This document shows positions 1-64,000 of a stretch of 64,000 nt of DNA, one piece after another. The translations under genes and the position numbers were made by a program. The stretch is from a virus (lineage: Duplodnaviria; Caudoviricetes), in the IMG/VR virus record IMGVR_UViG_3300014204_000153, positions 21,248-85,247 of that record; one strand, given 5' to 3'. The notes under the pieces are model-generated. The model saw only the letters and a list, made by a program, of their open reading frames with translations, had not been told where the DNA came from and ran no database searches. How positions within the stretch are numbered: position 1 is the first letter of the stretch; each line of letters starts with the position of its first letter.

Positions 1-99
1 AGGAGAGGTGCTGGTGGTATTGACTGGGTGAGAGTAAGGGTAGAATTTGTTGGTGATGGTGAACCTTCTGATTTCTCTGGTGGATGGATGAAAATTTGA
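1..99 (+). CDS. 3' end of a gene truncated by the window edge (…RRGAGGIDWVRVRVEFVGDGEPSDFSGGWMKI*)
   Basis: Open frame 1 ending in TGA at 97-99, just before a promoter. Confidence 0.5.
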   Translation, partial: RRGAGGIDWVRVRVEFVGDGEPSDFSGGWMKI

Positions 100-155
100 A
101 AAGTAGTTGACATTGGGAATTCCATTGTTTATATTATTACTATTGAAATTGAAAC
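100..155 (+). promoter_or_regulatory. Conserved early sigma70-type promoter, copy 1
   Basis: AAAGTAG-TTGACA(107-112)-17 nt-TATATT(130-135)-ATTACTATTGAAATTGAAAC. Confidence 0.9.
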
Positions 156-211
156 AAAATGACTTGCATATTATAAAAAATAAACTGAGTAAATTCACCG
201 AAAGGAACTAA

Positions 212-424
212 ATGAAACAGATTCCTGCCGTAGATGTACAGGAAGGTGATGCACTTGAATTTACTCATCCTTTATTTGGAGAAATGACAACTGGAGTTGT
301 CATTGAAATTGAAAAGATAACAAATGGTTCTTCGATAATATCCAAGTTTGCAGTAAAACTTTCGAACAATACCATTCAACATATACAATACCGTGCAAAT
401 GGAACCGTTTGGAAAGTTGAATAA
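212..424 (+). CDS. Hypothetical protein
   Basis: 70-aa ORF with AGGAA RBS after the promoter. Confidence 0.7.
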   Translation: MKQIPAVDVQEGDALEFTHPLFGEMTTGVVIEIEKITNGSSIISKFAVKLSNNTIQHIQYRANGTVWKVE

Positions 425-441
425 AAACAAAGGAGATAATA

Positions 442-834
442 ATGAAAAAGAATGAAGCTAAAGAAATTCGCACTCTCTTGTATCTTGATGATATCAGAGA
501 ACCTGGAATGATGACTTCTCCTGTTTTTATGGGCCAAAAGGAGATGTATGAAGATCTTGGTTTTGAAGTTAAAGTTGTAGTATGTAAAAATGTTACTGAT
601 GCTGCTACTGCTGTAATGAATGCATCTGGAACTTTGGCTTTAGCAAGTTTGGACCACGATCTCGGTACAAAAGCAGATGGAATGGACTTTCTTAAATGGC
701 TGCTTCAGGCCATCGATGATAAGAAAGTTAAAGTTACTTCAGCTTTCTGGATTTACTTTCATACTGGTAATGCTCCAGCAAAAATGCAAATGGATTCATA
801 TTATAAATCCTGGATGAAAGCAAAAGAACTATGA
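442..834 (+). CDS. Cyclic-phosphate-processing receiver-like domain protein
   Basis: LYLDDIREP, LDHDLG, GMDFLKWL and HTGN motifs; lies next to RtcB. Confidence 0.7.
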   Translation: MKKNEAKEIRTLLYLDDIREPGMMTSPVFMGQKEMYEDLGFEVKVVVCKNVTDAATAVMNASGTLALASLDHDLGTKADGMDFLKWLLQAIDDKKVKVTSAFWIYFHTGNAPAKMQMDSYYKSWMKAKEL

Positions 835-1034
835 AAATTGATATGAAGTTTTTATGTGGAGCTATTATAGCATCTATGTCTATTACATTTTTAATTGTGA
901 TGTCTCTTTTAATCATGGCTCCGGATAATATCAATAACTATTCTTTTCTTTGTTCATTGAAATATGGACTTCCTATTTCTACAGCTGGACTTTTAGCTGG
1001 ACTTTTAATGATGACAAATAAAACAGGAGAATGA
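831..1034 (+). CDS. Small membrane protein (two TM segments)
   Basis: Two hydrophobic stretches; ATGA overlaps with both neighbours. Confidence 0.6.
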   Translation: MKIDMKFLCGAIIASMSITFLIVMSLLIMAPDNINNYSFLCSLKYGLPISTAGLLAGLLMMTNKTGE

Positions 1035-2164
1035 AAATGATAGAGATAAAGGGCAGTCAATGTAATCCAGTAATTTATGCAGATGGTATGGACTCTGAAT
1101 CATGGAAACAAGTTATAAACATTTCTAACACTTCAAAATTCTCTCGTGAAAGAGTCAGAATTATGCCAGATGTTCATGCTGGCAAGGGATGTGTAATAGG
1201 TTTTACATCTACAATAAATGACATCACAAGTGTATCTCCAGATCTTGTTGGAGTTGACATTGGTTGTGGAGTGTATGGAATTAATTTCAGATGCTCAGAT
1301 TTAAAGAGCAGATTTCCTGAATTTGATGCAAGAGTTCGAAATGAAATAAAGCATGGAAACTCAGTAAATGATTCTATTGATAGTATTTTTGCTCAGTCTA
1401 AATTGGCTAAAAGAATGAAAGAAGCATGTGAATGGAGCGGAAGTTTGGATAAGTATGAAAGGGACCTTGCTAGTTTTGGAACTCTTGGTGGCGGTAATCA
1501 TTTTATTGAAATAGATGAATGTAAAGATGGAAGTTATGTTCTTCTTGTTCATAGTGGAAGTAGAAATTTTGGTCACAGAGTTGCTACATTCTGGAGTAAA
1601 ATATGTTCTTATCAAGAAAATGGAATAAAATTTCTTAGTACATGGGAGGCTATGAGTTACATTAATCATCAGAAAATCGCAGTTGAGTTTGCTGCTGTAA
1701 ACAGAATAAACATAACCATGAGACTTCTTAGTATGCTTAAAATTAATTCAAATGAACGAATGTGGAGAGTAGATTCTGTTCATAATTTTTTCGATGATTA
1801 TTATCGTATTGTAAGAAAAGGAGCCACTTCAGCTAACAAAGATGAAGAATTGTTCATTCCTCTTAACATGGGCAGAGGTACTATTTTAGCTGTTGGAAAA
1901 GGAAATATTGAATGGAATAGATCTGCACCTCATGGAGCTGGAAGAACAATGAGCAGAAGTCAAGCTAAAGTTTCTATTTCTATTGATAAATTCTCAGAAT
2001 CGATGAAAAATGTATATACATCATGTATAAGTGATAAAACTTTGGATGAAAGTCCTCAAGCATATAAAGATTTTGGTACAGATAAAGAGATAACCGAGAT
2101 GTTAGAACCTACAGCTGAAGTTGTAGAGATCATGAAACCAGTCTACAATTTTAAATCTTTTTAA
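1031..2164 (+). CDS. rtcB: RtcB-family RNA ligase
   Basis: MPDVHAGKGCVIG, VGVDIGCG, GTLGGGNHFIE, VHSGSRNFG, HN, SAPHGAGR and DESPQAYK motifs. Confidence 0.95.
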   Translation: MKMIEIKGSQCNPVIYADGMDSESWKQVINISNTSKFSRERVRIMPDVHAGKGCVIGFTSTINDITSVSPDLVGVDIGCGVYGINFRCSDLKSRFPEFDARVRNEIKHGNSVNDSIDSIFAQSKLAKRMKEACEWSGSLDKYERDLASFGTLGGGNHFIEIDECKDGSYVLLVHSGSRNFGHRVATFWSKICSYQENGIKFLSTWEAMSYINHQKIAVEFAAVNRINITMRLLSMLKINSNERMWRVDSVHNFFDDYYRIVRKGATSANKDEELFIPLNMGRGTILAVGKGNIEWNRSAPHGAGRTMSRSQAKVSISIDKFSESMKNVYTSCISDKTLDESPQAYKDFGTDKEITEMLEPTAEVVEIMKPVYNFKSF

Positions 2165-2220
2165 AAAGTAGTTGACATTTAACTACAAATGATTTATATT
2201 ATTACTATTGAAATTGAAAC
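2163..2220 (+). promoter_or_regulatory. Conserved early promoter, copy 2
   Basis: TTGACA 2172-2177, TATATT 2195-2200, same flanks as copy 1. Confidence 0.9.
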
Positions 2221-2241
2221 AACAAACAAAGGAGAAGGAAA

Positions 2242-2411
2242 TGAAACTTATAATTAATGGATATGGTAAAAAATGGAGTATTATTGATATTGAATCTGGT
2301 ATGAGATATGATGGAAAAGAATGGACAGGTGATAAACATAAAGCAAAAATTTATACAAAAGCAAGTGAAGCGGCAGCAGTTGCTGATAATCTTGATTCTT
2401 TAAAAAAGTAG
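2242..2411 (+). CDS. Hypothetical protein (likely start MKLIINGY)
   Basis: ATG follows the AAGGAG RBS; the longer TTG start overlaps the promoter. Confidence 0.6.
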
Positions 2412-2460
2412 TTGACATTTAACAACCAATGATTTATATTATTACTATTGAAATTGAAAC
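2402..2460 (+). promoter_or_regulatory. Conserved early promoter, copy 3
   Basis: TTGACA 2412-2417, TATATT 2435-2440. Confidence 0.9.
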
Positions 2461-2489
2461 AGAGGTAAAACTTAAACGAGGAGAATGCA

Positions 2490-2798
2490 ATGGAAAAGAA
2501 CTTTGATTTCTACGTGCTAGTCGGAACAGACAAAGAAGGTGTGAAGCATCTTATGAAAGTGGCAAAAGTTGCTGTTTATCACAAGAATACTGGCAAGAAC
2601 ATATATGTTTATTCTATCATTGATTGGAACAATGCAGAAGTTTACACAGCGAAAAGTTTTCAGGATGTTAAAGATACTCTCGATCGTAACATATCTTTCG
2701 CTCAGGAAGTTACAGAGAACACTGCTGCTACTCCGTTTATGCCGAATAATTTTCTTACATGGATGTTCGAAATTGTTGGAATCAACGTACCTATGTAA
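2490..2798 (+). CDS. Hypothetical protein
   Basis: 102-aa ORF with GAGGAG RBS. Confidence 0.75.
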   Translation: MEKNFDFYVLVGTDKEGVKHLMKVAKVAVYHKNTGKNIYVYSIIDWNNAEVYTAKSFQDVKDTLDRNISFAQEVTENTAATPFMPNNFLTWMFEIVGINVPM

Positions 2799-2806
2799 AA
2801 TCAGTC

Positions 2807-2894
2807 GGAGAGTTGGCCGAGTTGGTCTATGGCGGCGGTCTTGAAAACCGCTGAAGCAAGTCTTCCGTAGGTTCGAATCCTACACTCTCCGCCA
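2807..2894 (+). tRNA. tRNA-Ser(UGA)
   Basis: Acceptor stem GGAGAGT/ACTCTCC, anticodon arm GCGGT-CT-TGA-AA-ACCGC, long variable arm, GTTCGAATC, encoded CCA. Confidence 0.95.
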
Positions 2895-2908
2895 AAAAGG
2901 AATTAACA

Positions 2909-3076
2909 TGAAAGATCAAATAAGCAGAAATAAAGTTTTACTTAAACTTACTACAATGATTGAAACTGAAAGAAATATGGCTTATGCATTTTCAAACCAT
3001 TCTAATGATATGCATAAATTTAGAATGGAAACTATTGAAGATATCAAAAATATGATAAAATATGAAGAATTTTAAA
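2909..3076 (+). CDS. Small hypothetical protein (55 aa, not in the ORF track)
   Basis: AAGGA RBS, ATG…TAA (MKDQISRNK…YEEF). Confidence 0.55.
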
Positions 3077-3136
3077 AGGAGAATGAATTGAAAACTAAAA
3101 AGACAGTTGACAGAGAGAAGTTGATTATGAAGCTTA

Positions 3137-3493
3137 ATGAATTTATTTCAATTGAACAAGATCGCATTAATGCTGCTTTTTCTGATTTGTTCAAGACTAT
3201 GTACATGGGTAGAAAAGATGCTTTCGAGGAAATTTGTGATATACTTCAGTCTGGAGAAATATAAAATGATTAAAAAGACATCAGATTTAATGTTAAGGAT
3301 GAGTGAGATACAAATTGGGTTTGCATTTGTCATATTACAGTTTATTTCTGTTGGACTGTTAGTACAGCTGTGGTTTTTCGTAACAATGTATTTTTCTGTT
3401 TCAATGCTTTTATGCGCAGTCATATTTGGAATTATTGAATATTTTGAGAAAGAATCAGAGGAAGATAAAAATAAACGAGTTCCCGGTGATTAA
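3137..3493 (+). CDS. Hypothetical membrane protein
   Basis: Hydrophobic segments; operon position. Confidence 0.55.
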   Translation: MNLFQLNKIALMLLFLICSRLCTWVEKMLSRKFVIYFSLEKYKMIKKTSDLMLRMSEIQIGFAFVILQFISVGLLVQLWFFVTMYFSVSMLLCAVIFGIIEYFEKESEEDKNKRVPGD

Positions 3494-3583
3494 AAATTTT
3501 GGAGGATTTGTCTATGAAGTGAATGTTTTAAAAATTGAAGTCTCATAATTATAATGTTTTAAAACCTAAAATGGAGGAAACAA

Positions 3584-4402
3584 ATGAAGAATGTTCATCT
3601 TCTTGTAATCGACCCACAGCTTGACTTTTGTGACCCTGCTGGAAATCTGTTCGTTCAGGGAGCTGTTGAAGATATGCAGCGTCTTTCGAAATTTGTCAGG
3701 GACAATGGAAGTAAGATCGGTCAAATTCACTGTACACTCGACAGTCATCATCTTATTCATATCGCTCATCCGGTTTTCTGGCTGGATAGTAATAGTAATA
3801 ATCCTGGTCCGTTTACTATTATCACAGCCGAAGATGTTCGACAGGGTAAGTGGATTCCTGCGAAGTTCTATCTTCGAAATGAAGCTACAAAATATGTTGA
3901 AACTCTTGAACGTGGCGGACGATATCCACTGTGTATTTGGCCGCCTCATTGCCTCATTGGAACACCCGGTGCTGCTATCGTTAAAGAAGTAATGGAATCC
4001 TTTAATGATTGGAGCAAGCGTTCGTTCTCTGTCATCGACTTTGTTGCCAAAGGTTCGAATCCTCTTCGTGAACATTATTCCGCTGTTAAAGCCGAAGTGT
4101 TCGATACATCAGATCCCAGCACCGGTCTTAACACTGACCTGGTGAGCACTCTCGAGAACGCTGACGAGATTCTTATCGCAGGTGAAGCTCTTTCTCACTG
4201 TGTGGCGAATACTCTTCGAGATATTGCTGATGCATTCAGTGATAATAATTATGTTTCCAAGATGACTCTTCTTCGTGACTGCACATCGCCCGTTGGAGAT
4301 CCTCCTGGAGCCACACTGTTCACAGACATGGCTGAACAGTTCATTACTGAGATGACAAAGAGGGGAATGAAGGTTACAACCTCTGATGCATGGGGAATCT
4401 AA
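3584..4402 (+). CDS. Nicotinamidase / isochorismatase-family cysteine hydrolase (PncA-like)
   Basis: VIDPQLDF (catalytic Asp), TLDSHH and WPPHC (metal ligands), VAKG (Lys), GEALSHCV (nucleophile Cys). Confidence 0.9.
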   Translation: MKNVHLLVIDPQLDFCDPAGNLFVQGAVEDMQRLSKFVRDNGSKIGQIHCTLDSHHLIHIAHPVFWLDSNSNNPGPFTIITAEDVRQGKWIPAKFYLRNEATKYVETLERGGRYPLCIWPPHCLIGTPGAAIVKEVMESFNDWSKRSFSVIDFVAKGSNPLREHYSAVKAEVFDTSDPSTGLNTDLVSTLENADEILIAGEALSHCVANTLRDIADAFSDNNYVSKMTLLRDCTSPVGDPPGATLFTDMAEQFITEMTKRGMKVTTSDAWGI

Positions 4403-4410
4403 ATAATCCG

Positions 4411-4448
4411 GAATGGAGAGAAATCTTTTAATTAGATTCTCTCCATTC
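4411..4448 (+). terminator. Hairpin between the nicotinamidase and vWA genes
   Basis: GAATGGAGAGAAATCT / AGATTCTCTCCATTC inverted repeat; weak U-tract. Confidence 0.55.
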
Positions 4449-4474
4449 AAAAATGAAAATAATAGGAGAAGAAA

Positions 4475-5209
4475 ATGAAAGATGATATGGAAACAATGAA
4501 CATCGGAAAGTCTCATTATGGCTTTTCTGCTACAAAGCTTTCCAATCTCGGAGCTTCTGAGTATACACTTGCTGTGATTGCTGTAGATGTTTCCGGTTCT
4601 GTTTCGTATTTTAAAGACGAAATTGAGAAATGTCTAAGGGAGATTATCATTGCATGCCAGAAATCTCCGCGAGCAGACAATCTTCTCGTTCGAATCATCA
4701 AGTTCGGTGGTTATGGAGTAGATGAGATTCATGGGTTCAAGCTTCTTTCGGAGTGCGGTCCTGATTCTTACATTGGTACTCTCAATTGTAATGGTTCTAC
4801 TCCACTGTTCGATGCATGTATCTCCGGTCTCGGTTCTATCGAAACATACGGAAATACTCTGTTCTCCAATGATTTTGATGTGAACGCGATCTTTATTGCT
4901 ATCACTGATGGAGAGGACAATAATAGTACAAGCGGAATGTCCGCTGTTCGTAATGCTATCGATGGAATGGCAAAACGAGAGGATATTGAATCTCTTGTGA
5001 GTATTCTCGTCGGAGTTAACATCACAGACACCACTGCAGCAAAAGCTCTGAAGGATTTTTCTACAACATCGAATTTTACTCAGTATGTTGAGATCGACAA
5101 TGCGAAGTCCAGTACAATCGCGAAGTTGGCTCAGTTTGTTTCGAAGAGTATCTCGAGTCAGAGTCAGTCACTCGGAAAGGGAGCTGCAAGCCAACCTCTT
5201 AGTTTCTAA
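4475..5209 (+). CDS. vWA-domain protein (TerY-like)
   Basis: MIDAS motif DVSGS, GSTPLFDA, ITDGEDN. Confidence 0.9.
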   Translation: MKDDMETMNIGKSHYGFSATKLSNLGASEYTLAVIAVDVSGSVSYFKDEIEKCLREIIIACQKSPRADNLLVRIIKFGGYGVDEIHGFKLLSECGPDSYIGTLNCNGSTPLFDACISGLGSIETYGNTLFSNDFDVNAIFIAITDGEDNNSTSGMSAVRNAIDGMAKREDIESLVSILVGVNITDTTAAKALKDFSTTSNFTQYVEIDNAKSSTIAKLAQFVSKSISSQSQSLGKGAASQPLSF

Positions 5210-5219
5210 AATAATTTTG

Positions 5220-5249
5220 AAAGGGAGGGGTTTTAAACCCCTCTTTTTC
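5220..5249 (+). terminator. Intrinsic terminator
   Basis: GAGGGG-TTTTAAA-CCCCTC followed by TTTTT. Confidence 0.75.
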
Positions 5250-5270
5250 ATTATTTTTATTATTAGTTTT

Positions 5271-5406
5271 AAACACTTTCAATATTCAACCAAAACTGCC
5301 TCTAGGGTTCATAGAATGATCTTAGATACACTTTATTTTTTTAAATATAGGATTTTGTATTAAAGCCAGATAAGTTGACTAGATGGTATCTAAACTGAAT
5401 CGTAGA
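5271..5406. repeat. ~136-bp dispersed repeat, copy A (inverted copy at 39532-39667)
   Basis: Near-identical blocks such as TGCCTCTAGGGTTCATAGAATGA and CAGATAAGTTGACTRGATGGTATCTARACTGAAT. Confidence 0.9.
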
Positions 5407-5422
5407 TTACATAAAATAACCA

Positions 5423-5451
5423 TTGACATTTTGCTTTCTAGATGTTATATT
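5423..5451 (+). promoter_or_regulatory. Early promoter variant, copy 4
   Basis: TTGACA 5423-5428, 17 nt, TATATT 5446-5451. Confidence 0.85.
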
Positions 5452-5456
5452 AATTA

Positions 5457-6284
5457 TTGAAAAATTTTAAAATGGAAAAAACAATGGCTAATGCAGATTC
5501 TTTTTATACAATTGGACATGGACATAAAGTATGTCAGGATTATGCTTTATCATTTAATACATATGAAAATAATCCAGCTATAGTTGTATGTGATGGCTGT
5601 TCTTCTGCCAAGAACTCTGAAGTAGGAGCAGCTATTTTAGCTCATACTATGAAAAAGTGGTCAAGAACTACATCTGCTGATAATAGAAGTAGTGCAATGA
5701 TGTATTGTAGAGATGTAGTAAAAAATATCTCAGCTGAATTAGAACTTCCATCTGAATCCTTCTTTTCAACTGTAATGTATGCTGAATATGAAAAGGGAGA
5801 TGGATTTTATGTTGATTCTTTCGGTGATGGAGTAATTATTGGAATTAGAAAAGATGGAGGAATAACATATACGACAAGAGAATTTAAAAGTGGTGCTCCA
5901 TTTTATATGGCTTATTTGTTCGATAAAGAAACAGAAAAATCATATTCTCAAACATTTGGAACTGAATCAATTATAACTACTCATACCATTACAGAAAAAG
6001 GTGAAGATTTTAACCCGTTTATTTCAAATCAGTTTAGTATATTTAGATCTTGGTTTTCAACTTTGTTTAGCGAATCTGATTATGATGCAGTAATACTTTG
6101 TACCGATGGAATTTTATCATTTCAACCTGAATTATCAACTGCATCTATAGCGAGGAATCTTACTGAATTTAAGAATAAAAATGGTCAGTTCATTGAAAGA
6201 AGACTTAAAAGATTTTTATCTACTATGAATGAAACTGGTTTCAAACATTTTGATGATATTGGAGTTGGAGGGATAACGTTGTGA
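5457..6284 (+). CDS. PP2C-like protein phosphatase (start probably ATG 5472 or 5484)
   Basis: GHGHKVCQD, VVCDGCSSA…SEVGA, GDG, LCTDG and DD motifs. Confidence 0.85.
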   Translation: MKNFKMEKTMANADSFYTIGHGHKVCQDYALSFNTYENNPAIVVCDGCSSAKNSEVGAAILAHTMKKWSRTTSADNRSSAMMYCRDVVKNISAELELPSESFFSTVMYAEYEKGDGFYVDSFGDGVIIGIRKDGGITYTTREFKSGAPFYMAYLFDKETEKSYSQTFGTESIITTHTITEKGEDFNPFISNQFSIFRSWFSTLFSESDYDAVILCTDGILSFQPELSTASIARNLTEFKNKNGQFIERRLKRFLSTMNETGFKHFDDIGVGGITL

Positions 6285-7951
6285 AAGTTATAATGAATGG
6301 TAGAGAATATAATCTTTCTAAATCTGACTTTTTAGCTTCTGGTGGAGAAGGCGATGTTTATGCTAAACCAGAAGGTGTATTCAAAATATACCATGATAAA
6401 ACACGAGTTCTTCATCCTGGTAAATTCGCCGAACTTTCTAAGATATCTAGCAATTTGGTAATTAAGCCAACAGATCTTTTATATTCTGGCTCAGATGTAA
6501 TTGGCTATAGGATGGATTATGTAAAGAATACATATTCGCTCTGTCAACTTTTCACAAAAAGTTTTAAAGATAGAATGGGAGTATCTTCTGATAGAATTCT
6601 TTACTTAGTAAGGAATATGTCTGATACTTTGAAGAATAGTATTCATTCAACTGGTGTTTTAGTAGTCGATCTTAATGAACTAAATTGTTTAGCTGATAAA
6701 GATTTTAATAAAGTGTTTTACATAGATGTAGATTCATGGCAGACAAAGAATTACAGAGCTACTGCTATAATGGATAGTGTTAGAGATTGGAATTCTAATG
6801 ATTTTGATGAAGGCACAGATTGGTTTAGCTTTGCGGTTGTAACATTTCAAATGCTCGTAGGAATACATCCTTATCGTGGAAGATATCCTCAGAAGTTAAC
6901 TCTTATAGATAGAATGAAACAAAAAATATCAGTCTTTAATAAAGATGTATCAGTTCCAACTTCATGTGAACCTTTAGATTCTCTTCCGCCAAGATATAAG
7001 TCATGGTATGAATCTGTGTTTGAAGATGGAATGAGAGATGAGTTTCCTGAAGATAGAAGCACTATGCTTACTGTAGTTAAGAAAGTAAAACTGGCTGGAA
7101 CTGCTTTAAGGATTGAAGAATTATTCTCAGTACCTCCTTCTAATGGGAATATAACAGGTTACTATTATTCTGTTAATTGTGAACTAATTAAGACTTCAAA
7201 TTCTATTCATAAAAATAGAAAATCTTCAGTAAATCAATCTGTTAAAGAAATAATATTTTGGCAAGGTAATTCTTTTGGAGTTAATATAGATCCTGTATCT
7301 GATGATGTAGTAGTATTTGATCTTAATACAGGAAAAGCCGTAACTAATTCAAGAAGATGCACAGATGGTATATTTTTATCTTGTGGAAGATTATATTCTA
7401 AATATGATGATTCTATATTCGAATTCCAATTTGCTGGTTCAGTGTTCAATCCACTTGGGATGTGGAAACTTGTTGCTAAAACAATGCCAATGTCCACAAA
7501 AATTCTAGATGGATTCACAGTTCAAAATATGCTTGGAAGATGGGTAGCTGATATATACCCATCTTCTGGAAAACATATCCAAATTTCTCTACCAAAACTT
7601 GATGGGAAAAAAATTATATCGGGTTCAGCTAGAGGAAATGTTATTGTATTACTAGTTTCTGGGTCTGGAAAATATGATAGGTATATGTTCAAAGTAACAG
7701 ATTTTAATGGTATAGTAGAAGAATGTATTATTAAAGATGTACCATTTTCAGAAGTAAATATGATTTTGCTTGATAGCGGAGTTTATGTATTAATAAGTGA
7801 AGATAGTTCTATTGAATTCTTTAGAAATTCTATATCATCACGAACTGAAGTTACAGATCAAGCTATAAATAATTCTATGAGGCTTTACACTGATGGGGCA
7901 TCTGTAATAGCAGCAGATGGAAATAGACTTCTTAAGATAAGCACTAAATGA
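6281..7951 (+). CDS. Ser/Thr protein kinase with a C-terminal beta-rich domain
   Basis: GGEGDVY glycine loop, VFKIY Lys, VVDLNELN catalytic loop, IDVDS, DWFSFAV. Confidence 0.88.
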   Translation: MKVIMNGREYNLSKSDFLASGGEGDVYAKPEGVFKIYHDKTRVLHPGKFAELSKISSNLVIKPTDLLYSGSDVIGYRMDYVKNTYSLCQLFTKSFKDRMGVSSDRILYLVRNMSDTLKNSIHSTGVLVVDLNELNCLADKDFNKVFYIDVDSWQTKNYRATAIMDSVRDWNSNDFDEGTDWFSFAVVTFQMLVGIHPYRGRYPQKLTLIDRMKQKISVFNKDVSVPTSCEPLDSLPPRYKSWYESVFEDGMRDEFPEDRSTMLTVVKKVKLAGTALRIEELFSVPPSNGNITGYYYSVNCELIKTSNSIHKNRKSSVNQSVKEIIFWQGNSFGVNIDPVSDDVVVFDLNTGKAVTNSRRCTDGIFLSCGRLYSKYDDSIFEFQFAGSVFNPLGMWKLVAKTMPMSTKILDGFTVQNMLGRWVADIYPSSGKHIQISLPKLDGKKIISGSARGNVIVLLVSGSGKYDRYMFKVTDFNGIVEECIIKDVPFSEVNMILLDSGVYVLISEDSSIEFFRNSISSRTEVTDQAINNSMRLYTDGASVIAADGNRLLKISTK

Positions 7952-7964
7952 AATTGGAGGAATT

Positions 7965-8720
7965 GTGAACATAGCAGCATGTACAGTTTGGTATAATGAA
8001 GAAGATTTTGCTCCATTCTTTCTTAGGCATTATCTTTACGTCGATAAGATTTTTGTTTTGGTTGATTCTGCTACAGATGATTTTACAAGGGAAATTCTTG
8101 GACAATATCATAATGTTGAACAAAGAGAAATAGTATTTCCAGAAGAAGGAGTAGATGAAGATCAGAAAATTTCAGAAATAATGAATGTTTATGAAGAATG
8201 TTATGATTATGATTGGTTTTATAATGTTGATGCTGATGAACTTATATTTCCACCAGATGGACTTCATCCATATAGTTTTTTAAGATCTTGTAATGAATCT
8301 GTTATACGAGCAGATTTAATTCAAGTTTATAGACATGAATCTGAAAAAGATCTTGATTATAGTTTAGATAGAGCATTTGAACAAAGAAGGCATGGTACAA
8401 GAACTCTTATGATAAATGGAGCAGACCAAGGACATTTATATCATAAACCAATAATCGTTAGAACTTATGGTGTTAACCCTGTTTGGTGCCCAGGTAATCA
8501 TACTCTTCAACATGTCGGAAAGGTTTGTGAGAAGTCTTTTCTTGGAGCACACTGGGCTATGGCAGATGAAGACATAGCAATTAAGAGAAGGTTATCTAGA
8601 AAAGCTAGACAGTCAAAGAATAATCTCGCTAAAGGGTATAATATTCATCAGAAAGATATCACAGAAGAATCAATTAGAGAAGAGTGCAGAAAAAACTCAA
8701 ACTTACCGAGGGTATTCTAA
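7965..8720 (+). CDS. GT-A fold (family 2-like) glycosyltransferase
   Basis: VWYNEEDF…FLRHY, VDSATDD, WFYNVDADE DxD motif, KPI, GNH. Confidence 0.8.
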   Translation: MNIAACTVWYNEEDFAPFFLRHYLYVDKIFVLVDSATDDFTREILGQYHNVEQREIVFPEEGVDEDQKISEIMNVYEECYDYDWFYNVDADELIFPPDGLHPYSFLRSCNESVIRADLIQVYRHESEKDLDYSLDRAFEQRRHGTRTLMINGADQGHLYHKPIIVRTYGVNPVWCPGNHTLQHVGKVCEKSFLGAHWAMADEDIAIKRRLSRKARQSKNNLAKGYNIHQKDITEESIREECRKNSNLPRVF

Positions 8721-9076
8721 TGGAAATAGTAATGAAAATATTGTCCAACAAAGAGTATAAAAAAGCAGTTACTCTTCTTCATGGCCATCGTGAAGGTACT
8801 GTTCCAGAAGTCTTCAACACTATAGTTCTGATGTTGTATAATGATAAGAAGAAGATGTTCTCTGCTGGCGGATCTTCGTACAATAGATGGTCCAAGAGCA
8901 GTGGTAAAGTGTGGCGGGGGTTTAACAGGCTGAAAAGTCATCTTACTATGTTGAGAGAAGGATATTATTTTGGAAAAGATAGACTAGACTTATCTGACCA
9001 ATATGTAGTAGACGCTAGGACTGGATACGTTATGTGTTCGGCTCAGGAACTTCTTGAACGTCCATTGGAGAAATAA
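8720..9076 (+). CDS. Hypothetical protein
   Basis: TAATG coupling to the GT gene; start MEIVMK. Confidence 0.65.
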   Translation: MEIVMKILSNKEYKKAVTLLHGHREGTVPEVFNTIVLMLYNDKKKMFSAGGSSYNRWSKSSGKVWRGFNRLKSHLTMLREGYYFGKDRLDLSDQYVVDARTGYVMCSAQELLERPLEK

Positions 9077-9078
9077 TT

Positions 9079-9405
9079 ATGTCTGTTGATAATTTTACTA
9101 TCTGTCCAAAATGTCATGGTATAAAAATTGATGAAATTACAAAAATTGAACAAGAAACAAAAAGAGTAAAAGAAATGTATGGTAAAGTTCCACCTGAAGA
9201 ATATTTAGAAGCTGCTAATGCATTAGGTGAATTGGCATCTAAAGAATTCATTACAAAGACAGAAACTCTTGCAGAATATTATGAATTCTATATGACAGAA
9301 GATGGTGATTTTAATGCTAAGTATAAATGTATATGTACATCATGTGGTTTTAAATTCGAATTTAATCATAAAGAAAATGCTATAAATTCAAAAAAAACTA
9401 GTTGA
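9079..9405 (+). CDS. Zn-binding hypothetical protein
   Basis: CPKC near the N-terminus and CICTSC near the C-terminus. Confidence 0.7.
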   Translation: MSVDNFTICPKCHGIKIDEITKIEQETKRVKEMYGKVPPEEYLEAANALGELASKEFITKTETLAEYYEFYMTEDGDFNAKYKCICTSCGFKFEFNHKENAINSKKTS

Positions 9406-9445
9406 CATTCTGAATTTCATTGTTTATATTATTAATATTGAAACA
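9393..9445 (+). promoter_or_regulatory. Conserved early promoter, copy 5
   Basis: TTGACA 9402-9407, TATATT 9425-9430. Confidence 0.9.
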
Positions 9446-9485
9446 GAGAGATAAACAATGTCAATGAAGAAAACAAGGAGTAAGT

Positions 9486-9701
9486 ATGAGTAACGATGTT
9501 TTTGAAAAAGCATTTAATTCTATGCCGAAGTGTTTGGTAGCAGGGTATGATTCATTCCATCATAAAAGTGTAAAAGATTTATGGTGGATGGCCAGGATAC
9601 AGCTTGATTTGTATGAGGAAGATGAAGACTCAGACATTGTTACTGATAAAGATCTTAGGCATGTTAAGAATTGGATGTCTTCAATAAAAAAAGATATTTA
9701 A
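9486..9701 (+). CDS. Hypothetical protein
   Basis: AAGGAG RBS, 71 aa. Confidence 0.7.
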   Translation: MSNDVFEKAFNSMPKCLVAGYDSFHHKSVKDLWWMARIQLDLYEEDEDSDIVTDKDLRHVKNWMSSIKKDI

Positions 9702-9836
9702 TAAAAGGAAATAGATAATGGATTTTAGTTCTAGTGGATTCTGGGGTGGAGTATTAACAGGATTTTTATTGGGATGTGTAATTTACTTTATTTGTTGTTT
9801 TCTTTAAAACTAATAACATAAACAGAGAAATGTAGA

Positions 9837-10262
9837 ATGTTTGAGATTTTTGTGGTGTTTTCCGGGTATGTACTTGCTGTTGTTGGTATTGTTCTCGCTA
9901 TATATATTAATCAGGACTGGTTTAAGGAGTGTGGCAGAATTATTAAAGAAACATATGACAGGAATATTGAACTGGCAGGTAAATACGATGATTTAGCAGA
10001 TAAATATAATGATTTAATTGATGGGTATAATGAGTTGGTAGCTAAGCATAATACTATTGCTGATAGGTGGGCTGAACATTACATTAAATATAATAATAGT
10101 TGGTATAATACATTGGTGCGTACTATTGAAATTGGGCATTTATTGGAAGAAGATTTTATTAAACTGAAATCCCTTCTTGAAAATAAACCTGAACGTAACC
10201 CAAGTGTGAAGACTCTTGATGAGGAAGCTGCTGAAAATGAAAGAATGTTAAAAAGTAGTTGA
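9837..10262 (+). CDS. N-terminal TM + coiled-coil protein
   Basis: Hydrophobic N-terminus, repeated YxDL heptads. Confidence 0.7.
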   Translation: MFEIFVVFSGYVLAVVGIVLAIYINQDWFKECGRIIKETYDRNIELAGKYDDLADKYNDLIDGYNELVAKHNTIADRWAEHYIKYNNSWYNTLVRTIEIGHLLEEDFIKLKSLLENKPERNPSVKTLDEEAAENERMLKSS

Positions 10263-10307
10263 CATTCAGACTTTCATTGTTTATATTATTTACTATTGAA
10301 TTCAAAC
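10250..10307 (+). promoter_or_regulatory. Conserved early promoter, copy 6
   Basis: TTGACA 10259-10264, TATATT 10282-10287. Confidence 0.9.
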
Positions 10308-10321
10308 AGAGGAAAATGAGA

Positions 10322-10546
10322 ATGGCAATTAAGAAAGTAGAATTCAAAAAAGTATCTCATACATTTTTTACAGGTGATACAACCTGTGCTTATGGAAAGG
10401 GAAAGTTTTGTCCATTTGTAGTAACAAAAAAATTTGGAACACATTATGTTTGTATATTGTTTAACACCGATCTTAATGATGACGAAAACATGTGTCTCAA
10501 GAGGTCATCAGAATGTATAGCTAAACTTGATAAAATGTTTAGCTAA
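10322..10546 (+). CDS. Cys-rich hypothetical protein (start MAIKK or MRMAIKK)
   Basis: GAGGA RBS after the promoter; several Cys. Confidence 0.6.
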   Translation: MAIKKVEFKKVSHTFFTGDTTCAYGKGKFCPFVVTKKFGTHYVCILFNTDLNDDENMCLKRSSECIAKLDKMFS

Positions 10547-10568
10547 ATCTCAAATAGAGGAAAATAAA

Positions 10569-10817
10569 ATGATACACGAGAAACCAGTAATAACAAGAGT
10601 AATGAAACTTACAATAGTAGAAAATGCTCAAAAAGCTTCTGAATTGTTCAATACTTTTATTTTTGTCCCTACTTCTGTAAAAGCTTCAGTTATAGTTGAA
10701 AAAGATGAAGCTGTCGTATCGATGGATTTCTTTGATGATACATATGGTGATACAAGTATTACATATACGGTTGGTATATTCATGGGAATATATTTAATTG
10801 CAGGAAAAGTAAAATAA
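10569..10817 (+). CDS. Hypothetical protein
   Basis: GAGGA RBS; start MIHEK. Confidence 0.6.
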   Translation: MIHEKPVITRVMKLTIVENAQKASELFNTFIFVPTSVKASVIVEKDEAVVSMDFFDDTYGDTSITYTVGIFMGIYLIAGKVK

Positions 10818-10868
10818 TAGTTGACATTTCACTATCAATGATTTATATTATTACTATTGAAATTGAAA
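10812..10868 (+). promoter_or_regulatory. Conserved early promoter, copy 7
   Basis: TTGACA 10821-10826, TATATT 10844-10849. Confidence 0.9.
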
Positions 10869-10909
10869 CAGAGGATTGCTTCACAAAAACCAAACACAAA
10901 CAGAGGAGA

Positions 10910-11299
10910 ATGAAAATGGAAGCCAAGCGCGAAGCAAAGTACGTCACAGTCAAGAAGACCCGCGGTATCTACAAGGAAATCAGCCGGATTAACGGAAAAG
11001 TTCAGCTCGTTGAAGTTTTCCACAAGTTCGACGCTGAGGTCGATCCTTCTCAGATTCGTAAGTTCAAAGCCGGCAAAAGCTTCATCGAAGTAAATGGCAA
11101 ACTTTCATGGACAAAGAAAGCAGCTCAGCCGAAGTTCAGCGAAAAGGGTCGGACATGGAACAAGATCGAAGCTGATATCGACGGAATCGAAACAATCATT
11201 CATCTCGACACGACACTCGGACACTGGGCATATTACACCACAACCACTGGCGAGTGGAGGAAGTTCGAGCATATGTACATTGAAGATCTCGTAAAGTAA
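10910..11299 (+). CDS. Hypothetical early protein (start MKMEAK)
   Basis: GAGGAG RBS; C-ending codon bias suggests high expression. Confidence 0.75.
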   Translation: MKMEAKREAKYVTVKKTRGIYKEISRINGKVQLVEVFHKFDAEVDPSQIRKFKAGKSFIEVNGKLSWTKKAAQPKFSEKGRTWNKIEADIDGIETIIHLDTTLGHWAYYTTTTGEWRKFEHMYIEDLVK

Positions 11300-11345
11300 A
11301 CCAAGAAAGATAAAACATATGATAGACTTTCTTTATTCACTCATC

Positions 11346-11379
11346 GAGAACATCCGTAGAATATTCTACGGATGTTCTC
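11346..11379. terminator. Perfect palindromic hairpin/terminator
   Basis: GAGAACATCCGTAGAAT/ATTCTACGGATGTTCTC. Confidence 0.75.
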
Positions 11380-11733
11380 TTGATACTTGCTTCTGCAATT
11401 AACGGTAAAGTTGATAAAAATTTATTTGTACTAAGAGCTCTTGAACTTTCAGTTGATAAAGAATTAAACAATTATTTAAAATATACATTTTATCCATATC
11501 CAATTGAATTTAAATACCATGAATGGATTGATTATCTTAATGAAATTAAAAAAGATCTTAAGTTCATTAGAGAAACTGATAAAAAAATACAAAAAGTAAA
11601 AGACCCAGTTGATGATTCTGCTGCTGAATTAAAAAGATACAGAAATGAACTAGCTGAATTAAGTTTATTGGAAATAGATATATGGAAAAGATTAAAAGAT
11701 AATATGTCTAAAGTAGCAATTAACCTTTATTGA
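11380..11733 (+). CDS. Hypothetical helical protein
   Basis: 117-aa ORF, start uncertain (TTG). Confidence 0.5.
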   Translation: MILASAINGKVDKNLFVLRALELSVDKELNNYLKYTFYPYPIEFKYHEWIDYLNEIKKDLKFIRETDKKIQKVKDPVDDSAAELKRYRNELAELSLLEIDIWKRLKDNMSKVAINLY

Positions 11734-12275
11734 AAGATTATAAACAAATGGATATAAATGAAGAATTTATCAAAGGTTTTAATTCTCTTGATCTTTATTT
11801 ATGGTTCAAAGATTATGGAGAAACAGACCTAGAAAAGATAGTTAGAAAGTTGATAGATGAGAAAAAAGTATGGATAGCTAATTCACTTCTTACATCAAGT
11901 ATGAACAAAAAACAATGCGTAAAGTATACAATTTATATAGCCAAGTCTATAATAGTACACTTTGATTTACTTAAATGTAGATTTGGAAATCCAGTTTTTA
12001 TTGTTAATTCTGCAGAAAAATGGTTAGAAAATAATTCTGAAAAGAATAGAATTTTAGCTATGAATGAATTTAATAATGCAATTTATTATGATAGAGATTC
12101 TATTTCTGAATCTATAATTTATATTGCTGCATTATCTGCATGGTGTGCTGGACAAAAAGAAGAAAAATCATCAAGTATAAATTATAATGCTAATAAATGT
12201 GCAGAAGAAGCAGAATCAATTGGTGGAAATATGATTGAGTATATAGAATATGGTTTATCTTTGTTTAAAGATTAA
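11730..12275 (+). CDS. Hypothetical protein
   Basis: 181-aa ORF. Confidence 0.7.
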   Translation: MKDYKQMDINEEFIKGFNSLDLYLWFKDYGETDLEKIVRKLIDEKKVWIANSLLTSSMNKKQCVKYTIYIAKSIIVHFDLLKCRFGNPVFIVNSAEKWLENNSEKNRILAMNEFNNAIYYDRDSISESIIYIAALSAWCAGQKEEKSSSINYNANKCAEEAESIGGNMIEYIEYGLSLFKD

Positions 12276-12279
12276 ACCC

Positions 12280-12364
12280 GGTCCAGTTCCCTAGTGGCAA
12301 AGGGGTCGGCCTGTAAAGCCGCTGACTAATGTCTTCGGAGGTTCGAATCCTCCCTGGACCACCA
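12280..12364 (+). tRNA. tRNA-Tyr(GUA)
   Basis: Acceptor stem GGTCCAG/CTGGACC, CGGC-CT-GTA-AA-GCCG, GTTCGAATC, encoded CCA. Confidence 0.95.
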
Positions 12365-12368
12365 TAAA

Positions 12369-12487
12369 AATATAAGTGCAATGGCTGTGCGGCAATAATT
12401 AAATCCCGCGAAGGCATGAGTATAACCGTCACGCATTGCATACTCATTAGGATGCCCTGCAATGCTGTCCTACATTGCACTTATATT
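12369..12487 (+). ncRNA. Candidate structured RNA downstream of tRNA-Tyr
   Basis: 15-bp closing stem AATATAAGTGCAATG/CATTGCACTTATATT with internal stems and a possible 8-bp pseudoknot. Confidence 0.5.
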
Positions 12488-12548
12488 AAAAAGTAGTTGA
12501 CATTGGGTTATCCATTGTTTATATTATAATTAATTAAAAATTGAAACA
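12488..12548 (+). promoter_or_regulatory. Conserved early promoter, copy 8
   Basis: TTGACA 12497-12502, TATATT 12520-12525. Confidence 0.9.
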
Positions 12549-12682
12549 ACAAACAGAGGAGAATGAAATGCTTTTTTATTATCAATTTAACATAGCTAAT
12601 CATATTAAAGTAGATACTTCAATGTTACTTATTTTATTAGATATAGTACTTTTTATATTATTATTCTCTTATATGTTAGCTG

Positions 12683-12931
12683 ATGATGACGATGAATCAA
12701 ACAATGATTATGGAGAATGAAATGAATCCAAAAGATGAAATATTCAAACTGAAACATGGTGAAAAATGGACATGGCCTGAAAGTGATTATGGTCATGCTG
12801 AAATATGGCGAATTCATGATGTTTATATAGTATTTTCTATTCCAATGTTTGGAGGAGATTCAACATATTTTGATGCATTCTCAATATCAAATGTGGATGA
12901 ACTTATTTATACAGTTTCCTCTTGGACGTAA
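12683..12931 (+). CDS. Hypothetical protein (start probably near MNPKDE)
   Basis: GGAG RBS at about 12711. Confidence 0.6.
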   Translation: MMTMNQTMIMENEMNPKDEIFKLKHGEKWTWPESDYGHAEIWRIHDVYIVFSIPMFGGDSTYFDAFSISNVDELIYTVSSWT

Positions 12932-12953
12932 AAATTGAATCAAGGAGATTTAT

Positions 12954-13322
12954 ATGTTAGTTGCCATAGATTTATTACCTTGTCCATATTGTGGTGGCGA
13001 AGCAAGATATGTATATCTTCATAAAAGTGAAGATGGTTCAACTGAAAATTGGGTATTGAGAAGATTTAATAAAGGTGAAGTTATAAGCAATAATTATGAA
13101 ATATGTGATCATATAATTCGTTGTAAAACATGTGGGGCAACCGCACAAATTCCATTTTGGAATAAAAGAGAATTTAATGATGTACTTATGTTAAGCCCAA
13201 AGTCGATTATATTTTGTCACAAAAACCAAAAAGAACAAGATATGAATTTATGTTGTAACTGTGAGAACTTTAAAGGAATTGATATAGAAAATGATTTATT
13301 TTATATTAAGTGTGTCAAATAA
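12954..13322 (+). CDS. Lar-like Zn-ribbon protein
   Basis: LLPCPYCGGEA … IRCKTCGAT pattern of the Lar restriction-alleviation family. Confidence 0.6.
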   Translation: MLVAIDLLPCPYCGGEARYVYLHKSEDGSTENWVLRRFNKGEVISNNYEICDHIIRCKTCGATAQIPFWNKREFNDVLMLSPKSIIFCHKNQKEQDMNLCCNCENFKGIDIENDLFYIKCVK

Positions 13323-13337
13323 AAGGAGAAAAATTAG

Positions 13338-15071
13338 TTGGCTAAAGTAGACTTCAAGAAAGTGCGTTTCAAGAATTTTATGTCATATGGAAATTCATGG
13401 ACAGAAATACCACTTGAATTTGTCGGTCTTACTATCGTCAGTGGAAAAAATGGCGATGGAAAGTCTACTATATCTGTAGCCATATTCTTTGCTTTAACGG
13501 GTCTTGCTTTAATAGAAGTTTCTAAAGGTGGATTAGTTAATATCTTTAACGACAGAGATTGCTTAGTAGAACTTGAATTTGAAAGCGGCGGCCATTCATA
13601 TATGGTTCGTCGTGGAGTTAGACCAAATGTTTTCGGAATATACAAAGATGGAGAATTGGTTCCTGAGGATGGAAAGAGAGTTAACTTCTATCAGGATAAA
13701 CTTGATGAAATAGTTGGTATTCCTCCAGCTTTGTTAAGGTCTGTACTTCTCATAAATTATTCCAGCAGACCATTCTTTAAAATGTCAAAGGGAGAGAGAA
13801 GAGAATTCTTAGACAAAATATTTGGACTTGAAAAATTTAATATTATGGCTGAAATGGTTAAAAGAAAGTTATCTGAAATATCTGCTTCTATGTCATTATC
13901 TTCAAGAGATTTAGTTATACTTAAATCTAAACTTGAACATCAAAAAGAAACTCTTAATAATTACGATAAGATGGTAGCAACCGCAGCTGCTAAAAGTAAT
14001 ACAGATAAATCTAAAATTGAAGCTGATGTATTAAGTAAAATTTCAGATTCTATGAAAGCTAAATCTAAATTAGAATTAGCCAAAGAAGTAGTAGATATTA
14101 CAAATAAGAAAGTAAAAGAAACATCTTTAAATAAAGAAAATCTTAAAAATTCTAAAAAAGAACTTATCTCTATTAAAGAAAAATTAAAAGAAGCTGAAGA
14201 AGCTGAAGGTAAATGTAGACTATGTGGTCAAGTTTTACCAAAAGAAGTAACAGAACTTGAGAAGATTAGAGTTGAAAAATTAAAGCAAACTATATTAAAT
14301 TTAGAAGTATCTATTAAAGAAATAGAAAAATTAGATTGTGATACTGAATCAGCAAATAAAACTTCATTAACTGCTACTAATGAATTAAGAAAAACTGAAT
14401 CAGATGTAGCAGCTGCTGAAGCTTTAGTGTCAGCTGCTAAAGATAGATTAGAAGAATATTCATTTGAACTTCCAGAACCACCAAAAATTGATATAACTGA
14501 AACAGAAACTAAAATAAAAGAAAATGAATTATCATCTAAAAAGATGAGTAATATAGAATCTCATTTAAAGTCTGCATATAAGATTTTAATGGATGAAGAA
14601 ATTAAGTCATTCATAGTTGGTAAGTATGTTCCATTCTTAAATTCTCAAGTTGCTTTCTTTCTTGAAATGTTTGGATTTGATTTCGATGTAATGTTTACTC
14701 CAGAAATGGATTATAGATTTATTAGTAAAACACGAGGTAAAAAAGAACTGGAGTACGGCAACTTCTCCAGGGGTCAAAGAACTCGACTTGATATAGCTAT
14801 GATATTTGCTTTTATAAATGTATATAAGATGGTAAGTTTTAAGTCTATGCGACAAGTTACTAATTTAATCATCTTTGACGAGTTCATAGACATGGGTACA
14901 GATGCAGATGGAGTTGAAGATTGTTTAAAGATGATGACTGAAGTTAGTAGGAAGTGGGATACTGGATTTATGGTAATTTCTCATAAGGTAGATGCAGAAT
15001 CTACAGATTTTCCAGTTTATATGGCTAAGATGCAGTCTAATGGATTTTCTAAAATTGAAAAGGTACAATGA
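13338..15071 (+). CDS. gp46: SbcC/Rad50-like recombination endonuclease subunit (T4 gp46-like)
   Basis: FKNFMSYGN, Walker A GKNGDGKST, CRLC Zn hook, FSRGQ signature, LIIFDE Walker B, ISHK. Confidence 0.93.
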   Translation: MAKVDFKKVRFKNFMSYGNSWTEIPLEFVGLTIVSGKNGDGKSTISVAIFFALTGLALIEVSKGGLVNIFNDRDCLVELEFESGGHSYMVRRGVRPNVFGIYKDGELVPEDGKRVNFYQDKLDEIVGIPPALLRSVLLINYSSRPFFKMSKGERREFLDKIFGLEKFNIMAEMVKRKLSEISASMSLSSRDLVILKSKLEHQKETLNNYDKMVATAAAKSNTDKSKIEADVLSKISDSMKAKSKLELAKEVVDITNKKVKETSLNKENLKNSKKELISIKEKLKEAEEAEGKCRLCGQVLPKEVTELEKIRVEKLKQTILNLEVSIKEIEKLDCDTESANKTSLTATNELRKTESDVAAAEALVSAAKDRLEEYSFELPEPPKIDITETETKIKENELSSKKMSNIESHLKSAYKILMDEEIKSFIVGKYVPFLNSQVAFFLEMFGFDFDVMFTPEMDYRFISKTRGKKELEYGNFSRGQRTRLDIAMIFAFINVYKMVSFKSMRQVTNLIIFDEFIDMGTDADGVEDCLKMMTEVSRKWDTGFMVISHKVDAESTDFPVYMAKMQSNGFSKIEKVQ

Positions 15072-15137
15072 TGAGCAGATATGATAAAAGATGTTTAGCA
15101 TATACATCAATTGGCTTAATAATTATTATAGTTATGT

Positions 15138-15351
15138 TAATCTTAGATACAGCTGTATCATGGAGATAAAAATGACAAACAGACAAGTAGCAGTATTATG
15201 TTTTTGCGCATTATATATTGCGTTTGAAGTTCATTCAGATTTTTCATCACTTAAAAGTTTAAGTGATTGTATAATTGTAGAAATTCTTGGAATATTTTAT
15301 TTTTCTATGATAACTCTTGGAATATTTAAATTCCTTGAAAGGGAAAAATGA
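15138..15351 (+). CDS. Small membrane protein
   Basis: Two hydrophobic segments; start near MEIKMTNR. Confidence 0.5.
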
Positions 15352-15851
15352 AACTTACAACTAAGAATAAAGGAATTATTTCTCAAAGGCTAATTGAATC
15401 GCCTGAGGTTGCTGGTAGAAAATTAGTTATAGCTATAGACTTCGATGGTACATTAGTAGAAAAGGATTGTTGGAAGAAATATTCATCAGTAGATGATTAT
15501 ACTCCCGTAACAATAAAAAGTGTACCGTCAATGTATACTTCTCCAAATATGTTTATTGGAATTAAAACTGTAGACATAGCTAAAATGTATTCAGAAGTTG
15601 GACATACTATTATAATGTGGACATGCAGAATTCCTGGTGGGAGGCCTGGACTTTCTCTTGAAGAAGCGGTTGAATGGTGTGGTAGAAATGGACTAAAGTT
15701 TGATGCAGTAAATGATGATGTTGATTGGTCACATGTAGTAGATCATGATGTACCTAAGGGAAGAAAGATAATAGCAGATAGGTATATAGATGATAAATCA
15801 TGTGACGTTGAAAGTATTTCAGCTTGGAATATTAGATCATGGAGGATATGA
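15348..15851 (+). CDS. HAD-family hydrolase/phosphatase
   Basis: IAIDFDGT, MWTCR, KIIADRYIDDK. Confidence 0.85.
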   Translation: MKLTTKNKGIISQRLIESPEVAGRKLVIAIDFDGTLVEKDCWKKYSSVDDYTPVTIKSVPSMYTSPNMFIGIKTVDIAKMYSEVGHTIIMWTCRIPGGRPGLSLEEAVEWCGRNGLKFDAVNDDVDWSHVVDHDVPKGRKIIADRYIDDKSCDVESISAWNIRSWRI

Positions 15852-16225
15852 TGAAAATTAGAACGGTTAAATCATACAATAGATCTCAGTTAGCAATAAT
15901 GTTTCTATTATTTTGTGTTGCTATTTTTTTTGCAGGAATAAGTGGTTTATTTTCTGGAATAACAGAAGATTTATTGTTAGTTATTTCTGGAATACTAATT
16001 TTTCAAGGTTTTATTCAATTATTTTGTATTAAAAAAGTAATACATTTAAAAACTGTAGATCATTATACTTCTACTTTATCTAATCTAGATTGCCAAGAAT
16101 CATTATGTGAATATTGCTTTAATTGTTTTAATTGTAATATTAGAAATAAAACTGAAAATATGGCAATTGGATGTAAGATAAATTTTAGTGAATGTTCATC
16201 TTTTGAATTAAGAAAAAGAACTTAA
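15839..16225 (+). CDS. Membrane protein with a Cys-rich C-terminus
   Basis: Two TM segments, CxxCxxCxxC cluster. Confidence 0.6.
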   Translation: MEDMMKIRTVKSYNRSQLAIMFLLFCVAIFFAGISGLFSGITEDLLLVISGILIFQGFIQLFCIKKVIHLKTVDHYTSTLSNLDCQESLCEYCFNCFNCNIRNKTENMAIGCKINFSECSSFELRKRT

Positions 16226-16228
16226 TCC

Positions 16229-16804
16229 TTATCCAGATCCAGAAGAATGAAGTTGAAGCAACCACCAAGCATCAACTAAATCTGCAATCGGAGATTTATA
16301 TCTTTTATCCCATCCAAGGGATTGTGTAAAATCATACACAATCCCTTTTCCATTTCTTTCAAAGAATGCATCTACCATTAGAACCTTCGAAGCATCTCCT
16401 CGTCCAGTGGCAAATTTCTTTATTTCAGTTGGAGCATATGTCTTTATCTTAGCTCCCATAGAAGCTGCTATAAATTTAACCATTCCAGAGAACTCACCTA
16501 TATCAAATACTCTACCGCTTGAAGAACTTGATGATGCATAACTATAAGCATATCCTTCAACTGCGAAATCTGAAATATTTCCATTTGATATTCTAGTTAT
16601 AGCGGATCCAAGAGCTATTGCATTTGTATAATATCTTTCTGCATCAGCTCCATTCGCTATATGCCCTACTACTAAATCTGCGGATATTCCTACTATTCCA
16701 TTAGTTGTTTTTACAGCTTTCTTTAATCCAGTCTGGAAATAAAATTCACCGTTCTCTGCTGCAATTCCAGTTCCATTTATAGACAGATCACCTGCTATTA
16801 TCAT
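16229..16804 (-). CDS. RuvC-like Holliday junction resolvase
   Basis: GDLSINGTG, AVEGY, PTEIKKFATGRGDASK, DLVDAW. Confidence 0.8.
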   Translation of the reverse strand: MIIAGDLSINGTGIAAENGEFYFQTGLKKAVKTTNGIVGISADLVVGHIANGADAERYYTNAIALGSAITRISNGNISDFAVEGYAYSYASSSSSSGRVFDIGEFSGMVKFIAASMGAKIKTYAPTEIKKFATGRGDASKVLMVDAFFERNGKGIVYDFTQSLGWDKRYKSPIADLVDAWWLLQLHSSGSG

Positions 16805-16837
16805 CTCGTTCCTCCATTCTTGATTGTATTTAATACC

Positions 16838-16845
16838 TATAAATA
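16838..16845 (+). promoter_or_regulatory. T4-type late promoter TATAAATA
   Basis: Exact motif at the start of the baseplate cluster. Confidence 0.7.
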
Positions 16846-16889
16846 GAATTGAAATAGTCAAACCAATGTCATTATAGACATCCTGGATA

Positions 16890-18311
16890 TTGATAGGGAG
16901 CCAATCTTTGCCTATAGAAGAAAATTACAAGAACGTCGAACTGGACTTTGAACTAGCTAAAAAGACTGCTTCGAAAGAAAGAGTAAAGGGTTTTGATCCT
17001 TTCGGTACAGACTTTCTTAAAGGTGTGGTAAAAAAGTCTCCAATAGAATTTGGAGCTATTTTAGACACATCTTTTAATAGTTTCCTTGTGTCTATAATAC
17101 CATACACAAATAATATAGTTAGTAATTTTAATGCTAATGCTGAATATGCTTCTACTTTTGTTAAGAGTGTAACTTTTCCATCTATATCATTTGAAGATGA
17201 ACCTTATCGCAGAGGTGGAAGAACTTATCATGCTGCCACAGATTTTAATGTAGATAAAATTACTTTAACTTGCTATAATGACAGAGGTTATAATTCTCAT
17301 TCATTTTGGCAGTCATGGTTATTCGCTATAATGGGCGGACAATCTGGTAATCAACTTCTTGCTCAAAGGAAATTTCCGTTTGAGTATAAATCATACATAG
17401 ATATATACAAAATAGATAGGTTCACAGATGGTTCAAATAATACCGGTCCAAATAAAGGTATTTTTACTGTAAGAACTGTTGGTGCTTTTCCAACATCTGT
17501 ATCTGCTTTTTCTATGGATTGGGATTCGAAGAATGCTGAAACATTTGAAGTAGTATTATCTGTAGATGAAGTTGAGTTTTATCCTGGAAAGATTGTTCCA
17601 AAAATTTCAAAGTCAAAGGTTTCTTCAAGTATTGCAAGTTACAATTCTTCATCTTCAAAACAACAGTCAGCTATGTCTTTTGTAAAGAAAGCTGATACTG
17701 GAAAAGTAACTCAATCTGAATCAGCTGCACTTAGATTTGCTAAGACACTTGGAAAAGCTACATCAGAAAAACTTATAAGAGCTGGTAAAAACTTACTTAT
17801 AGAAACAGAATATAGAATAAAAGATAAAATAGATAATGAACTTCCACAATGGGCTAGAATTGGTGATATAATTAGATTTGATTCTAATGGAAAAATAATA
17901 TTTAATGATGATGTTCTTATAAGCAGAATAGCTACTTCTATAGCCGGAAGATTAAGTGAATATGGTAATTCTGCAGCAGATGCAATATTTGGTGGAAATG
18001 ATCCAAATTCATATGAAGCTGAAATAGATCCAACTGATATACCGAGTAATTATACATCAAATGATAGAGCTGTATCTTTAATAGCAGCTGCTCTTGCATC
18101 TTCACTTTATCCAGAAACATCCATTGGAGCAGAAAATGTAATAAAATCTGGTATATCTAATCTTCAACAAAGATCTGACTCAGCACAAAGCATAATATCA
18201 ATGTCTGTAATTTCTAATAATAATTCTAATGCTGCTGCTTTAGAATCTTTGGCTGAAGACATCATAGAAAGAGAAATATCTTCTATGGTGTATGGGAGGG
18301 CTTCATTTTGA
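16890..18311 (+). CDS. Baseplate tail-tube initiator (gp54/gp19-like fold) with a C-terminal extension
   Basis: VKSVTFPS…ITLTCYND…FWQSW…GAFPTSVS…FEVVLS tube-like pattern; start uncertain. Confidence 0.6.
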   Translation: MIGSQSLPIEENYKNVELDFELAKKTASKERVKGFDPFGTDFLKGVVKKSPIEFGAILDTSFNSFLVSIIPYTNNIVSNFNANAEYASTFVKSVTFPSISFEDEPYRRGGRTYHAATDFNVDKITLTCYNDRGYNSHSFWQSWLFAIMGGQSGNQLLAQRKFPFEYKSYIDIYKIDRFTDGSNNTGPNKGIFTVRTVGAFPTSVSAFSMDWDSKNAETFEVVLSVDEVEFYPGKIVPKISKSKVSSSIASYNSSSSKQQSAMSFVKKADTGKVTQSESAALRFAKTLGKATSEKLIRAGKNLLIETEYRIKDKIDNELPQWARIGDIIRFDSNGKIIFNDDVLISRIATSIAGRLSEYGNSAADAIFGGNDPNSYEAEIDPTDIPSNYTSNDRAVSLIAAALASSLYPETSIGAENVIKSGISNLQQRSDSAQSIISMSVISNNNSNAAALESLAEDIIEREISSMVYGRASF

Positions 18312-18742
18312 GAAAGTTTTTTGAATCTTTGGAAGAAATAAATTATATTGTATCTGGAAAGACTAAATTAATAAAAGATATGTTTTCTATCAATGAATCT
18401 TTTGATAAAACTCAGAAATACAGAGATAGTGAAGATTACTATATTTCATATGAAGTAACAGATGGTGAATGTATAGAAGATGTAGCTGCTAGTGAATATG
18501 GAGATAAAGCTCTTGAATCTGTTTGGATAATAGCAGTAATGAATGAAATGATGGATTTTCTTTTCGATTTTCCAATGAGTGGTACAGAATTAGAAAAATC
18601 AACAGGCTATACAGAAAAATCTGGAAATATAACATCTACAATGTTTGATACGGTTGTAGAATTAAACGATAAAAAGAGGATAATAAAAGTTTTAAAGAAA
18701 GAATATCTCGTTCAATTTGAACGTGATTTCTTCGGAGACTGA
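18308..18742 (+). CDS. gp53: Baseplate wedge protein gp53-like
   Basis: YEVTDGE.IEDVA..EYG…WIIAVMN…DFP LysM-like pattern; RIIKVLK. Confidence 0.75.
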   Translation: MRKFFESLEEINYIVSGKTKLIKDMFSINESFDKTQKYRDSEDYYISYEVTDGECIEDVAASEYGDKALESVWIIAVMNEMMDFLFDFPMSGTELEKSTGYTEKSGNITSTMFDTVVELNDKKRIIKVLKKEYLVQFERDFFGD

Positions 18743-18751
18743 GGAGGATAA

Positions 18752-19454
18752 GATGGGTGAATTTCTACAGTACAGACACACCAGCATTATCGATGGAAGT
18801 ACTATTTCATTTGGACCTATGCGTGTAAAACATCAAATGGCTTTAGTAGAAATGGAAGATACAATTACATCTGGAGATGTTTCCGGTGAAAGTTTTACAG
18901 AATTATTAAAAAGTATAATCTTTGGACTTATTGATAGAACTGGGTCTAACTTGTACATGATTGATTATGAAATGCTTTTGTTTAAGATAAGATCAAAAAG
19001 TTATGGAAATGAAATAAAGTTTAGAAAAATATATGGAACTGAAGAATATAATTTAATATTTGATACAGATAAAGATGTTAATATAATTGGTGAAGAAAAT
19101 AAATCTTCTATAACAGTTCCTTTATGTGATGGTAGAAGTGTTGTTATAACTCCACCAACTGTTGCTGAAGCTGATGCTGCTGAAAAAGAAGCTAATGGCA
19201 AATTTAGATTGAAAGATCTTATAACTTTAAGACTATCTGTAAAGAAAATAATTGATGATGAATCTAATGTTACAGATCTTAATAAAGAAGCTGCTAAGTC
19301 TTTATTTGAAACAATAGAAATAAAAGATTTAGAATTAATAAAAAAAGAATTTTCAAAATTTCCTATTCTTTCAGCTATGAAAGAATATTCATTCGGAGAA
19401 AATAAATTTACAGTAAATGCTGGAGATTTCTCGTCAAATTTTTTCGTTCTATAA
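18752..19454 (+). CDS. gp26: Baseplate hub/assembly chaperone gp26-like
   Basis: F.PM.VK…L..IDYE.LLFKIRSKSYG.EI pattern; ATG 18752 follows a GAGGAGG RBS. Confidence 0.7.
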
Positions 19455-19633
19455 TGACGCGTGGTGTAGACCCGATCTCCATGTTCAGGTCTATCTTCTT
19501 TAATATAGATGCTATGAAGATGCCGCCGTCAGAGGTTTATAATTTAAATGTAAGAGATTGTGAGATATTACAAAATATGTGGATAGTTGAAAGAAAAAGA
19601 GAAATTGAAATTAGAAGAAAGGGAAGAAAGTGA
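19454..19633 (+). CDS. gp51-like hub assembly catalyst (59 aa, not in the ORF track)
   Basis: MTRGVDPISMFRSIFFNIDAMKMPPSEVYNLNVRDCEILQNMWIVERKREIE…; position after gp26; TAATG overlap. Confidence 0.55.
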   Translation: MTRGVDPISMFRSIFFNIDAMKMPPSEVYNLNVRDCEILQNMWIVERKREIEIRRKGRK

Positions 19634-19836
19634 AGAATGATAATAAATTTACTATATTTCTCTGTATGGCTAGAGAAAGATGGTCTGGCTGTAGAATGAA
19701 AAAGAATTTATGCTGTGCTAAATGTGAATCAAGAGAAGACTGTATGATAGATTATTCAATTAATTTTGGTAATAAAAAACGACCATGTGATCCAGATGAT
19801 ATTGAAGATTGTGATTTTCTGGAGACTATAACTTGA
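19630..19836 (+). CDS. Small Cys-rich protein
   Basis: CCAKC…C…C…C pattern. Confidence 0.55.
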   Translation: MKNDNKFTIFLCMARERWSGCRMKKNLCCAKCESREDCMIDYSINFGNKKRPCDPDDIEDCDFLETIT

Positions 19837-20171
19837 ACATTCAAAGACCATTCGGTACAGACTGGCCAAAACAGCCTACGTTAAACGAGGCTACAAGAGC
19901 AGCTAGAAAGCATAGGACAGACGCTCATCCTTCAAGAGAACCTAGAGAATGGGGAAAAGATGTCAGCAGACGATCTATTACAATTAGATCAGATCTGTCT
20001 TTTGCTACATGGTACAGAATGGTTACTTCTTCAGGTGAAAGAACTTTTACTGGGTTTGCTCCTGGTAAACTTTATCACTATGGTTATAGACCAAAATATG
20101 CTGAGTCACTTCCTTTCTTTGATGTAAAACCACTGCAATATAATGTTAGTTTAACCTCCTTTTATAAATAA
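19833..20171 (+). pseudogene. N-terminal fragment of an interrupted DNA end protector (gp2-like) gene
   Basis: GFAPGKLYHYGYRPKYAESLPFFDVKPL matches the intact copy at 20774, then diverges. Confidence 0.7.
20163..20170 (+). promoter_or_regulatory. Late promoter TATAAATA in front of the GIY-YIG gene
   Basis: Exact motif followed by an AAGGAG RBS. Confidence 0.7.
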
Positions 20172-20190
20172 AAATAAAAGGAGAAATAAA

Positions 20191-20781
20191 ATGGTTGTCT
20201 ACAAAAGTATCAATCTAATGAATGGAAAAATTTATATTGGTCAAGATATTCATAATAACCCAAACTATCTTGGTTCTGGTAGATATTTTAAAAGAGCATT
20301 AGAGAAATATGGAAAAGAAAATTTTAAAAAAGAAATATTATGCGAATGTTCTTCTTTAAAAGAACTTAATGAAGCTGAGATATTCTGGATAAAAGAATTA
20401 GATGCACAAAACCCAGAAATAGGATATAATATTGCTAATGGTGGACGTAGTGGATTTACCGGATATCATTCTGAAGAAACAAAGAAAAAAATGAGTATAC
20501 TAGCAAAAAATAGAATTAGAAAACCACATTCTGAAGAAACAAAGAAAAAAATTGCAAAAGGTAATACTGGTAAAATTGTTTCTGAAGAAACTAGAAAAAG
20601 AATAAGTGAAAAAAGTAAAGGTAGAAAAGGAATGTGGACAATTTCTGAAGAACATAAAAGAAGAATAAGTGAAGTACATACAGGAAAAAAATTATCTGAT
20701 GAAACAAAAGAAAAAATAAGAATTAGTTTATTTAATTATAGAAATAAAAAACTTAATACCAACGGTAAAATAAATGAATAA
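20191..20781 (+). mobile_element. GIY-YIG homing endonuclease with NUMOD3-like repeats
   Basis: VVYKSINLMNGKIYIGQ, YLGSG, HSEETKKK repeats. Confidence 0.92.
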
Positions 20782-21367
20782 AAAAATAGATAGTAAATAT
20801 TTTAAAGGATCTGTTAACTATGTTCAAAATGATCCATTTGGAAAAATAAAAGAAATTAAGGATAAACATAATTTTCGTCATGATCCAATACAATGGCTTA
20901 GAGATATTCAAACTAGAGATGAATATAGATTTTCTGGATTTAAACCTGGAAAAATTTATCATTTTCAATATCAACCAAAATATAAAGATATTTTAAGTTT
21001 TTATGATAGAAAACCATTAATAATTTTTTTAAAATTTAAAGATCCAGAACATTTTTATGGATACAATTTGCATTTTTGTTCGATGAAACTTAGAGAAAAA
21101 ATATTTTCTGAGTTTGAACAACATAATAAAAATAGAAATATAACTTCAGAAACAGCATGGACATCATTACCAACTATTCAAAAATTTTATCCATTTATTT
21201 TAAGAATGTATATTATTAATAGAATTCAAGAAAAAATTTATAATATTCCACAAACAGTATATGATATGGAAAATGTAAAACTTTTTCCAAGTGAATATTT
21301 CTTTAAAAAATCATCTAATGAAATATTTAAATTATCAATGCAACATTATCTTAATAGTAGATTATAA
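20774..21367 (+). CDS. gp2: Intact DNA end protector protein (gp2-like)
   Basis: PGKIYHFQYQPKYK..LSFYDRKPL…GYNLHF…LR pattern. Confidence 0.75.
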   Translation: MNKKIDSKYFKGSVNYVQNDPFGKIKEIKDKHNFRHDPIQWLRDIQTRDEYRFSGFKPGKIYHFQYQPKYKDILSFYDRKPLIIFLKFKDPEHFYGYNLHFCSMKLREKIFSEFEQHNKNRNITSETAWTSLPTIQKFYPFILRMYIINRIQEKIYNIPQTVYDMENVKLFPSEYFFKKSSNEIFKLSMQHYLNSRL

Positions 21368-21647
21368 TGTCATGAGAGAAGAATTATTCGCTGAATTTGA
21401 TGATAGACAAGGCGATGCAGCTACAGTAAAATTACAAACTTGGGAAAAGCTTGGAGTATTATCTAGATACTATCCATTTATGGTACGAAAATATCTGTTC
21501 AAAAATATACTTGGAAAAGTTTACGTTATACCACCTGGAATTATAAGTGCTGAAAATGTTAGAAGATTTGAAACAGAAAAGTTTTATAAATTAACTTCAG
21601 ATCAAATATTCGCCCTAGCTGAGGCGCATGCAAGGAGAAAGAGTTGA
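21363..21647 (+). pseudogene. C-terminal fragment of the interrupted gp2-like gene
   Basis: MREELFAEF…YYPFMVRKY…ENVRRFETEKFYK aligns with the C-half of 20774-21367. Confidence 0.65.
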
Positions 21648-24600
21648 GAAAGTCTAGCAGAAAGCCTGGCGGTCCTTACAGGACGAGAAAACCAACAAGA
21701 GCAGAAAAAACTATGTCTGCCGCTTCTGGTGCTTCCGCTAGAGAATTCTCCGAAATGGACTTTGCTACACCAAATGTGAAGAAACATTCTTTAAGAGATC
21801 CTTTCAGTGGAAGATATACAACTGCTGCTACTCTATCAGAAACTATGAGAGATGCAAGATCTTATGCTGCAGCTTCTATGGTAAAGATTAGAGAAACGAT
21901 GAGCAAGCTTCAACTTTCTATATTAAAAGCAACATCTGAGACTAATCGTGCAGCTAAAGATGCTGCTGAAAAAGCTTTAAAGAAGTTTGAAAAAGCAGAT
22001 GAAAATTTTACAGAAGTATCTAAAGCACTTTATTCTGGAGCAGAAAAAGCTGGATCAAATGTAATAAAGAGTGTTCAACTTCTTAGATCTGAAATAGAAT
22101 CTCTTTCAAATAATGTAGCAGAATTATCAAAAAATGGAATATCTTTAGACGAATCAGATGTAAGTAATATGATATTAGCTGTAAAAGAAAAAACCCCTGG
22201 TTCTAAAGTTGATGTAGCAGATATATTAGTTCCAGTACAAGATAGACAAGAATCAAACAGAGATAAATTAACTGACGTAATGGATTATGTTACTACTGTT
22301 CTTGAAAATGATATAGCTAATCATTTAAAGAAAAGAATAGAATCTGGATTTATTAAAGATGTAGCTTTAAGAAAGACTTTAAGAGAACAAGTTCTCGGTG
22401 AAACTGAAAAACAAGATCGCCGGGGAAGAATGCATATATCGAAATTTGTTGAAGCTGGAGAAGATGCTTATCTTCCATCTGTATCACAAGCTGTATCTGA
22501 AATGAAGAAAGAAATAGCTAATGTTTTAAGTGGTGGAGATACGGCTAAAGCTGCTGAAAGGTTTACAGATTTAACTGAAGATGCTTTTAAAAGATTAGAT
22601 AAGATCTTTTCAGAAGAATCAGGATATCTTGCTAAAAATCCTGGTGTAGAAAAAAGAGATATTGGTATAGCATCAATAGCATCAAGTGTAAGAGATTTAA
22701 AAGAGCAGTTTTATGTAAATCAAGATGAATCAACAACCGGAACATCTTCAAGTATATCTGAAGAAATAGCAGAAGCAGTTCTTGGAAAAAATAGAAAACT
22801 TAGAATAACTCCAGAAGCTGAAGAAGCTTTAGCAAATGCATACAGTGGTAGAATGAGTAAAGTTTCAGATTATATAATGTCTGCTGCTAATCTAAGTAAG
22901 AAAGAATTTGAAGCAGTTGATAATGCTAAGAAATTAACATCAGAAGCTCCAAGTGGAGATTATGCTCAAGTTTTGTCCGAAATATTCTCAGAGATGGTTC
23001 AAGCAAGAGTAGATAATCCAGATGCAGCTTCAGCTTATGAAGAAGTACATAAATTATCTGAAAGTTTATATGCTGTTTATGATTTAATGAAAGATTCAAA
23101 TGATGCTACAGATGAAGAACTTGAATTTTTTAAAGATAAACTTGGACCTTCTATAGATAATTTACTTGATGAAACAGAAAAAGCTAAGAAATCAGAAGAT
23201 AGTTCAAGAAGAAGATCAAAAGTTATTGAAACTATAGCTTCAGCTAGTGGAATTCCTATACTTGAGGATATAGTTGAGTTCTTCTCATCTAGAAAAGATA
23301 AACAAAGTAAAGAAAGAGCTGAACAATTAGAACAAAAGAAATCTGCTGCTGAAAAGATAATGGAAGCATACCAGACTAAAGTTATTTCTAAAAAAGATAA
23401 AAATAAGTCAGATTATTTTTCTAAGTATGAAGAATCTATGCCAGAAAAAGCTGATGCTGGTGAAATTCTTCAATCAGATGAAGAGTCTAAAAAAGAACAA
23501 AAAAGAACTAATTCAATTTTAGAAGATATACGTGAAATCTTTAAGAGAAATGAATCTGCTCCTGATAATGAAGAAAATAAAAAGAGCGGAATAATTGATT
23601 CAACTCTTGGATATATGGCTGGAGCTAAAGGTCTTAGTATGGTTAGTAAAGTTGGAGCTGTTATTGCTATGTCTTTAATTCCAATCATTGCTGGTGCATT
23701 AGCATATTCTATTACAAAAAAGGTAATTGGAAATAAAGAAGAAAATGAAAGAGAAAAGAAAGAAAAGTTCTTAGCTTTGAAAGAACAATCTCCTGAGTTA
23801 TTTGCTGAAGCTGAGAAAAGATATCAATCTGATTTAGCAACTGCTGAAGCTGATGCAAAGAAATTCTCACCAGTCTCAAGAGAAGCAGGAGAAGCAAATA
23901 AGAAAGTAGCTGCTCTTAGAAGAGATAGAGAATCACAAATAGTTTCAAGAGCTGAGAAAATAGCTGGAGAAATGGGAATTGAAGCTCCAACTGCTTCAGA
24001 TGTAATAATCAGAAGAGATTCAGATACTAGTCCAAATATGGGTCTTAAGATAGGTGATCCTAAAAGAAAGCCTGAGATAATAGTTAAAGATGGTGTAAAC
24101 TTTGAAGGTCTTCATCCAAATATAAAGCAAGGATTATTTGAAGCTGCTAAAGAGATGGCTCAAAATGGTAAAGTTTTAAGAATTACATCAGGACTAAGAT
24201 CTCGTGCTGAGCAAACTGAATTATTTGAAGCTTATAAAAGTGGAAAAAGTAAATATCCAGCTGCATCTCCTGGGAGTTCTCCTCATGAGTCAGGACTTGC
24301 TTTTGATATAGATAAAGGAAATATACCAGCTTTTACTCAGACCGCTGCTTTTAAAAATTACTTCGATCAGCCTTTACCAGGTAATGATCCAATTCATTTT
24401 GTTTTTAAGGGAGCTAAATTAAATACTGAAACTGAAGCAGTTGCTCAGACTCCAGAGAAACCAGAAGTTCCTATTTCTTCAGTATATAATAAGACTGAAG
24501 TTGCTGCTCAGACTCCAGAGAACCAAAATACTTCAATTCCACCAGTATATAAACCAGAAACAAGTGAAGCAAAAATAGACACCCCACCAGTTGTAACAGA

Positions 24601-24856
24601 TGGAATATCTTTTGAAGATAGAATGAGTCAGATAGAATCTGAGAATGTAAGTTTATCAGCAATAAAAGAAAGCGAATCTGCTAAAGAAGCAGCTTCAGCT
24701 GCGGCAACAATAATTCCAGTACCAGTTCCATCAGGTCAATCTCAGTCTTCTCATAGCAGACAATCTGGACAATCCAGCCAACAAGTATCATCTGGACTTG
24801 AGAATGATTTGACAGTTCAACATATAGTGTTGTTCACTCTAGATAGGGTAATATAA
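21644..24856 (+). CDS. Tape-measure/baseplate hub protein (gp29-like) with an M15 (D-Ala-D-Ala carboxypeptidase-like) domain
   Basis: Long helical protein before gp48; LRITSGLRS…Q…AASPGSSPHESGLAFDID…DPIHF. Confidence 0.75.
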   Translation: MRKSSRKPGGPYRTRKPTRAEKTMSAASGASAREFSEMDFATPNVKKHSLRDPFSGRYTTAATLSETMRDARSYAAASMVKIRETMSKLQLSILKATSETNRAAKDAAEKALKKFEKADENFTEVSKALYSGAEKAGSNVIKSVQLLRSEIESLSNNVAELSKNGISLDESDVSNMILAVKEKTPGSKVDVADILVPVQDRQESNRDKLTDVMDYVTTVLENDIANHLKKRIESGFIKDVALRKTLREQVLGETEKQDRRGRMHISKFVEAGEDAYLPSVSQAVSEMKKEIANVLSGGDTAKAAERFTDLTEDAFKRLDKIFSEESGYLAKNPGVEKRDIGIASIASSVRDLKEQFYVNQDESTTGTSSSISEEIAEAVLGKNRKLRITPEAEEALANAYSGRMSKVSDYIMSAANLSKKEFEAVDNAKKLTSEAPSGDYAQVLSEIFSEMVQARVDNPDAASAYEEVHKLSESLYAVYDLMKDSNDATDEELEFFKDKLGPSIDNLLDETEKAKKSEDSSRRRSKVIETIASASGIPILEDIVEFFSSRKDKQSKERAEQLEQKKSAAEKIMEAYQTKVISKKDKNKSDYFSKYEESMPEKADAGEILQSDEESKKEQKRTNSILEDIREIFKRNESAPDNEENKKSGIIDSTLGYMAGAKGLSMVSKVGAVIAMSLIPIIAGALAYSITKKVIGNKEENEREKKEKFLALKEQSPELFAEAEKRYQSDLATAEADAKKFSPVSREAGEANKKVAALRRDRESQIVSRAEKIAGEMGIEAPTASDVIIRRDSDTSPNMGLKIGDPKRKPEIIVKDGVNFEGLHPNIKQGLFEAAKEMAQNGKVLRITSGLRSRAEQTELFEAYKSGKSKYPAASPGSSPHESGLAFDIDKGNIPAFTQTAAFKNYFDQPLPGNDPIHFVFKGAKLNTETEAVAQTPEKPEVPISSVYNKTEVAAQTPENQNTSIPPVYKPETSEAKIDTPPVVTDGISFEDRMSQIESENVSLSAIKESESAKEAASAAATIIPVPVPSGQSQSSHSRQSGQSSQQVSSGLENDLTVQHIVLFTLDRVI

Positions 24857-24860
24857 ACAA

Positions 24861-25658
24861 ATGAAGAAACCTGGAGATAAAATATTAAAATACCCTTCTG
24901 ATCTGACTAAATTTTATGGTGGAGAAAAGAATATAGTCAGTTTTACAACATGTGACTACAGTCAAGCTAGAATGGGCAATAAAGATGGACAAGAATTCGT
25001 TGTAGTTAAACCTGATATGAAATCAGCAGTGTATGTAGAATTATCAGAATCTTTCTCAATCGGAGATACTCATGGTTGGGATGCTGGTACTGTATTAGAT
25101 GCTAATATTATTGATTCTTTAAAAGGTGCTGGTGGTGGATTAGGACAAGCTGGATCAAGAATGGGATGGGGAGCTACGATGGGTATCGCTAATTTTGGTT
25201 TAAATAAAATTGGCGGACAATATCTCGGTAATGATGCTTTACAGAATCAGGTTAGAGTATCACGAGGAAGTACTGAAATAAACCCCAACACTACTATGAT
25301 CTATTCTAGCAGTGGAATACGAACTTTAGATTTTATGTTTGTGATGAGACCTGAGAATGAACCAGAAGCAATAGAAATAAGCAGTATTGTTGATTACTTC
25401 AAATATTATTCTAGAGGAAGTGTTCCTAAGGGAGTTGGCGGTATAAGGTTCCCGTATCTTTGGTATATACGCACTTCATCTAAAGCTATAAATTCAATCT
25501 TAGAATCTGGTGATGGAGAAGAATCTGTATTCTTCGCATGTACCAGTATTGTACCAACTCTACACACTGATGTACTTTATCATAATGAATATCCACATAG
25601 AACTGACCTGTCTCTGTCATTCTCCGAAATGAGAGTTCGTTATAGAACAGATGAATAG
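24861..25658 (+). CDS. gp48: Baseplate tail-tube cap gp48-like
   Basis: LKYPSD, INPN…RTLDF.F.M.P.N..EA..I..IV.YFKY…P, DLSLSFSE. Confidence 0.8.
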   Translation: MKKPGDKILKYPSDLTKFYGGEKNIVSFTTCDYSQARMGNKDGQEFVVVKPDMKSAVYVELSESFSIGDTHGWDAGTVLDANIIDSLKGAGGGLGQAGSRMGWGATMGIANFGLNKIGGQYLGNDALQNQVRVSRGSTEINPNTTMIYSSSGIRTLDFMFVMRPENEPEAIEISSIVDYFKYYSRGSVPKGVGGIRFPYLWYIRTSSKAINSILESGDGEESVFFACTSIVPTLHTDVLYHNEYPHRTDLSLSFSEMRVRYRTDE

Positions 25659-25697
25659 ACCTAATAAATAGTAAAAACAAACTCGGAGAAATTAGAC

Positions 25698-27602
25698 ATG
25701 GCTATAAATTTTCCTAATTGGTTTAATACATTTAAAAGAAAAAGTCCAGCTATAGGACCTGAGAACGTTTACAATCCAGTTGTGACTACAAGAGATTATT
25801 CTGATGTAGGTGTTGATAGTTCATTCCAAAAAGGTGATATGCTAGCCGCTACTGGACTATCATATCCCACCGTAGTTGGTTCGAATTCTGTTACAAGCAT
25901 GGGTGGATTTTTTGGAGGTTACTTCTCCTTTAGTGGATGGCAAGGTTCATTTCCACTTCATGTTATGCACAGCTTGGTAAGACTTTATTTATGGATGGGT
26001 CAAGATCCAGATATAAGATATGCTATAGATGAAATAGTTAATGAAGCAGTTTCGACAGCATATAATAATGATATAGTTAAGATAGATTTAGATAGTGTAG
26101 AAATGCCAAAGTCAATTAAAGAAAGAATATCAGACGAATTTGGTGGTATTCTTGATATGATGGAATTCAAGAGGAAATCCTACTATCACTTCAGTGATTT
26201 CTATACAAACGGCAGAATATTTTATAAATTAGATGTTAGTAAGAAAAATGCTAAAGCTGGAATTAAAGGGATAAAAAACTTATCACCATTTGATGTTATA
26301 GCATATTTCGATGGTCAGAATAATGTATTCAGAGATCCAGAATCTGTAAAGATAGATTTTAAAAGAGGATATGTTCTTACAGAAAATGCCTTTAGAAATG
26401 CTTATTATCTTGGTATGACTAATCCAGCTGTAGCAGCTGGTACTCCAAGGATGAGTAATTATTATGTTGCCGTTCCTGAAGAATTGGTAGTTTATCAGCA
26501 CACTGGATTATCTGACTGGCGTTCAAATGTTCCAATATCATATCTTCATCTTGTACTAAGGACTCTTAATCAACTTAGAAACCTTAGAGATGCTATGATA
26601 ATTTATAGAATGACTAGAGCTCCTGAAAGATTTGTGTTTAATGTTGAAGTTGGAAAAATGCAAGCGGCTAGAGCTCAGCAATATGTAGCAGAAGTAGCAT
26701 CGAAACTTAAGCAGACTATAAGTTATGTTCCAGAAACCGGTCAGTTTAAAGACATGGAAGAAAAGCTTCAGATATACAAAGATTGGTATTTCCCTAAGGT
26801 AGACGGCAAAGGTACAGATGTAGACGTTCTTCAGAGCGGTAACATGCAGGGTCAGTTAGAGGAAGTCCAAGCTATTCGGAAGGACCTGTTCATGCAACTG
26901 TTCATCCCTCCGAACAGATATATTGATGATCATTCAATGATGAACTTCGGTTCCATGGGAGACATGGAGAAGTCAGAAGTAAAATTCTTCAAGTTCATAT
27001 CTAGACTTCAACTACAGTATAGTTCGGTATTTTATGATATGTTAAGAATGCAACTTAGTATGAAAAATATTATGACTGCTAAAGAATTTGATAAGATAAA
27101 AGGTTCTATAAAGTTCTCTTGGGGTTCAGAGAACGTATACAGCGAGGCTAGAAACTTTGCTGTTATGCAAAGGAAAGCAAGTGTTCTTGGTCAGTTTGAA
27201 AATTACATTGGATCATATGGCATATCTGAAGATTGGATTACGAAGAATGTTATGGGATTCACTGATGAGGAAATAAAAGATAATGAAAGTACAGTTTTAG
27301 ATTCAATGAAGAAAAAGAACTACCGCGACAGAATTAAGAATGGCCAGATATTGTTCGATGAGAATGGTAAAGAAATAAAAGATCCGTATGGAACAGGTGG
27401 TGGTGGAATGGATGCTAGTGGTGGTGGAGAAGCGCCCGCAGATGGTGAAGAAGTTCCACCTGAAGAAGGTGGTGGAGAACAACCAGAAGGTGAAGCTGGA
27501 AATGCAGAAACGTCTGGAGAAGATAAAGAGAAGACTGAAAGCGTATTAATAGTTAAATCTAGATTTAAGGATCTTCTGTTAGAGAGGTTAAAAGATAAAT
27601 GA
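25698..27602 (+). CDS. gp20: Portal protein
   Basis: AIDEIVNEA, ISYLH, DAMIIYRMTRAPERFVFNVEVGKM, acidic Gly-rich tail. Confidence 0.95.
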   Translation: MAINFPNWFNTFKRKSPAIGPENVYNPVVTTRDYSDVGVDSSFQKGDMLAATGLSYPTVVGSNSVTSMGGFFGGYFSFSGWQGSFPLHVMHSLVRLYLWMGQDPDIRYAIDEIVNEAVSTAYNNDIVKIDLDSVEMPKSIKERISDEFGGILDMMEFKRKSYYHFSDFYTNGRIFYKLDVSKKNAKAGIKGIKNLSPFDVIAYFDGQNNVFRDPESVKIDFKRGYVLTENAFRNAYYLGMTNPAVAAGTPRMSNYYVAVPEELVVYQHTGLSDWRSNVPISYLHLVLRTLNQLRNLRDAMIIYRMTRAPERFVFNVEVGKMQAARAQQYVAEVASKLKQTISYVPETGQFKDMEEKLQIYKDWYFPKVDGKGTDVDVLQSGNMQGQLEEVQAIRKDLFMQLFIPPNRYIDDHSMMNFGSMGDMEKSEVKFFKFISRLQLQYSSVFYDMLRMQLSMKNIMTAKEFDKIKGSIKFSWGSENVYSEARNFAVMQRKASVLGQFENYIGSYGISEDWITKNVMGFTDEEIKDNESTVLDSMKKKNYRDRIKNGQILFDENGKEIKDPYGTGGGGMDASGGGEAPADGEEVPPEEGGGEQPEGEAGNAETSGEDKEKTESVLIVKSRFKDLLLERLKDK

Positions 27603-28495
27603 AATTTTATCAAATAACAGAATCTATTATATCAGATAAGAAAAATCTTTATGATAAATCTCCATCTGATATAGCTAAATTCTTTGTAGAATCTAGTGGA
27701 AGAAAGTTAGATGTAGCTAAGTCTAGATTAACTTTCTGGAGAAATAGACTTAGAACAAGAGATAAAAATCCAGAAATAGAAAAGAAGTACAGAGATGCTT
27801 TAAATATTATAAATCGAATGGCTGGAAGAAGTTTAAGAAGTAAAGGACATACTGATAATGATTTAATAAGAAAAACAACAGATGATAGAAAATATCTTAT
27901 GGCTATTTCAGAGCTTAAAAAAGAAGCAAAGAGATCTGGAAAATATGTATCAGATAAAGAAGCAGGAAATATAATATCAGCAGTGTGTGAATTTACAAGA
28001 ACTGACTATGCTGATATAAGAAAATATCAAATAGCTGATAATCCAGAAAATTATAACGATACTTTTAAAAAATACTCAGAACAAATTGAAAAATATATTT
28101 CTTTAATGCCAAAGTATAAAGATGGAACTGTTTATAGAGGTATACAAGTAGGAAGTTTTGGTGAACCAAAAGATATAAAAAAATTTGCATTTTTGAAACC
28201 AGGTGATGAAATAGATATGCGTGGAACATCATCTTGGAGTAGTAAAGAAGATGAATCACATGTTAAGAGAAGAAATATTAAGTTTGTTTTAGAAAAGCCT
28301 TTAACTGGAGTATCTGTTAATTTAGTTTCTGAGTTTCCAGCTGAAGATGAAGTTACTTTTTCTAAAGATTCTAGATTTTATGTAAAAAAAGTTAAGCTCA
28401 AAAAAGATCCGGAGCTGTCTGGAGATTATGATGAAAATTCAGATAATTATTATTCTTTTATGCATGTTTACATATATGTAGAGGAAAAGGAATAA
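27599..28495 (+). CDS. Putative internal head protein with an R-S-E ADP-ribosyltransferase domain
   Basis: MKFYQITES leader; YRG, TSSWSS, EDE. Confidence 0.75.
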   Translation: MKFYQITESIISDKKNLYDKSPSDIAKFFVESSGRKLDVAKSRLTFWRNRLRTRDKNPEIEKKYRDALNIINRMAGRSLRSKGHTDNDLIRKTTDDRKYLMAISELKKEAKRSGKYVSDKEAGNIISAVCEFTRTDYADIRKYQIADNPENYNDTFKKYSEQIEKYISLMPKYKDGTVYRGIQVGSFGEPKDIKKFAFLKPGDEIDMRGTSSWSSKEDESHVKRRNIKFVLEKPLTGVSVNLVSEFPAEDEVTFSKDSRFYVKKVKLKKDPELSGDYDENSDNYYSFMHVYIYVEEKE

Positions 28496-28501
28496 TTTAA
28501 T

Positions 28502-29431
28502 ATGAAATTTTATTTTATATCTGAATCTATAATATCAGACAAGAAAAAGCTATTAGATAAAAATCCAATAGAAATAGCTAATTATTTCATATCTTCAAGT
28601 AATAATAATATCCAAGCTGCTTTAAATAGAGCAGTCTTTTGGAGTAATAGAATAACTTCAGATAGAAAGAATAGTTTTCAAGATAAAGAAAAAGTAAGAA
28701 AAGTAGTAGATATAATAAAATCTATGATAGGAAAAGTAAGTATTACTGGTCATCATAAAGATGTTTTTGATCAAAATAAAGAAATTCATTTTTTTAAAAA
28801 TAATGATCAACATGATGAAAAAGATAGATTAAAACATGCAAGAAAATTAATCATTTCTGATGCAAAGAAAAATGGTTATAAAATAAATGAAGATCATGCA
28901 TATGATATGATAAAGTCTGTGTATGATTTTACTGATTCAGATTATGAAGTTATGAGAAAAATTCAAAGTGATCCAAATTTTAAATATAATGAAGATGAAA
29001 AAGATAAATTAAAATTAAAAAGTAAATATATAGAACAATTTATAAAAATGTCTCAAAAATTTTCTGGAAATACAATATATAGAGGTTTAGAATTTGAATT
29101 ATATAAAAGTTTAAAAGAAACATATGAAAAAAATATGAAAATAGTTAAAGGTTTTTCTGAATTAAAAGAAGGTGAAGAAGTAAATATGTTAGGTACTTCT
29201 TCTTGGACTAGTAATAAAAATGAACGTCATGTAAAAGAAAGTAATATTATTTTTATATGTAATAAACCAAAAAACGGAGTACCAGTTAATCATGTTTCTA
29301 GATATCCAAAAGAAGATGAAGTTATGTATTCAAAAGATGCAAGATTTATAGTTAAAAAAGTTGAAGTTAAAAAGAATAAAGAAGGTGATATAACAAAGAT
29401 AAAAATCGAAGTTGAAGAAAATAACATTTAA
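28502..29431 (+). CDS. Paralogous internal head ADP-ribosyltransferase-like protein
   Basis: MKFYFISES leader; YRG, TSSWTS, EDE. Confidence 0.75.
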   Translation: MKFYFISESIISDKKKLLDKNPIEIANYFISSSNNNIQAALNRAVFWSNRITSDRKNSFQDKEKVRKVVDIIKSMIGKVSITGHHKDVFDQNKEIHFFKNNDQHDEKDRLKHARKLIISDAKKNGYKINEDHAYDMIKSVYDFTDSDYEVMRKIQSDPNFKYNEDEKDKLKLKSKYIEQFIKMSQKFSGNTIYRGLEFELYKSLKETYEKNMKIVKGFSELKEGEEVNMLGTSSWTSNKNERHVKESNIIFICNKPKNGVPVNHVSRYPKEDEVMYSKDARFIVKKVEVKKNKEGDITKIKIEVEENNI

Positions 29432-29445
29432 TATATGAGGGTATT

Positions 29446-29727
29446 ATGAATTACTCTGAAAGAGAAAAGTCAAGAGCTAAATCTGATAGAAATATAAAAG
29501 TTACTTCTCCAGACGGTAAAGTTATCATAGATACTTCATCATTATCGAATAAAAAGACTAAGTTTAGCGATATACTAAATTTAAAATTGAAAATAGAACG
29601 CAATCCTAGTGATGGATCAAAAAAGTATTGGATAACTGGACCAAAAATATTTTTTGAATTTCCAGATGGTACTACTGAAGATGAAGCAAGAGAAAAGTTG
29701 AAAGAAATGAAGAAAGGGAAGAAATGA
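29446..29727 (+). CDS. Hypothetical protein
   Basis: GAGG RBS, 93 aa. Confidence 0.65.
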   Translation: MNYSEREKSRAKSDRNIKVTSPDGKVIIDTSSLSNKKTKFSDILNLKLKIERNPSDGSKKYWITGPKIFFEFPDGTTEDEAREKLKEMKKGKK

Positions 29728-30110
29728 AATTTAGAGATATCATAGAAGATGAAGGTGGAGAAGCTTCTCCAGCTGTTAGTACTATTACTACTGATGATAT
29801 AGCTCAGTTTGGAGATAGAATTGGAGCAAAGAAGAAAAAGAAGCCTCCCATCGCTAAGAAACCTCTTGTCAACTGGAGAAAGAACCATGTAGAAGTAGAA
29901 TCGCTAGTCGCGGAAAGAGATTACAGCGAATTCGACGATCTAAAGTCTGCTTATCCAGCTAAAGATTCTTACTCTATTTTTACTGAAACAGATCCAGCGA
30001 CGAAAGTAAAAAGATACATCATAGAGAAAAACAACAAAATAGTCTTTGGTCCGACCACTGACGAGAAAGCTGCTAGGTCTAAGCTAAACGATCTTAGAAC
30101 AAAAAAATAG
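29724..30110 (+). CDS. MKF-leader protein (putative internal head protein)
   Basis: MKFRDIIED leader. Confidence 0.7.
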   Translation: MKFRDIIEDEGGEASPAVSTITTDDIAQFGDRIGAKKKKKPPIAKKPLVNWRKNHVEVESLVAERDYSEFDDLKSAYPAKDSYSIFTETDPATKVKRYIIEKNNKIVFGPTTDEKAARSKLNDLRTKK

Positions 30111-30156
30111 GATATAATGGAGTAACTAAACATTATTACTTAAAGGAATTATTAAA

Positions 30157-30429
30157 ATGAAATTTAAAAATATTCTTTTAGAAACATCTAAAATTAATGA
30201 TTCAGAGAAGATTATAACTAAAGAAAGACTTAATAGTGGAAATTCTAATGGATTAGTTAGAGAACTGATAAATAAGGCTGAGAACGACGGCTCAAAAAAT
30301 CCATATGCTTCTGCTCTTAGAGCTATTAATGATTATGTCTTGAGAAATAAAGAAAAACTTTCTCCAGAAGAAATGAATGTTCTAATTAGAGCTAGAAGAT
30401 CATTGAGAGCAACAATAGGAAATTATTGA
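30157..30429 (+). CDS. MKF-leader helical protein
   Basis: MKFKNILLE leader. Confidence 0.7.
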   Translation: MKFKNILLETSKINDSEKIITKERLNSGNSNGLVRELINKAENDGSKNPYASALRAINDYVLRNKEKLSPEEMNVLIRARRSLRATIGNY

Positions 30430-30466
30430 TTCTAAGGATAAGTATAAAGAAAAGAAAAGAGAAGCA

Positions 30467-30758
30467 ATGAGAAAACCTCCACTGAACCAAAATTATAAAA
30501 ATATAAAATAGGAGATCTAATATGAAGTTCGTACAGATGATGGAAGATGATAATAGCAGATTCAAAGAACTTACTGACAAAATAGCAGAGCTTAAAGGAG
30601 AAATGAATAGTAATCGTGGATCTGGGGCTGGGGCTGGAGAGCAACATAACCTAATTAAAAGTGATTACATCTATTATAAGAATGAATTAAAAAACCTTAA
30701 AGAAAAAATGAAATTGAAAGCAAAGACTACTAAATGAGAAAACCTCCACTGAACCAAA
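30467..30758 (+). repeat. 25-bp direct repeat (30467-30491, 30734-30758) duplicating the gp4 start
   Basis: ATGAGAAAACCTCCACTGAACCAAA occurs twice, flanking the 30522-30737 gene. Confidence 0.9.
30522..30737 (+). CDS. MKF-leader small coiled-coil protein
   Basis: MKFVQMMED leader. Confidence 0.7.
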   Translation: MKFVQMMEDDNSRFKELTDKIAELKGEMNSNRGSGAGAGEQHNLIKSDYIYYKNELKNLKEKMKLKAKTTK

Positions 30759-31192
30759 GAGGTAGAAGAAATGTAAAAAGAGGTGTATATATACTCATAC
30801 ACCCAGAGAAATACATTGGAGATTGTAACAATGTAATTTATCGTTCAGGATTAGAACTTGCATGTTTTAAATTTCTTGATGCTAATTCAAATGTTAAAAG
30901 ATGGGGAAGCGAAATTGTTCAGATTCCATATTTAGATGCAAGTACTGGAAAGAAAAGAACTTACTTTGTCGATTTATATTTTGAATCAATAACTTTAAAT
31001 GGTTCAACAGATAAAGTCTTGGTAGAAGTAAAACCGTCTAATCAGACAATTCCACCAAGATCAGATATGAAGAATTACAGAGCAGCTGCAGCTGAGTATG
31101 CTAAGAACATCAGCAAGTGGACAAGAGCTAGAGAATGGGCTTCTCAGAACGGTGCAAGATTTGAGATTATAACCGAGAAGGAAATACATTAA
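30734..31192 (+). CDS. gp4: Head completion nuclease gp4 (TnsA-like PD-(D/E)xK)
   Basis: PEKYIGD..NVIYRSGLE, WGSE…IPY, YFVD, VEVKP..QT, F.IITE. Confidence 0.92.
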   Translation: MRKPPLNQRGRRNVKRGVYILIHPEKYIGDCNNVIYRSGLELACFKFLDANSNVKRWGSEIVQIPYLDASTGKKRTYFVDLYFESITLNGSTDKVLVEVKPSNQTIPPRSDMKNYRAAAAEYAKNISKWTRAREWASQNGARFEIITEKEIH

Positions 31193-31701
31193 TGAAATTC
31201 TCAGCAATCCTTGAAGAATCTATGTCTTTAGAATCTTATAGAAAATTCTCTAAAAAATTCTTTGATAAACTTCCAGAAGATATTAGAATATCTATAAGTC
31301 ATTATTCTGGAATGGGTTCTAGAGCTGTTAATATGTTTCTTACTTCTGGAAATGCTGGTAGTGGATGGCCAAAAGATTTATTAAAAAAGATAATAAAAGA
31401 CATAGAATCAATTTCTCAAAATAATGCACTTAAGAATAGTATAGTTGTTTTTAAAGGAGTAAAATACAAACCGAAGGTTGGAGAAAGTTTAAAGACTCCT
31501 GGTTTTATCAGTACATCTGTAAGTAAAGAGATAGCTGAATCTTTTGCTGGATCAGATGGAACAGTTATAATGATAAATCTTCCAATTGGTACAAAAGCAT
31601 TCCCAATTCCAAATTCAGAATTCGAAATGCTTCTATCAAAGCAATATCAAATAAAAATAATTAAATATGATAAAAATATAGCAATTGGAGAATTAAAGTG
31701 A
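31192..31701 (+). CDS. MKF-leader VIP2/exoenzyme-type ADP-ribosyltransferase
   Basis: HYSG…VNMFL, VFKG, PGFISTS…AESFA, EFEMLL. Confidence 0.8.
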   Translation: MKFSAILEESMSLESYRKFSKKFFDKLPEDIRISISHYSGMGSRAVNMFLTSGNAGSGWPKDLLKKIIKDIESISQNNALKNSIVVFKGVKYKPKVGESLKTPGFISTSVSKEIAESFAGSDGTVIMINLPIGTKAFPIPNSEFEMLLSKQYQIKIIKYDKNIAIGELK

Positions 31702-32550
31702 AATTCTCAACAGTACTTAAATCTAATGAAAAGCCTCTTTATTCTGAGACACCAGATAAAATAGTTAATCATTTTTTAAAATCTTCTAAAAATGATAAAG
31801 ATATTGCTTTAAAAAAATTCATATTTTGGTCTAATGGTCTTAAAAAGAAACTTAACTATCAAAATAATAAAATATATGTATATAATGTAGAGACTGCTAA
31901 AAAGATATTATCTAAAAAAGATGAAGAGCATGAAAATTCTAAAATAGATTCTATGATAAATAATTTTAATTTTTCTGAACGAACTAAAAATAGTGTAAAA
32001 TTAGCATTGGAAACTGGATTTAATTCTTTCTCAAAAACAAAGCTTAGTGATGAAGAACAGTCATTTATAGATTCGCATGTTTCTGGAGATCCTAAAACAG
32101 AAAAAATAAAACCAAAATTACTTAATAATGTTAAACATCCAGTTTCTGTATATAGAGCATATAATGATTCTGATATAAAAAAAGATACATTCATTTCTTT
32201 TACTTTAAGAAAAGACTGGGCAGAAAATACAGCAAATGATAATGATCTTAAAGTAATGAAGTTAAATCTTATAGTCGGAGATAAAGTTTTATTTGTTCCA
32301 TTCTATAATAACAAACATATAGTAGAAGTAGAAGTACTTATTCCAAGTAACTTAGTTAAAGAAAGAAATTAATAAAATATAGCAATTGGGGAATTAAAAT
32401 GAATAAATTCTCAGCAGTACTTAAATCTAATGAAAAGCTCCTTTATTCTGAGACACCGGATAAAATAGCTAATCATTTTCTAAAATCTTCCGAAAATGAT
32501 AAAACTGCTGCTTTAAAGAAATTTATATTTTGGTCTAATGGTCTTAAAAA
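31673..32550 (+). repeat. ~170-bp imperfect direct repeat (about 31673-31845 and 32375-32550)
   Basis: Covers the upstream gene end/RBS and the first ~50 codons of two consecutive genes. Confidence 0.85.
31698..32372 (+). CDS. MKF-leader protein, shared N-module + divergent ART-like C-domain
   Basis: VYRA, FISFT…WAE, EVEVLI resemble the R-S-E ART core. Confidence 0.55.
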   Translation: MKFSTVLKSNEKPLYSETPDKIVNHFLKSSKNDKDIALKKFIFWSNGLKKKLNYQNNKIYVYNVETAKKILSKKDEEHENSKIDSMINNFNFSERTKNSVKLALETGFNSFSKTKLSDEEQSFIDSHVSGDPKTEKIKPKLLNNVKHPVSVYRAYNDSDIKKDTFISFTLRKDWAENTANDNDLKVMKLNLIVGDKVLFVPFYNNKHIVEVEVLIPSNLVKERN

Positions 32551-33097
32551 ATTAAACATTACAAAATATGATTTTAATATAGAAACAGCAAAAAAAATAT
32601 TATCATCTAATAATAATGATAAACCGTGGAATGAAATACAAAAATATAATGGGATGGATGTAGATAAAGAAATGAATCAAAATATAATGGATAGACTTAA
32701 TTCTAAAACTCATATAATTAGTGTTTGTAGTGGACATCCTAAAGATTCTAAATTAGCAATTGATGCAGGTGCATCAGAATATCCTCATTTTATATTTAGT
32801 GTTTATAATCCAAGGGATTTTGAAAAAACAGTAGAATATATTAAATCTAAATTAAAATCAAAAGATACAAAAATTAATGCTCATGCATGGGGAGGACCAT
32901 ATGGAAATTGGGTTGTTTGGAATGATAAAGAAGGTTGGAGAAATCATAAATTTCCAGAAGATCCTCAAAAATATAAAATAGACCATATTTCAATTACTGT
33001 TGAATCAACTATAGCACATAATGGAAAAAATCAAAAAATGTTAAATAATTGGTGGGAATTAATTACAAATAAACTAGAAGAATTGGATAACATATGA
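32399..33097 (+). CDS. MKF-leader protein, shared N-module + CSGH-motif C-domain
   Basis: N-terminal ~50 aa nearly identical to the previous gene; ISVCSGHP motif. Confidence 0.65.
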   Translation: MNKFSAVLKSNEKLLYSETPDKIANHFLKSSENDKTAALKKFIFWSNGLKKLNITKYDFNIETAKKILSSNNNDKPWNEIQKYNGMDVDKEMNQNIMDRLNSKTHIISVCSGHPKDSKLAIDAGASEYPHFIFSVYNPRDFEKTVEYIKSKLKSKDTKINAHAWGGPYGNWVVWNDKEGWRNHKFPEDPQKYKIDHISITVESTIAHNGKNQKMLNNWWELITNKLEELDNI

Positions 33098-33519
33098 CAT
33101 CAAAATTTTCAGCAATATTAGAAGATTTCGAAGCCAATGAAGATGGAGCTAAAAAGAAACTTGAGGCTCTTGAAAGATTATTGGTAAGAGTTGGAGCTAA
33201 ACCAGGTGCTCAAAGAGTTCAGGCTCTAAATAATGAAAAGACAGAATTTAAGACTCTGCTTTTCTTTAGAATGAATAATTCTAAAGGTGAACCTGTTGAA
33301 CTAATGGCTGGTCATATAGATGGACAAAATAGAGCAAATAATTATTCTGTTCATAGAAAAGATGGAACAACAAGAGCAGACAAGAACACATATATCGATG
33401 TCGTAAGAGATTCTCCAAAAGATGTTAAAGAAAAACTTCAAGAATTAGTTAATAAGATGGCAAATATAAATGCTGGATTCAGAGAGAAACTTAATTCTCG
33501 TGGATGGAATAAAGAGTGA
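33094..33519 (+). CDS. MKF-like leader protein
   Basis: MTSKFSAILED leader. Confidence 0.7.
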   Translation: MTSKFSAILEDFEANEDGAKKKLEALERLLVRVGAKPGAQRVQALNNEKTEFKTLLFFRMNNSKGEPVELMAGHIDGQNRANNYSVHRKDGTTRADKNTYIDVVRDSPKDVKEKLQELVNKMANINAGFREKLNSRGWNKE

Positions 33520-33755
33520 AATTTAAAGATACGATAAAAGGAATTAGAGATATACCACTTAAAAATGGTGGTTCTAGACTTGTACCAAGAAAAAATGGTA
33601 AATTTTCTGTAGCTAATGCTGGATGTAAAATATGCAATAGTTGCGGACAAATAATATGCAAAGATACAAAGAATGTTGGTTCAGAACAATTTCCTTTCTT
33701 AAAAGAAACTTGGCCAGATAAATGTCCGTCTTGTGGAAATAAGGAATTTAAATGA
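33516..33755 (+). CDS. MKF-leader Zn-ribbon protein
   Basis: MKFKDTIK; CKICNSC … CPSCG. Confidence 0.7.
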   Translation: MKFKDTIKGIRDIPLKNGGSRLVPRKNGKFSVANAGCKICNSCGQIICKDTKNVGSEQFPFLKETWPDKCPSCGNKEFK

Positions 33756-34948
33756 TATTATCACAAAAACCAGAGAATCCATTTCAGATATCTAAAATTG
33801 AAGTAGATGGTTTAGATTTATCTAAACATTTCGCTTCTTTAGTTATAGAAGAGTCTATTTTAAGATCTTTTCCTTATGGAACTCTTACTTTATCTAGAGA
33901 ATTCTTAGATTATATGTCAGACTGGGATGAAGTAGAAATTGGATTCGTTGGTAAAATTGTAAGTATTTCTTGGACTACAGATCTTGATAATGGTAAAAAT
34001 AAAAGGAATGCTGACTTTTTAGTTTATGGATGTAATAAAGATACTAAAGATACCATATCTCTTCTTTTATGTTCTAAAGAAGCTCCAGAATTTTATACCA
34101 AACAGTTTTGTGATTACTGGGAAGATACAGAAACCAGCAACATTATTTCAGATATTCTTAAGAAACATTCAGGAATAAAGAAATCAAATGTAACTCCAGC
34201 TACATCAAAGGTTACATATTCAAATCCACTCCAGTGGACTCCAGCAGCTGCATGTAAATATATCGTTCCAATGATGGATGGAAGTGATGGTTGTGCATAT
34301 TTCTTATTTTCTTCTATTGGTGAATCTGGAATAGAAACAAAATGTATGCCATTCAATAAAATGACTAAGGATGATTCTGATGAAAAAATAACTTTACTTT
34401 CTAAAATACCAGATGATAAAAGAGAAGTTAAAACTAATCTAAGTACTGCATTATATTTTGACTTTAATCCAGCATCTAATAATATACTTCAGCAACTATC
34501 TGATAATGAATTTGGATTATCTGTAATAGAATATGATGTAAAGACAGCTACACAAAAGAATTCTAATATAAATATGTTAGAGAAGAATGTATCAAAGATT
34601 GGTTCTAAAAGTGGATTAACTGAATTATATGATTCCTCTTTTAGAAGTTCTTTTAGGTTTTCTGGATTAAATGCTCAAACTTCAGAGAAGAGTAAATCAG
34701 TTCATTATTTTGTTTCAAATAGTAATATTAGACTTACTCTTCCTGGTGTTAGTTCTAGAAAAATTGGAGTTACTATAGATGTAGATCTTTACTCTGAAAA
34801 GAATCTTATAACGGATCCAAGAAGTGAGAGATCTGGAAAGTCGGTTGTAACTATTATTAAACATCATTTTACACCATTATCATATTTTCAAATTGTATCT
34901 TGCGTGAAAACTGGATTAAACAAATGGAGAAAGAGAGAATCAATATGA
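33752..34948 (+). CDS. Baseplate hub protein (gp27/late-control D-like)
   Basis: I.ESI…GTLTL…, LPG…KIG..IDV, VT.IKHHFT pattern; about 400 aa. Confidence 0.65.
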   Translation: MILSQKPENPFQISKIEVDGLDLSKHFASLVIEESILRSFPYGTLTLSREFLDYMSDWDEVEIGFVGKIVSISWTTDLDNGKNKRNADFLVYGCNKDTKDTISLLLCSKEAPEFYTKQFCDYWEDTETSNIISDILKKHSGIKKSNVTPATSKVTYSNPLQWTPAAACKYIVPMMDGSDGCAYFLFSSIGESGIETKCMPFNKMTKDDSDEKITLLSKIPDDKREVKTNLSTALYFDFNPASNNILQQLSDNEFGLSVIEYDVKTATQKNSNINMLEKNVSKIGSKSGLTELYDSSFRSSFRFSGLNAQTSEKSKSVHYFVSNSNIRLTLPGVSSRKIGVTIDVDLYSEKNLITDPRSERSGKSVVTIIKHHFTPLSYFQIVSCVKTGLNKWRKRESI

Positions 34949-35112
34949 GCAATAAAGAAGACGGAAAAGAACTTCACAGAGCGGCTCTTAATTGCGCAGC
35001 TAAAAGAGATTATGCTGGTTTCAAGAAGAATATCAATGACATAATGGAGAATAAGTTTGACGCTAAAACTACATCAATTGCGCCGACTTTTTTCACTAAA
35101 ATCGAGGAATAA
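34927..35112 (+). CDS. Small prohead core protein (gp67-like)
   Basis: Position before gp21; helical 61 aa. Confidence 0.45.
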   Translation, partial: EKERINMSNKEDGKELHRAALNCAAKRDYAGFKKNINDIMENKFDAKTTSIAPTFFTKIEE

Positions 35113-35780
35113 TGACTGAAAGAGACACTGCTCTATTCGAGTCATTCGGTGAAACGGTTGTAGAAGAAGTATGTAATGAAGGTGAAGAAAAGAATTATTA
35201 TCTTTCTGGATTGTACACCGAATGCGACGTAAAAAATGGTAACGGAAGAACTTATCCTACCTCTATTGTTGAGAGGGAAATAAATGGAAAGATACTTCCA
35301 AAGGTTAAAGCTGGTACAGCTTTTGGTGAATTCGGCCATCCTAAGACTTTAGCTGAAATGCCAAGCATAGATCCATCAAGAATTGCTCACCGTATAGTAG
35401 AAATACAGAAAGAAGGGAATAATATTTTCAGAGGTAAATCTGTACTTGTTCCTGAAGGTCTTGGTAAAGTAGCTATTGCAATGGTTAAAACTGGCGGTGT
35501 TTTATCTGTTTCATCTAGAGGTGTTGGTAGAGTTAATAAGCAGACTGGAGTTGTAGAGAGCAGCTACAATATGTTTACGTATGATGTAGTGCTAAATCCA
35601 GGAATGAAGAAAGCAAACCAAACAGCTGTCATGGAGAATCAAGAATTCTTCGTAAATCAGATTGGAGTGTTTACTGAGGAGGAGTGGTACAAAATTGAAA
35701 AAGATAGATCAAAAATGTTAGATGCTACATTCTTTAGAGCTGACCTTCTTAGTGGGTTAGCTGAAATAGCAAGGAGTTAG
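35112..35780 (+). CDS. gp21: Prohead core protease
   Basis: KNGNGRTYP, GEFGHP, IAHRI, VSSRGVG, TYDVVLNP. Confidence 0.95.
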   Translation: MTERDTALFESFGETVVEEVCNEGEEKNYYLSGLYTECDVKNGNGRTYPTSIVEREINGKILPKVKAGTAFGEFGHPKTLAEMPSIDPSRIAHRIVEIQKEGNNIFRGKSVLVPEGLGKVAIAMVKTGGVLSVSSRGVGRVNKQTGVVESSYNMFTYDVVLNPGMKKANQTAVMENQEFFVNQIGVFTEEEWYKIEKDRSKMLDATFFRADLLSGLAEIARS

Positions 35781-35795
35781 AGAAAAAAATTAAAT

Positions 35796-35803
35796 TATAA
35801 ATA
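35796..35803 (+). promoter_or_regulatory. Late promoter TATAAATA
   Basis: Exact motif upstream of the scaffold and capsid genes. Confidence 0.75.
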
Positions 35804-35858
35804 GAATTGAATAATAGAAGTAAGATAACAAAAAGAACCAGAAAGGAAGGTTTAACAG

Positions 35859-36668
35859 ATGTCTAATAAAATAAAGACACTGTTCGATGAACTCAGAAGT
35901 AAGTACCCTGAAGTTATCTCAGAAGAGTTCGCATCGAAAGTTGTCGCAGTTGTAGAAGAAATCGTAGAATCAGAGAAGCAGAAAGCTATTGATGAGATTA
36001 GAGAAACTGAATCTGAAAAGATTCGTGAAGAAATCTCAGAGGAAGTAAAGGATCAGTCTGAAAGTGAGATCGAGAAATTAGTTAATACTCTTGATGTATT
36101 CTGTGAAAATGCTGTCAATGAATTTTGTGATAGCAAAGCAGAACTTCTAGAGGAAGCTACTAAATCTACGATTAGCTCAGTTCTTGCTGAGAAGATGAAA
36201 GAAGTCTTTGAGACTTATGGTATTGTTACCGAGGAATCAGCTGAAGTTAAAGCTGATCTTGAAAAGCAAGTTGAAGAACTCAACGAAACTATCGGTAACA
36301 TGGCTGATACTATTTCTGAACTCAGCGAAGAAAAGAAAAAGTCAGATGCTATCTCAGTCGTCGATGAATTCTGCAGTGAAATGAATATGACTGACACTGT
36401 CAAGTTCTATAAGCTGATTGAAGATTATGATATCGATGATGTTGATAGTTTCAGGGAAAAAGTTGAGTCTCTCGCTTCTGTCTTTGAACAAGGTAAAGAA
36501 TCTGATGAAGACGAAGACGAGGATGAGGACGAAGATCCTGAAGATGGTGGTGGTAGGAAAGTTGAAAAGAAAAATATTAAAGATTCAGATGAAAAAGAAG
36601 ATAAGTGCGAGTCTGATGACGAAGACGCTTCCTTCATCTCGAGAGTTAGAAAGAATCTTAAAAAATAA
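35859..36668 (+). CDS. gp22: Prohead core scaffold
   Basis: Acidic helical protein between gp21 and gp23. Confidence 0.85.
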   Translation: MSNKIKTLFDELRSKYPEVISEEFASKVVAVVEEIVESEKQKAIDEIRETESEKIREEISEEVKDQSESEIEKLVNTLDVFCENAVNEFCDSKAELLEEATKSTISSVLAEKMKEVFETYGIVTEESAEVKADLEKQVEELNETIGNMADTISELSEEKKKSDAISVVDEFCSEMNMTDTVKFYKLIEDYDIDDVDSFREKVESLASVFEQGKESDEDEDEDEDEDPEDGGGRKVEKKNIKDSDEKEDKCESDDEDASFISRVRKNLKK

Positions 36669-36729
36669 AATAATGTAAGTTGAAGTTAAAATAGTTATTA
36701 ACACATAAACAAAGAGGGAAGCCAGAGAA

Positions 36730-38247
36730 ATGGCAGATAAAAGGAAAGACATCGTTAAGGCTTATATCAAAGCGGTAGAAGCCGAAGACAACACCGCTTT
36801 TGCTAATTCAAGAGTTAAGCATATAACTGAAGTTGTTCTTGAAAACCAGATAGATCATTACATCGAGACTTCTGGTAAGACTTTTGATTATATCGCTAAT
36901 CAGATCCTTGGTGAAGACGGCACCCTGAATGAGACCGCGGCTGGTTCCTCATTCGCGGATGCTGACGTTGCTAAGTTCGCCGAGATCTATCTTCCGATCG
37001 CAGCTAAGGTTATTCCTTCACTAGTTATTAACAACATGGTTGGTGTTCAGCCTATGACGCAGCCCAACGGGTTCGTGTATGCTATGCGCGCGTTCCATGC
37101 TAAATCTCCGTATGCTGAATCAACTGATATGCGTGGCATGCGGTACACCAATACACAGATTCTAAACTTTGCGACGGCAACCTCCCTCGCGGTTGGATCT
37201 GGTAATTGTTGGTTCATCGCTTCAAGCGGTGCTAAAGGTTACTGCGTTCACAAAGAAGGTACCCTCGCTCTAGTTAAGATCTCAGATGAAGATACTCCGT
37301 TCGCTGCTGGTGACACTGCTACTATTGGCAGTTCATCTTCGGTTACTTATTCTACTGCTGATCTTACTGTGCTTTCAATCTATAATAACGAAATTGCTCA
37401 GGCTGCCGGTCTGTTCAAGTACTTCTCAGGTTATACCAACAGTGGTTCAGCTGAAGGTTCCGCCGCGTTTAGTACTGATCAGGGTCAGTATCCTCAGAAT
37501 GTTAGTGAAGTGCAGATCAGAGTTGAGAGAGAAGCTGTTGAAGCTAAGACCCGCCAGCTGTATGCTGAGTATCCGATCGAAGCCGAACAGGATCTTCGCG
37601 CGATTCACAAACGTGACCTAAGAGCTGAACTCTCTGAGATCACTGCTGGCGAAATCGTTAATGAAATCAACTCCGAGTTCATCGCCAATATCAAGACTGC
37701 TGCTCAGATCGGTGGGTCAACGACCTTCGATATGGAATCAGCTGACGGACGTTGGGAAATTGAAAAATTCCGTTCACTGTGGGTCAGAGTTACACGTGGA
37801 GCTAATCAAATCGCTCAGGCAACTCGCTTAGGACCTGGTAACTTCATCGTTGCTAGCCCTGATGTTTGCACTGCTCTTAGTCAGCTCGACGGCTTTGCTG
37901 CTGCTCCTCCTAAGGGTGCTTTCGGTGGCATGAGTCCTATCGGTGGTGACTGGTATGTTGGTAAGATCGGTGGAACGATGGATGTTTACCGTGATATGTT
38001 CGCTACTACGGATTATATCTCTGTCGGTCGTAAGGGTTCCAATGAGTGGGATGCGGGCTTATTCTTCCTTCCGTACATTCCGCTACAGTTCATCGCAGGA
38101 CAAACACCAGATAATTTACAGCCAAAACTCAAGTTCCTAACCAGGTATGGCAAGGTTGCTAACGTCTTGCGCGCCTCTTCCAGCCAGGTTGCGGATAGCC
38201 GCTATTACCGGTATATTGCAGTTCAGAATCTGTTCGCGAGTTACTGA
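36730..38247 (+). CDS. gp23: Major capsid protein
   Basis: VLENQ, VGVQPMTQPNGFVYAMR, VEAKTRQLYAEY.IE.EQDLRAIH, GNFIVAS, FLPYIPL, F.TRYG. Confidence 0.97.
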   Translation: MADKRKDIVKAYIKAVEAEDNTAFANSRVKHITEVVLENQIDHYIETSGKTFDYIANQILGEDGTLNETAAGSSFADADVAKFAEIYLPIAAKVIPSLVINNMVGVQPMTQPNGFVYAMRAFHAKSPYAESTDMRGMRYTNTQILNFATATSLAVGSGNCWFIASSGAKGYCVHKEGTLALVKISDEDTPFAAGDTATIGSSSSVTYSTADLTVLSIYNNEIAQAAGLFKYFSGYTNSGSAEGSAAFSTDQGQYPQNVSEVQIRVEREAVEAKTRQLYAEYPIEAEQDLRAIHKRDLRAELSEITAGEIVNEINSEFIANIKTAAQIGGSTTFDMESADGRWEIEKFRSLWVRVTRGANQIAQATRLGPGNFIVASPDVCTALSQLDGFAAAPPKGAFGGMSPIGGDWYVGKIGGTMDVYRDMFATTDYISVGRKGSNEWDAGLFFLPYIPLQFIAGQTPDNLQPKLKFLTRYGKVANVLRASSSQVADSRYYRYIAVQNLFASY

Positions 38248-38275
38248 GCGTAGTAATTCATCTCAGATATCAACA

Positions 38276-38307
38276 AGAAATGGAACCTTTTAAAAGGTTC
38301 CATTTCT
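38276..38307. terminator. Bidirectional terminator after gp23
   Basis: AGAAATGGAACCTTTT/AAAAGGTTCCATTTCT. Confidence 0.85.
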
Positions 38308-38842
38308 AGTTTAGCAGATATCTTATACTGGGAGGAATAACAAGATCAATATCTTTAAGTTCTAGAACCTTGTTCTTCAAAGAATTTATAATCAATTCTT
38401 TACAATATTGGAATGTAGAAAGATCTTCTAAAAACCTTTCTACGCCAAGTTCACAGAAGTCAGCTGGAAGCATAGCTTTTTTATCTATAAATCCATCATC
38501 ATAAACTCTTTCTACATGTATTTTCTTTCTTCCTACTCTATTGTCGAACACATAATTCCATAGATTGTCTGATGATTGAACAAAGTAAGGAATATGAACT
38601 GTTCTGTATCCAAGATCTTCAAGTATCTTATCTTTCTTTTTGTCTCTTTTTATCTGAGATGATACAGAATAGTGCCTAAATCCGTCGAACTCTATAGCTA
38701 ATCCAAGATATTCGGATAAAAGATCTGGTTTAAACAAACAATTCGATACTCCAGGAATTCTTCTGTTAACTGAAAATTGATTAGGAAACCATTCAGTAAC
38801 AAGTTCAATTACTCTTTTTTCTGTAAGATACATACATAACAT
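38306..38842 (-). CDS. PD-(D/E)xK (Vsr/DUF559-like) endonuclease
   Basis: FKPDLL…LAIEFDG.RHY…RDKKKD.IL..LGY. Confidence 0.75.
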   Translation of the reverse strand: MLCMYLTEKRVIELVTEWFPNQFSVNRRIPGVSNCLFKPDLLSEYLGLAIEFDGFRHYSVSSQIKRDKKKDKILEDLGYRTVHIPYFVQSSDNLWNYVFDNRVGRKKIHVERVYDDGFIDKKAMLPADFCELGVERFLEDLSTFQYCKELIINSLKNKVLELKDIDLVIPPSIRYLLN

Positions 38843-38853
38843 CCTTTCATTGT

Positions 38854-39453
38854 TTACCTCTTTGCTCTAGCTATTATCCATTTCTCAGCAGCTGCGATGA
38901 TTTTAGGATGTGCGTAAGTCAATACATCTTTCCATGTTTGAGTTATAATCGGAGTAAGTCCAATATCTTCTGTCAAAAACTTATATCTGCATGGTCTTCC
39001 CGTTTTTAATAGATCTGGATTTGTAATGAATAATTTAACTGCTTCAGCAAGCATCTCAGATGCAGTAGGTTCATATGAAGATAAACATGATTCAAATTGA
39101 GTAGAATATACTAAAGATCTCATATCAGGTCTGAAACAATGTTGCACATGGTGACCACATTCATGAGCTGCAACACCAACTGGAGTCATATCAGCTTTAT
39201 AACCAGGAAATGACCAACTAAAACCAGGATTCTTCACTGCTGGTACGCAGCTTTTAGAGATAACGATAGTCGCTGGCTTTTCTTTCTTTGGAGGAAAGTA
39301 TTCTCCTTTATATCCTCCACAGTTTACTCCAGTTTTGATAATTGGAATAGAAAGTTTTGGATTATCCTCAATGAACTCCATCACAAGATCGACCCCGATT
39401 GTAACTAAGTCGCTTTTCTTGTGGACTTCTGGGTTTACTCTCAATATTGTCAT
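38854..39453 (-). CDS. Zincin-like metallopeptidase-motif protein
   Basis: AAHECGHHVQH (HExxH) and a downstream EMLAEA. Confidence 0.6.
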   Translation of the reverse strand: MTILRVNPEVHKKSDLVTIGVDLVMEFIEDNPKLSIPIIKTGVNCGGYKGEYFPPKKEKPATIVISKSCVPAVKNPGFSWSFPGYKADMTPVGVAAHECGHHVQHCFRPDMRSLVYSTQFESCLSSYEPTASEMLAEAVKLFITNPDLLKTGRPCRYKFLTEDIGLTPIITQTWKDVLTYAHPKIIAAAEKWIIARAKR

Positions 39454-39487
39454 TCATTCTCCTCTGTTTGAATTTTTAATATTTAAA

Positions 39488-39525
39488 AATATAACAACTG
39501 GAGAGCAAAATGTCAACTACTTTTT
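39488..39525 (-). promoter_or_regulatory. Early promoter, copy 9
   Basis: TGTCAA 39511-39516 and AATATA 39488-39493 on the + strand. Confidence 0.85.
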
Positions 39526-39531
39526 TCATAA

Positions 39532-39667
39532 TCTACAATTCAGTCTAGATACCATCCAGTCAACTTATCTGACTTTAATATAGGATATTGTATTTTAAAC
39601 AATAAAGTGCCTCTAAAGTCATTCTATGAACCCTAGAGGCAATTCTGGTTGAATGTTGAAAGTATTT
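39532..39667. repeat. ~136-bp dispersed repeat, copy B (inverted relative to 5271-5406)
   Basis: Reverse complement aligns with copy A end to end. Confidence 0.9.
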
Positions 39668-40067
39668 AGTTTTTTCTAAAATGTTCGATAGCAGAAAGAG
39701 ATTTCTTCATCTGATTTTCATGGCCTTCAACTGGTTTTCTTCCAGCCGTTGTTCTAAAACCCCAACTATCTTTCTTTGATATAGTTGGATTTAACTGATA
39801 TCTTGCGGTGCCTCCTGGTCTGTTTTTTGAAGGCTGATGCGAATTAAAACCGCCAGGTCGTTCTTTTTTATACCTAATTTCTCTACGATATGTTCCATCT
39901 GAATGATACAAATAAACTACATCACGATCATCATTGCTAGCTTTTGTATCAAGATATGCTTTAATACCTTTGCTCTTTTGTTTATCTGTAGTAATTTCTT
40001 TCAGACCAATAGTCGAAAAATGGCCGTGTATATCTTTAGCCTCTTCTAATACAGTTTTAAATTTCAA
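39666..40067 (-). CDS. MKF-leader protein
   Basis: MKFKTVLEE leader. Confidence 0.7.
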   Translation of the reverse strand: MKFKTVLEEAKDIHGHFSTIGLKEITTDKQKSKGIKAYLDTKASNDDRDVVYLYHSDGTYRREIRYKKERPGGFNSHQPSKNRPGGTARYQLNPTISKKDSWGFRTTAGRKPVEGHENQMKKSLSAIEHFRKN

Positions 40068-40374
40068 AACTCTTTCTCCTTAGAATTGAAGGATCTTTTT
40101 CTGGGTTTCTTATTTCTTCTTCTAATGATTTAATTGCTGCTCCAATTGATGATTTAAACCATCCAGAAATCTTTTCTTTTCCAGATTTATTTTCACTGTT
40201 TGGAACCATAACATATGCTCTTATATCTCCATATCTTCTTTCATCAAATTTTACTTTGTAATCTATTCCTTTATAATTTACTTTATGATTTGGAAGAACA
40301 TCTCTAAGGCCACCCGGTCTCATTGTTTCATATTGAGAAAAATCACGTTCTTCTAACATATCTCCAAATTTCAT
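40057..40374 (-). CDS. MKF-leader protein
   Basis: MKFGDMLEE leader; late-promoter variant AATAAATA on the minus strand at 40415-40422. Confidence 0.7.
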   Translation of the reverse strand: MKFGDMLEERDFSQYETMRPGGLRDVLPNHKVNYKGIDYKVKFDERRYGDIRAYVMVPNSENKSGKEKISGWFKSSIGAAIKSLEEEIRNPEKDPSILRRKSFEI

Positions 40375-40421
40375 TTAAATATCCCCTTTTGTTTAAGATG
40401 TAAATTATTTTTATTATTTAT

Positions 40422-40982
40422 TTATTCTTCTTTGACTCTGTTTTTGCAGAGCACTGCCATCTTTTTATGATATAGTATTTTGTCTCTAAGTTTTTTAGCT
40501 TCACGAAGATGATAACCTGCATTCCATGAAAATGATTTTTTCTTGTCTTCCTTAATATAATCAGCTCTTGATTCTATTTCTTTCTGTCTCTGAATAGCCA
40601 ACTCCTCACATCTTACAGCTGTTTCTTCACGAGTATCAAATAACATATTTTCATTATGATTTACTGTATATCCACCAGCATAATGATATTCAATCTCAGA
40701 ATCAGTTTCAGAGTTTGGTCCAGTTGTGGATATAGTTACACCAGTTATTATAACTGATTTCGGTTTAGAAACAAACTTATAATCTTTTATATATCCAGTT
40801 GGTGGTTCATAACTATGTGCACAATAATTACATGGAACTATGACTATATCTCCATTTCCAAGTTCAAGTTTTACTTCTTTATTTCTAAAACATATTGGAC
40901 AAATTTCCTGTACTTCTTGCATACCTATTTCAGCATACCAAACAACATCACCAACTTTGTAAATTTTCATTTTTATCTCCAA
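40422..40982 (-). CDS. Hypothetical protein with a CxxC…CxxC Zn motif
   Basis: CPIC, CNYC. Confidence 0.7.
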   Translation of the reverse strand: MEIKMKIYKVGDVVWYAEIGMQEVQEICPICFRNKEVKLELGNGDIVIVPCNYCAHSYEPPTGYIKDYKFVSKPKSVIITGVTISTTGPNSETDSEIEYHYAGGYTVNHNENMLFDTREETAVRCEELAIQRQKEIESRADYIKEDKKKSFSWNAGYHLREAKKLRDKILYHKKMAVLCKNRVKEE

Positions 40983-41232
40983 TTATTTTGTCATTCGATA
41001 AATCATAAATCCTAATAATAAAAACATACCTAATAATACAATAACATCAGGGTAAGATGTAGTTTCCATTTATTTTTCATCCTTGTGAAATTCTTTGATG
41101 TGTTGGTTTCTTACAATTAATACAATTTGAGTTACCAATAAAAATATTGCCCATGAATTATTTGGATAATGAAATAATCCAAAAAGAACAAAGCCCAATA
41201 GAACAAAATCAAGCCATATTATTCCAAACATT

Positions 41233-41397
41233 TCATTCTCCTTTATCTTTTACAGGGAATACAATTGAAAAAGAACCAACATCGATAATTCTCGATCTTT
41301 CATTATTTCCATATTCTTGGATTGTTCTATAACGAACTAATCCATACCAATCTTTTCGAAATATCCACTTAAATCCGCGAAATACGAAATACATTTC
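41233..41397 (-). CDS. Small hypothetical protein (start MYFVFRG)
   Basis: GAGGAG RBS after promoter copy 10. Confidence 0.55.
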   Translation of the reverse strand, partial: EMYFVFRGFKWIFRKDWYGLVRYRTIQEYGNNERSRIIDVGSFSIVFPVKDKGE

Positions 41398-41404
41398 ATT
41401 CTCC

Positions 41405-41465
41405 TCTGTTTGAATTTCAATAGTAATAATATAAATCATTGGTAGTTAAATGTCAACTAGTTTTT
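41405..41465 (-). promoter_or_regulatory. Early promoter, copy 10
   Basis: TGTCAA 41451-41456, AATATA 41428-41433. Confidence 0.9.
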
Positions 41466-41764
41466 TCAGCAACTTTTATTTTTCTATGAAAAACAGATCT
41501 GCATATCGCACATTCTTGAGTAATGACTATATAATTATCGACTCTATCTCTGCCTTCAATACTAAAAGTACCGCAACCACAATTTGGACAATCTTCAAAT
41601 TCACTATACAAATCCATTGTTGAAATTTCATTTCTGAAAGCTTCAATTTTTCTTTTATAGTTCTTGTTTGATACATAATTACATAAAACTACAATCAAAA
41701 ATAACATCATAAAGAAACCAATTATACATCCAAATGTTACCAATTGACTCTGTAGTACTGTCAT
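41453..41764 (-). CDS. TM + Zn-ribbon protein
   Basis: Hydrophobic N-terminus, CPNC…CAIC. Confidence 0.65.
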   Translation of the reverse strand: MTVLQSQLVTFGCIIGFFMMLFLIVVLCNYVSNKNYKRKIEAFRNEISTMDLYSEFEDCPNCGCGTFSIEGRDRVDNYIVITQECAICRSVFHRKIKVAEKTS

Positions 41765-41766
41765 TT

Positions 41767-42090
41767 TTATTTCTTCCTTCCTATATTTGCAATATTACTA
41801 AATTTTACTCTGAAATTCCAGAATGTATCTTCTGTGTTGGTGTCTTTATATTTCACTCTCCATTCTGTTTCAAATTCATTCCAAGTCAAAAGAGCAAACT
41901 TAATATTACCATTTTTATCAGTAAATACTAAAGTGTCTTTATCATAAAACATATTGCCTTTGATATTCAGACCAATTTCTATTGTATCAAAATCTACACA
42001 ATCATCATCTTCTAAATAATCCCAGAAGTTTTCAGCTTTGTTCACAAGTTTCTGAATAGCTATTTTATTTCCATAAACAGTACTCACCAA
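41767..42090 (-). CDS. Hypothetical protein
   Basis: 107-aa ORF within the operon. Confidence 0.6.
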   Translation of the reverse strand: MVSTVYGNKIAIQKLVNKAENFWDYLEDDDCVDFDTIEIGLNIKGNMFYDKDTLVFTDKNGNIKFALLTWNEFETEWRVKYKDTNTEDTFWNFRVKFSNIANIGRKK

Positions 42091-42137
42091 ACTTACTAAC
42101 CTTATTTCTCTGACAACTTCTTCATTTTTAACTAATC

Positions 42138-42404
42138 TTATAAAGTAAAATTACTCATTTTATTCCTCTCTTTCCAATCACAGTACATTGCTTCAGTAAG
42201 AGTTACAGACAAACCAAGCAATCCACAGATCTTTTTCAAAGCAGATTTTTCTGGAAAAGTTTCTCCATTAAAGAACTTTTCCACCTCTGAATAATCTACT
42301 CCAGTTTTCTTTGATACATCATCAACTGACATTCCAATTTTTTCTGATGCTTCTTCAACAAGAACACCTGGATGAATTGAGTAATCCAAAATTTTCTTAT
42401 TCAT
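42138..42404 (-). CDS. XRE/HigA-like HTH protein
   Basis: IHPG.LVEE…GMS..DVSKKTGV…FNGE pattern; GAGGA RBS before MNKK. Confidence 0.75.
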   Translation of the reverse strand: MNKKILDYSIHPGVLVEEASEKIGMSVDDVSKKTGVDYSEVEKFFNGETFPEKSALKKICGLLGLSVTLTEAMYCDWKERNKMSNFTL

Positions 42405-42419
42405 AGAACTTTCCTCATT

Positions 42420-42515
42420 TATAAATAATGTTTGAACGAGTGGTCCTCCATCCTCCTCCCACTCGTACACAGACGGAGCCGCCCCAACTCGGCTCCGTCG
42501 CTTTATGTTTTTTGT
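42420..42515 (+). ncRNA. Candidate late small RNA (TATAAATA promoter, anti-SD hairpin, terminator)
   Basis: TATAAATA 42420-42427; stem 42436-42443/42459-42466 with loop TCCTCCATCCTCCTC; 10-bp GC stem 42472-42481/42490-42499 followed by a T-rich run. Confidence 0.6.
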
Positions 42516-42724
42516 TCTTCAGCAGTTAATGTAATCGGTACACTGCACTGCTTCTGGAACTCAGAATATGGCAAAAAAGCATTAGCGTGTTTACATTTCT
42601 GGCCAAGTTTTTTTCTAAATCCGAAATCTGGACATTCGCAAAATAAATCTCCAGAAGACGTAATAGAAAGTGGATAAAATACTCCTGGTTTCGATGAAGA
42701 CTCAACATAAGCTACTTTTCTCAT
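42503..42724 (-). CDS. SWIM Zn-finger protein
   Basis: CECPDF…CKHA (CxC…CxH). Confidence 0.8.
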   Translation of the reverse strand: MRKVAYVESSSKPGVFYPLSITSSGDLFCECPDFGFRKKLGQKCKHANAFLPYSEFQKQCSVPITLTAEEQKT

Positions 42725-43071
42725 CGGTTGAACCTATAAGAATTAGCAGCTTTCTGAATCTTTTCTAGCATTTCAGAAAGATTCATTTCTTCAACATCAT
42801 ACCAACCATCTTTTCTATCTACCCGATTAAGAAGGGTTCTGGTATTTCCAGTAACATACCATCCTTTGGCTACAGTATATGAATAATACTTTACAACTCT
42901 GTATACTTTACCAGTATTGATATTACCGCTATATTTTACAACCTTTGTAGCACACGAAAGTCGTTTATCATTGAATACGAATGTTCCGTTTTTCCAATCT
43001 TCTGGAGTTGTGATTTCTTCTATTTCAGAAATCATAAGCATATTCCAAAGTTTAACAGTTTCTTTTATCAC
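42721..43071 (-). CDS. Hypothetical protein
   Basis: GGAGGAG RBS, 116 aa. Confidence 0.7.
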   Translation of the reverse strand: MIKETVKLWNMLMISEIEEITTPEDWKNGTFVFNDKRLSCATKVVKYSGNINTGKVYRVVKYYSYTVAKGWYVTGNTRTLLNRVDRKDGWYDVEEMNLSEMLEKIQKAANSYRFNR

Positions 43072-43176
43072 CAGTCTTCTCCTCCATCAAAGCAGTTATA
43101 ATCTTCATCAGTTCCAAAACCAACTGAAGCTAGGGCCGAAGCTGCGTCGCCGCCATCCATGGATTCATCTTAGATA

Positions 43177-43683
43177 TCAAAAGTTGAAGTCATAATACAT
43201 TCCCCACATGGGCTTTACTTTTCCCATCTGAGATATCCATCCATGCTTTGTCAATCTAGCAGTAACAGTTATTGACGATTTCACAAGATCTGTGTAAATA
43301 GCCCATCGTTGAATCCCCTCAATATGTTGTTCTGCAAACCTATCAAGCATTACAACCAAAGCGTCTGTTTCTCCACTGTTAACTCCGTTGAGAAGCTTCG
43401 TGAAGCATTTGCTTATTCGCATCGTGTTTCCATTAGGCGAAATCCATGACACTGTGTACGGTGTTACATTAGTATAACCTAATACATGAGCACCCCCGCC
43501 GAGATAAAACATTCCGTCGATACTTTTCTTTTCTGCTTTTTCGAGGAAATCTTTCTCGACGTACAAAATCCAGTTAAGATCGGAATCAGCAGCTTCTGCC
43601 TGAACTTTGAATTCTTCATCATTCATATCACGAATCTGAATGATCTTCTGTCCGTTTGTCAGTGCATAGGTCTTATGTTTCAT
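43177..43683 (-). CDS. Hypothetical early protein
   Basis: GAGGAG RBS directly after promoter copy 11. Confidence 0.75.
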   Translation of the reverse strand: MKHKTYALTNGQKIIQIRDMNDEEFKVQAEAADSDLNWILYVEKDFLEKAEKKSIDGMFYLGGGAHVLGYTNVTPYTVSWISPNGNTMRISKCFTKLLNGVNSGETDALVVMLDRFAEQHIEGIQRWAIYTDLVKSSITVTARLTKHGWISQMGKVKPMWGMYYDFNF

Positions 43684-43711
43684 TGCATTCTCCTCTGTTT
43701 TTGTTTTACCT

Positions 43712-43768
43712 TTGTTTCAATTTCAATAATAATATAAATCATTGATAGTAAAATGTCAACTACTTTTT
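43712..43768 (-). promoter_or_regulatory. Early promoter, copy 11
   Basis: TGTCAA 43754-43759, AATATA 43731-43736. Confidence 0.9.
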
Positions 43769-43817
43769 AATATTCTATGTAATAAATAGAAATAAACAAA
43801 CACAAAGGAAGAAACAA

Positions 43818-44189
43818 ATGAAAGTTAGACTAAAACAAGAATTCAGAAATGAGATTACTTTAGAAGTATCACCATACAGATACTGGACATTTGTTCCTGG
43901 TCATGTTTATGATATTGAAGAAAGAGTTTTCTCAGCAAACAGAAATTTTGTAGAGGCTGTTCAAGAAGAAATCCCATCTCAGCCTCCAGTCGAGTTCGAT
44001 AGAAATGTTATGTTTCAAGTTAAAGAAGATGAAACTATAAATGATGAAATAGTATTCGGAGAAGAATCTGAACAGACAGTCGAACAAGCTGAGTCCGAAG
44101 TACAACCTATATTAGAAAAATCAGAAGTAGTTGTTAAAGAACATGTTAAAAAGATTGAACCATTGTATGGTAAGAAAAGGAGAAAATAA
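43818..44189 (+). CDS. Hypothetical late protein
   Basis: AAGGA RBS; AATAAATA late-promoter variant near 43781. Confidence 0.65.
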   Translation: MKVRLKQEFRNEITLEVSPYRYWTFVPGHVYDIEERVFSANRNFVEAVQEEIPSQPPVEFDRNVMFQVKEDETINDEIVFGEESEQTVEQAESEVQPILEKSEVVVKEHVKKIEPLYGKKRRK

Positions 44190-44855
44190 GTGTCTACTTC
44201 AATCCCAGCGTCTGTTGAAGATCTCAAAAATTATGTTCTAGCTTCTCTTGGTTCAGATGTAGTTAATGTTGAACTATCTGAAGAGCAGCAGAAAATAGTA
44301 ATTGAGAATGCTCTTCAAATGTTCTTTGATAGAGTATATGACGCCGTGGATAGAATTTATATGGCCGTGTCTCTTCCAGTCTCTTCAGGTACAGCAAGTT
44401 CATGCATTATAAATGTACCAGAATCTGTGATGAGTGTAGAAAGATTATATGGAACATCTAGACCATCTGAATTTAGATTATTTACTTACATATATGAACC
44501 GTCTAATTTAATGTTCAATAGAGAGTATTCATTCAGTTTTTCGAGATATTCCAGAAGTATAACGGTGAATGAAACAGTAGATGTATCTACTGAAGCTGTA
44601 GCCTTTGTTCATAAGAAACTAAATATTTCAACCTATACTGACATTTATAATCATCCTTGGTTGAAGAAATATGCAGTTGCTTTGGCTACAGAACAATGGG
44701 GTAAAAACCTCACTAAATATACAAATGTTCCACTTCCAGGTAATATGCAACTTAATGGAGATGGAATACTCTCTACTGGAAGAGATCTTGTTAGAGAGGC
44801 TATAGAAGAACTGGACAGTAGATGGGGTTTCTATCCACTTCCAGTTGTCTCATAG
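44190..44855 (+). CDS. gp13: Neck protein gp13-like
   Basis: LKNYVL.SLG..VVNVEL, WLKKYA.AL…QWG.NL.KY..V.LPG.M.LNG. Confidence 0.9.
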   Translation: MSTSIPASVEDLKNYVLASLGSDVVNVELSEEQQKIVIENALQMFFDRVYDAVDRIYMAVSLPVSSGTASSCIINVPESVMSVERLYGTSRPSEFRLFTYIYEPSNLMFNREYSFSFSRYSRSITVNETVDVSTEAVAFVHKKLNISTYTDIYNHPWLKKYAVALATEQWGKNLTKYTNVPLPGNMQLNGDGILSTGRDLVREAIEELDSRWGFYPLPVVS

Positions 44856-44870
44856 AGACGGAGGAATTAA

Positions 44871-45662
44871 TTGAAGAAATTTAGCGAAATAGAGATAAGT
44901 TCAAAACCGTTTAAGATGAAGACTATTGATACTGAGTCTGCTGGAAAAGATGGAAGGGCCGCTCTGTTTAAGACCAACTGGGAGAAGAAAAGTTTCTCAA
45001 AGATGGAATCTGGGCAGCCGGCAAAAAACGCCGTAAGAGCGGCCCTTCGGACGGCAGGTGATGCAGTATCTACATTTTCTTCTGGAAAACTTGTGTCTAT
45101 TGGTGTAACTAAGAATGATAAGATTTTTGTTTCTGGAGTTAAGCTTGGAGATTATTATGAACATGAAGACTTCGAACCAGCATGGAGATCGTTCGAAAAG
45201 TTCTATGATTCCAGAGATACATATGTTGGTGGAAAAGAAGAAATAGCTTTCTCCATCGATAGAGCTAAACTTACTAAGTCAGAAAAAGAAGTTGTTGATA
45301 AAATAGATTCAGATAGAGAAGCGGTTAAAAAGAAGATATCAGATTGGTTCGACAAGATAAAAGTAAAAGGTTCACCTGAACGTATTGAACTTGAGAAACA
45401 TATTACAAGCAGGGGATCAAGATTTGATTACTATGATCATCCTGAAAAAGATGCTAAAGGTGAAGTTATATCATATGATAAAAGTAAAGCTTTCGATAAA
45501 AGATTAAAAGATGCTAAAGAGAAATATTCAAAGGGTAAGACTCCAGAACAATGGAATGAAATTGAAAGAAATATGAGAGAATTCGCTGAAAATGCAGTTC
45601 CCAGTAAACAAAGTAAAGCATGGACAGTTGGAACTATGTTTGGTCCTGGGGGTAGGAAGTGA
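44871..45662 (+). CDS. Hypothetical protein with an MKF-like leader
   Basis: MKKFSEIE N-terminus; inserted between gp13 and gp14. Confidence 0.65.
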   Translation: MKKFSEIEISSKPFKMKTIDTESAGKDGRAALFKTNWEKKSFSKMESGQPAKNAVRAALRTAGDAVSTFSSGKLVSIGVTKNDKIFVSGVKLGDYYEHEDFEPAWRSFEKFYDSRDTYVGGKEEIAFSIDRAKLTKSEKEVVDKIDSDREAVKKKISDWFDKIKVKGSPERIELEKHITSRGSRFDYYDHPEKDAKGEVISYDKSKAFDKRLKDAKEKYSKGKTPEQWNEIERNMREFAENAVPSKQSKAWTVGTMFGPGGRK

Positions 45663-46291
45663 CTATTCCATCCAATGCAAATTCATACTTCTCTTTCAGC
45701 ACAGATTTTCTATCAGATTATCAAAAAAATGCTTATGCTGAAACTGTTCAAATGTTTGGATTTAATGTAAAATATGTTCCGATAGAATTTGTTGAAGGAG
45801 ATGTGTCATATGTGTTTGGAGAAGTTACTAAGATAAAATATACTCAAGCTTTTGATATACGAATGAGAATAGAAGGATATGATGATCTTCATAAGGCTTT
45901 AATGAACTATAGTAAATTTGGATTCTTTATTCAACCGGAGAATTTAGAAGTATCAGTAGGGAAACAAGACTTTTTAGATATAGTTTTTTCATCAGATAAA
46001 CCAAAAGCTGGTGATTTAATTCTTGTAAAAATACACGATGAGGATGTACTTTTTGAAGTTGTATCGTCTGCTCTTAAGTATGATAGTTTTTATCTCTTTA
46101 GTGTTAGACTTTACAACTACAATGCTCTTACTGCTATAAGCACTGGAATAGAAGAGATAGATAAAATTCAGACAGAAAAAGATCAGATAATTGGTTTACC
46201 AAATGTTGGTACAGTTAATGATGCTGTACAAACAGCAGCTGATGAATCTACAGATTTTTCTAGACCAAATTCAATTTGGGGAAATTACTGA
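45659..46291 (+). CDS. gp14: Neck protein gp14-like
   Basis: E..QM.G..V.Y.P…D.VFGE…SKFG…PK.GDLI…G.EEID.I. Confidence 0.88.
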   Translation: MTIPSNANSYFSFSTDFLSDYQKNAYAETVQMFGFNVKYVPIEFVEGDVSYVFGEVTKIKYTQAFDIRMRIEGYDDLHKALMNYSKFGFFIQPENLEVSVGKQDFLDIVFSSDKPKAGDLILVKIHDEDVLFEVVSSALKYDSFYLFSVRLYNYNALTAISTGIEEIDKIQTEKDQIIGLPNVGTVNDAVQTAADESTDFSRPNSIWGNY

Positions 46292-46419
46292 TGAGTGAAC
46301 AATTATCTTTATCTTCTAAATTACAAATATCATTATCATTGAATAGCTTTATTTGTGATTCAGAACTTTCATCTACTATAGAAACTATAGTTGAGTTGGA
46401 ATCAGAAATAACGTCGTAA
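46291..46419 (+). CDS. Small Ser/Leu-rich protein (42 aa, not in the ORF track)
   Basis: TGATG coupling to gp14; repeated LSSxI units. Confidence 0.45.
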   Translation: MSEQLSLSSKLQISLSLNSFICDSELSSTIETIVELESEITS

Positions 46420-46430
46420 ATGGAGATAAG

Positions 46431-46733
46431 ATGGTAGACATATTTGTAGGTCAATCGGCTTTAAGATTTCAACTTACATGTGGATGTGAGATATTTGGTA
46501 CAACTTCAGCTTCAATACAATTTACTAGGCCAAATGGTACGGCTGGTGAATGGAGTGCTAGTATTCTTAATGGAACTAAAGGTATTATATATCACGATGT
46601 CCAAAGTTCTTCTGAGATAGATGTATCAGGAGAATGGACATTATGGTCTAAAGTAACATTCGCTGATGGACGAATAGGATATGGCCAACCAGTAAAGCAA
46701 AAGGTTTATACAGTTGGTCTAAACAGATATTGA
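46431..46733 (+). CDS. Small Ig/BppU-like virion protein
   Basis: F.RPNGT.GEW.A…G.IY…DVSGEWTL..KVTF pattern. Confidence 0.55.
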   Translation: MVDIFVGQSALRFQLTCGCEIFGTTSASIQFTRPNGTAGEWSASILNGTKGIIYHDVQSSSEIDVSGEWTLWSKVTFADGRIGYGQPVKQKVYTVGLNRY

Positions 46734-46743
46734 GGGAAATACT

Positions 46744-47535
46744 TTGGTCCATTATTATTATAGAGCTTTAGAAAAAGTAACAGCTGGAATATTAGCTATG
46801 ATGAATGATGTGTATATTTCTCAGTACACATATAATAAAGCTAGTGATTCCTGGAGCAGAGGATATTATAGAGTTCCAATAGAGATAGGAACAAAAGATA
46901 AAATTTTCAGAGAATATGAACAGTCTTTAGCTAGTTCAACTAAAAGGTATTTCAATGTACCAAGAATGGCTTTAATGCTGAATAATATTTCTAGGTTTAG
47001 TGAAAAACAAACCAATCAATTAAATGTTATTAAAAAGCAAACTTTAGAGCAATCTTCTGATGGAAGAAAGCTTTTATCGTATCTTAGAAATCCAGCTTGG
47101 TGGAAAGCTAATTACACATTAAGTATAATTACAAAACATATGGATGATATGGCTCAAATACTTGAGCAAATATGTCCGGTTTTCCAACCTCAAAGATCTT
47201 TGACTATAAAACTTATCCCAGAAGTAGACGTTTCTTTAGCTTTAGAAACTACTATATCTGATGATATTTCTTTCGAAGTAGAAGACCAATTGGATCCACA
47301 ATCAGTGAGGTTCATAAACTGTTCATTCAGCATAACGGCTCCTGTACCGATGTTTCCTCCAATCTCAGACAGCGCAATTATTAGTAAAATAATTACAAGA
47401 TTCGCAGCTGTAAGTGATTTTGATATTAGAGATATAGCAGATGTAAAAGACTTAGAAGAATTCAAGATATATGGAGACAGAGGACCTGGAACTTCACTTA
47501 GATTAACAGCAACTGTGACTGGAGTAGAATCATGA
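46744..47535 (+). CDS. gp15: Tail sheath stabilizer/terminator
   Basis: VP…G.KDK, PRM, Y.LSI.TK.MDD..QI.EQI.P.FQP. Confidence 0.9.
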   Translation: MVHYYYRALEKVTAGILAMMNDVYISQYTYNKASDSWSRGYYRVPIEIGTKDKIFREYEQSLASSTKRYFNVPRMALMLNNISRFSEKQTNQLNVIKKQTLEQSSDGRKLLSYLRNPAWWKANYTLSIITKHMDDMAQILEQICPVFQPQRSLTIKLIPEVDVSLALETTISDDISFEVEDQLDPQSVRFINCSFSITAPVPMFPPISDSAIISKIITRFAAVSDFDIRDIADVKDLEEFKIYGDRGPGTSLRLTATVTGVES

Positions 47536-47963
47536 GTTTAGGAGAATCTTGGTGCATAAATGGAGTAAAAGAAATATTAAAATTATCATTTGGTGGAACA
47601 TCTGCTACTGAGAAGACTGAGTTCTTTTTCTTCAGCAATGATGTAACCCCTTCATCAGGTGTTGTTAGTGGAGATTTAACTGAAATTGGAACTTCAACTG
47701 GGCTTGGAAGAAAAGAGTTAGTGAAGTCTCAGTGGTCTGCAGCAAACACAGTTGTTGGTACTTCTACGGTAGTTTATGTTCAATATAATGGGACAATTGG
47801 TTTAGCATTCACTCTTTCATCTACTGCTACAATGTATGGATATGCTATCAGGGGTCAGACTTCTGGTGCAGTATATTATGTTAAAAATGTTGGATCCCAT
47901 AGCTTCTCAGCAGGGGATGTTTACACTGTATCTCCAATTAAAATGCAAATGGAAATGATATGA
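47532..47963 (+). CDS. Hypothetical virion protein
   Basis: Beta-rich 143 aa; ATGA coupling. Confidence 0.6.
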   Translation: MSLGESWCINGVKEILKLSFGGTSATEKTEFFFFSNDVTPSSGVVSGDLTEIGTSTGLGRKELVKSQWSAANTVVGTSTVVYVQYNGTIGLAFTLSSTATMYGYAIRGQTSGAVYYVKNVGSHSFSAGDVYTVSPIKMQMEMI

Positions 47964-48487
47964 ACATAGATAAAATGAGTAATAGACTTGGAGTTCCATT
48001 TTCAACAAATAAAGAAACAACTGAAGCACCTATTGGCACCTCAGTTGTTTTAGTTGAGAATAAAGCTTTGAAAGTATATACTGAATCAACAGAGCTTATG
48101 GCTGAAATAACAAACTATAGAGATAATCGTAATAAATCTATAGAATGTCTTGAATCTGCTAGAGAAATAATAAAGAATTTGTTTGATGATAAAAATTATG
48201 TTAATTCTATAATTGTTGGATTTGAACCAAAAGCCTTAGACTCCTTTGCTAAAGTGGCTTCAACTTTATCTGTTATAACTGAGAAAATTGATTCCTTATC
48301 TCATCCTTCAAGAGTTGAAGTATACATTGACCCTCCTGAGAAAAAGAATGACCAAGCTCAGATTGTTCATAATGAACAGAACAATTACTTATTTTCTTCT
48401 TTACCTGTTAATCCAGCTGAACTTGTGGATATTATTAGAACTAAGATTAAAGAAGAAACTCAACTTTCTTCAGAGAACATAGTATAA
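47960..48487 (+). CDS. Probable terminase small subunit (gp16-like)
   Basis: Helical core and NNYLF…ELVDII tail; upstream of gp17. Confidence 0.5.
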   Translation: MNIDKMSNRLGVPFSTNKETTEAPIGTSVVLVENKALKVYTESTELMAEITNYRDNRNKSIECLESAREIIKNLFDDKNYVNSIIVGFEPKALDSFAKVASTLSVITEKIDSLSHPSRVEVYIDPPEKKNDQAQIVHNEQNNYLFSSLPVNPAELVDIIRTKIKEETQLSSENIV

Positions 48488-48789
48488 ACAGATTCGTTTC
48501 TTGAAAGAAAAAGTGTAATTCTTGGTATCCTTCCAGGGGTTAATATACTGACTGTATCTGTAGATTTATCTATAATTACAGTTTCGTCTTTAAACAACAT
48601 ATGCTTTTCTGCATGAGTTTCTGATTCTTTTCTCACGAACAATGTTGACGTTTCAGCTTTTACAGAGATTTCTGTAACTTTATTTGAGAACTGTTTCTTA
48701 AAAAGAGAGATGGTTACAATGATATCAACAAAAATAACAGTAATCAAAATCATAAAGCAAATAAAGTCCAACATGATAAAACCCTCCAT
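48460..48789 (-). CDS. TM-anchored hypothetical protein
   Basis: Hydrophobic N-terminus. Confidence 0.6.
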   Translation of the reverse strand: MEGFIMLDFICFMILITVIFVDIIVTISLFKKQFSNKVTEISVKAETSTLFVRKESETHAEKHMLFKDETVIIDKSTDTVSILTPGRIPRITLFLSRNESVYTMFSEES

Positions 48790-48804
48790 TAAAGTTAGAT
48801 TAAA

Positions 48805-49149
48805 TTAGATAACATCAACCCAAGTAATATTTTCATTTGCTATTTTAAGTTCAGGATGATTCTTCATGAATTCATGAAGATCTTCCTTAACTGATGAGGT
48901 ATTCATCCAGAAAGAGAATAATTCAATTGGAGAAATAAGCTTCTTGCATGAAAATCTTGTAATACCGCCGGTGTTCCATACAATGCATTTCCATTCAGTT
49001 GATTCTGTAACAAGAACTTTCTTATCTGCTGACCACTGAAAAGTGTTCACCAACATATCAGTAATAATCCTGAGTCTAAGTTCTTCATGATTTTGATGAT
49101 TACTGTTGATGTCGATATGTTTCCCGTTGAAAGTTCTGAAAGTAATCAT
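48805..49149 (-). CDS. Hypothetical early protein
   Basis: GGAG RBS after promoter copy 12. Confidence 0.7.
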   Translation of the reverse strand: MITFRTFNGKHIDINSNHQNHEELRLRIITDMLVNTFQWSADKKVLVTESTEWKCIVWNTGGITRFSCKKLISPIELFSFWMNTSSVKEDLHEFMKNHPELKIANENITWVDVI

Positions 49150-49174
49150 TCTTGATCTCCTTTGTTTAAGTTTT

Positions 49175-49233
49175 GTTTCAATTTCAATGTATTAAATATA
49201 AACAATAGAAGTCAGAATGTCAACTACTTTTTA
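49175..49233 (-). promoter_or_regulatory. Early promoter, copy 12
   Basis: TGTCAA 49218-49223, AATATA 49195-49200. Confidence 0.9.
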
Positions 49234-49237
49234 AAAA

Positions 49238-50932
49238 TTGGTGAAAAAATTGGCTAAAGAAGATGTAATTTATACACCAGTTGGATATTCATTCCTTGGT
49301 CAGGATGGAATAAAGCCACCTGGTACTAAGATAAAATACACTGAAGCGATGCTTCGTGAATATATGAAGTGTGCTGAAGATCCGGTATACTTTATAGAGA
49401 ACTATTATTTTATAGTAGATCTCGACAAAGGACTTACTAATATTACTTTAATAGATTATCAAGTTGACCTTGTTCAGCATATGCATGATAATAGATTCTC
49501 AGTCGTATTAGCATCAAGACAGGTTGGAAAAACTATTATCACAGTTGGATATTTACTATGGTATCTATTGTTCAACTCATACAAAGAAATAGCCGTTCTG
49601 TCTAAGACTGGGCCCGATGCAAGTGATATCATGAGAAAGCTTAAAAGAGCTTTCGTTCAAGTTCCAGAGTGGCTGCAACAAAATGTAACAGAATGGAATA
49701 TGGGAAGTGTATCATTAGAAAATGGAAATAAAATTTATGCTAGATGTACTACAGAAGATGCTGGTAGATCTGCATCTGCTAATATTTTGTTCTTGGATGA
49801 GTTTGCTTTTGTTCCTCAAAATATAGCGAATCAGTTTTATAAATCAGCTTATCCTATCATATCTAACTCTAAAGAATCTAAAGTTATAATCTGCTCTACT
49901 CCTAATGGATATAATCATTTTTACACCATTTATCAAAGAGCAGTTAGAGGAGATAACTTCTATAAGCCATTTGTTATTTACTGGTGGCAATTTCCAGGAA
50001 GAGATGAAGAATGGAAAAAACAGACTATTGCTAATTTAGCTACTGAAGAAGGAATGAGTAATTCTGATGGAGAAGCTAAGTTCGCTCAAGAATATGATCT
50101 TAACTTTGATAATACTTCAGTCAGAGCTTTACTAAGTTCAGAATCTCAGAGGAGAATCTCAGATAGATTAATTAGTGTAACCGAAATAGAGAATCATCCT
50201 CTTTCTAAAATTGGTGTAAGAATATATGAGGATTACCAAGAAGGGTATGTTTACTTTGCATGTGTTGATACTGGAGGTGGAGCAGGAGCAGATTATCACG
50301 CATTAAATATTATCAAAGTAGAACCTGGAAAGTTTAAACAAGTAGCAGTATTTTATGATAATGAAATTTCTACAGTTGAATATGCTGAAGTTGTAGATGC
50401 TGTATCTAAACATTATGGAAAAGCATATCAGCTTGTAGAAAATAATGGAGTAGGACTTAGCGTCGTAGATCATCTATGGTATACTCTTGAATCTCCATCT
50501 ATGATTATATTAGATAAGAAAAATCTTGGAGTAAGAATGACTAAGATGCTAAGAAATAAGGGTATAGCAAAAATAAAAGATTATATTGAAACTGGAGTTT
50601 TAGAAATAAACGATGTTGATACATTAAGAGAACTTTCATTCTTTACTCAAAATGCTAAATCTAAAAAGTTTCAAGCTGAAGCAGGAAATAATGATGATTT
50701 AGTTATGAGTCTTGTTATGTTCGGGTATTTCTCAAATGATATGTCTTTTGATAGTTTTTTGGAAGACAAGTCTAAAGGTGGACTCGACGCTATCAGAAAA
50801 AATATGAGAGAAAAAATATCAGAAGACAATCCATTTGCTATAGACCATTCTGCAATACTTGATGAAAAAGAAGCAGCAAAATTAGTAGCTGCTATGAATC
50901 TAGCTAATCTTATATCACCAATATATAGATGA
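49238..50932 (+). CDS. gp17: Terminase large subunit
   Basis: ASRQVGKT, LFLDEFAF, STPNG.NHF, DTGGG.G.DY, DDLVMSL. Confidence 0.96.
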   Translation: MVKKLAKEDVIYTPVGYSFLGQDGIKPPGTKIKYTEAMLREYMKCAEDPVYFIENYYFIVDLDKGLTNITLIDYQVDLVQHMHDNRFSVVLASRQVGKTIITVGYLLWYLLFNSYKEIAVLSKTGPDASDIMRKLKRAFVQVPEWLQQNVTEWNMGSVSLENGNKIYARCTTEDAGRSASANILFLDEFAFVPQNIANQFYKSAYPIISNSKESKVIICSTPNGYNHFYTIYQRAVRGDNFYKPFVIYWWQFPGRDEEWKKQTIANLATEEGMSNSDGEAKFAQEYDLNFDNTSVRALLSSESQRRISDRLISVTEIENHPLSKIGVRIYEDYQEGYVYFACVDTGGGAGADYHALNIIKVEPGKFKQVAVFYDNEISTVEYAEVVDAVSKHYGKAYQLVENNGVGLSVVDHLWYTLESPSMIILDKKNLGVRMTKMLRNKGIAKIKDYIETGVLEINDVDTLRELSFFTQNAKSKKFQAEAGNNDDLVMSLVMFGYFSNDMSFDSFLEDKSKGGLDAIRKNMREKISEDNPFAIDHSAILDEKEAAKLVAAMNLANLISPIYR

Positions 50933-50948
50933 TGCAAACAATGGGTTT

Positions 50949-50956
50949 TATAAATA
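50949..50956 (+). promoter_or_regulatory. Late promoter TATAAATA
   Basis: Exact motif upstream of sheath 1. Confidence 0.75.
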
Positions 50957-51013
50957 CTACTATATAACAATGGTCTGATTGCGTTGTCTTCTATAAAGAG
51001 AAAAGGAAAAAAA

Positions 51014-52969
51014 ATGGCAAAAGACACTTATCCTTCTGTTAAATTTTCTGAGACTGATCTGACTAATGTAATCAGATCTCAGTTCAGTAATATCGGTGGT
51101 ATGGTTGGACGATTCCAAATGGGTCCGGTTAATAGACCTGTTATCGTCTCAGATAAGACTGAACTTATAGAATCGTTTGGTCTTCCGGTAAGTACAGGAA
51201 CTTCTATAGACAATCTTCAAGATTGGTACAATGCTGCAAATTATCTTGGATATTCTTCTGGATTATTTGTTTGCAGAGTAGAACCAGTTACGTCAAGAAA
51301 TGCTGGAATGAACTTTACAGGTTCAGCTACAGCGTTTGCTTCTGTATCTGGTGGAACTTCTGTGTACGTGCCTGATGGTTATGATATGGATCTTTACTAC
51401 GCTACAATGAGCGGCACTGGTTATTGTGGTCTAAACTTAGTATCTAAAAATCCTGGTACCTGGGGCAATGATATTTCAGTAAAGTTTGCTACTGAAGAAG
51501 ACATGAGATTTGATCTTACTACTTCTTACTGGGATAAGTACTATTACGACTATACGGTAGCACTTACTCTTTCAAGTCCTCTTAGTGGACTAACTGCCCT
51601 TGGAACATCTGCTCAATACGTTACTAATTCAGCAAGTCAGACCGGTTTTGTAACGACTGTAGCGGGTGGTGGTACTTCCTTGGTTGTAGCTTATAATTCT
51701 GGTTCGTTTGGTTCGGGTGTAAGTATAAACGTCGGAGCTACATACGCTGCTGCTGGTGCTGTTACTACTTCAGCTGTCGGGACTCCAATTAATTATGGTT
51801 ACAATACTTTCAGTAAGCTGTTCGACGTTCAATCTGGAACCAATGAAATAGCAGTCGCTGTGTATTATAAGAATGTTCTGAAGGAAACTCATATTGTTTC
51901 CATTCTTCCAACTGCTGTCAACGAATATCAGCAACTTAAGTATGTTGACGATTGGATGACTGCTAATTCTGGTTATATTTCAGCATATTATAATACCACG
52001 AAGAGCTTTAATCTTGCTCCTCAAGCTGCTACTGCTGTAAGTCTTCTCGGCGGAACTCTTGCGGATCAAAGTTATGTTACTGCTGCTCTTGGTGTTAATG
52101 GAGCAGACGTATTCGCAGATAAAGATAATTATCCAGTATCGGTTCTATTCGACGGTGGATTTGCTTGGAGTTCTACTGTTCAGAATGAACTTATATCTGT
52201 TGCTGAAGCAAGAAAAGATTGCTTTGTGGTAACCTCAGTTGGTTCCACAATGCCAACAGCTTCAGAAACAGCGGCAATGAATACTGCAACAACTGGTCTT
52301 GTAGCTAGAAGGGCCGCTCTTACTTCATCTACATATGCTGGGTTCTGGGGAAATTTCAAGTGGCAGAAAAATGTATATACCGGTAAGCTCTTCAAATGCT
52401 CACTTTCTGGTGATATTGCTGGTATTATATCCAGAAATGATATTCTATCTGCTCCGTGGTATGCTCCTGCTGGTTATAGCCGAGGTGGAATCCAGTTGGT
52501 TGAGAAACTTGGAGTTAATTTCTCCAAGACCAATCAAGGTCTTCAGCATGTTAAGCAGATAAACAATGTTATCTATGATCAAAGAGAAGGTGGTTATTAC
52601 CTCTTATCACAGAAGACGGCAATTGGTAGACCGAGTGCATTCAGTGATATAAATGTTAGAAAGTTATTCATCTATGTAGAGAACGCTGTGCTTAACTCTG
52701 CTAAAGCGTTCATGTGGGAATTCAACGATGTTATAACCAGATCGAACTTCTCAGCCATAGTTACCAACTTCTTAAGTACTATAAAATCAGGAAGAGGCAT
52801 CTATGACTTCAGAGTAGTTTGTGATGATACTAATAACACCGCTGATATCATAGATACAAATCAGATGATTTGTGACGTGTATATCAAGCCCGCTAGGTCA
52901 ATCGCTTGGATCACAGCTAGGTTCACCGCTGTGCGCACGGACGCATCGTTTGATGAGCTGGCTGGATAA
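51014..52969 (+). CDS. gp18: Tail sheath protein, copy 1
   Basis: P.V.FSE.D, GPVN.P, PGTWGN, ARKDC, WYAPAG..RG, INVRKLF, FEFND..TR, F.VVCD.TNNT. Confidence 0.95.
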   Translation: MAKDTYPSVKFSETDLTNVIRSQFSNIGGMVGRFQMGPVNRPVIVSDKTELIESFGLPVSTGTSIDNLQDWYNAANYLGYSSGLFVCRVEPVTSRNAGMNFTGSATAFASVSGGTSVYVPDGYDMDLYYATMSGTGYCGLNLVSKNPGTWGNDISVKFATEEDMRFDLTTSYWDKYYYDYTVALTLSSPLSGLTALGTSAQYVTNSASQTGFVTTVAGGGTSLVVAYNSGSFGSGVSINVGATYAAAGAVTTSAVGTPINYGYNTFSKLFDVQSGTNEIAVAVYYKNVLKETHIVSILPTAVNEYQQLKYVDDWMTANSGYISAYYNTTKSFNLAPQAATAVSLLGGTLADQSYVTAALGVNGADVFADKDNYPVSVLFDGGFAWSSTVQNELISVAEARKDCFVVTSVGSTMPTASETAAMNTATTGLVARRAALTSSTYAGFWGNFKWQKNVYTGKLFKCSLSGDIAGIISRNDILSAPWYAPAGYSRGGIQLVEKLGVNFSKTNQGLQHVKQINNVIYDQREGGYYLLSQKTAIGRPSAFSDINVRKLFIYVENAVLNSAKAFMWEFNDVITRSNFSAIVTNFLSTIKSGRGIYDFRVVCDDTNNTADIIDTNQMICDVYIKPARSIAWITARFTAVRTDASFDELAG

Positions 52970-52978
52970 AATCTAAAC

Positions 52979-53015
52979 CATGAAGCATGGTATATTAAAT
53001 ATACCATGCTTCATG
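52979..53015. terminator. Long perfect hairpin after sheath 1
   Basis: CATGAAGCATGGTATAT/ATATACCATGCTTCATG. Confidence 0.75.
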
Positions 53016-53031
53016 TAAATTGGAGATATAA

Positions 53032-53240
53032 ATGGACTTCGGAAAAAAGAAAAATAAAAAGTTAATTCTTAATATTATAAATAATTCTATTACTTCATCT
53101 TCAGTAAACAAAATAAATATTGTTAATATTTTAGAAAAGTTGCTAAAGATTTAAAAAGTGGAATAGTAACTATGGATAGTGATGGAAATATTATAGATGA
53201 TTTTGGAAATCATCTCGGTAAAGCAACTATCATTTTATAG
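53032..53240 (+). pseudogene. Frameshifted small gene
   Basis: Frame ends …ILEKLLKI*; the -1 frame continues KVAKDLKSG…DGNIIDDFGNHLGKATIIL*, resembling the C-terminus of 54413-54982. Confidence 0.4.
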
Positions 53241-53257
53241 TACAAGGGAATAAAAAG

Positions 53258-53503
53258 ATGAAATTTAAAGATATAAATGAAAAACATAATAGCTTAATAA
53301 CTAAATCAAATGGCAAGCCTATTAATTTAATAGAATATGCAAAACGTGGTGATTGGTGGTATATGCGCCGTCATGATAGAAAACCACTTGGATTCAGAAA
53401 GACTATTTACACATCACATACTAGCCCAGGTGCCTTACTTGATGTTGTTCAATCTTCTTTACCAAATCATATACATACTATAAATTATCAAGAGTCAGAT
53501 TAA
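53258..53503 (+). CDS. MKF-leader protein
   Basis: MKFKDINE leader. Confidence 0.7.
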   Translation: MKFKDINEKHNSLITKSNGKPINLIEYAKRGDWWYMRRHDRKPLGFRKTIYTSHTSPGALLDVVQSSLPNHIHTINYQESD

Positions 53504-53532
53504 TTTAAAGCACTAAAAATAAATGATAAAAG

Positions 53533-53712
53533 ATGAAATTCAGAGATATGTTATTAACTGAGTCTGATGATAAAAGTGTAACTATAAAATTTCAACAAGG
53601 TATGAAAAGTACATGGAAAGCTAAGACATTTAAAAATCAAGCCGCTCTTGAAAAATGGATGGATAAACATTCGGATGATATTAGCAATATTAGTTACTCT
53701 TATTCAAATTAA
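53533..53712 (+). CDS. MKF-leader protein (59 aa, not in the ORF track)
   Basis: MKFRDMLLTESDDKSVTIKFQQGMKSTWKAKTFKNQAALEKW…. Confidence 0.65.
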   Translation: MKFRDMLLTESDDKSVTIKFQQGMKSTWKAKTFKNQAALEKWMDKHSDDISNISYSYSN

Positions 53713-53730
53713 CATAAAGGAAATGAAACA

Positions 53731-54084
53731 ATGAAATTCTCTAAATTAAACGAAGTAAAGCTAGAAGATACAAAAATTGATGGAAAAAACAAAAGTTTAA
53801 GAAAATCTCAGGAAAATGATCATGATGAATGGCAACATGGTATATTTCAAGCAATGAGTAGAATAGTACAGCCTACAAATAGATTGAGAATAATTAATCA
53901 ATTCGATACAATTGAAAAACTAGAAAATCTTATTCCTTCTGAATATTCTAGTATAAGATCTAAAATTGCTTCATTAGCTTCAAAGCAACGTCAGATAAAC
54001 AATATAAAAAGACAAGCTAGAATAGAAGCTCAATTAATAATTGATGAACTTAAAAGTAAAAGTAAAAAAGAAGTTAAAATATAA
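53731..54084 (+). CDS. MKF-leader helical protein
   Basis: MKFSKLNE leader. Confidence 0.7.
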   Translation: MKFSKLNEVKLEDTKIDGKNKSLRKSQENDHDEWQHGIFQAMSRIVQPTNRLRIINQFDTIEKLENLIPSEYSSIRSKIASLASKQRQINNIKRQARIEAQLIIDELKSKSKKEVKI

Positions 54085-54098
54085 AACTTTGTAAAATA

Positions 54099-54130
54099 GA
54101 AAATGGAGGAACTTAAGTTCCTCCATTTTC
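54099..54130. terminator. Bidirectional terminator
   Basis: GAAAATGGAGGAAC/GTTCCTCCATTTTC between convergent genes. Confidence 0.85.
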
Positions 54131-54283
54131 TTCAGTGGTGATAATAAGATTTATATAGATCAATGATATAAATCTTTACCGCATTACTCCTTTGCACAAA
54201 GAGCAGTGTTACTTTAATCCCGCCCCATTTCTCAGCCGAAGCTCCGTGAGTAGCCGGGGAAAGTTATTACACAACACTGAAGT
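54130..54283 (-). ncRNA. Candidate multi-stem structured RNA
   Basis: Closing CTTCAGTG/CACTGAAG, 11-bp AT hairpin, CTTTG/CAAAG stem, CCCC/GGGG stem; C(UUCG)G tetraloop on the minus strand. Confidence 0.55.
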
Positions 54284-54412
54284 AAATCGACTATAATTTT
54301 TGTTTTTCTCTATAATTTTTAAAAATTACAAACTGGGACCGTCTCTTCGCCTAATCATTTTATTCTCCTAATGTTTTATCCAATTTAATTTTTGTTTTTT
54401 AACGACAGTAAA

Positions 54413-54942
54413 TCAATTCTTCATCTCGAAAATACCGATAATATTTCCCAGATCATCTTCAATTTTACCATAAAAGTCATCATATTTTTCAATGCGAAGA
54501 GCAACAGCTCTAATAGCATTAGCAATGGCAACTCTATCAACGCCTTTATGAATGGTTCCATTCATCCTCATGGTGTTTATCTTTGTAGTAAATGCAAGTG
54601 TAAAACTGTTCGCAGGTTTAAGAATATCGACGAGATCTGAGTATGCATTATAAACTTCATGAAGTCCGCTTGCATGGCCAGCATCCCAAGCTTTCTTATA
54701 AAGCTCTTCAGCCATCGGATGATTCTCAAGTCCGAACTCTTCCTCAAGATCAGACCGAAAAAGCTTATCTTTCTCAGCAAACGCAGTATATTTTGCATCG
54801 AAAAAATTCAACATAATATCGCGATATTTCTTAGGATTTGTCTTTTTCAGTTTACCATCTGGCAGAATGGGCAAGATTTTCGGGTCAGGGTCGTAGTATC
54901 CATCTTTGATCTTGTCATATACAGATTTTGTAGCTTCCATTG
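54413..54942 (-). CDS. Hypothetical early protein (start MEATK)
   Basis: GAGGAG RBS after promoter copy 13. Confidence 0.7.
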
Positions 54943-54969
54943 CATTCTCCTCGTTTAAGTTGTTTGTCT

Positions 54970-55028
54970 GTTTCAATTTCAATAGTAATAATATAAATCA
55001 TTGGTAGTTAAATGTCAACTACTTTTTT
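54970..55028 (-). promoter_or_regulatory. Early promoter, copy 13
   Basis: TGTCAA 55013-55018, AATATA 54990-54995. Confidence 0.9.
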
Positions 55029-55031
55029 CAA

Positions 55032-55409
55032 TTACCACCATAAATCTAGATAATATTTTTTGAATAATTCCAAGCCATTTTCCTTCTTTTCCCAACATGT
55101 ATGAAAGTAACTATCGTACTTATTATACTCTTCCACATCAAGCCCAATTTCTTCAGCGACATTACCCTTCTTGTCCGAGAACTCGTATATCTCAAGTCCG
55201 AACGCGAACAACATTTTATTGATAATGTCATCCCATTCATTAAAGTTCATACCAACAGGTGTAGAATTTTTTATGGCTTTGAACCGTTTCAATCGCGGAT
55301 ATATAAACTCTGCAATGGTGGTATTCAGACTCCATGTGTCGGAGTCATCCCAACCACGAACCAGTCGCTGAAAGAAGAATCTTATTTGGCGAGGTATCTG
55401 CATCATCAT
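55032..55409 (-). CDS. Hypothetical phage protein
   Basis: FQRLVRGWDDSDTWSL … GLELF.KYY.DLW. Confidence 0.7.
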   Translation of the reverse strand: MMMQIPRQIRFFFQRLVRGWDDSDTWSLNTTIAEFIYPRLKRFKAIKNSTPVGMNFNEWDDIINKMLFAFGLEIYEFSDKKGNVAEEIGLDVEEYNKYDSYFHTCWEKKENGLELFKKYYLDLWW

Positions 55410-55442
55410 CTCCTTTATTAATTCATGTTCACCTACGAACGC

Positions 55443-56087
55443 TTAAAGTTTCACTGTTTTTGACTGATAGGTGCTGTCATAAGCGTGCGGACCTACATTT
55501 AAAAGCGCACGAAGACGAGTGATCTCATTCATAACCTTTGATACTGAAATGGCAAGAGACATTCGTAGTTCATCTGAATCACGCTCCAGTGTTCTAACAG
55601 CTAAACCACCTTCAGCGATTCTATCAAGATTGGCTGATATTTCAGCTTTGAAGCTAGCAACCTCAGCCTTGAGAGAGTTAATTTCTCCACCCAAATCAAG
55701 TACTTTAAACTCGAAGTTTTGAATAACTGAATGCATACCATCAACTTGCTTACTCCAATCATTATTGATTCTAGTAATCTCACTACCCCGTGCATCAAGT
55801 TCTTTGCGAGTCGTGTCGAACAAGTCATTATAAACTTTTTTCAGTTTTTCAATTTCCTCATCCAGCTCATTGATGACTTTCTGGTAATTTGCTGACATTT
55901 CATTTGCTAAAGTTTCACTATTGGAACGCCATCGTTCTTCATTATTCGCCCGCTCAGTTTCAGTGATGAGTTGATGTTCAAGCTGTTTAATTCTTTTATC
56001 CTGCTCATCAAAAGCTGATGAAATTATAGTCGTTGTCTCATCAATTACATCAGATTGCGACTTTCGAAATGGTGAAAACATTGTCAT
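55443..56087 (-). CDS. Coiled-coil protein
   Basis: Long heptad pattern. Confidence 0.7.
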   Translation of the reverse strand: MTMFSPFRKSQSDVIDETTTIISSAFDEQDKRIKQLEHQLITETERANNEERWRSNSETLANEMSANYQKVINELDEEIEKLKKVYNDLFDTTRKELDARGSEITRINNDWSKQVDGMHSVIQNFEFKVLDLGGEINSLKAEVASFKAEISANLDRIAEGGLAVRTLERDSDELRMSLAISVSKVMNEITRLRALLNVGPHAYDSTYQSKTVKL

Positions 56088-56281
56088 TCTCCTTTATTAC
56101 AGCCGTTGATTTCTCGCGTTCCGCACAGCCATTCCGGTTTGTGCTTTGGGTCACGCGTCTGATAGCCAGATCCAGGTGTGAAGACACCTGGATCTGGACG
56201 AGGCCAGTAACATGATCTAGATGGACAATCTGTATCTGACACATCCACAAGAACTTTGAATTTTTTATCACGAATTTTCAT
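56084..56281 (-). CDS. Small Cys-containing protein
   Basis: Overlaps its neighbours in operon fashion. Confidence 0.55.
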   Translation of the reverse strand: MKIRDKKFKVLVDVSDTDCPSRSCYWPRPDPGVFTPGSGYQTRDPKHKPEWLCGTREINGCNKGE

Positions 56282-56828
56282 TTTTAATCATTTTTCTTGG
56301 TCTTTGAATTTTTTCATGACTGCTCATAAGATTACGAATTCTGATGATATCTTCATAACTCATTTCTTTCTTTTTACTTCTTTTAACATTTGAATCATTT
56401 TCAGCTCTTTGTTCTGTACCTATTTCATTTCGACGTATAAAAGCAATATGAAGATTTTTCTTTATTGAAGCAAGTTCTTTTCTGTATTCTTCGATGTAAA
56501 ACTCAGATAGACTATCAATCTCTACTTTCTGAGCTCTTGTAAGTTCAACACCAACCATACATCTTTTTTTACCTCTATAATAACTGATACTTTCAGCATC
56601 AAGAACCATATGACATACACTGAAATATATCTTGATTTCAGGTATACATTTGAACTTGAACCAATATACTGTCTTTGCTTCTTCCTCGAGAAGCTCTTCT
56701 GGAGATATATCATATTTATCTAAAAGTTTGGCCAAAGCAAACTCAGCAGCTTCTCTCTCACCAGGACTACCGTTCTCAACTAAAGCTTGAACCTTTTTCA
56801 ATCTTGATACTACAGTCTCGCGAACCAT
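56268..56828 (-). CDS. DUF2786-like protein
   Basis: SRLKKVQALVENGSPGEREAA..ALAKLL..Y N-terminus. Confidence 0.65.
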   Translation of the reverse strand: MVRETVVSRLKKVQALVENGSPGEREAAEFALAKLLDKYDISPEELLEEEAKTVYWFKFKCIPEIKIYFSVCHMVLDAESISYYRGKKRCMVGVELTRAQKVEIDSLSEFYIEEYRKELASIKKNLHIAFIRRNEIGTEQRAENDSNVKRSKKKEMSYEDIIRIRNLMSSHEKIQRPRKMIKNENS

Positions 56829-56851
56829 TGTATTCTCCTCTAGTTGTTTGT

Positions 56852-56908
56852 TGCAATTTCAATAGTAATAATATAAACAATGGAATTCCCAATGTCAACT
56901 ACTTTTTT
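56852..56908 (-). promoter_or_regulatory. Early promoter, copy 14
   Basis: TGTCAA 56893-56898, AATATA 56870-56875. Confidence 0.9.
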
Positions 56909-56927
56909 TGGTAGAATCTTCCGATTT

Positions 56928-56935
56928 TATAAATA
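56928..56935 (+). promoter_or_regulatory. Late promoter TATAAATA
   Basis: Exact motif upstream of sheath 2. Confidence 0.75.
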
Positions 56936-57079
56936 CATATAGGATTCTGAAACCGACTAATTCTTAAAAGGAGAAAAAAGCTAAATGGTAAAGAGATTTA
57001 GGATAAAAGATGAAGCATTAAAAAGATATTGGCAGAAGAAACGAGAAGATAACATAAATAATATAAAGGAGAAAGATTA

Positions 57080-58828
57080 ATGCATAACAACTATCCCGGC
57101 GCAAGTTTTACAGAAACAGATCTTTCAGTGGTTGTAGATCAGACGGTTGGTTCTTTAGCTGGATTTGTGATAAGAGCACAGAAGGGTCCTATAAATGAGC
57201 CTGTTCTTGTCACTAATGAAAAAGATTTAAAAGACACATTTGGAGAACCTTTTAATGGAACTCTCGGAGCAGTCTGTACATTCAATAATGTAGCAGACTG
57301 GTTTTCTGTAGCTAACTTCCTTGGTTACTCAGCTGGAGCTTACGTTGTTAGAGCTGAAGTAGATCTTGGTGATCAAGCTTACAACGCTGCTCTTGAAACA
57401 GATGGTACCACTGTTGATGCTTCTACAAATAACAGTATTAGTGTTCATAATGGATCTGACTTTGATGCTGATGACTTCTCAGCAGGTCATACATTCAGTA
57501 CTGATAAACTTGGTTTCTTTGCCAAAACTCCTGGATTCTGGGGCAATGATATATCTGTAGCGATGTATATTACTGATGCTACTGATACTGCTGCTAATGC
57601 TGGTGGAGCATCATCTGGTTGGTATACTTGGCAGCAGAACAACACAGACTTCAAAGAATTCGATAAGTATCCTCTGTGGAATGGAACCGCTGGTAAGGGT
57701 GAAGTTGCCATTGTTGTATATGTTAATGACGTGGTAACTGAGAAATTTATCGTCTCCCTTGACCCGGAAGGAAAGAACGAATATAATCAAAACTATTATA
57801 TTGGTGATTACCTTGAAGCATATTCTGATTATGTATCAGCCTACCTAAACAATCCAAATGGTTGGGTAGCTGCTATGACCACTGGGTTTATAAAAACAGA
57901 TTTAGCAAATGGTTCTCTCGAAACTGGAGCTAACTGGGATGACAGCGATGTTACAGCTGCTCTTGATTACTTCAGTAATCCTGACACTGTTGCTATATCT
58001 TATCTTGTGGACGGTGGATTCAACTCAGCTACTGTAGCCAATTACATAGCTTCTATAGTTGGTGCAAGAAAAGATTGTTTCGGTATTCTTGGTGCAAGAG
58101 TCGCAGACGTGCAAGGTCAGACCGCCGCAACTGCAACGACTAATCTTGTATCATATAGAAAGAGTCTTAGTATTACAGGTACAAATTCTACATATTGTGG
58201 ATTCTTCGGTAATATTAAGAAAATGTACAATAAATACCAAGACAAATATTTCTGGATGTCAGTATCTGGAGATGTAGCTGGACTAATGGCTAGAACTGAC
58301 TCTACATTATTCCCATGGTATGCTACAGCTGGTGGTACAAGAGGCGTTCTCCAGAATGTAACTTCTCTTGGATTTAATCCATCTGATACTAATGTTGGAA
58401 TTCTTTATTCTAGCAATATTAATACTATAAAATTCGATTCTTCATCTGGTAATATTGTAAATGGTAATAAAACTTTATATCCTACTACTTCAGCATTCAG
58501 AGATATAAATGTTAGAAAGCTATTTACTTACTGTGAAAACAACATCACTCGAGCTATGAAGTTCTTTCTATTCGAGTTCAATGATGTTCTTACCAGATCC
58601 AATGTCTCTGCTATAGTTAATAATTTTATGGCTACTGTAAAGGCTAATCGTGGATGTGTAGATTTTAAGGTAATCTGCGATGAAACTAATAACACAGCTG
58701 ATATCATCGATAATAATGAGATGATTATAGATGTGATGATTAAGCCTAGCAGAGCTATTGAGAACATTAGTATCCGGTTCGTGGCAACGAGAACGGATGC
58801 CACGTTTGACGAACTTGTAGCGAGATAA
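57080..58828 (+). CDS. gp18: Tail sheath protein, copy 2
   Basis: YPG..F.E.DLS, KGPINEP, PG.WGN, ARKDC, PWYA.AG..RG, INVRKLF, FEFND..TR, F.ATRT..TFDEL. Confidence 0.95.
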   Translation: MHNNYPGASFTETDLSVVVDQTVGSLAGFVIRAQKGPINEPVLVTNEKDLKDTFGEPFNGTLGAVCTFNNVADWFSVANFLGYSAGAYVVRAEVDLGDQAYNAALETDGTTVDASTNNSISVHNGSDFDADDFSAGHTFSTDKLGFFAKTPGFWGNDISVAMYITDATDTAANAGGASSGWYTWQQNNTDFKEFDKYPLWNGTAGKGEVAIVVYVNDVVTEKFIVSLDPEGKNEYNQNYYIGDYLEAYSDYVSAYLNNPNGWVAAMTTGFIKTDLANGSLETGANWDDSDVTAALDYFSNPDTVAISYLVDGGFNSATVANYIASIVGARKDCFGILGARVADVQGQTAATATTNLVSYRKSLSITGTNSTYCGFFGNIKKMYNKYQDKYFWMSVSGDVAGLMARTDSTLFPWYATAGGTRGVLQNVTSLGFNPSDTNVGILYSSNINTIKFDSSSGNIVNGNKTLYPTTSAFRDINVRKLFTYCENNITRAMKFFLFEFNDVLTRSNVSAIVNNFMATVKANRGCVDFKVICDETNNTADIIDNNEMIIDVMIKPSRAIENISIRFVATRTDATFDELVAR

Positions 58829-58836
58829 GCAAGGTA

Positions 58837-59724
58837 ATGGAAAAAAGAATAACATCTCCAAATGACCCGATATTTTATGTTTATGCTTACATGGATCCAA
58901 GGGTACCGGGTCAATTTGAATACAATAGTTTTACTCTTTCTTATCAGCCAAGATACATTGGCAAAGGAATGGGAAGAAGAATTTATGCTCATATGCTTTG
59001 TCTAAAATCATGTGAGATTTCTCATAAAGCTAATTGGCTGAGAGAACTTAATAGTCTTGGTCTTTCTCCAGTAGTAGTCAAACTTGTAGAGAACATTACA
59101 GACAGAGAAGCACAAGATTTAGAAAAAATGTTAATTGCTAAAATAGGTAGATCTGATTTAAATTCTGGTCCACTTTGTAATCATACAGATGGTGGAGATG
59201 GTATGTCTGGGCACTCCCACTCGATGGAGTCTAGAAAAAAGTGGGTAGATACTAGAAGGGCTAAGTATGGAAAATCTTATCATACACCAGAAAAAGCAGC
59301 AGAACAAAAAGAAAGAATGAAGGGTTCTGGTAATCCAATGTATGGTAAGACTCATTCACCTGAGCATATAGAAGCTCTTAAAGCTCAAGTAGGTCCGCTG
59401 AATCCAAATTACGGCCACAAGTGGACAGATGAGCAAAAGAAAGCTATGAGTGAAAAGTTATCTGGAGAAAATAATCCAAACTATGGAAAACCAAAGACAG
59501 AAGAGCAGAAGAAAAAACAAAGTGAGTCTGTAACTGGTTCTGGTAATCCAATGTTTGGTAAAAAGCATTCTCCAGAAACAATAAAAAAATTAAAAAAGAT
59601 TCAGAGTGGCTCTAGTAATGGAATGTTTGGTAGAAAACATTCTCCAGAAACAAAGGAAAAAATGAGAGCAAAAGCTATGGCAAGAAAGAAGAAGAATCTA
59701 GTATGTAACGAAGCAATTATTTAA
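58837..59724 (+). mobile_element. GIY-YIG (LEM-3-like) free-standing endonuclease with NUMOD3-type repeats
   Basis: FYVYAYMDPR…YIGKG.GRR…E…IAKIGR; repeated G..NPM.GK.HS.E. Confidence 0.85.
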
Positions 59725-59728
59725 CATA

Positions 59729-59736
59729 TATAAATA
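59729..59736 (+). promoter_or_regulatory. Late promoter TATAAATA
   Basis: Exact motif upstream of the tube gene. Confidence 0.75.
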
Positions 59737-59764
59737 AATTAAAAAGAAACCAGAAGGAGATATA

Positions 59765-60295
59765 ATGGGAACCATAAACGATTTCAGAGCACAAATAAGC
59801 AACATGGCAGCACCAAACCGTTTTGAAGTTGAGATGAACTTTCCAGCTGCTGTAAGTGCTGGAAATCTACCAGAAATTTGTAAGTTTATGTGCAAAGCTA
59901 CTTCAATTCCAGCTGAAAGAGTTGGCCAAATTGAAGTTCCGTATCAGGGTATGACTTTGAAATTTGCTGGTGATAGAGAGTATGATGATTGGAGAGTTAC
60001 TATATACAATACAGAAGCGTGGAACATCAGAGCAGCGATGGAAAACTGGCTACGGTTTATTCACGATCCTGTAACGTCTCTCAAGCTCAGTCATACTGCT
60101 TATCAAGTAAATCTTAAAGTTAGACAGCTTGGTATAAACACTCTCGATCCTGGTAGTCCGATAGCTGTGTATGAATTCAATAATGCATGGCTAAAAGATC
60201 TCGGTGAAATTGCTCTTGACTTTGAATCGTCTAATCAAGTTGAGACATTTGATGCTACTTTCTCATATCTTTATGTTACTCGCGTAAATAACTAA
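59765..60295 (+). CDS. gp19: Tail tube protein
   Basis: RPN-like AAPNRFEV, KATSIP…G.IEVPY.G..LKFAGDREYDDW.VT, F.ATF.Y. Confidence 0.95.
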   Translation: MGTINDFRAQISNMAAPNRFEVEMNFPAAVSAGNLPEICKFMCKATSIPAERVGQIEVPYQGMTLKFAGDREYDDWRVTIYNTEAWNIRAAMENWLRFIHDPVTSLKLSHTAYQVNLKVRQLGINTLDPGSPIAVYEFNNAWLKDLGEIALDFESSNQVETFDATFSYLYVTRVNN

Positions 60296-60311
60296 TGATA
60301 AATTAGTTATC

Positions 60312-60348
60312 AAAAAGGTGGTTGCTTAAGAACAGCGACCGCCTTTCT
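60312..60348 (+). terminator. Probable terminator after gp19
   Basis: AAAGGTGGTTGCT…AGCGACCGCCTTT. Confidence 0.6.
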
Positions 60349-60350
60349 TA

Positions 60351-60358
60351 TATAAATA
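60351..60358 (+). promoter_or_regulatory. Late promoter TATAAATA
   Basis: Exact motif upstream of the 60458-63057 operon. Confidence 0.7.
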
Positions 60359-60457
60359 ATATTGTTCTTTACCTAGAATATGGAATTCACAGAGGCTTCG
60401 ATGACTGGGCCAGCATAGCAAACCAGTCATCAATTAAAATAATGGAGATACGAAAAG

Positions 60458-60949
60458 ATGAAAAACTTTTTCTATGTAACAGCTGGACAAGATATTCATA
60501 TACCAAATACTGTAAGTTCAGGATTAAATACATGGGGTGTGACTGAGCTTAAGGGTGAATTTATATATTATGTTGATGATAGTAAAGTTAGAAATCTACC
60601 AAATGGATCTGGTTCTTTAGCTATAATTAATGTATTTGGAAATGATACATTTAATACTTTATGTAATCCAATAACTATTACTGGAATATTATCTGATGTA
60701 GCTTCTGGAACTACAGATGATACATGGTATTTGGTATCTGCTTCTGGATCTAATATAGATGATGAATACAAAAATACTCTTCTTTGGTATGGTACTACAG
60801 CTAGTATAGCTGGTGGAACAGCTGCTCCGCTTATTGGACAAAAATTTCTTAGACCATTTACTGGTTTAACTATAGCAATGGGTGGAACTACTAATTACGA
60901 ATGGAACTGTGTTGAGAGAACTGATAACCGATGGAAGAGGATATTCTAA
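60458..60949 (+). CDS. Hypothetical late protein
   Basis: 163-aa ORF with GGAG RBS. Confidence 0.7.
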   Translation: MKNFFYVTAGQDIHIPNTVSSGLNTWGVTELKGEFIYYVDDSKVRNLPNGSGSLAIINVFGNDTFNTLCNPITITGILSDVASGTTDDTWYLVSASGSNIDDEYKNTLLWYGTTASIAGGTAAPLIGQKFLRPFTGLTIAMGGTTNYEWNCVERTDNRWKRIF

Positions 60950-61272
60950 TGGGAATATTTGAAGCTATTATCGGACTTACTGCAATTTCTTTCTGTGTTG
61001 AAAGAGCTGTTGAATATATTTTCTCACTTACACCTCTAAAGAAAATAGACAAAGCTATGAAGTCTAAAATGTTTGCAAGCATTTTAGTAGCTGCAGCTGT
61101 GTCTTATTTTTCTAAAGTAGATGTAGTGAATATATTCCTTAACAGAACAAATGATCCTACTATATCTGGTGTTATTATGACAGCAGTTATATTAGCTGGT
61201 GGATCCAATATTCTTTCTGACCTTATTAAAAGAATTCAAGTAATAAAAGAAGTTACTGAGATAAAAAACTAA
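60948..61272 (+). CDS. Holin-like membrane protein
   Basis: Several TM segments, G..LAGGSN..SDL motif, basic C-terminus. Confidence 0.55.
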
Positions 61273-61282
61273 AATAATAAAG

Positions 61283-61789
61283 TTGGAGAGTTATTATATG
61301 ATGGAACACATTTCTGAATTAGATATTCTTCATTGTGATGTAGGACATGAAGATATGATTAAAGATCTTAAAAGAAAACATGAATTTATCATCTCTCTTC
61401 TAAACGCTATTACAGATGAGATGTGCGTTATTAATAGAGATATGAAAATAGTATGGTCTAAAGATAAAAATTTCATAGGAAAAATGGCTGAAGATATATG
61501 TGATAGTCAAAAAAGATTGAAGCATATATCGAGTGTATTTGATACTAGAGTTGCTCAAAAATTTGAAACAGAAAAAGATGGTAGATATTATTCTCATATT
61601 GTATCTTTATGTAATGCAAATGGAGAAGTTTCAACTGTTCTTGAAATGAGAAGAGATATCACAGAATCGAAGAAAATTGAAGAAATGAAACAATTAGAAG
61701 AATTAGTAAATAGAGTAATAATTAGTCAAGAAAAATTAGCTGAGCAATTAAATAATAAAAAAGAAGATAAACCAATTGTAATAAGATAA
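61283..61789 (+). CDS. Stand-alone PAS/PAC-domain protein
   Basis: LLNAITDEMCVINRDMKIVW…NGEV..VLEMRRDITESKKIEE matches the PAS start and the RDITE PAC end. Confidence 0.7.
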   Translation: MESYYMMEHISELDILHCDVGHEDMIKDLKRKHEFIISLLNAITDEMCVINRDMKIVWSKDKNFIGKMAEDICDSQKRLKHISSVFDTRVAQKFETEKDGRYYSHIVSLCNANGEVSTVLEMRRDITESKKIEEMKQLEELVNRVIISQEKLAEQLNNKKEDKPIVIR

Positions 61790-61822
61790 TTATGAAACAT
61801 CAAATAATGGAAGGGAGGAAGG

Positions 61823-62266
61823 GTGGAAGAAATATACATAGACCCAGCTAATGTAACAGGTGATACAAAGATAATACTTAGTATAGTAAAACCAACATTA
61901 AAAAATATAGAAACAGTTAACTCTGTCTTAAAAGATGCTCTTGAAGAAATAAAAGTAAAAAATAAAGATATAATAATAATAAAAAGAATATTAATTGGAG
62001 ATGAAGATAGCGTAATAGCAGATGGTAAACCAGGTGGACTTAAAAAAGACTTAATGGTTATTAGAGATCTTTTAAATTCTCCTGAAATGGATATGAGTAT
62101 TATAATAAGAAAATTAGAATCAGATGAAGAAGTTCACAAAGAAATTCTTAGAATTCTTAAAGAAAGAATTCCATGGACAGCAAAAATGACTGGGCTTAAA
62201 GATATAGTAATGTCTGTTGGTATTTTTATTACTGCTGTGATTTCAATAATTAGTTTAGTAAAATGA
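61823..62266 (+). CDS. Coiled-coil protein with a C-terminal TM
   Basis: C-terminal IVMSVGIFITAVISIISLVK. Confidence 0.65.
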   Translation: MEEIYIDPANVTGDTKIILSIVKPTLKNIETVNSVLKDALEEIKVKNKDIIIIKRILIGDEDSVIADGKPGGLKKDLMVIRDLLNSPEMDMSIIIRKLESDEEVHKEILRILKERIPWTAKMTGLKDIVMSVGIFITAVISIISLVK

Positions 62267-62274
62267 GGAAATAA

Positions 62275-63057
62275 ATGTCATATTGGATATTGAAACAAAT
62301 AGGTACTATAAAAGGTTTTGTTATATTAGTAATTTTTATTCTTTTATGTATTATTGGATTTCAAAGTTTTATGTATAGTAGAGCAAAGTCACAACTTTCA
62401 GAAGCTAGATATGAAACAGCTTCTCTTAAAGCTGAAGCTGATTCTTTGAGAAATCTTGGAGATGGAGTCTTTGCTAAATTAGTTGCTACTGCTGAAGAAA
62501 GGGATTTGGCTTTTGAAGAAAAAAGAGTTCTTGGAATGAAGTTAAGCGGTAAAGTAATAGAAGCTACAGAACTAAGATTAAAACTTGGTAAAATATCCAG
62601 TTCTTCATCCAGTTCTAAACCAGATACTGTTTATATTTCAGAAAAACAATCTAGTTCAAATACATACATCTATTCATATTCAAATAAATCAATGGGAATA
62701 ACAGTAAACGGAATTTCCAAAGTTATTTCTTCTGTTCAACCCGATAGTGTAAAAAATAATGTATCTGTAAAAGCAGATCAAGCTGTGATAAGATTATTTA
62801 CTTCTAGACTTAGTGAAACTGAATATGAAATAAGAGCTAAATCAGAATCAGAGTGGTTAGAAATAGGTGATGTTAAAACTGTAGTTGTAAGAGATAAAAT
62901 AAAGAAAAATTCTATAAACTTTGGTGCTGGTTTTGGTGCTGCTGAAACTCCAGAAATATTAACTGGAGCTAGTTATGGAAGACATTCACTGTTTGCAAAA
63001 TATAATACTTCTACTGGGAAATTTGGAGCACAATATATTTTTATGGTTAAGATCTAA
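62275..63057 (+). CDS. Rz/spanin-like protein (N-terminal TM, coiled coil, beta-rich C-terminus)
   Basis: Domain layout and position in the putative lysis cluster. Confidence 0.45.
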   Translation: MSYWILKQIGTIKGFVILVIFILLCIIGFQSFMYSRAKSQLSEARYETASLKAEADSLRNLGDGVFAKLVATAEERDLAFEEKRVLGMKLSGKVIEATELRLKLGKISSSSSSSKPDTVYISEKQSSSNTYIYSYSNKSMGITVNGISKVISSVQPDSVKNNVSVKADQAVIRLFTSRLSETEYEIRAKSESEWLEIGDVKTVVVRDKIKKNSINFGAGFGAAETPEILTGASYGRHSLFAKYNTSTGKFGAQYIFMVKI

Positions 63058-63061
63058 ATAA

Positions 63062-63250
63062 CTATCCTAGATCATCACCACAATTCTTACATGTCATATC
63101 TGGTTCGAATCCGTTTGGATTGAACCATGTAAGACCGGCTTTATGATTACCAACTCTGCACCAAAATGCTGTCCAAAGACTAGTATCTTCAGCTGGTTTA
63201 GCAAGAAGATATTTCCACCAATCTAAAGAAAGCCAATTAATATTAAACAT
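63062..63250 (-). CDS. Small Trp-rich hypothetical protein
   Basis: 62 aa with a CxxC motif. Confidence 0.55.
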   Translation of the reverse strand: MFNINWLSLDWWKYLLAKPAEDTSLWTAFWCRVGNHKAGLTWFNPNGFEPDMTCKNCGDDLG

Positions 63251-63584
63251 TTTTCTTCCTTTTAATTCTTTTTCCTTTTTTTGTTTTTTCCAATGTGTAT
63301 TCTATATAATGTTCATCATCGGAATTTGGATGATTTCCAGTTAATGTTCCAACAAATGGTCCAGTAACTGCAAATTTCTGTCCTTTATTAATAATATGTT
63401 CGCCTAACATTCCACAACAAATTTCTTTCTTAATAAATTCAAACACAGTAGCTCCAGCTGGAGCTTTAGAAATATGACTGTTACACCAAACTTTAAACTC
63501 ATTTCTATCATACTTATAATCTGCTATATGAAATGGTAAAGTCTGATTACACATTTCACATTTATGTTCATAACAATCACACAT
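63243..63584 (-). CDS. Cys-rich hypothetical protein
   Basis: GGAGGAG RBS. Confidence 0.65.
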   Translation of the reverse strand: MCDCYEHKCEMCNQTLPFHIADYKYDRNEFKVWCNSHISKAPAGATVFEFIKKEICCGMLGEHIINKGQKFAVTGPFVGTLTGNHPNSDDEHYIEYTLEKTKKGKRIKRKKNV

Positions 63585-63596
63585 TATATTCTCCTC

Positions 63597-63902
63597 CTAA
63601 TTTATTTTCATCCAATTAATCAATGTTATATAAATCCAATGATCATCTTTTGAATAACTAAGAATTTCATATTCACTAAATTGTTTAAATTCAATATCAG
63701 TTAAAATAACATCTTTTCTGTTTTTTCTTGCTATAGAAACAACTGGAGTTTTATTATCTGGATAAGTTTTATTACCAATTCCATATACATAACAATCATC
63801 TGGCCAAAATAGAAGACCTATGACTGCTATTTTATCTGTACTATCTAATATAAATGATTTTTCTAATTTAGCATCACCTTGTTTAATAACATTGAATTCC
63901 AT
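63597..63902 (-). CDS. Hypothetical protein
   Basis: AAGGA RBS, 101 aa. Confidence 0.65.
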   Translation of the reverse strand: MEFNVIKQGDAKLEKSFILDSTDKIAVIGLLFWPDDCYVYGIGNKTYPDNKTPVVSIARKNRKDVILTDIEFKQFSEYEILSYSKDDHWIYITLINWMKIN

Positions 63903-64000
63903 TATCTTTTCCTTTTAAAATTAGTTATTCATCTTCTGCTTCTTATTCCCATTCTTCATCTTCTGTGTAATCCATAATATTAATATCTTCATCTATTTTA

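Follow-up and report, generated by a model that had tools for sequence, protein, structure and literature searches.

The 85,247-bp contig that we analysed in full (122 called genes) is that of an uncultured, deep-branching T4-like myophage, a very distant relative of T4 that is represented by metagenomic contigs only and whose portal and capsid proteins are ~30% identical to those of any cultured phage. Positions are those of the window, the whole 64-kb stretch of this contig presented here. The interval between the gene for the gp20 portal protein (25698..27602, plus strand; phrog_213, E 1e-109) and that for a gp21-family prohead protease (35112..35780, plus strand; phrog_207, E 1.4e-38; PF03420 and PF20034 precomputed) is occupied by ten plus-strand genes whose products begin with a similar short leader; in T4, where the gene order is 20-67-68-21-22-23, core genes 67 and 68 lie there. 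Over 8-12 residues, the leader runs from a Met-Lys-Phe start through two variable positions to one or two hydrophobic residues and, usually, a final Glu (a slash marks the predicted cut).

The block opens with g27599 (27599..28495; 298 aa; MKFYQITE/S), whose start overlaps the stop codon of the portal gene and which combines the leader with an N-module and a C-terminal Alt-type ADP-ribosyltransferase (ART) domain (YRG .. GTSSW .. EDE; PF03496, 31.0 bits). Its paralog g28502 (28502..29431; 309 aa; MKFYFISE/S; PF03496, 21.8 bits) has a like architecture and is 36% identical over 268 aa. These are followed by g29724 (29724..30110; 128 aa; MKFRDIIE/D), for which family searches, including Pfam, gave no match, g30157 (30157..30429; 90 aa; MKFKNILLE/T) and g30522 (30522..30737; 71 aa; MKFVQMME/D). 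A gp4-like head-closure gene (30734..31192, plus strand; phrog_218, E 4e-41) then interrupts the series; its product starts with MRKPPLNQ and has no leader, and the gene thus serves as an internal negative control. Next comes g31192 (31192..31701; 169 aa; MKFSAILE/E), a minimal leader-plus-ART protein (PF03496, 46.4 bits) with FKG where (Y/F)RG is usual, then STS and EFE. Its weak PDB matches are to enzymatic components of binary toxins, and the nearest relatives of its ART domain are giant multi-ART proteins, with Phage_Mu_F in two of the six that were scanned. An N-module followed by a C-terminal domain makes up g31698 (31698..32372; 224 aa; GTG start; MKFSTVLKSNE/K), and g32399 (32399..33097; 232 aa; MNKFSAVLKSNE/K) has an N-module of the same type: the two are 76% identical over the first ~58 post-leader residues, after which their C-terminal domains show no similarity, and the 20 nt upstream of both genes are nearly identical. 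Family and fold searches with the C-terminal domain of g32399 gave no usable match. The block closes with g33094 (33094..33519; 141 aa; MTSKFSAILE/D) and with g33516 (33516..33755; 79 aa; GTG start; MKFKDTIKGIRD), a Cys-rich, zinc-ribbon-like protein whose start contains no Glu and has Asp at position 12. Mutagenesis of the T4 leader showed that Asp in place of Glu allows targeting and blocks processing (PMC9026906).

Six further members lie outside this block. Two are on the minus strand, g40374 (40057..40374; 105 aa; MKFGDMLE/E) and g40067 (39666..40067; 133 aa; TTG start; MKFKTVLE/E); an earlier note on this DNA had listed them under the low coordinate of each open reading frame, and their start codons are at 40374 and 40067. 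Their unit is bounded by a sigma-70-type promoter (41456; 11 of 12 positions match) and a terminator (39641-39608), has no exact late promoter of its own and is an early-looking operon. The note's statement that no early-region gene bears the leader therefore holds only in part. On the plus strand, g44871 (44871..45662; 263 aa; TTG start; MKKFSEIE/I) is flanked by gp13-like and gp14-like neck genes, and an islet behind sheath gene 1 starts with g53258 (53258..53503; 81 aa; MKFKDINE/K), followed by g53533 (53533..53712; 59 aa; MKFRDMLLTE/S) and g53731 (53731..54084; 117 aa; MKFSKLNE/V). All leader genes lie within, or adjoin, structural modules. The exact late-promoter sequence TATAAATA occurs at 35796, before the gp22-type gene, and at 53076, before g53258. 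With 12 sites in the window vs ~20 in shuffles, it shows no enrichment, and late expression of the main block is therefore argued from its close packing with structural genes of the same orientation.

We asked how often such starts arise by chance, using a strict pattern (M, 0-2 residues, KF, 1-3 residues, I/L/M/V, 0-3 residues, then one of I, L, M, V, N, T or S, and E). The genome-wide scan, which the earlier note had proposed as a check, revealed clear enrichment: 13 of the 122 called genes match, compared to 0.12 expected from a background rate of 0.001 at internal protein positions (binomial P ~1e-22). The strict total is 14, since g29724 fits the pattern but is absent from the greedy gene caller's 122 genes; g33516, without Glu, and g44871, with its deviating MKKFSEIE, are two loose members. 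All 16 N-termini listed in the earlier note translate as written and at the places given, and no other real gene start in the contig has MKF leading into an open frame of at least 40 codons. One further candidate, MRKFFESLEE at 18308, is the start of a gp53-like baseplate wedge protein and was set aside as a probable coincidental match. Most leaders terminate in hydrophobic-x-Glu, the type of site that gp21 cleaves; such tripeptides are frequent across the phage's A+T-rich proteome, so the site by itself is little proof. The predicted mature proteins have a pI of 8.9-9.9 in 16 of 16 cases, whereas a pI above 8.5 is found in 25.6% of 90 size-matched non-leader genes.

A Shine-Dalgarno-like purine run lies 6-10 nt 5' of nearly all leader genes, and the motif could in principle itself be an mRNA or translation-initiation feature, an A/U-rich start with AAA as second codon that favours high late expression. 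Lys is encoded by AAA in 15 of 16 leaders (vs ~71% of Lys codons genome-wide) and is the commonest second residue overall (32 of 122 genes), as this explanation would have it. However, the top-expressed late genes (gp23, gp22, sheath and tube) lack the motif, residues 6-10 are also conserved, by varied codons, and Phe is encoded by TTT and TTC at the genomic ratio (10/6 in leaders, 906/471 genome-wide), which makes a translational role extremely unlikely. Leader codons vary as they do elsewhere in the genome, and conservation thus acts at the protein level. That the leader serves in export or membrane targeting is a practically negligible possibility: it is N-terminal and has Lys followed by hydrophobic residues, but only one to three of these precede an acidic residue, there is no hydrophobic core of signal-peptide length, and the proteins are basic and soluble-looking.

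The genes had been described as unrelated. This is true of most of their bodies, which are mutually dissimilar, but not of the paralogs g27599 and g28502 or of g31698 and g32399 with their common module. In total, these four share a module of ~35 residues directly after the leader and three leader proteins share the ART domain; beyond this, mutual comparison detected no similarity among the remaining bodies. The clear duplications, which for g31698 and g32399 include the upstream 20 nt, and the arrangement of leader genes in tandem clusters are what would be expected if the leader were functionless, a vestige of shared ancestry or of a recombination joint, left by serial duplication or by cassette exchange at a conserved 5' segment. 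Yet outside the two pairs the leader is kept on mutually dissimilar bodies, and its codons vary synonymously, so that no long identical DNA stretch is available for recombination. Furthermore, this reading would leave unexplained why the proteins are uniformly basic and why the pattern ends in Glu.

The sole close relative, contig L001, also bears on this point. Its portal is 60% identical, and it has nine leader-type starts, seven of them on unrelated cargo at syntenic places, including a syntenic islet between its two sheath genes in which four leader genes have unrelated cargo. Cargo homology between the phages is limited to two proteins: g29724, whose first ~60 residues are 52% identical to the product of L001:9076-9714, which begins MKLKDIYNLIE, and g44871, whose homolog begins MKMNDVKELNE. 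The leader thus survives 60% proteome divergence, on other cargo, and we consider a functionless relic very unlikely. Conservation of the leader across phages is seen in this one relative contig, and searches for further relatives beyond it found none. An independent parallel is seen in L010, from another T4-like lineage, where four genes around the protease gene start with a leader of its own, MKSFxE[FYI][LMI]xE/[AG]K.

Downstream of the main block, the protease gene is followed on the plus strand by genes for a gp22-type scaffolding core protein (35859..36668; phrog_237, E 6e-20) and the gp23 major capsid protein (36730..38247; phrog_138, E 1.4e-86), the former presumably the docking partner of the leader and the protease presumably the enzyme that cleaves it. 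In an alignment, T4 His85 and Ser140 are matched by His76 and Ser134 of the protease, whose N-terminus bears an ALFE site resembling T4 LIE-9. As the earlier note pointed out, gp23 contains a candidate maturation site that matches the leaders, LNE/T; the cut would fall after residue 68, the relative has MNE/D there, g53731 carries the identical LNE tripeptide in its leader, and T4 gp23 is cut after residue 65 (PMC9026906).

By analogy with T4, the leader is probably this lineage's version of the capsid-targeting sequence (CTS), by which basic cargo would be loaded into the head and some of it ejected. In silico, the capsid-targeting reading is supported by the position of the block, the protease and its site, the basic and ART cargo, and the relative. 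As for T4 IPIII, the propeptide would dock the protein onto the gp22-type core growing on the portal. After closure of the gp23 shell, the gp21-family serine protease would cut after Glu, a predicted step for which comparison shows a matching site type and the aligned His and Ser residues. The basic mature proteins would then remain in the head with the DNA, and some at least would be ejected into the next host. The 14-16 small basic cargo proteins form a mixed set, the non-ART members being candidate host-takeover, anti-defence or DNA-associated core proteins. Cargo genes have probably been acquired, duplicated and exchanged behind a constant leader, as suggested by one paralog pair, one pair with differing C-terminal domains and the other cargo of the relative. 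The 14-16 leader genes are the largest repertoire in the sample examined, an unusual expansion of the T4 trick; the principle is already in print (PMC3012670, PMC9026906), and the earlier note thus overrated its novelty.

Sequence searches indicate that at least two leader proteins, and probably a third, are ADP-ribosylating enzymes: g27599 and g31192 score above the Pfam cut-off for PF03496 (23.4 bits) and g28502 just below it, while T4 Alt reaches 127 bits. The C-terminal domain of g31698 may be a fourth, as it has ART structure neighbours in the ESM-Atlas (TM 0.56-0.64); hhalign was negative, and the AF2 model, at a pLDDT of 39, was too poor to use. Small ART homologs from elsewhere carry no such leader, and ARTs whose genes adjoin a portal gene are believed to be packaged in the head (PMC9503650). 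The phage ARTs probably modify host proteins at infection onset, and it is for the ARTs alone that sequence supports a role as anti-defence or host-takeover effectors.

Targeting to the prohead core could also hold true if most members, like T4 gp67 and gp68, were core or filler components of assembly and not ejected effectors; they would be broken down or remain bound to DNA within the head. The main block takes the place of T4 core genes 67 and 68, most members are small and Lys-rich and show no enzymatic signature, and g29724, possibly a core component, and g44871 are the sole cargos kept in the relative, as expected of structural parts. On the other hand, the Alt-type ARTs do not fit this role, cargo turnover between the two phages resembles that of arms-race genes and not of assembly parts, and the basic internal proteins of T4 include the anti-restriction protein IPI* (PMC3012670). 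We therefore judge a mainly structural cargo unlikely.

The closest known counterpart of the proposed head-loading system is the T4 capsid-targeting-sequence system, reportedly described by Mullaney and Black in 1996. T4 ipII and ipIII begin with MKTYQEFIAE/A, an exact leader found on these two only, and Alt begins with MELITELFDE; the IPI propeptide is described as similar (reviews PMC3012670, PMC9026906). In the T4 CTS, targeting depends on positions 4 and 7 and processing on positions 8 and 10, and the T4 internal proteins are basic (PMC9026906). Both systems have a short propeptide that starts with MK, has an aromatic side chain around position 3-4, ends in hydrophobic-x-Glu and is borne by mostly unrelated small basic proteins; Phe3 and the hydrophobic residue 6 reproduce the i, i+3 spacing, and hydrophobic-x-Glu the P3-P1 spacing. 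Both include a gp21 protease and a gp22 scaffold, and cargo is hypervariable between related phages. However, the consensus here is MKF-x-x-hydrophobic-(x)-E, 8-12 residues, instead of MKTYQEFIAE, and the leader is two residues shorter than the T4 CTS, with which it has the pattern in common but no demonstrable homology. Here 14-16 putative members are found on half a genome, most of them between portal and protease and not elsewhere in the genome, and family searches of the leader proteins found no sequence homology to T4 IPI-III.

T4 Alt (Alt/VIP2 R-S-E clade), which is head-packaged, gp21-processed and ejected, shares PF03496 with g27599 and g31192 (g28502 falling just below), and the phage ARTs likewise begin with a propeptide that ends in Glu and have their genes among those for the head. 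In contrast to Alt, a single copy with an open frame of ~690 aa, they number three or four and have 169-309 aa; in g31192, Lys stands in place of the catalytic-motif Arg, and two bear an additional N-module that non-ART paralogs carry as well. MuF polymorphic toxins and phage polyvalent proteins (PMC5576092, PMC5512222, PMC9503650) also join a constant head-incorporation part to interchangeable effectors, ARTs being the commonest, whereas here the effectors are separate small genes with their own, predicted cleavable, leader and not one giant fusion; a family search detected no MuF domain in the leader proteins. Finally, in the giant phages phiKZ, 201phi2-1 and SPN3US, a gp21-related protease cleaves many of the proteins inside the head after Glu, and paralogs have identical N-terminal propeptide starts (PMC5694885). 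Their motifs are A/S/G-x-E, compared to hydrophobic-x-E here, and most of their propeptides are much longer, several exceeding 100 residues, whereas those of the present phage are of T4 length.

All sixteen N-termini that the earlier note had listed as sharing a leader, an N-terminal MKF tag with a downstream hydrophobic residue and Glu, were recovered by translation at the places it gave, with the two minus-strand genes, for which it had given the low coordinate, starting at 40067 and 40374. Each leader gene is named here by its start coordinate (g27599 and so on). The strict leader pattern was present in 13 of the 122 called genes; within these proteins its rate at internal positions is 0.001, and therefore 0.12 matches were expected (P ~1e-22). 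In addition, g29724 fits the strict pattern and had been displaced by an antisense ORF in the greedy gene call, giving a tally of 14 strict and two loose members, the latter being g33516, which lacks the Glu, and g44871, which starts MKKFSEIE. On the whole contig, MKF at a plausible gene start was confined to the listed genes. Relaxing position 3 (L/Y/M/I/W) gained dubious internal or very short ORFs only, e.g. 3127 (MKLNEFISIE), and g18308 (MRKFFESLEE) was dropped because it encodes a gp53-like baseplate wedge protein.

Leader-like strings were also seen inside two proteins. In the g29724 homolog of a related phage, IMGVR_UViG_3300029288_002174 (its locus L001, 9076-9714), residues ~77-88 read LNE LKFSDLLE T, with the Leu encoded by TTA and no start codon, and the leaderless 93-aa ORF g29446 (window 29446-29727) contains TKFSDILNLKLKIE at residues ~38-51. 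These strings may derive from leader genes that became fused or decayed, or may mark internal cleavage sites. Separately, the same 20 nt stand upstream of two distant ORFs, at 2208 and 54982 (minus strand), both of which open MKLKQ from a TTG codon; this resembles a repeated promoter or 5' element more than a protein leader.

The window covers bases 21248-85247 of a virus contig of 85,247 bp, and PHROG and Pfam scans identified a T4-type late region in it. In order, this comprises gp53-like and hub proteins, gp2 copies flanking a homing endonuclease, a lysozyme-bearing protein of 1070 aa, a gp48-like cap, the portal gp20 (25698-27602), gp4, the prohead protease gp21 (35112-35780), the scaffold gp22, the major capsid protein gp23 (36730-38247), neck proteins, the large terminase, two sheath genes and a tube gene. 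The identity of the portal and capsid proteins to any cultured phage is ~28-32%, and megablast found nothing; by these two comparisons the contig belongs to an uncultured phage that branches deeply within the T4 superfamily. Its G+C content is ~32%. The gp2 DNA-end-protector profile was matched by two ORFs of 112 and 197 aa (19833-21367) on either side of the homing endonuclease gene (20191-20781). The tail sheath genes are full-length paralogs (50984-52969, 661 aa, and 57080-58828, 582 aa), both strong phrog_23 matches, and the pair is kept in the related phage (its locus L008, 5612-7585 and 2528-4273, both on the minus strand). Immediately after the first sheath gene, both phages have a leader-gene islet, at 53258-54084 in the window.

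The proposal that the leader is a capsid-targeting propeptide is supported by its position and form, by the protease, by the basic pI of the proteins that carry it, by ADP-ribosyltransferase (ART) cargo and by relatives, all of which point to a probable role in head packaging. As to position, ten leader genes, hereafter the main block, occupy the gap between portal and protease, with gp4, which has no leader, in mid-block. The annotated order of the T4 portal-to-gp23 interval is 20-67-68-21-22-23, 67 and 68 being prohead core genes. A small ORF upstream of gp21 (34945-35112) was considered as a gp67 homolog and rejected, position being the sole argument for it and BLAST and PHROG being unsupportive. 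The portal-to-protease interval also holds, downstream of gp4, a leaderless 398-aa protein (33752-34948) that had no Pfam or PHROG match and has a 403-aa counterpart in the related phage (L001 10193-11404).

As to form, [ILMV]-x-E closes the leader at residue 8-10 in at least 11 of the 16 cases and both KSNE leaders close in S-N-E, with g33516 and g44871 deviating from the hydrophobic-x-Glu ending. T4 ipII and ipIII start MKTYQEFIAE/A (the slash marks a known or candidate cut) and T4 Alt starts MELITELFDE. In the T4 capsid-targeting sequence (CTS), targeting depends on residues 4 and 7 and processing on residues 8 and 10 (PMC9026906), and the spacing from Phe3 to the hydrophobic residue 6 of the leader is the same as that between the T4 targeting residues. 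Counting against the case, hydrophobic-x-Glu is common as a tripeptide in this proteome.

The same genome encodes both a protease of the gp21 family (phrog_207, also PF03420) and a gp22-type scaffold (phrog_237), and His76 and Ser134 of the gp21 homolog align with T4 His85 and Ser140. The site previously noticed in gp23, LNE/T, was confirmed as a candidate after residue 68 and is MNE/D in the related phage; T4 gp23 is cut after residue 65 (PMC9026906). The prohead protease itself starts MTERDTALFE/S (35112-35141), a Glu-ended ALFE site reminiscent of LIE-9 in T4 gp21.

The predicted mature leader proteins have a pI of 8.9-9.9 in 16 of 16 cases, compared with a pI above 8.5 in only 25.6% of 90 size-matched other genes, and T4 internal proteins are likewise basic (PMC9026906). 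Furthermore, the leader Phe codons are TTT and TTC in a ratio of 10/6, and leader codon variation resembles the rest of the genome; thus, it is the peptide rather than the DNA that is constrained. The uniform basicity and the codon variation, together with the absence of the leader from the most highly expressed late genes and its want of a hydrophobic core, jointly fit badly with the leader being a pure relic of duplication, a start feature acting at the mRNA level, or an export signal.

The description of the leader genes as unrelated held in part: all-against-all BLAST of the bodies yielded about eleven cargo types, and paralogs and shared modules mean that not all sixteen are independent. 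g27599 and g28502 are paralogs with 36% identity, and g31698 and g32399 are 76% identical over the first ~58 post-leader residues, share 20 nt upstream and then diverge completely. A short module of ~35 residues directly after the leader, the N-module, is common to these four proteins, and the other bodies had no mutual similarity in the all-against-all BLAST. A word-based homolog search with the N-module returned this phage's own proteins only, the same search with g29724 returned nothing, and neither g27599 nor g29724 had a tblastn match among GenBank phages. The C-domain of g32399 had no usable PDB, Atlas or family match.

Two cargo proteins, g31192 (46.4 bits) and g27599 (31.0 bits), are by profile score members of the ART family PF03496 (cut-off 23.4), and g28502 falls just under the cut-off with 21.8 bits. 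By alignment, the ART motifs of g27599 and g28502 are YRG, TSS and EDE, and those of g31192 are FKG (Lys for Arg), STS and EFE. The Phe-Lys-Gly of g31192 (31192-31701) stands at the Arg-motif site of the family (Tyr/Phe-Arg-Gly), and since the same change is found in P0145, a protein homologous to this ART, it may mark an ART subgroup with altered chemistry. The g31192 ART domain has its nearest relatives in giant proteins that contain 2-8 ART stretches, and 2 of the 6 scanned have an N-terminal Phage_Mu_F head domain; the MKF leader is absent from its small homologs, which suggests that the leader was grafted onto an ART domain. A possible fourth ART, g31698, is a lead: its motifs are suggestive only and the evidence for it comes from its ESM-Atlas structure neighbours, with a negative hhalign profile comparison and a pLDDT of 39 for a single-sequence AF2 model. 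The Pfam family of the ARTs found here, PF03496, also includes T4 Alt, the classic example of an enzyme that is packaged in the head and ejected. A survey of viral ARTs regarded those encoded beside portal and terminase genes as probably head-packaged (PMC9503650).

A portal query and a portal alignment both led to one close relative in IMG/VR and JGI metagenomes, the related phage named above, with 36 kb of sequence and a portal 60% identical; a search of GTDB genomes found nothing. The completeness estimate for this 36-kb relative is 21%, by which about half of the genome studied here would be missing from its contig. Eight close homologs of the protease, P0002-P0008 among them, were located on short contigs from Logan or JGI. 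Nine leader-type starts were found in the related phage: MKFNKILKGTE and MKLKDIYNLIE after the portal, MKFKEISINE before and MKFSEIINE after the protease, MKFSDIKILNE, MKFKNLTE, MKYSDIKILNE and MKFKDLTE between the two sheath genes, syntenic with the 53258-54084 islet, and MKMNDVKELNE on the g44871 homolog. Cross-phage conservation of this leader is thus far a comparison with one relative, in which only two of the nine cargos, the g29724 and g44871 homologs, are akin to those of the window. A conserved tag with replaced cargo has also been described for T-even internal proteins (PMC3012670). An alternative, that targeting to the prohead is kept and most members serve as core or filler material instead of being ejected as effectors, fits poorly with both the ARTs and this turnover of cargo; we regard it as unlikely overall, although it may hold for the small uncharacterised cargos.

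In a wider survey, 80 loci surrounding distant gp21 homologs were retrieved, and Glu-ended N-termini were clustered for the 23 that reached 20 kb or more. One of them, the unrelated T4-like contig L010 (protease 32% identical), carries its own leader, MKSFxE[FYI][LMI]xE/[AG]K, on four genes (8933-11475), two on each side of its protease gene, and this leader is in register with T4 MKTYQEFIAE. Thus, the phenomenon is also present in at least one further lineage of T4-like phages. One L010 leader cargo matches a domain from PHROG families of ~1700-1850-aa proteins. The remaining loci had at most two shared leaders each, compared with eight for this phage by the same automatic count and 12 by hand; its repertoire is an outlier among the surveyed loci.

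Twelve leader genes have the same orientation as late structural genes and lie tightly packed with them. An exact TATAAATA precedes gp22, both sheath genes, the tube gene and the 53258 islet, and is not enriched in the window overall; for the main block, no exact copy lies between 25000 and 34566, one-mismatch sites being uninformative in A+T-rich DNA. The claim that no early-region gene has the leader was contradicted by g40374 and g40067, which lie in a minus-strand unit running from a sigma-70-type promoter (TTGACA-17-TATATT, 41456) to a terminator (39641-39608). Between the capsid genes and the neck genes there is a series of consecutive minus-strand units, and three near-identical promoters of this type (TTGACA, 17 nt, TATATT), at 43759, 41456 and 39516 on the minus strand, each stand at the start of one of them.

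Altogether, these data support the reading of the leader system as CTS-type, with what would be an unusually large and partly modular repertoire. The CTS-type tag appears to have persisted, with lineage-specific sequence, across distant branches of the T4 superfamily represented by this phage, L010 and T4, and the repertoire behind it can apparently expand from three or four members to about sixteen. A bolder extension, which we put forward tentatively and short of preferring it, is that a T4 tag has turned into a cassette system like that of polymorphic toxins, with a cleavable leader, an optional helical N-module and exchangeable C-terminal effectors. If so, this would be the largest tag-addressed, head-delivered arsenal known in the T4 superfamily, with at least 16 members on half a genome and three to four ARTs, and most uncharacterised cargos would be new anti-defence or host-takeover effectors. 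With the leader, the proteins that are probably head-delivered can be listed from sequence alone for an uncultured T4-like phage on a deep branch, and at least 11 protein families without known relatives become candidates for first-minute host manipulation or counter-defence. Moreover, a short tag that differs from that of T4 could, provided that it is specific to its own scaffold, be used as a second and orthogonal signal for loading cargo into engineered capsids.

The capsid-targeting principle has been known since the 1990s, and the value of the present work lies in catalogue and comparison and not in a new mechanism. Giant-phage ejection proteins differ from the proteins described here in that their propeptides are mostly not of T4 length (PMC5694885). 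MuF polymorphic toxins and polyvalent proteins follow the same logic, but PF04233 (Phage_Mu_F) is absent from every leader protein, which are hence not members of that class. Homology to T4 IPI, IPII and IPIII is likewise absent, the leader-gene cargo having no PHROG or Pfam match to internal-protein families, as is expected of a class defined by its leader. What this phage shares with the T4 CTS and internal-protein system, as read here from sequence alone, is a short leader, a Glu-ended site, the protease, the scaffold and basic cargo.

Follow-up and report, generated by a model that had tools for sequence, protein, structure and literature searches.

The window analysed here, a 64,000-nucleotide stretch of tailed-phage DNA, contains a T4-type head module made up of the portal, a gp4-like protein, an S77 prohead protease, a T4 scaffold and gp23, with an array of small genes embedded in it. 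The T4-type portal protein (gp20; 25698–27602, + strand) matches PF07230 (Portal_T4, 5e-103) and is about 30 % identical to the portals of cultured T4-like phages. Just downstream of the array lie a prohead core serine protease of the gp21 type (35112–35780, +; PF03420, Peptidase_S77, 1.5e-17), expected by analogy to cut after (I/L)-x-E, and a T4-type scaffolding core protein (35859–36668, +; PF25623, T4_CASP, 1e-18) with 13 (I/L)xE sites. The capsid protein has such sites at 62 and 68. The T4-type assembly partners are hence present in the phage, Portal_T4 and Gp23 included.

Four genes of the array, named here by their start positions (27599, 28502, 31698 and 32399), are encoded between the portal and head-protease genes, all on the + strand. 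The first (27599–28495) has its start overlapped by the portal stop, and it encodes the leader MKFYQITE, a module at aa 9–55, a linker and an ADP-ribosyltransferase (ART) domain of the Alt/VIP2 family with YRG, SSW and EDE blocks. The second (28502–29431) is its full-length paralogue (BLASTP 5e-55, 39 % identity) and has the leader, module and ART in common with it. Then come 29446, the only leaderless small ORF, which has no family in Pfam, PHROGs or PADLOC, a leader-only cargo gene (29724–30110, +), and a leaderless gp4-like head completion protein inside the array (30734–31192, +; phrog_218, 4e-41; PF08722). Gene 31192 (31192–31701, +) encodes a leader-only minimal ART, called type B, with FKG, STS and EFE motifs (PF03496, 46 bits; alignable to solved binary-toxin ARTs). 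Gene 31698 (31698–32372) carries the leader variant MKFSTVLK, the module and, judging by its paralogy with 31192, a candidate minimal ART core (VYRA, FISFT, EVEVLI). Gene 32399 (32399–33097) has the same leader variant and module as 31698, followed by an orphan alpha/beta C-domain of about 160 aa.

The array genes overlap or abut, and all of their proteins are basic (pI 9.0–9.8). Across the window, the T4 late-promoter motif TATAAATA is about as frequent as chance would give, and the array has none; sigma-70-like sites in the window are likewise at the chance level.

A CTS-like leader

The leader motif stands at the start of seven array genes and five others in the window, and at least six neighbouring genes have the leader without the module. 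It reads MKFYQITE in 27599, MKFYFISE in 28502 and MKFSAILEE in 31192; the first of these closely resembles MKTYQEFIAE of T4 IPII/IPIII and MKTFKEF...ITE of IPI (T4 record NC_000866). The function of the T4 capsid-targeting sequence (CTS) and its (L/I)xE cut have been described (PMC9026906, PMC3012670), and the 10-residue T4 CTS alone suffices for packaging (PMC9026906). The leaders of 31698 and 32399 have this feature only in part, keeping M(N)KFS.VL with K in place of E. Because the cleavable Glu is replaced by K or G in 31698, 32399 and 33516, these three leaders may not be removed. Across the leader-bearing cargo proteins, (I/L)xE depletion gave a ratio of 0.88 against 1.18 in controls (p = 0.12).

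The virion location of the four proteins is taken over from T4, and they could instead be unpackaged, intracellular take-over enzymes like T4 ModA/ModB, whose shared N-terminus reflects ancestry or a translation signal. Such a role would fit the two of the four proteins that have no cleavable Glu, as well as some leader-bearing genes that lie away from the head cluster, on the minus strand. We consider it improbable, since the genes, the first of which overlaps the portal stop, lie between portal and prohead protease with no + strand terminator inside the array, and since the leader is a close match to the T4 CTS as defined by experiment, I-x-E cut motif included. Given the T4-type head cluster and the CTS-like leader, these proteins are most likely packaged and injected.

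The shared module and its duplicated DNA

The first-pass annotation had singled out the four genes as sharing one N-terminal module, and this was confirmed. Behind the leader, 27599, 28502, 31698 and 32399 share about 47 residues, and in an alignment of all four, 15 of 58 columns are invariant, among them L17, P22, I25, F29, S32, S33, A40, F46, W47 and N49, in agreement with the pattern noted before. The N-termini of 27599 and 31698 match by BLASTP with E = 6e-7 over aa 1–54, so the likeness of the modules is beyond chance, and a module profile searched against the 85-kb contig found exactly these four places (E 5e-34 to 6e-29). Between 27599 and 28502, identity is 47 % in the module, 50 % in the catalytic core and 28 % in the linker. 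Helices were predicted at about aa 20–29 and 35–51, the best-scoring stretch of an otherwise poor model. The module is located after the predicted protease cut at E8 and would therefore remain on the mature protein; no conserved cut site follows it. The idea that it is a copy of an ART N-terminal helix was rejected, as hhalign gave E = 0.065 against ART N-terminal helices and E = 0.008 against 31192, with a probability below 5 %.

Genes 31698 and 32399 are further joined by a duplication of about 175 bp on the + strand, the copies at 31673–31846 and 32374–32550 being about 89–93 % identical. The duplicated piece begins 25 nt before the start codon. In the first copy these nucleotides are the coding 3' end of 31192, followed by codons 1–50 of 31698; in the second they are a non-coding relic of that 3' end, followed by codons 1–51 of 32399. 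The DNA of the two genes is 89 % identical over 150 nt and shows weaker likeness to aa 72 and background identity thereafter, and the proteins are 77 % identical over aa 1–72. A duplication of about 170 bp that ends where the C-termini diverge had been claimed, as had the joining of one N-terminal unit to different C-terminal domains, and both are borne out, the latter with a recombination footprint. A leader-plus-module cassette of about 55–72 codons is joined to three unrelated payloads, namely ART type A, ART type B and the orphan domain, and in the most recent event the 31192/31698 junction was copied to a place ahead of the 32399 payload.

ART and orphan payloads

For PF03496, whose curated cut-off is 23.4 bits, 27599 (31 bits) and 31192 (39–46 bits) scored above the threshold. 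Gene 28502 fell just under it (21.8–22.6 bits), and its 39 % identity to 27599 extends over the full length; both have intact ART blocks. The earlier assignment of ART C-termini thus stands for 27599, 28502 and 31192 by PF03496 or paralogy, while in 31698 the domain is recovered only by alignment to 31192 and is missed by Pfam, hhalign and BLASTP. PF03496 had no match in the C-termini of 31698 or 32399, and BLASTP of the 31192 core against the 31698 core returned zero alignments. Nevertheless, 31698 is colinear with the catalytic core of 31192 through the R, S and ExE blocks (R, S-F-T and EVE in 31698), and Smith-Waterman comparison gave z = 3.9–7.8 (3.9–5.0 for the full-length domains, with 0–6 of 1000 shuffles reaching the score). 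Its ESM Atlas model, of medium confidence, has PF03496 clusters as structural neighbours (TM 0.55–0.64), and there is a weak match to phrog_25265. From these moderate statistics, we read the 31698 payload as a probable minimal ART core and a paralogue of 31192. In the latter the conserved Arg is replaced by K, its FKG lining up with YRR in a toxin of solved structure, and because of this Lys the enzyme may be weak or inactive. An E-x-E motif, which is typical of arginine-specific ARTs, is present in all array ARTs. The array thus appears to hold three to four ART genes of two unrelated lineages side by side in one head locus; head-packaged ARTs adjoining head genes are widespread (PMC9503650).

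The 'CSGH domain' proposed for 32399 did not hold up: CSGH is not a known signature, the C-terminus bears no recognisable ART catalytic blocks and no sign of being an enzyme, and none of the methods tried found a relative. For both the 31698 and the 32399 payload, hhalign against the ARTs of the window was not significant, and AlphaFold2 single-sequence models were too poor for a fold search (pLDDT 39 and 45, respectively). Pfam at E ≤ 10, NCBIfam and PADLOC returned nothing for the payloads, word-based homologue searches with those of 32399, 31698 and 31192 recovered only the queries themselves, and in 50,697 phage records tblastn with 27599 and 31192 as queries turned up no more than two weak matches, both to minor capsid proteins with an ART in Porphyromonas phages.

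A history free of real swapping was also considered, in which the four genes are paralogues that diverged from a single ancestral ART, with the module as its N-terminal helical subdomain. Three of the four payloads are ARTs, 31698 and 32399 are similar in length and in predicted strand/helix order, and the duplication spacing of 701–704 nt equals one gene unit, as in tandem duplication. We nonetheless hold this history to be unlikely, because divergence is discordant: the modules match at E = 6e-7, whereas the type A and type B ART cores show no detectable likeness (z = 0.6). Moreover, 31192 carries core B without the module, the 89 % DNA identity between 31698 and 32399 falls abruptly to background, and no method matched the 32399 payload to an ART.

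Distribution, delivery and known systems

A search with the module for other fused C-domains across phages, which the first-pass annotation had envisaged, returned only the window's own four proteins from 1.84 billion representative proteins, plus one spurious repeat match, and a module pattern scan of IMG/VR found no match outside this phage. Three near-identical assemblies of the phage carry an identical array, portal searches of IMG/VR and JGI metagenomes for more relatives yielded a single contig, and the one related phage that was found has neither the module nor the ARTs. In that relative, the first 59 or so residues of 29724 are conserved (52 % identity, L007:9076-9714), the C-terminus is replaced, and nothing is alike after aa 59. 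Over the 1.84e9 representative proteins, IMG/VR and the three assemblies, the module family is not widespread and no C-domain variation between strains was seen. With the module matched nowhere else and the relative devoid of it, polymorphism is shown within one genome only. The earlier picture of a diversifying array of injected ARTs therefore keeps packaging and injection, the most likely fate in a T4-type setting, and loses its 'diversifying' part: the assemblies are identical, the relative has no array, and neither population-level polymorphism nor immunity genes were found.

This bears on whether the locus is a true polymorphic toxin system for interbacterial competition, equipped with immunity genes like temperate-phage MuF toxins. 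A conserved N-terminus with variable C-terminal domains does resemble polymorphic toxins (PMC5576092), and both the N-terminal region on unrelated C-domains and the recombination footprints are present here. However, the genome is of the lytic T4 type, the payload genes of the array follow one another directly with no cognate immunity-like gene after each, the sole leaderless small ORF being the familyless 29446, no variation was seen among the three assemblies, and the module is absent elsewhere. Such a system is extremely improbable.

We propose instead, with a probability of about 60 %, that the four genes encode head-packaged, injected cargo of a distant T4-like myovirus, built by recombination, in which the module is a retained address. 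By analogy with T4, the leader of 8–10 residues would take each protein into the prohead scaffolding core, the S77 protease would cut after I-x-E (E8) in 27599, 28502 and 31192, the proteins would enter the host along with the DNA, and the ARTs would modify host macromolecules there, as T4 Alt does. The building by recombination is seen in the sequence itself, the leader-plus-module cassette having been grafted onto different payloads. Phage-injected proteins act before any phage gene expression, which makes them prime candidates for host take-over and counter-defence.

As for the module itself, a part as packaging adaptor, suggested earlier, would not be needed by T4 rules, since the 10-residue CTS is sufficient, the leader-only genes adjoin and the module follows the cut. 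We commit ourselves to reading it as a small, basic domain of two helices, kept on the mature protein as the second part of the address. Its role is a more tentative matter, and we lean slightly towards delivery (core placement, or exit with the DNA) over docking. In the docking case, which we rate as possible but doubtful, the module has no part in packaging or ejection and leads different enzymes to one host complex. T4 Alt, ModA and ModB do converge on shared host targets. Retention on the mature enzyme, the sufficiency of the T4 CTS (PMC9026906), leader-only cargo in the same array (including the ART 31192), conservation of the module to the level of the catalytic core, and the long non-catalytic N-terminal region ahead of the ART domain in T4 Alt would all agree with docking. 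Against it, no protein related to the module turned up in any set, from host or phage, that would suggest a partner, and the conserved N-terminus and replaced payload of 29724 suggest that N-termini serve the virion side.

More speculatively, T4-like phages might use a two-part address, with the CTS leading to the prohead core and a portable helical module of about 47 residues defining a cargo subclass. This subclass may be marked, for example, by a place near the portal, by ejection that is ordered or coupled to the DNA, or by keeping the leader uncleaved, and the module would be a plug-and-play cassette moved by recombination onto new enzymatic payloads. The locus shows, by its recombination scar, injected enzymes built by grafting an N-terminal address cassette onto payloads, if the cargo reading is right. 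Should it turn out that the module is a further signal for sorting or ejection, the picture of T4 protein delivery would gain in detail, and there would be a new means of loading foreign proteins into T4-type capsids. The advance is limited, as CTS cargo, packaged ARTs and head-domain/toxin fusions are well known and only one uncultured lineage has the module.

Among known systems, MuF fusions (PMC5576092, PMC9503650) likewise join a head-associated N-terminal part to interchangeable C-terminal effectors, most commonly ARTs, and are encoded beside head morphogenesis genes. MuF, however, is a large and widespread structural domain exchanged across a family, whereas the module here has about 47 aa, occurs in one lytic T4-like lineage without immunity genes, and was exchanged within one genome. 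With the R-S-E ARTs of the clostridial binary-toxin/VIP2/C3 type, the array ARTs appear to share the Arg strand, the STS-like strand and helix, and the ExE followed by a hydrophobic strand, and 31192 aligns to the solved enzymatic components of binary toxins. They differ in being minimal single domains of about 90–190 aa with no binding component, with Lys for Arg in 31192 and S-F-T for S-T-S in 31698.

T4 Alt, also from a T4-type phage, belongs to the same Pfam family (PF03496, Alt aa 374–614), and in it, too, a short leader that is removed and an N-terminal stretch with no catalytic role precede the C-terminal ART; pairwise comparison of Alt with the array ARTs gave nothing significant. The proteins here have 298–309 aa against 682 in Alt, their N-terminal part is a private module unlike that of Alt, and three to four ARTs of two lineages stand against one packaged ART. 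The T4 record describes alt.-1/alt.-2 as an ancient duplicate of the beginning of alt, which is a precedent for an N-terminal part being copied alone.

The CTS cargo (internal proteins) of T4 differs in several respects: its genes are dispersed, whereas those here lie between portal and protease; its payloads are small inhibitors, whereas those here have 150–240 aa and are counted as putative enzymes; and here four genes share some 47 further residues behind the leader, with two members having no cleavable Glu. Both sets have the leader M-K-x-[YF]-x-x-[IL]-x-E ending in a prohead-protease motif, basic and otherwise unrelated payloads that vary between related phages, and a T4-type scaffold and S77 protease encoded alongside.

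Putative cargo genes and their leaders in a T4-type head cluster

The window belongs to an 85-kb IMG/VR viral contig with a completeness estimate of ~48%. The array of four putative cargo genes sits within a T4-type head morphogenesis cluster, which comprises a portal gene (Portal_T4; 25698-27602, +), a gp4-like head completion gene (30734-31192, +), a prohead protease gene (Peptidase_S77; 35112-35780, +), a T4-type scaffolding gene (35859-36668, +) and the Gp23 capsid gene (36730-38247). The portal shares only ~30% identity with portals of cultured T4-like phages, and no DNA-level match to any phage record was found. From portal to protease the genes abut or overlap on the + strand, and this interval contained no + strand terminator and no promoter signal above chance. 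The interval from the cargo genes to the protease holds a ~400-aa protein of no known family (33752-34948). It is conserved at 38% identity in the related phage (L007:10193-11404), and in this clade it probably serves as a core component of the head or neck. Further along the window, two tail-sheath paralogues with a Phage_sheath_1C domain (50984-52969 and 57080-58828) lie ~4 kb apart.

Seven genes between portal and protease, together with five others in the rest of the window, start with a leader (MKFYQITE, MKFYFISE, MKFSAILEE and similar) that resembles the T4 capsid targeting sequence (CTS), which according to the T4 record reads MKTYQEFIAE in IPII and IPIII and MKTFKEF...ITE in IPI. In T4, the 10-residue CTS alone suffices for loading foreign proteins into the prohead core. 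Its residues 8 and 10 direct gp21 cleavage at (L/I)-x-E; when position 10 is changed to an acidic residue, cleavage is blocked while loading still takes place (PMC9026906; PMC3012670). The (I/L)xE sites in the scaffold (13 sites) and in the capsid protein (residues 62 and 68) fit the expectation for a T4-like protease. The array proteins are all basic, with pI values of 9.0-9.8. In 31698, 32399 and the small ORF 33516, the Glu of the leader is replaced by K or G, a change that may leave the leader uncleaved on the mature protein. The last of these (33516-33755) starts with MKFKDTIKG, overlaps both neighbouring genes and carries two Cys-x-x-Cys pairs, which suggests a putative zinc ribbon. The five leader-led ORFs outside the head cluster, of the form MKF..(I/L/M/N)xE, lie at 39666-40067 (-), 40057-40374 (-), 53258-53503, 53731-54084 and 18308-18742, and a family could be assigned to none of them.

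A shared module behind the leader

All four cargo ORFs placed by the first-pass annotation at 27599, 28502, 31698 and 32399 were found there. An alignment of their first ~55 residues shows 15 invariant positions and recovers the shared motif described for the four genes in that annotation. The similarity is significant between the two pairs of genes (27599 vs 31698, E=6e-7, aa 1-54), and a profile of the module, the ~47 residues behind the leader, matched exactly four places in the contig. A profile search had been proposed for listing the C-domains fused to the module across phages; among 1.84 billion representative proteins it returned no true match outside the window's phage, and a pattern scan of IMG/VR found none either.

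The module is basic, with two predicted helices (~aa 20-29 and 35-51). In the 27599/28502 pair, identity amounts to 47% in the module, 50% in the catalytic core and 28% in the linker, so the module is conserved like the core. Because it lies behind the predicted E8 cut, it should stay on the mature protein, and no conserved cut site follows it. Since the T4 CTS is sufficient for loading and leader-only cargo is encoded alongside, entry into the head probably does not depend on the module. Packaging, one of the adaptor roles proposed earlier beside ejection and targeting, is not needed to account for it, and we read the module as a retained address domain. A delivery role, whether in positioning the protein within the core or in its exit along with the DNA, has a probability of about 0.4. 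Docking of the module to a common host target is only slightly less probable, and the remaining probability falls to a module with no separate function.

Payloads of the putative cargo proteins

The 27599 and 28502 proteins are full-length paralogues (39% identity), and both end in a PF03496 ADP-ribosyltransferase (ART) with YRG, SSW and EDE blocks, as first annotated. The gene at 31192, earlier called a leader-only VIP2-type ART, indeed encodes a minimal PF03496 ART with the leader and without the module. Its FKG aligns on the YRR of a solved binary-toxin enzyme, with Lys standing for the conserved Arg. The residue replaced in this gene (31192-31701) is the NAD-binding Arg of R-S-E ARTs, which the paralogous 31698 core keeps (VYRA); judged from this substitution, the 31192 enzyme may be weakened or altered.

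The 31698 payload was detected by none of Pfam, hhalign and BLASTP. Its Smith-Waterman alignment with 31192 is colinear across each of the three catalytic blocks (VVFKG/VSVYRA, FISTS..K..AE/FISFT..K..AE and EFEMLL/EVEVLI), with z=7.8 for the catalytic regions, which were picked after the motifs had been seen, and a more conservative z=3.9-5.0 for the full-length domains, whose score was reached in 0-6 of 1000 shuffles. The structural neighbours of its ESM Atlas model (pLDDT 0.64) are PF03496 clusters at TM 0.55-0.64. An ART fold is therefore highly probable, in agreement with the ART-like domain (VYRA/FISF/EVE) first described. Between the type A cores (27599, 28502) and the type B cores (31192, 31698), no likeness was detected (Smith-Waterman z=0.6). 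For the 32399 payload no method found a relative; its supposed "CSGH domain" is not a known signature, and the enzymatic label is unsupported.

Elsewhere in the window, Pfam identified an RtcB RNA ligase (1031-2164) and, at 3584-7951, successive genes for an isochorismatase/nicotinamidase-like protein, a PP2C phosphatase and a protein kinase. A nicotinamidase in a phage with three to four ARTs could be linked to NAD turnover.

Payload exchange and its precedents

The 31698 and 32399 proteins share 77% identity over aa 1-72 and are unrelated beyond that stretch. In DNA sequence, the segments 31673-31846 and 32374-32550 show ~89-93% identity before it drops to background, which bears out the ~170-bp duplication reported to stop where the C-termini diverge; the module/payload junctions lie at 31846-31913 and 32550-32615. 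The abrupt break in identity, the presence of the module on unrelated payloads (A, B and C), and the existence of payload B in a module-bearing (31698) and a module-free (31192) form are evidence for a cargo family shaped by exchange, not simple divergence. The duplicated DNA starts 25 nt ahead of the start codon. Upstream of 31698 these 25 nt form the coding end of 31192 (…NIAIGELK, stop), whereas upstream of 32399 they are non-coding and begin one base past the 31698 stop. The direction of the event can be read from this difference: either the 31192/31698 junction was copied ahead of the 32399 payload, or the whole unit was copied in tandem and its 3' part then replaced. A second scar is an exact 26-nt direct repeat (30466-30491 and 30733-30758) of the gp4-like gene start (codons MRKPPLNQ), whose upstream copy leaves a 14-codon relic ORF. 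The repeats flank a small leader-bearing gene with its own ribosome-binding site (30522-30737), and together look like a cassette insertion scar.

The same phage was present in two other assemblies with identical gene order; samples that contain it, besides the IMG sample of the contig, are ERZ27247350 and SRR6484787. Its only relative was the phage of contig L007 (portal 60% identical). In L007 the portal-to-protease interval is much shorter and contains neither the module nor a PF03496 gene. The leader-only cargo gene 29724 occurs in both phages (29724-30110 vs L007:9076-9714; 128 vs 212 aa), with the first ~59 residues 52% identical and the C-termini unrelated; the conserved part holds the leader, GGE.SPA, a lysine run and KKPLVNxRKN. 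The combination of a conserved N-terminus with an exchanged payload thus recurs in the clade, this gene being a second example of an N-terminal address whose payload has been replaced. Although the locus varies between phages, the "diversifying array" of the first-pass annotation is an overstatement: the module is confined to one phage whose gene order did not vary among assemblies, and no population-level polymorphism of the module family was found. No immunity-like genes were found. L007 also carries a pair of paralogous ORFs of ~495 aa, each with a Cys-rich N-terminus, one between protease and scaffold (L007:12699-14183) and the other after the capsid gene (L007:17162-18655). The window lacks them at the corresponding positions, and they have the look of mobile insertions of a homing-endonuclease-like kind.

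Highly variable CTS-led internal proteins are established in T-even phages (PMC9026906; PMC3012670), and ARTs packaged in heads and encoded beside head genes (PMC9503650), as well as MuF-domain fusions to interchangeable effectors (PMC5576092), are documented. T4 Alt, whose ART occupies aa 374-614 and is preceded by a long non-catalytic region, shares its Pfam family with the 27599 and 28502 ARTs; direct similarity of the array ARTs to Alt was not significant. In the T4 record (NC_000866, 123065-123450), alt.-1/alt.-2 are annotated as an old duplication that covers the first part of alt; T4 itself provides here a precedent for the N-terminal part of a packaged ART being copied without the rest. 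What is new here is a private second module, its pairing with payloads of three types, two ART lineages among them, and a clear recombination scar.
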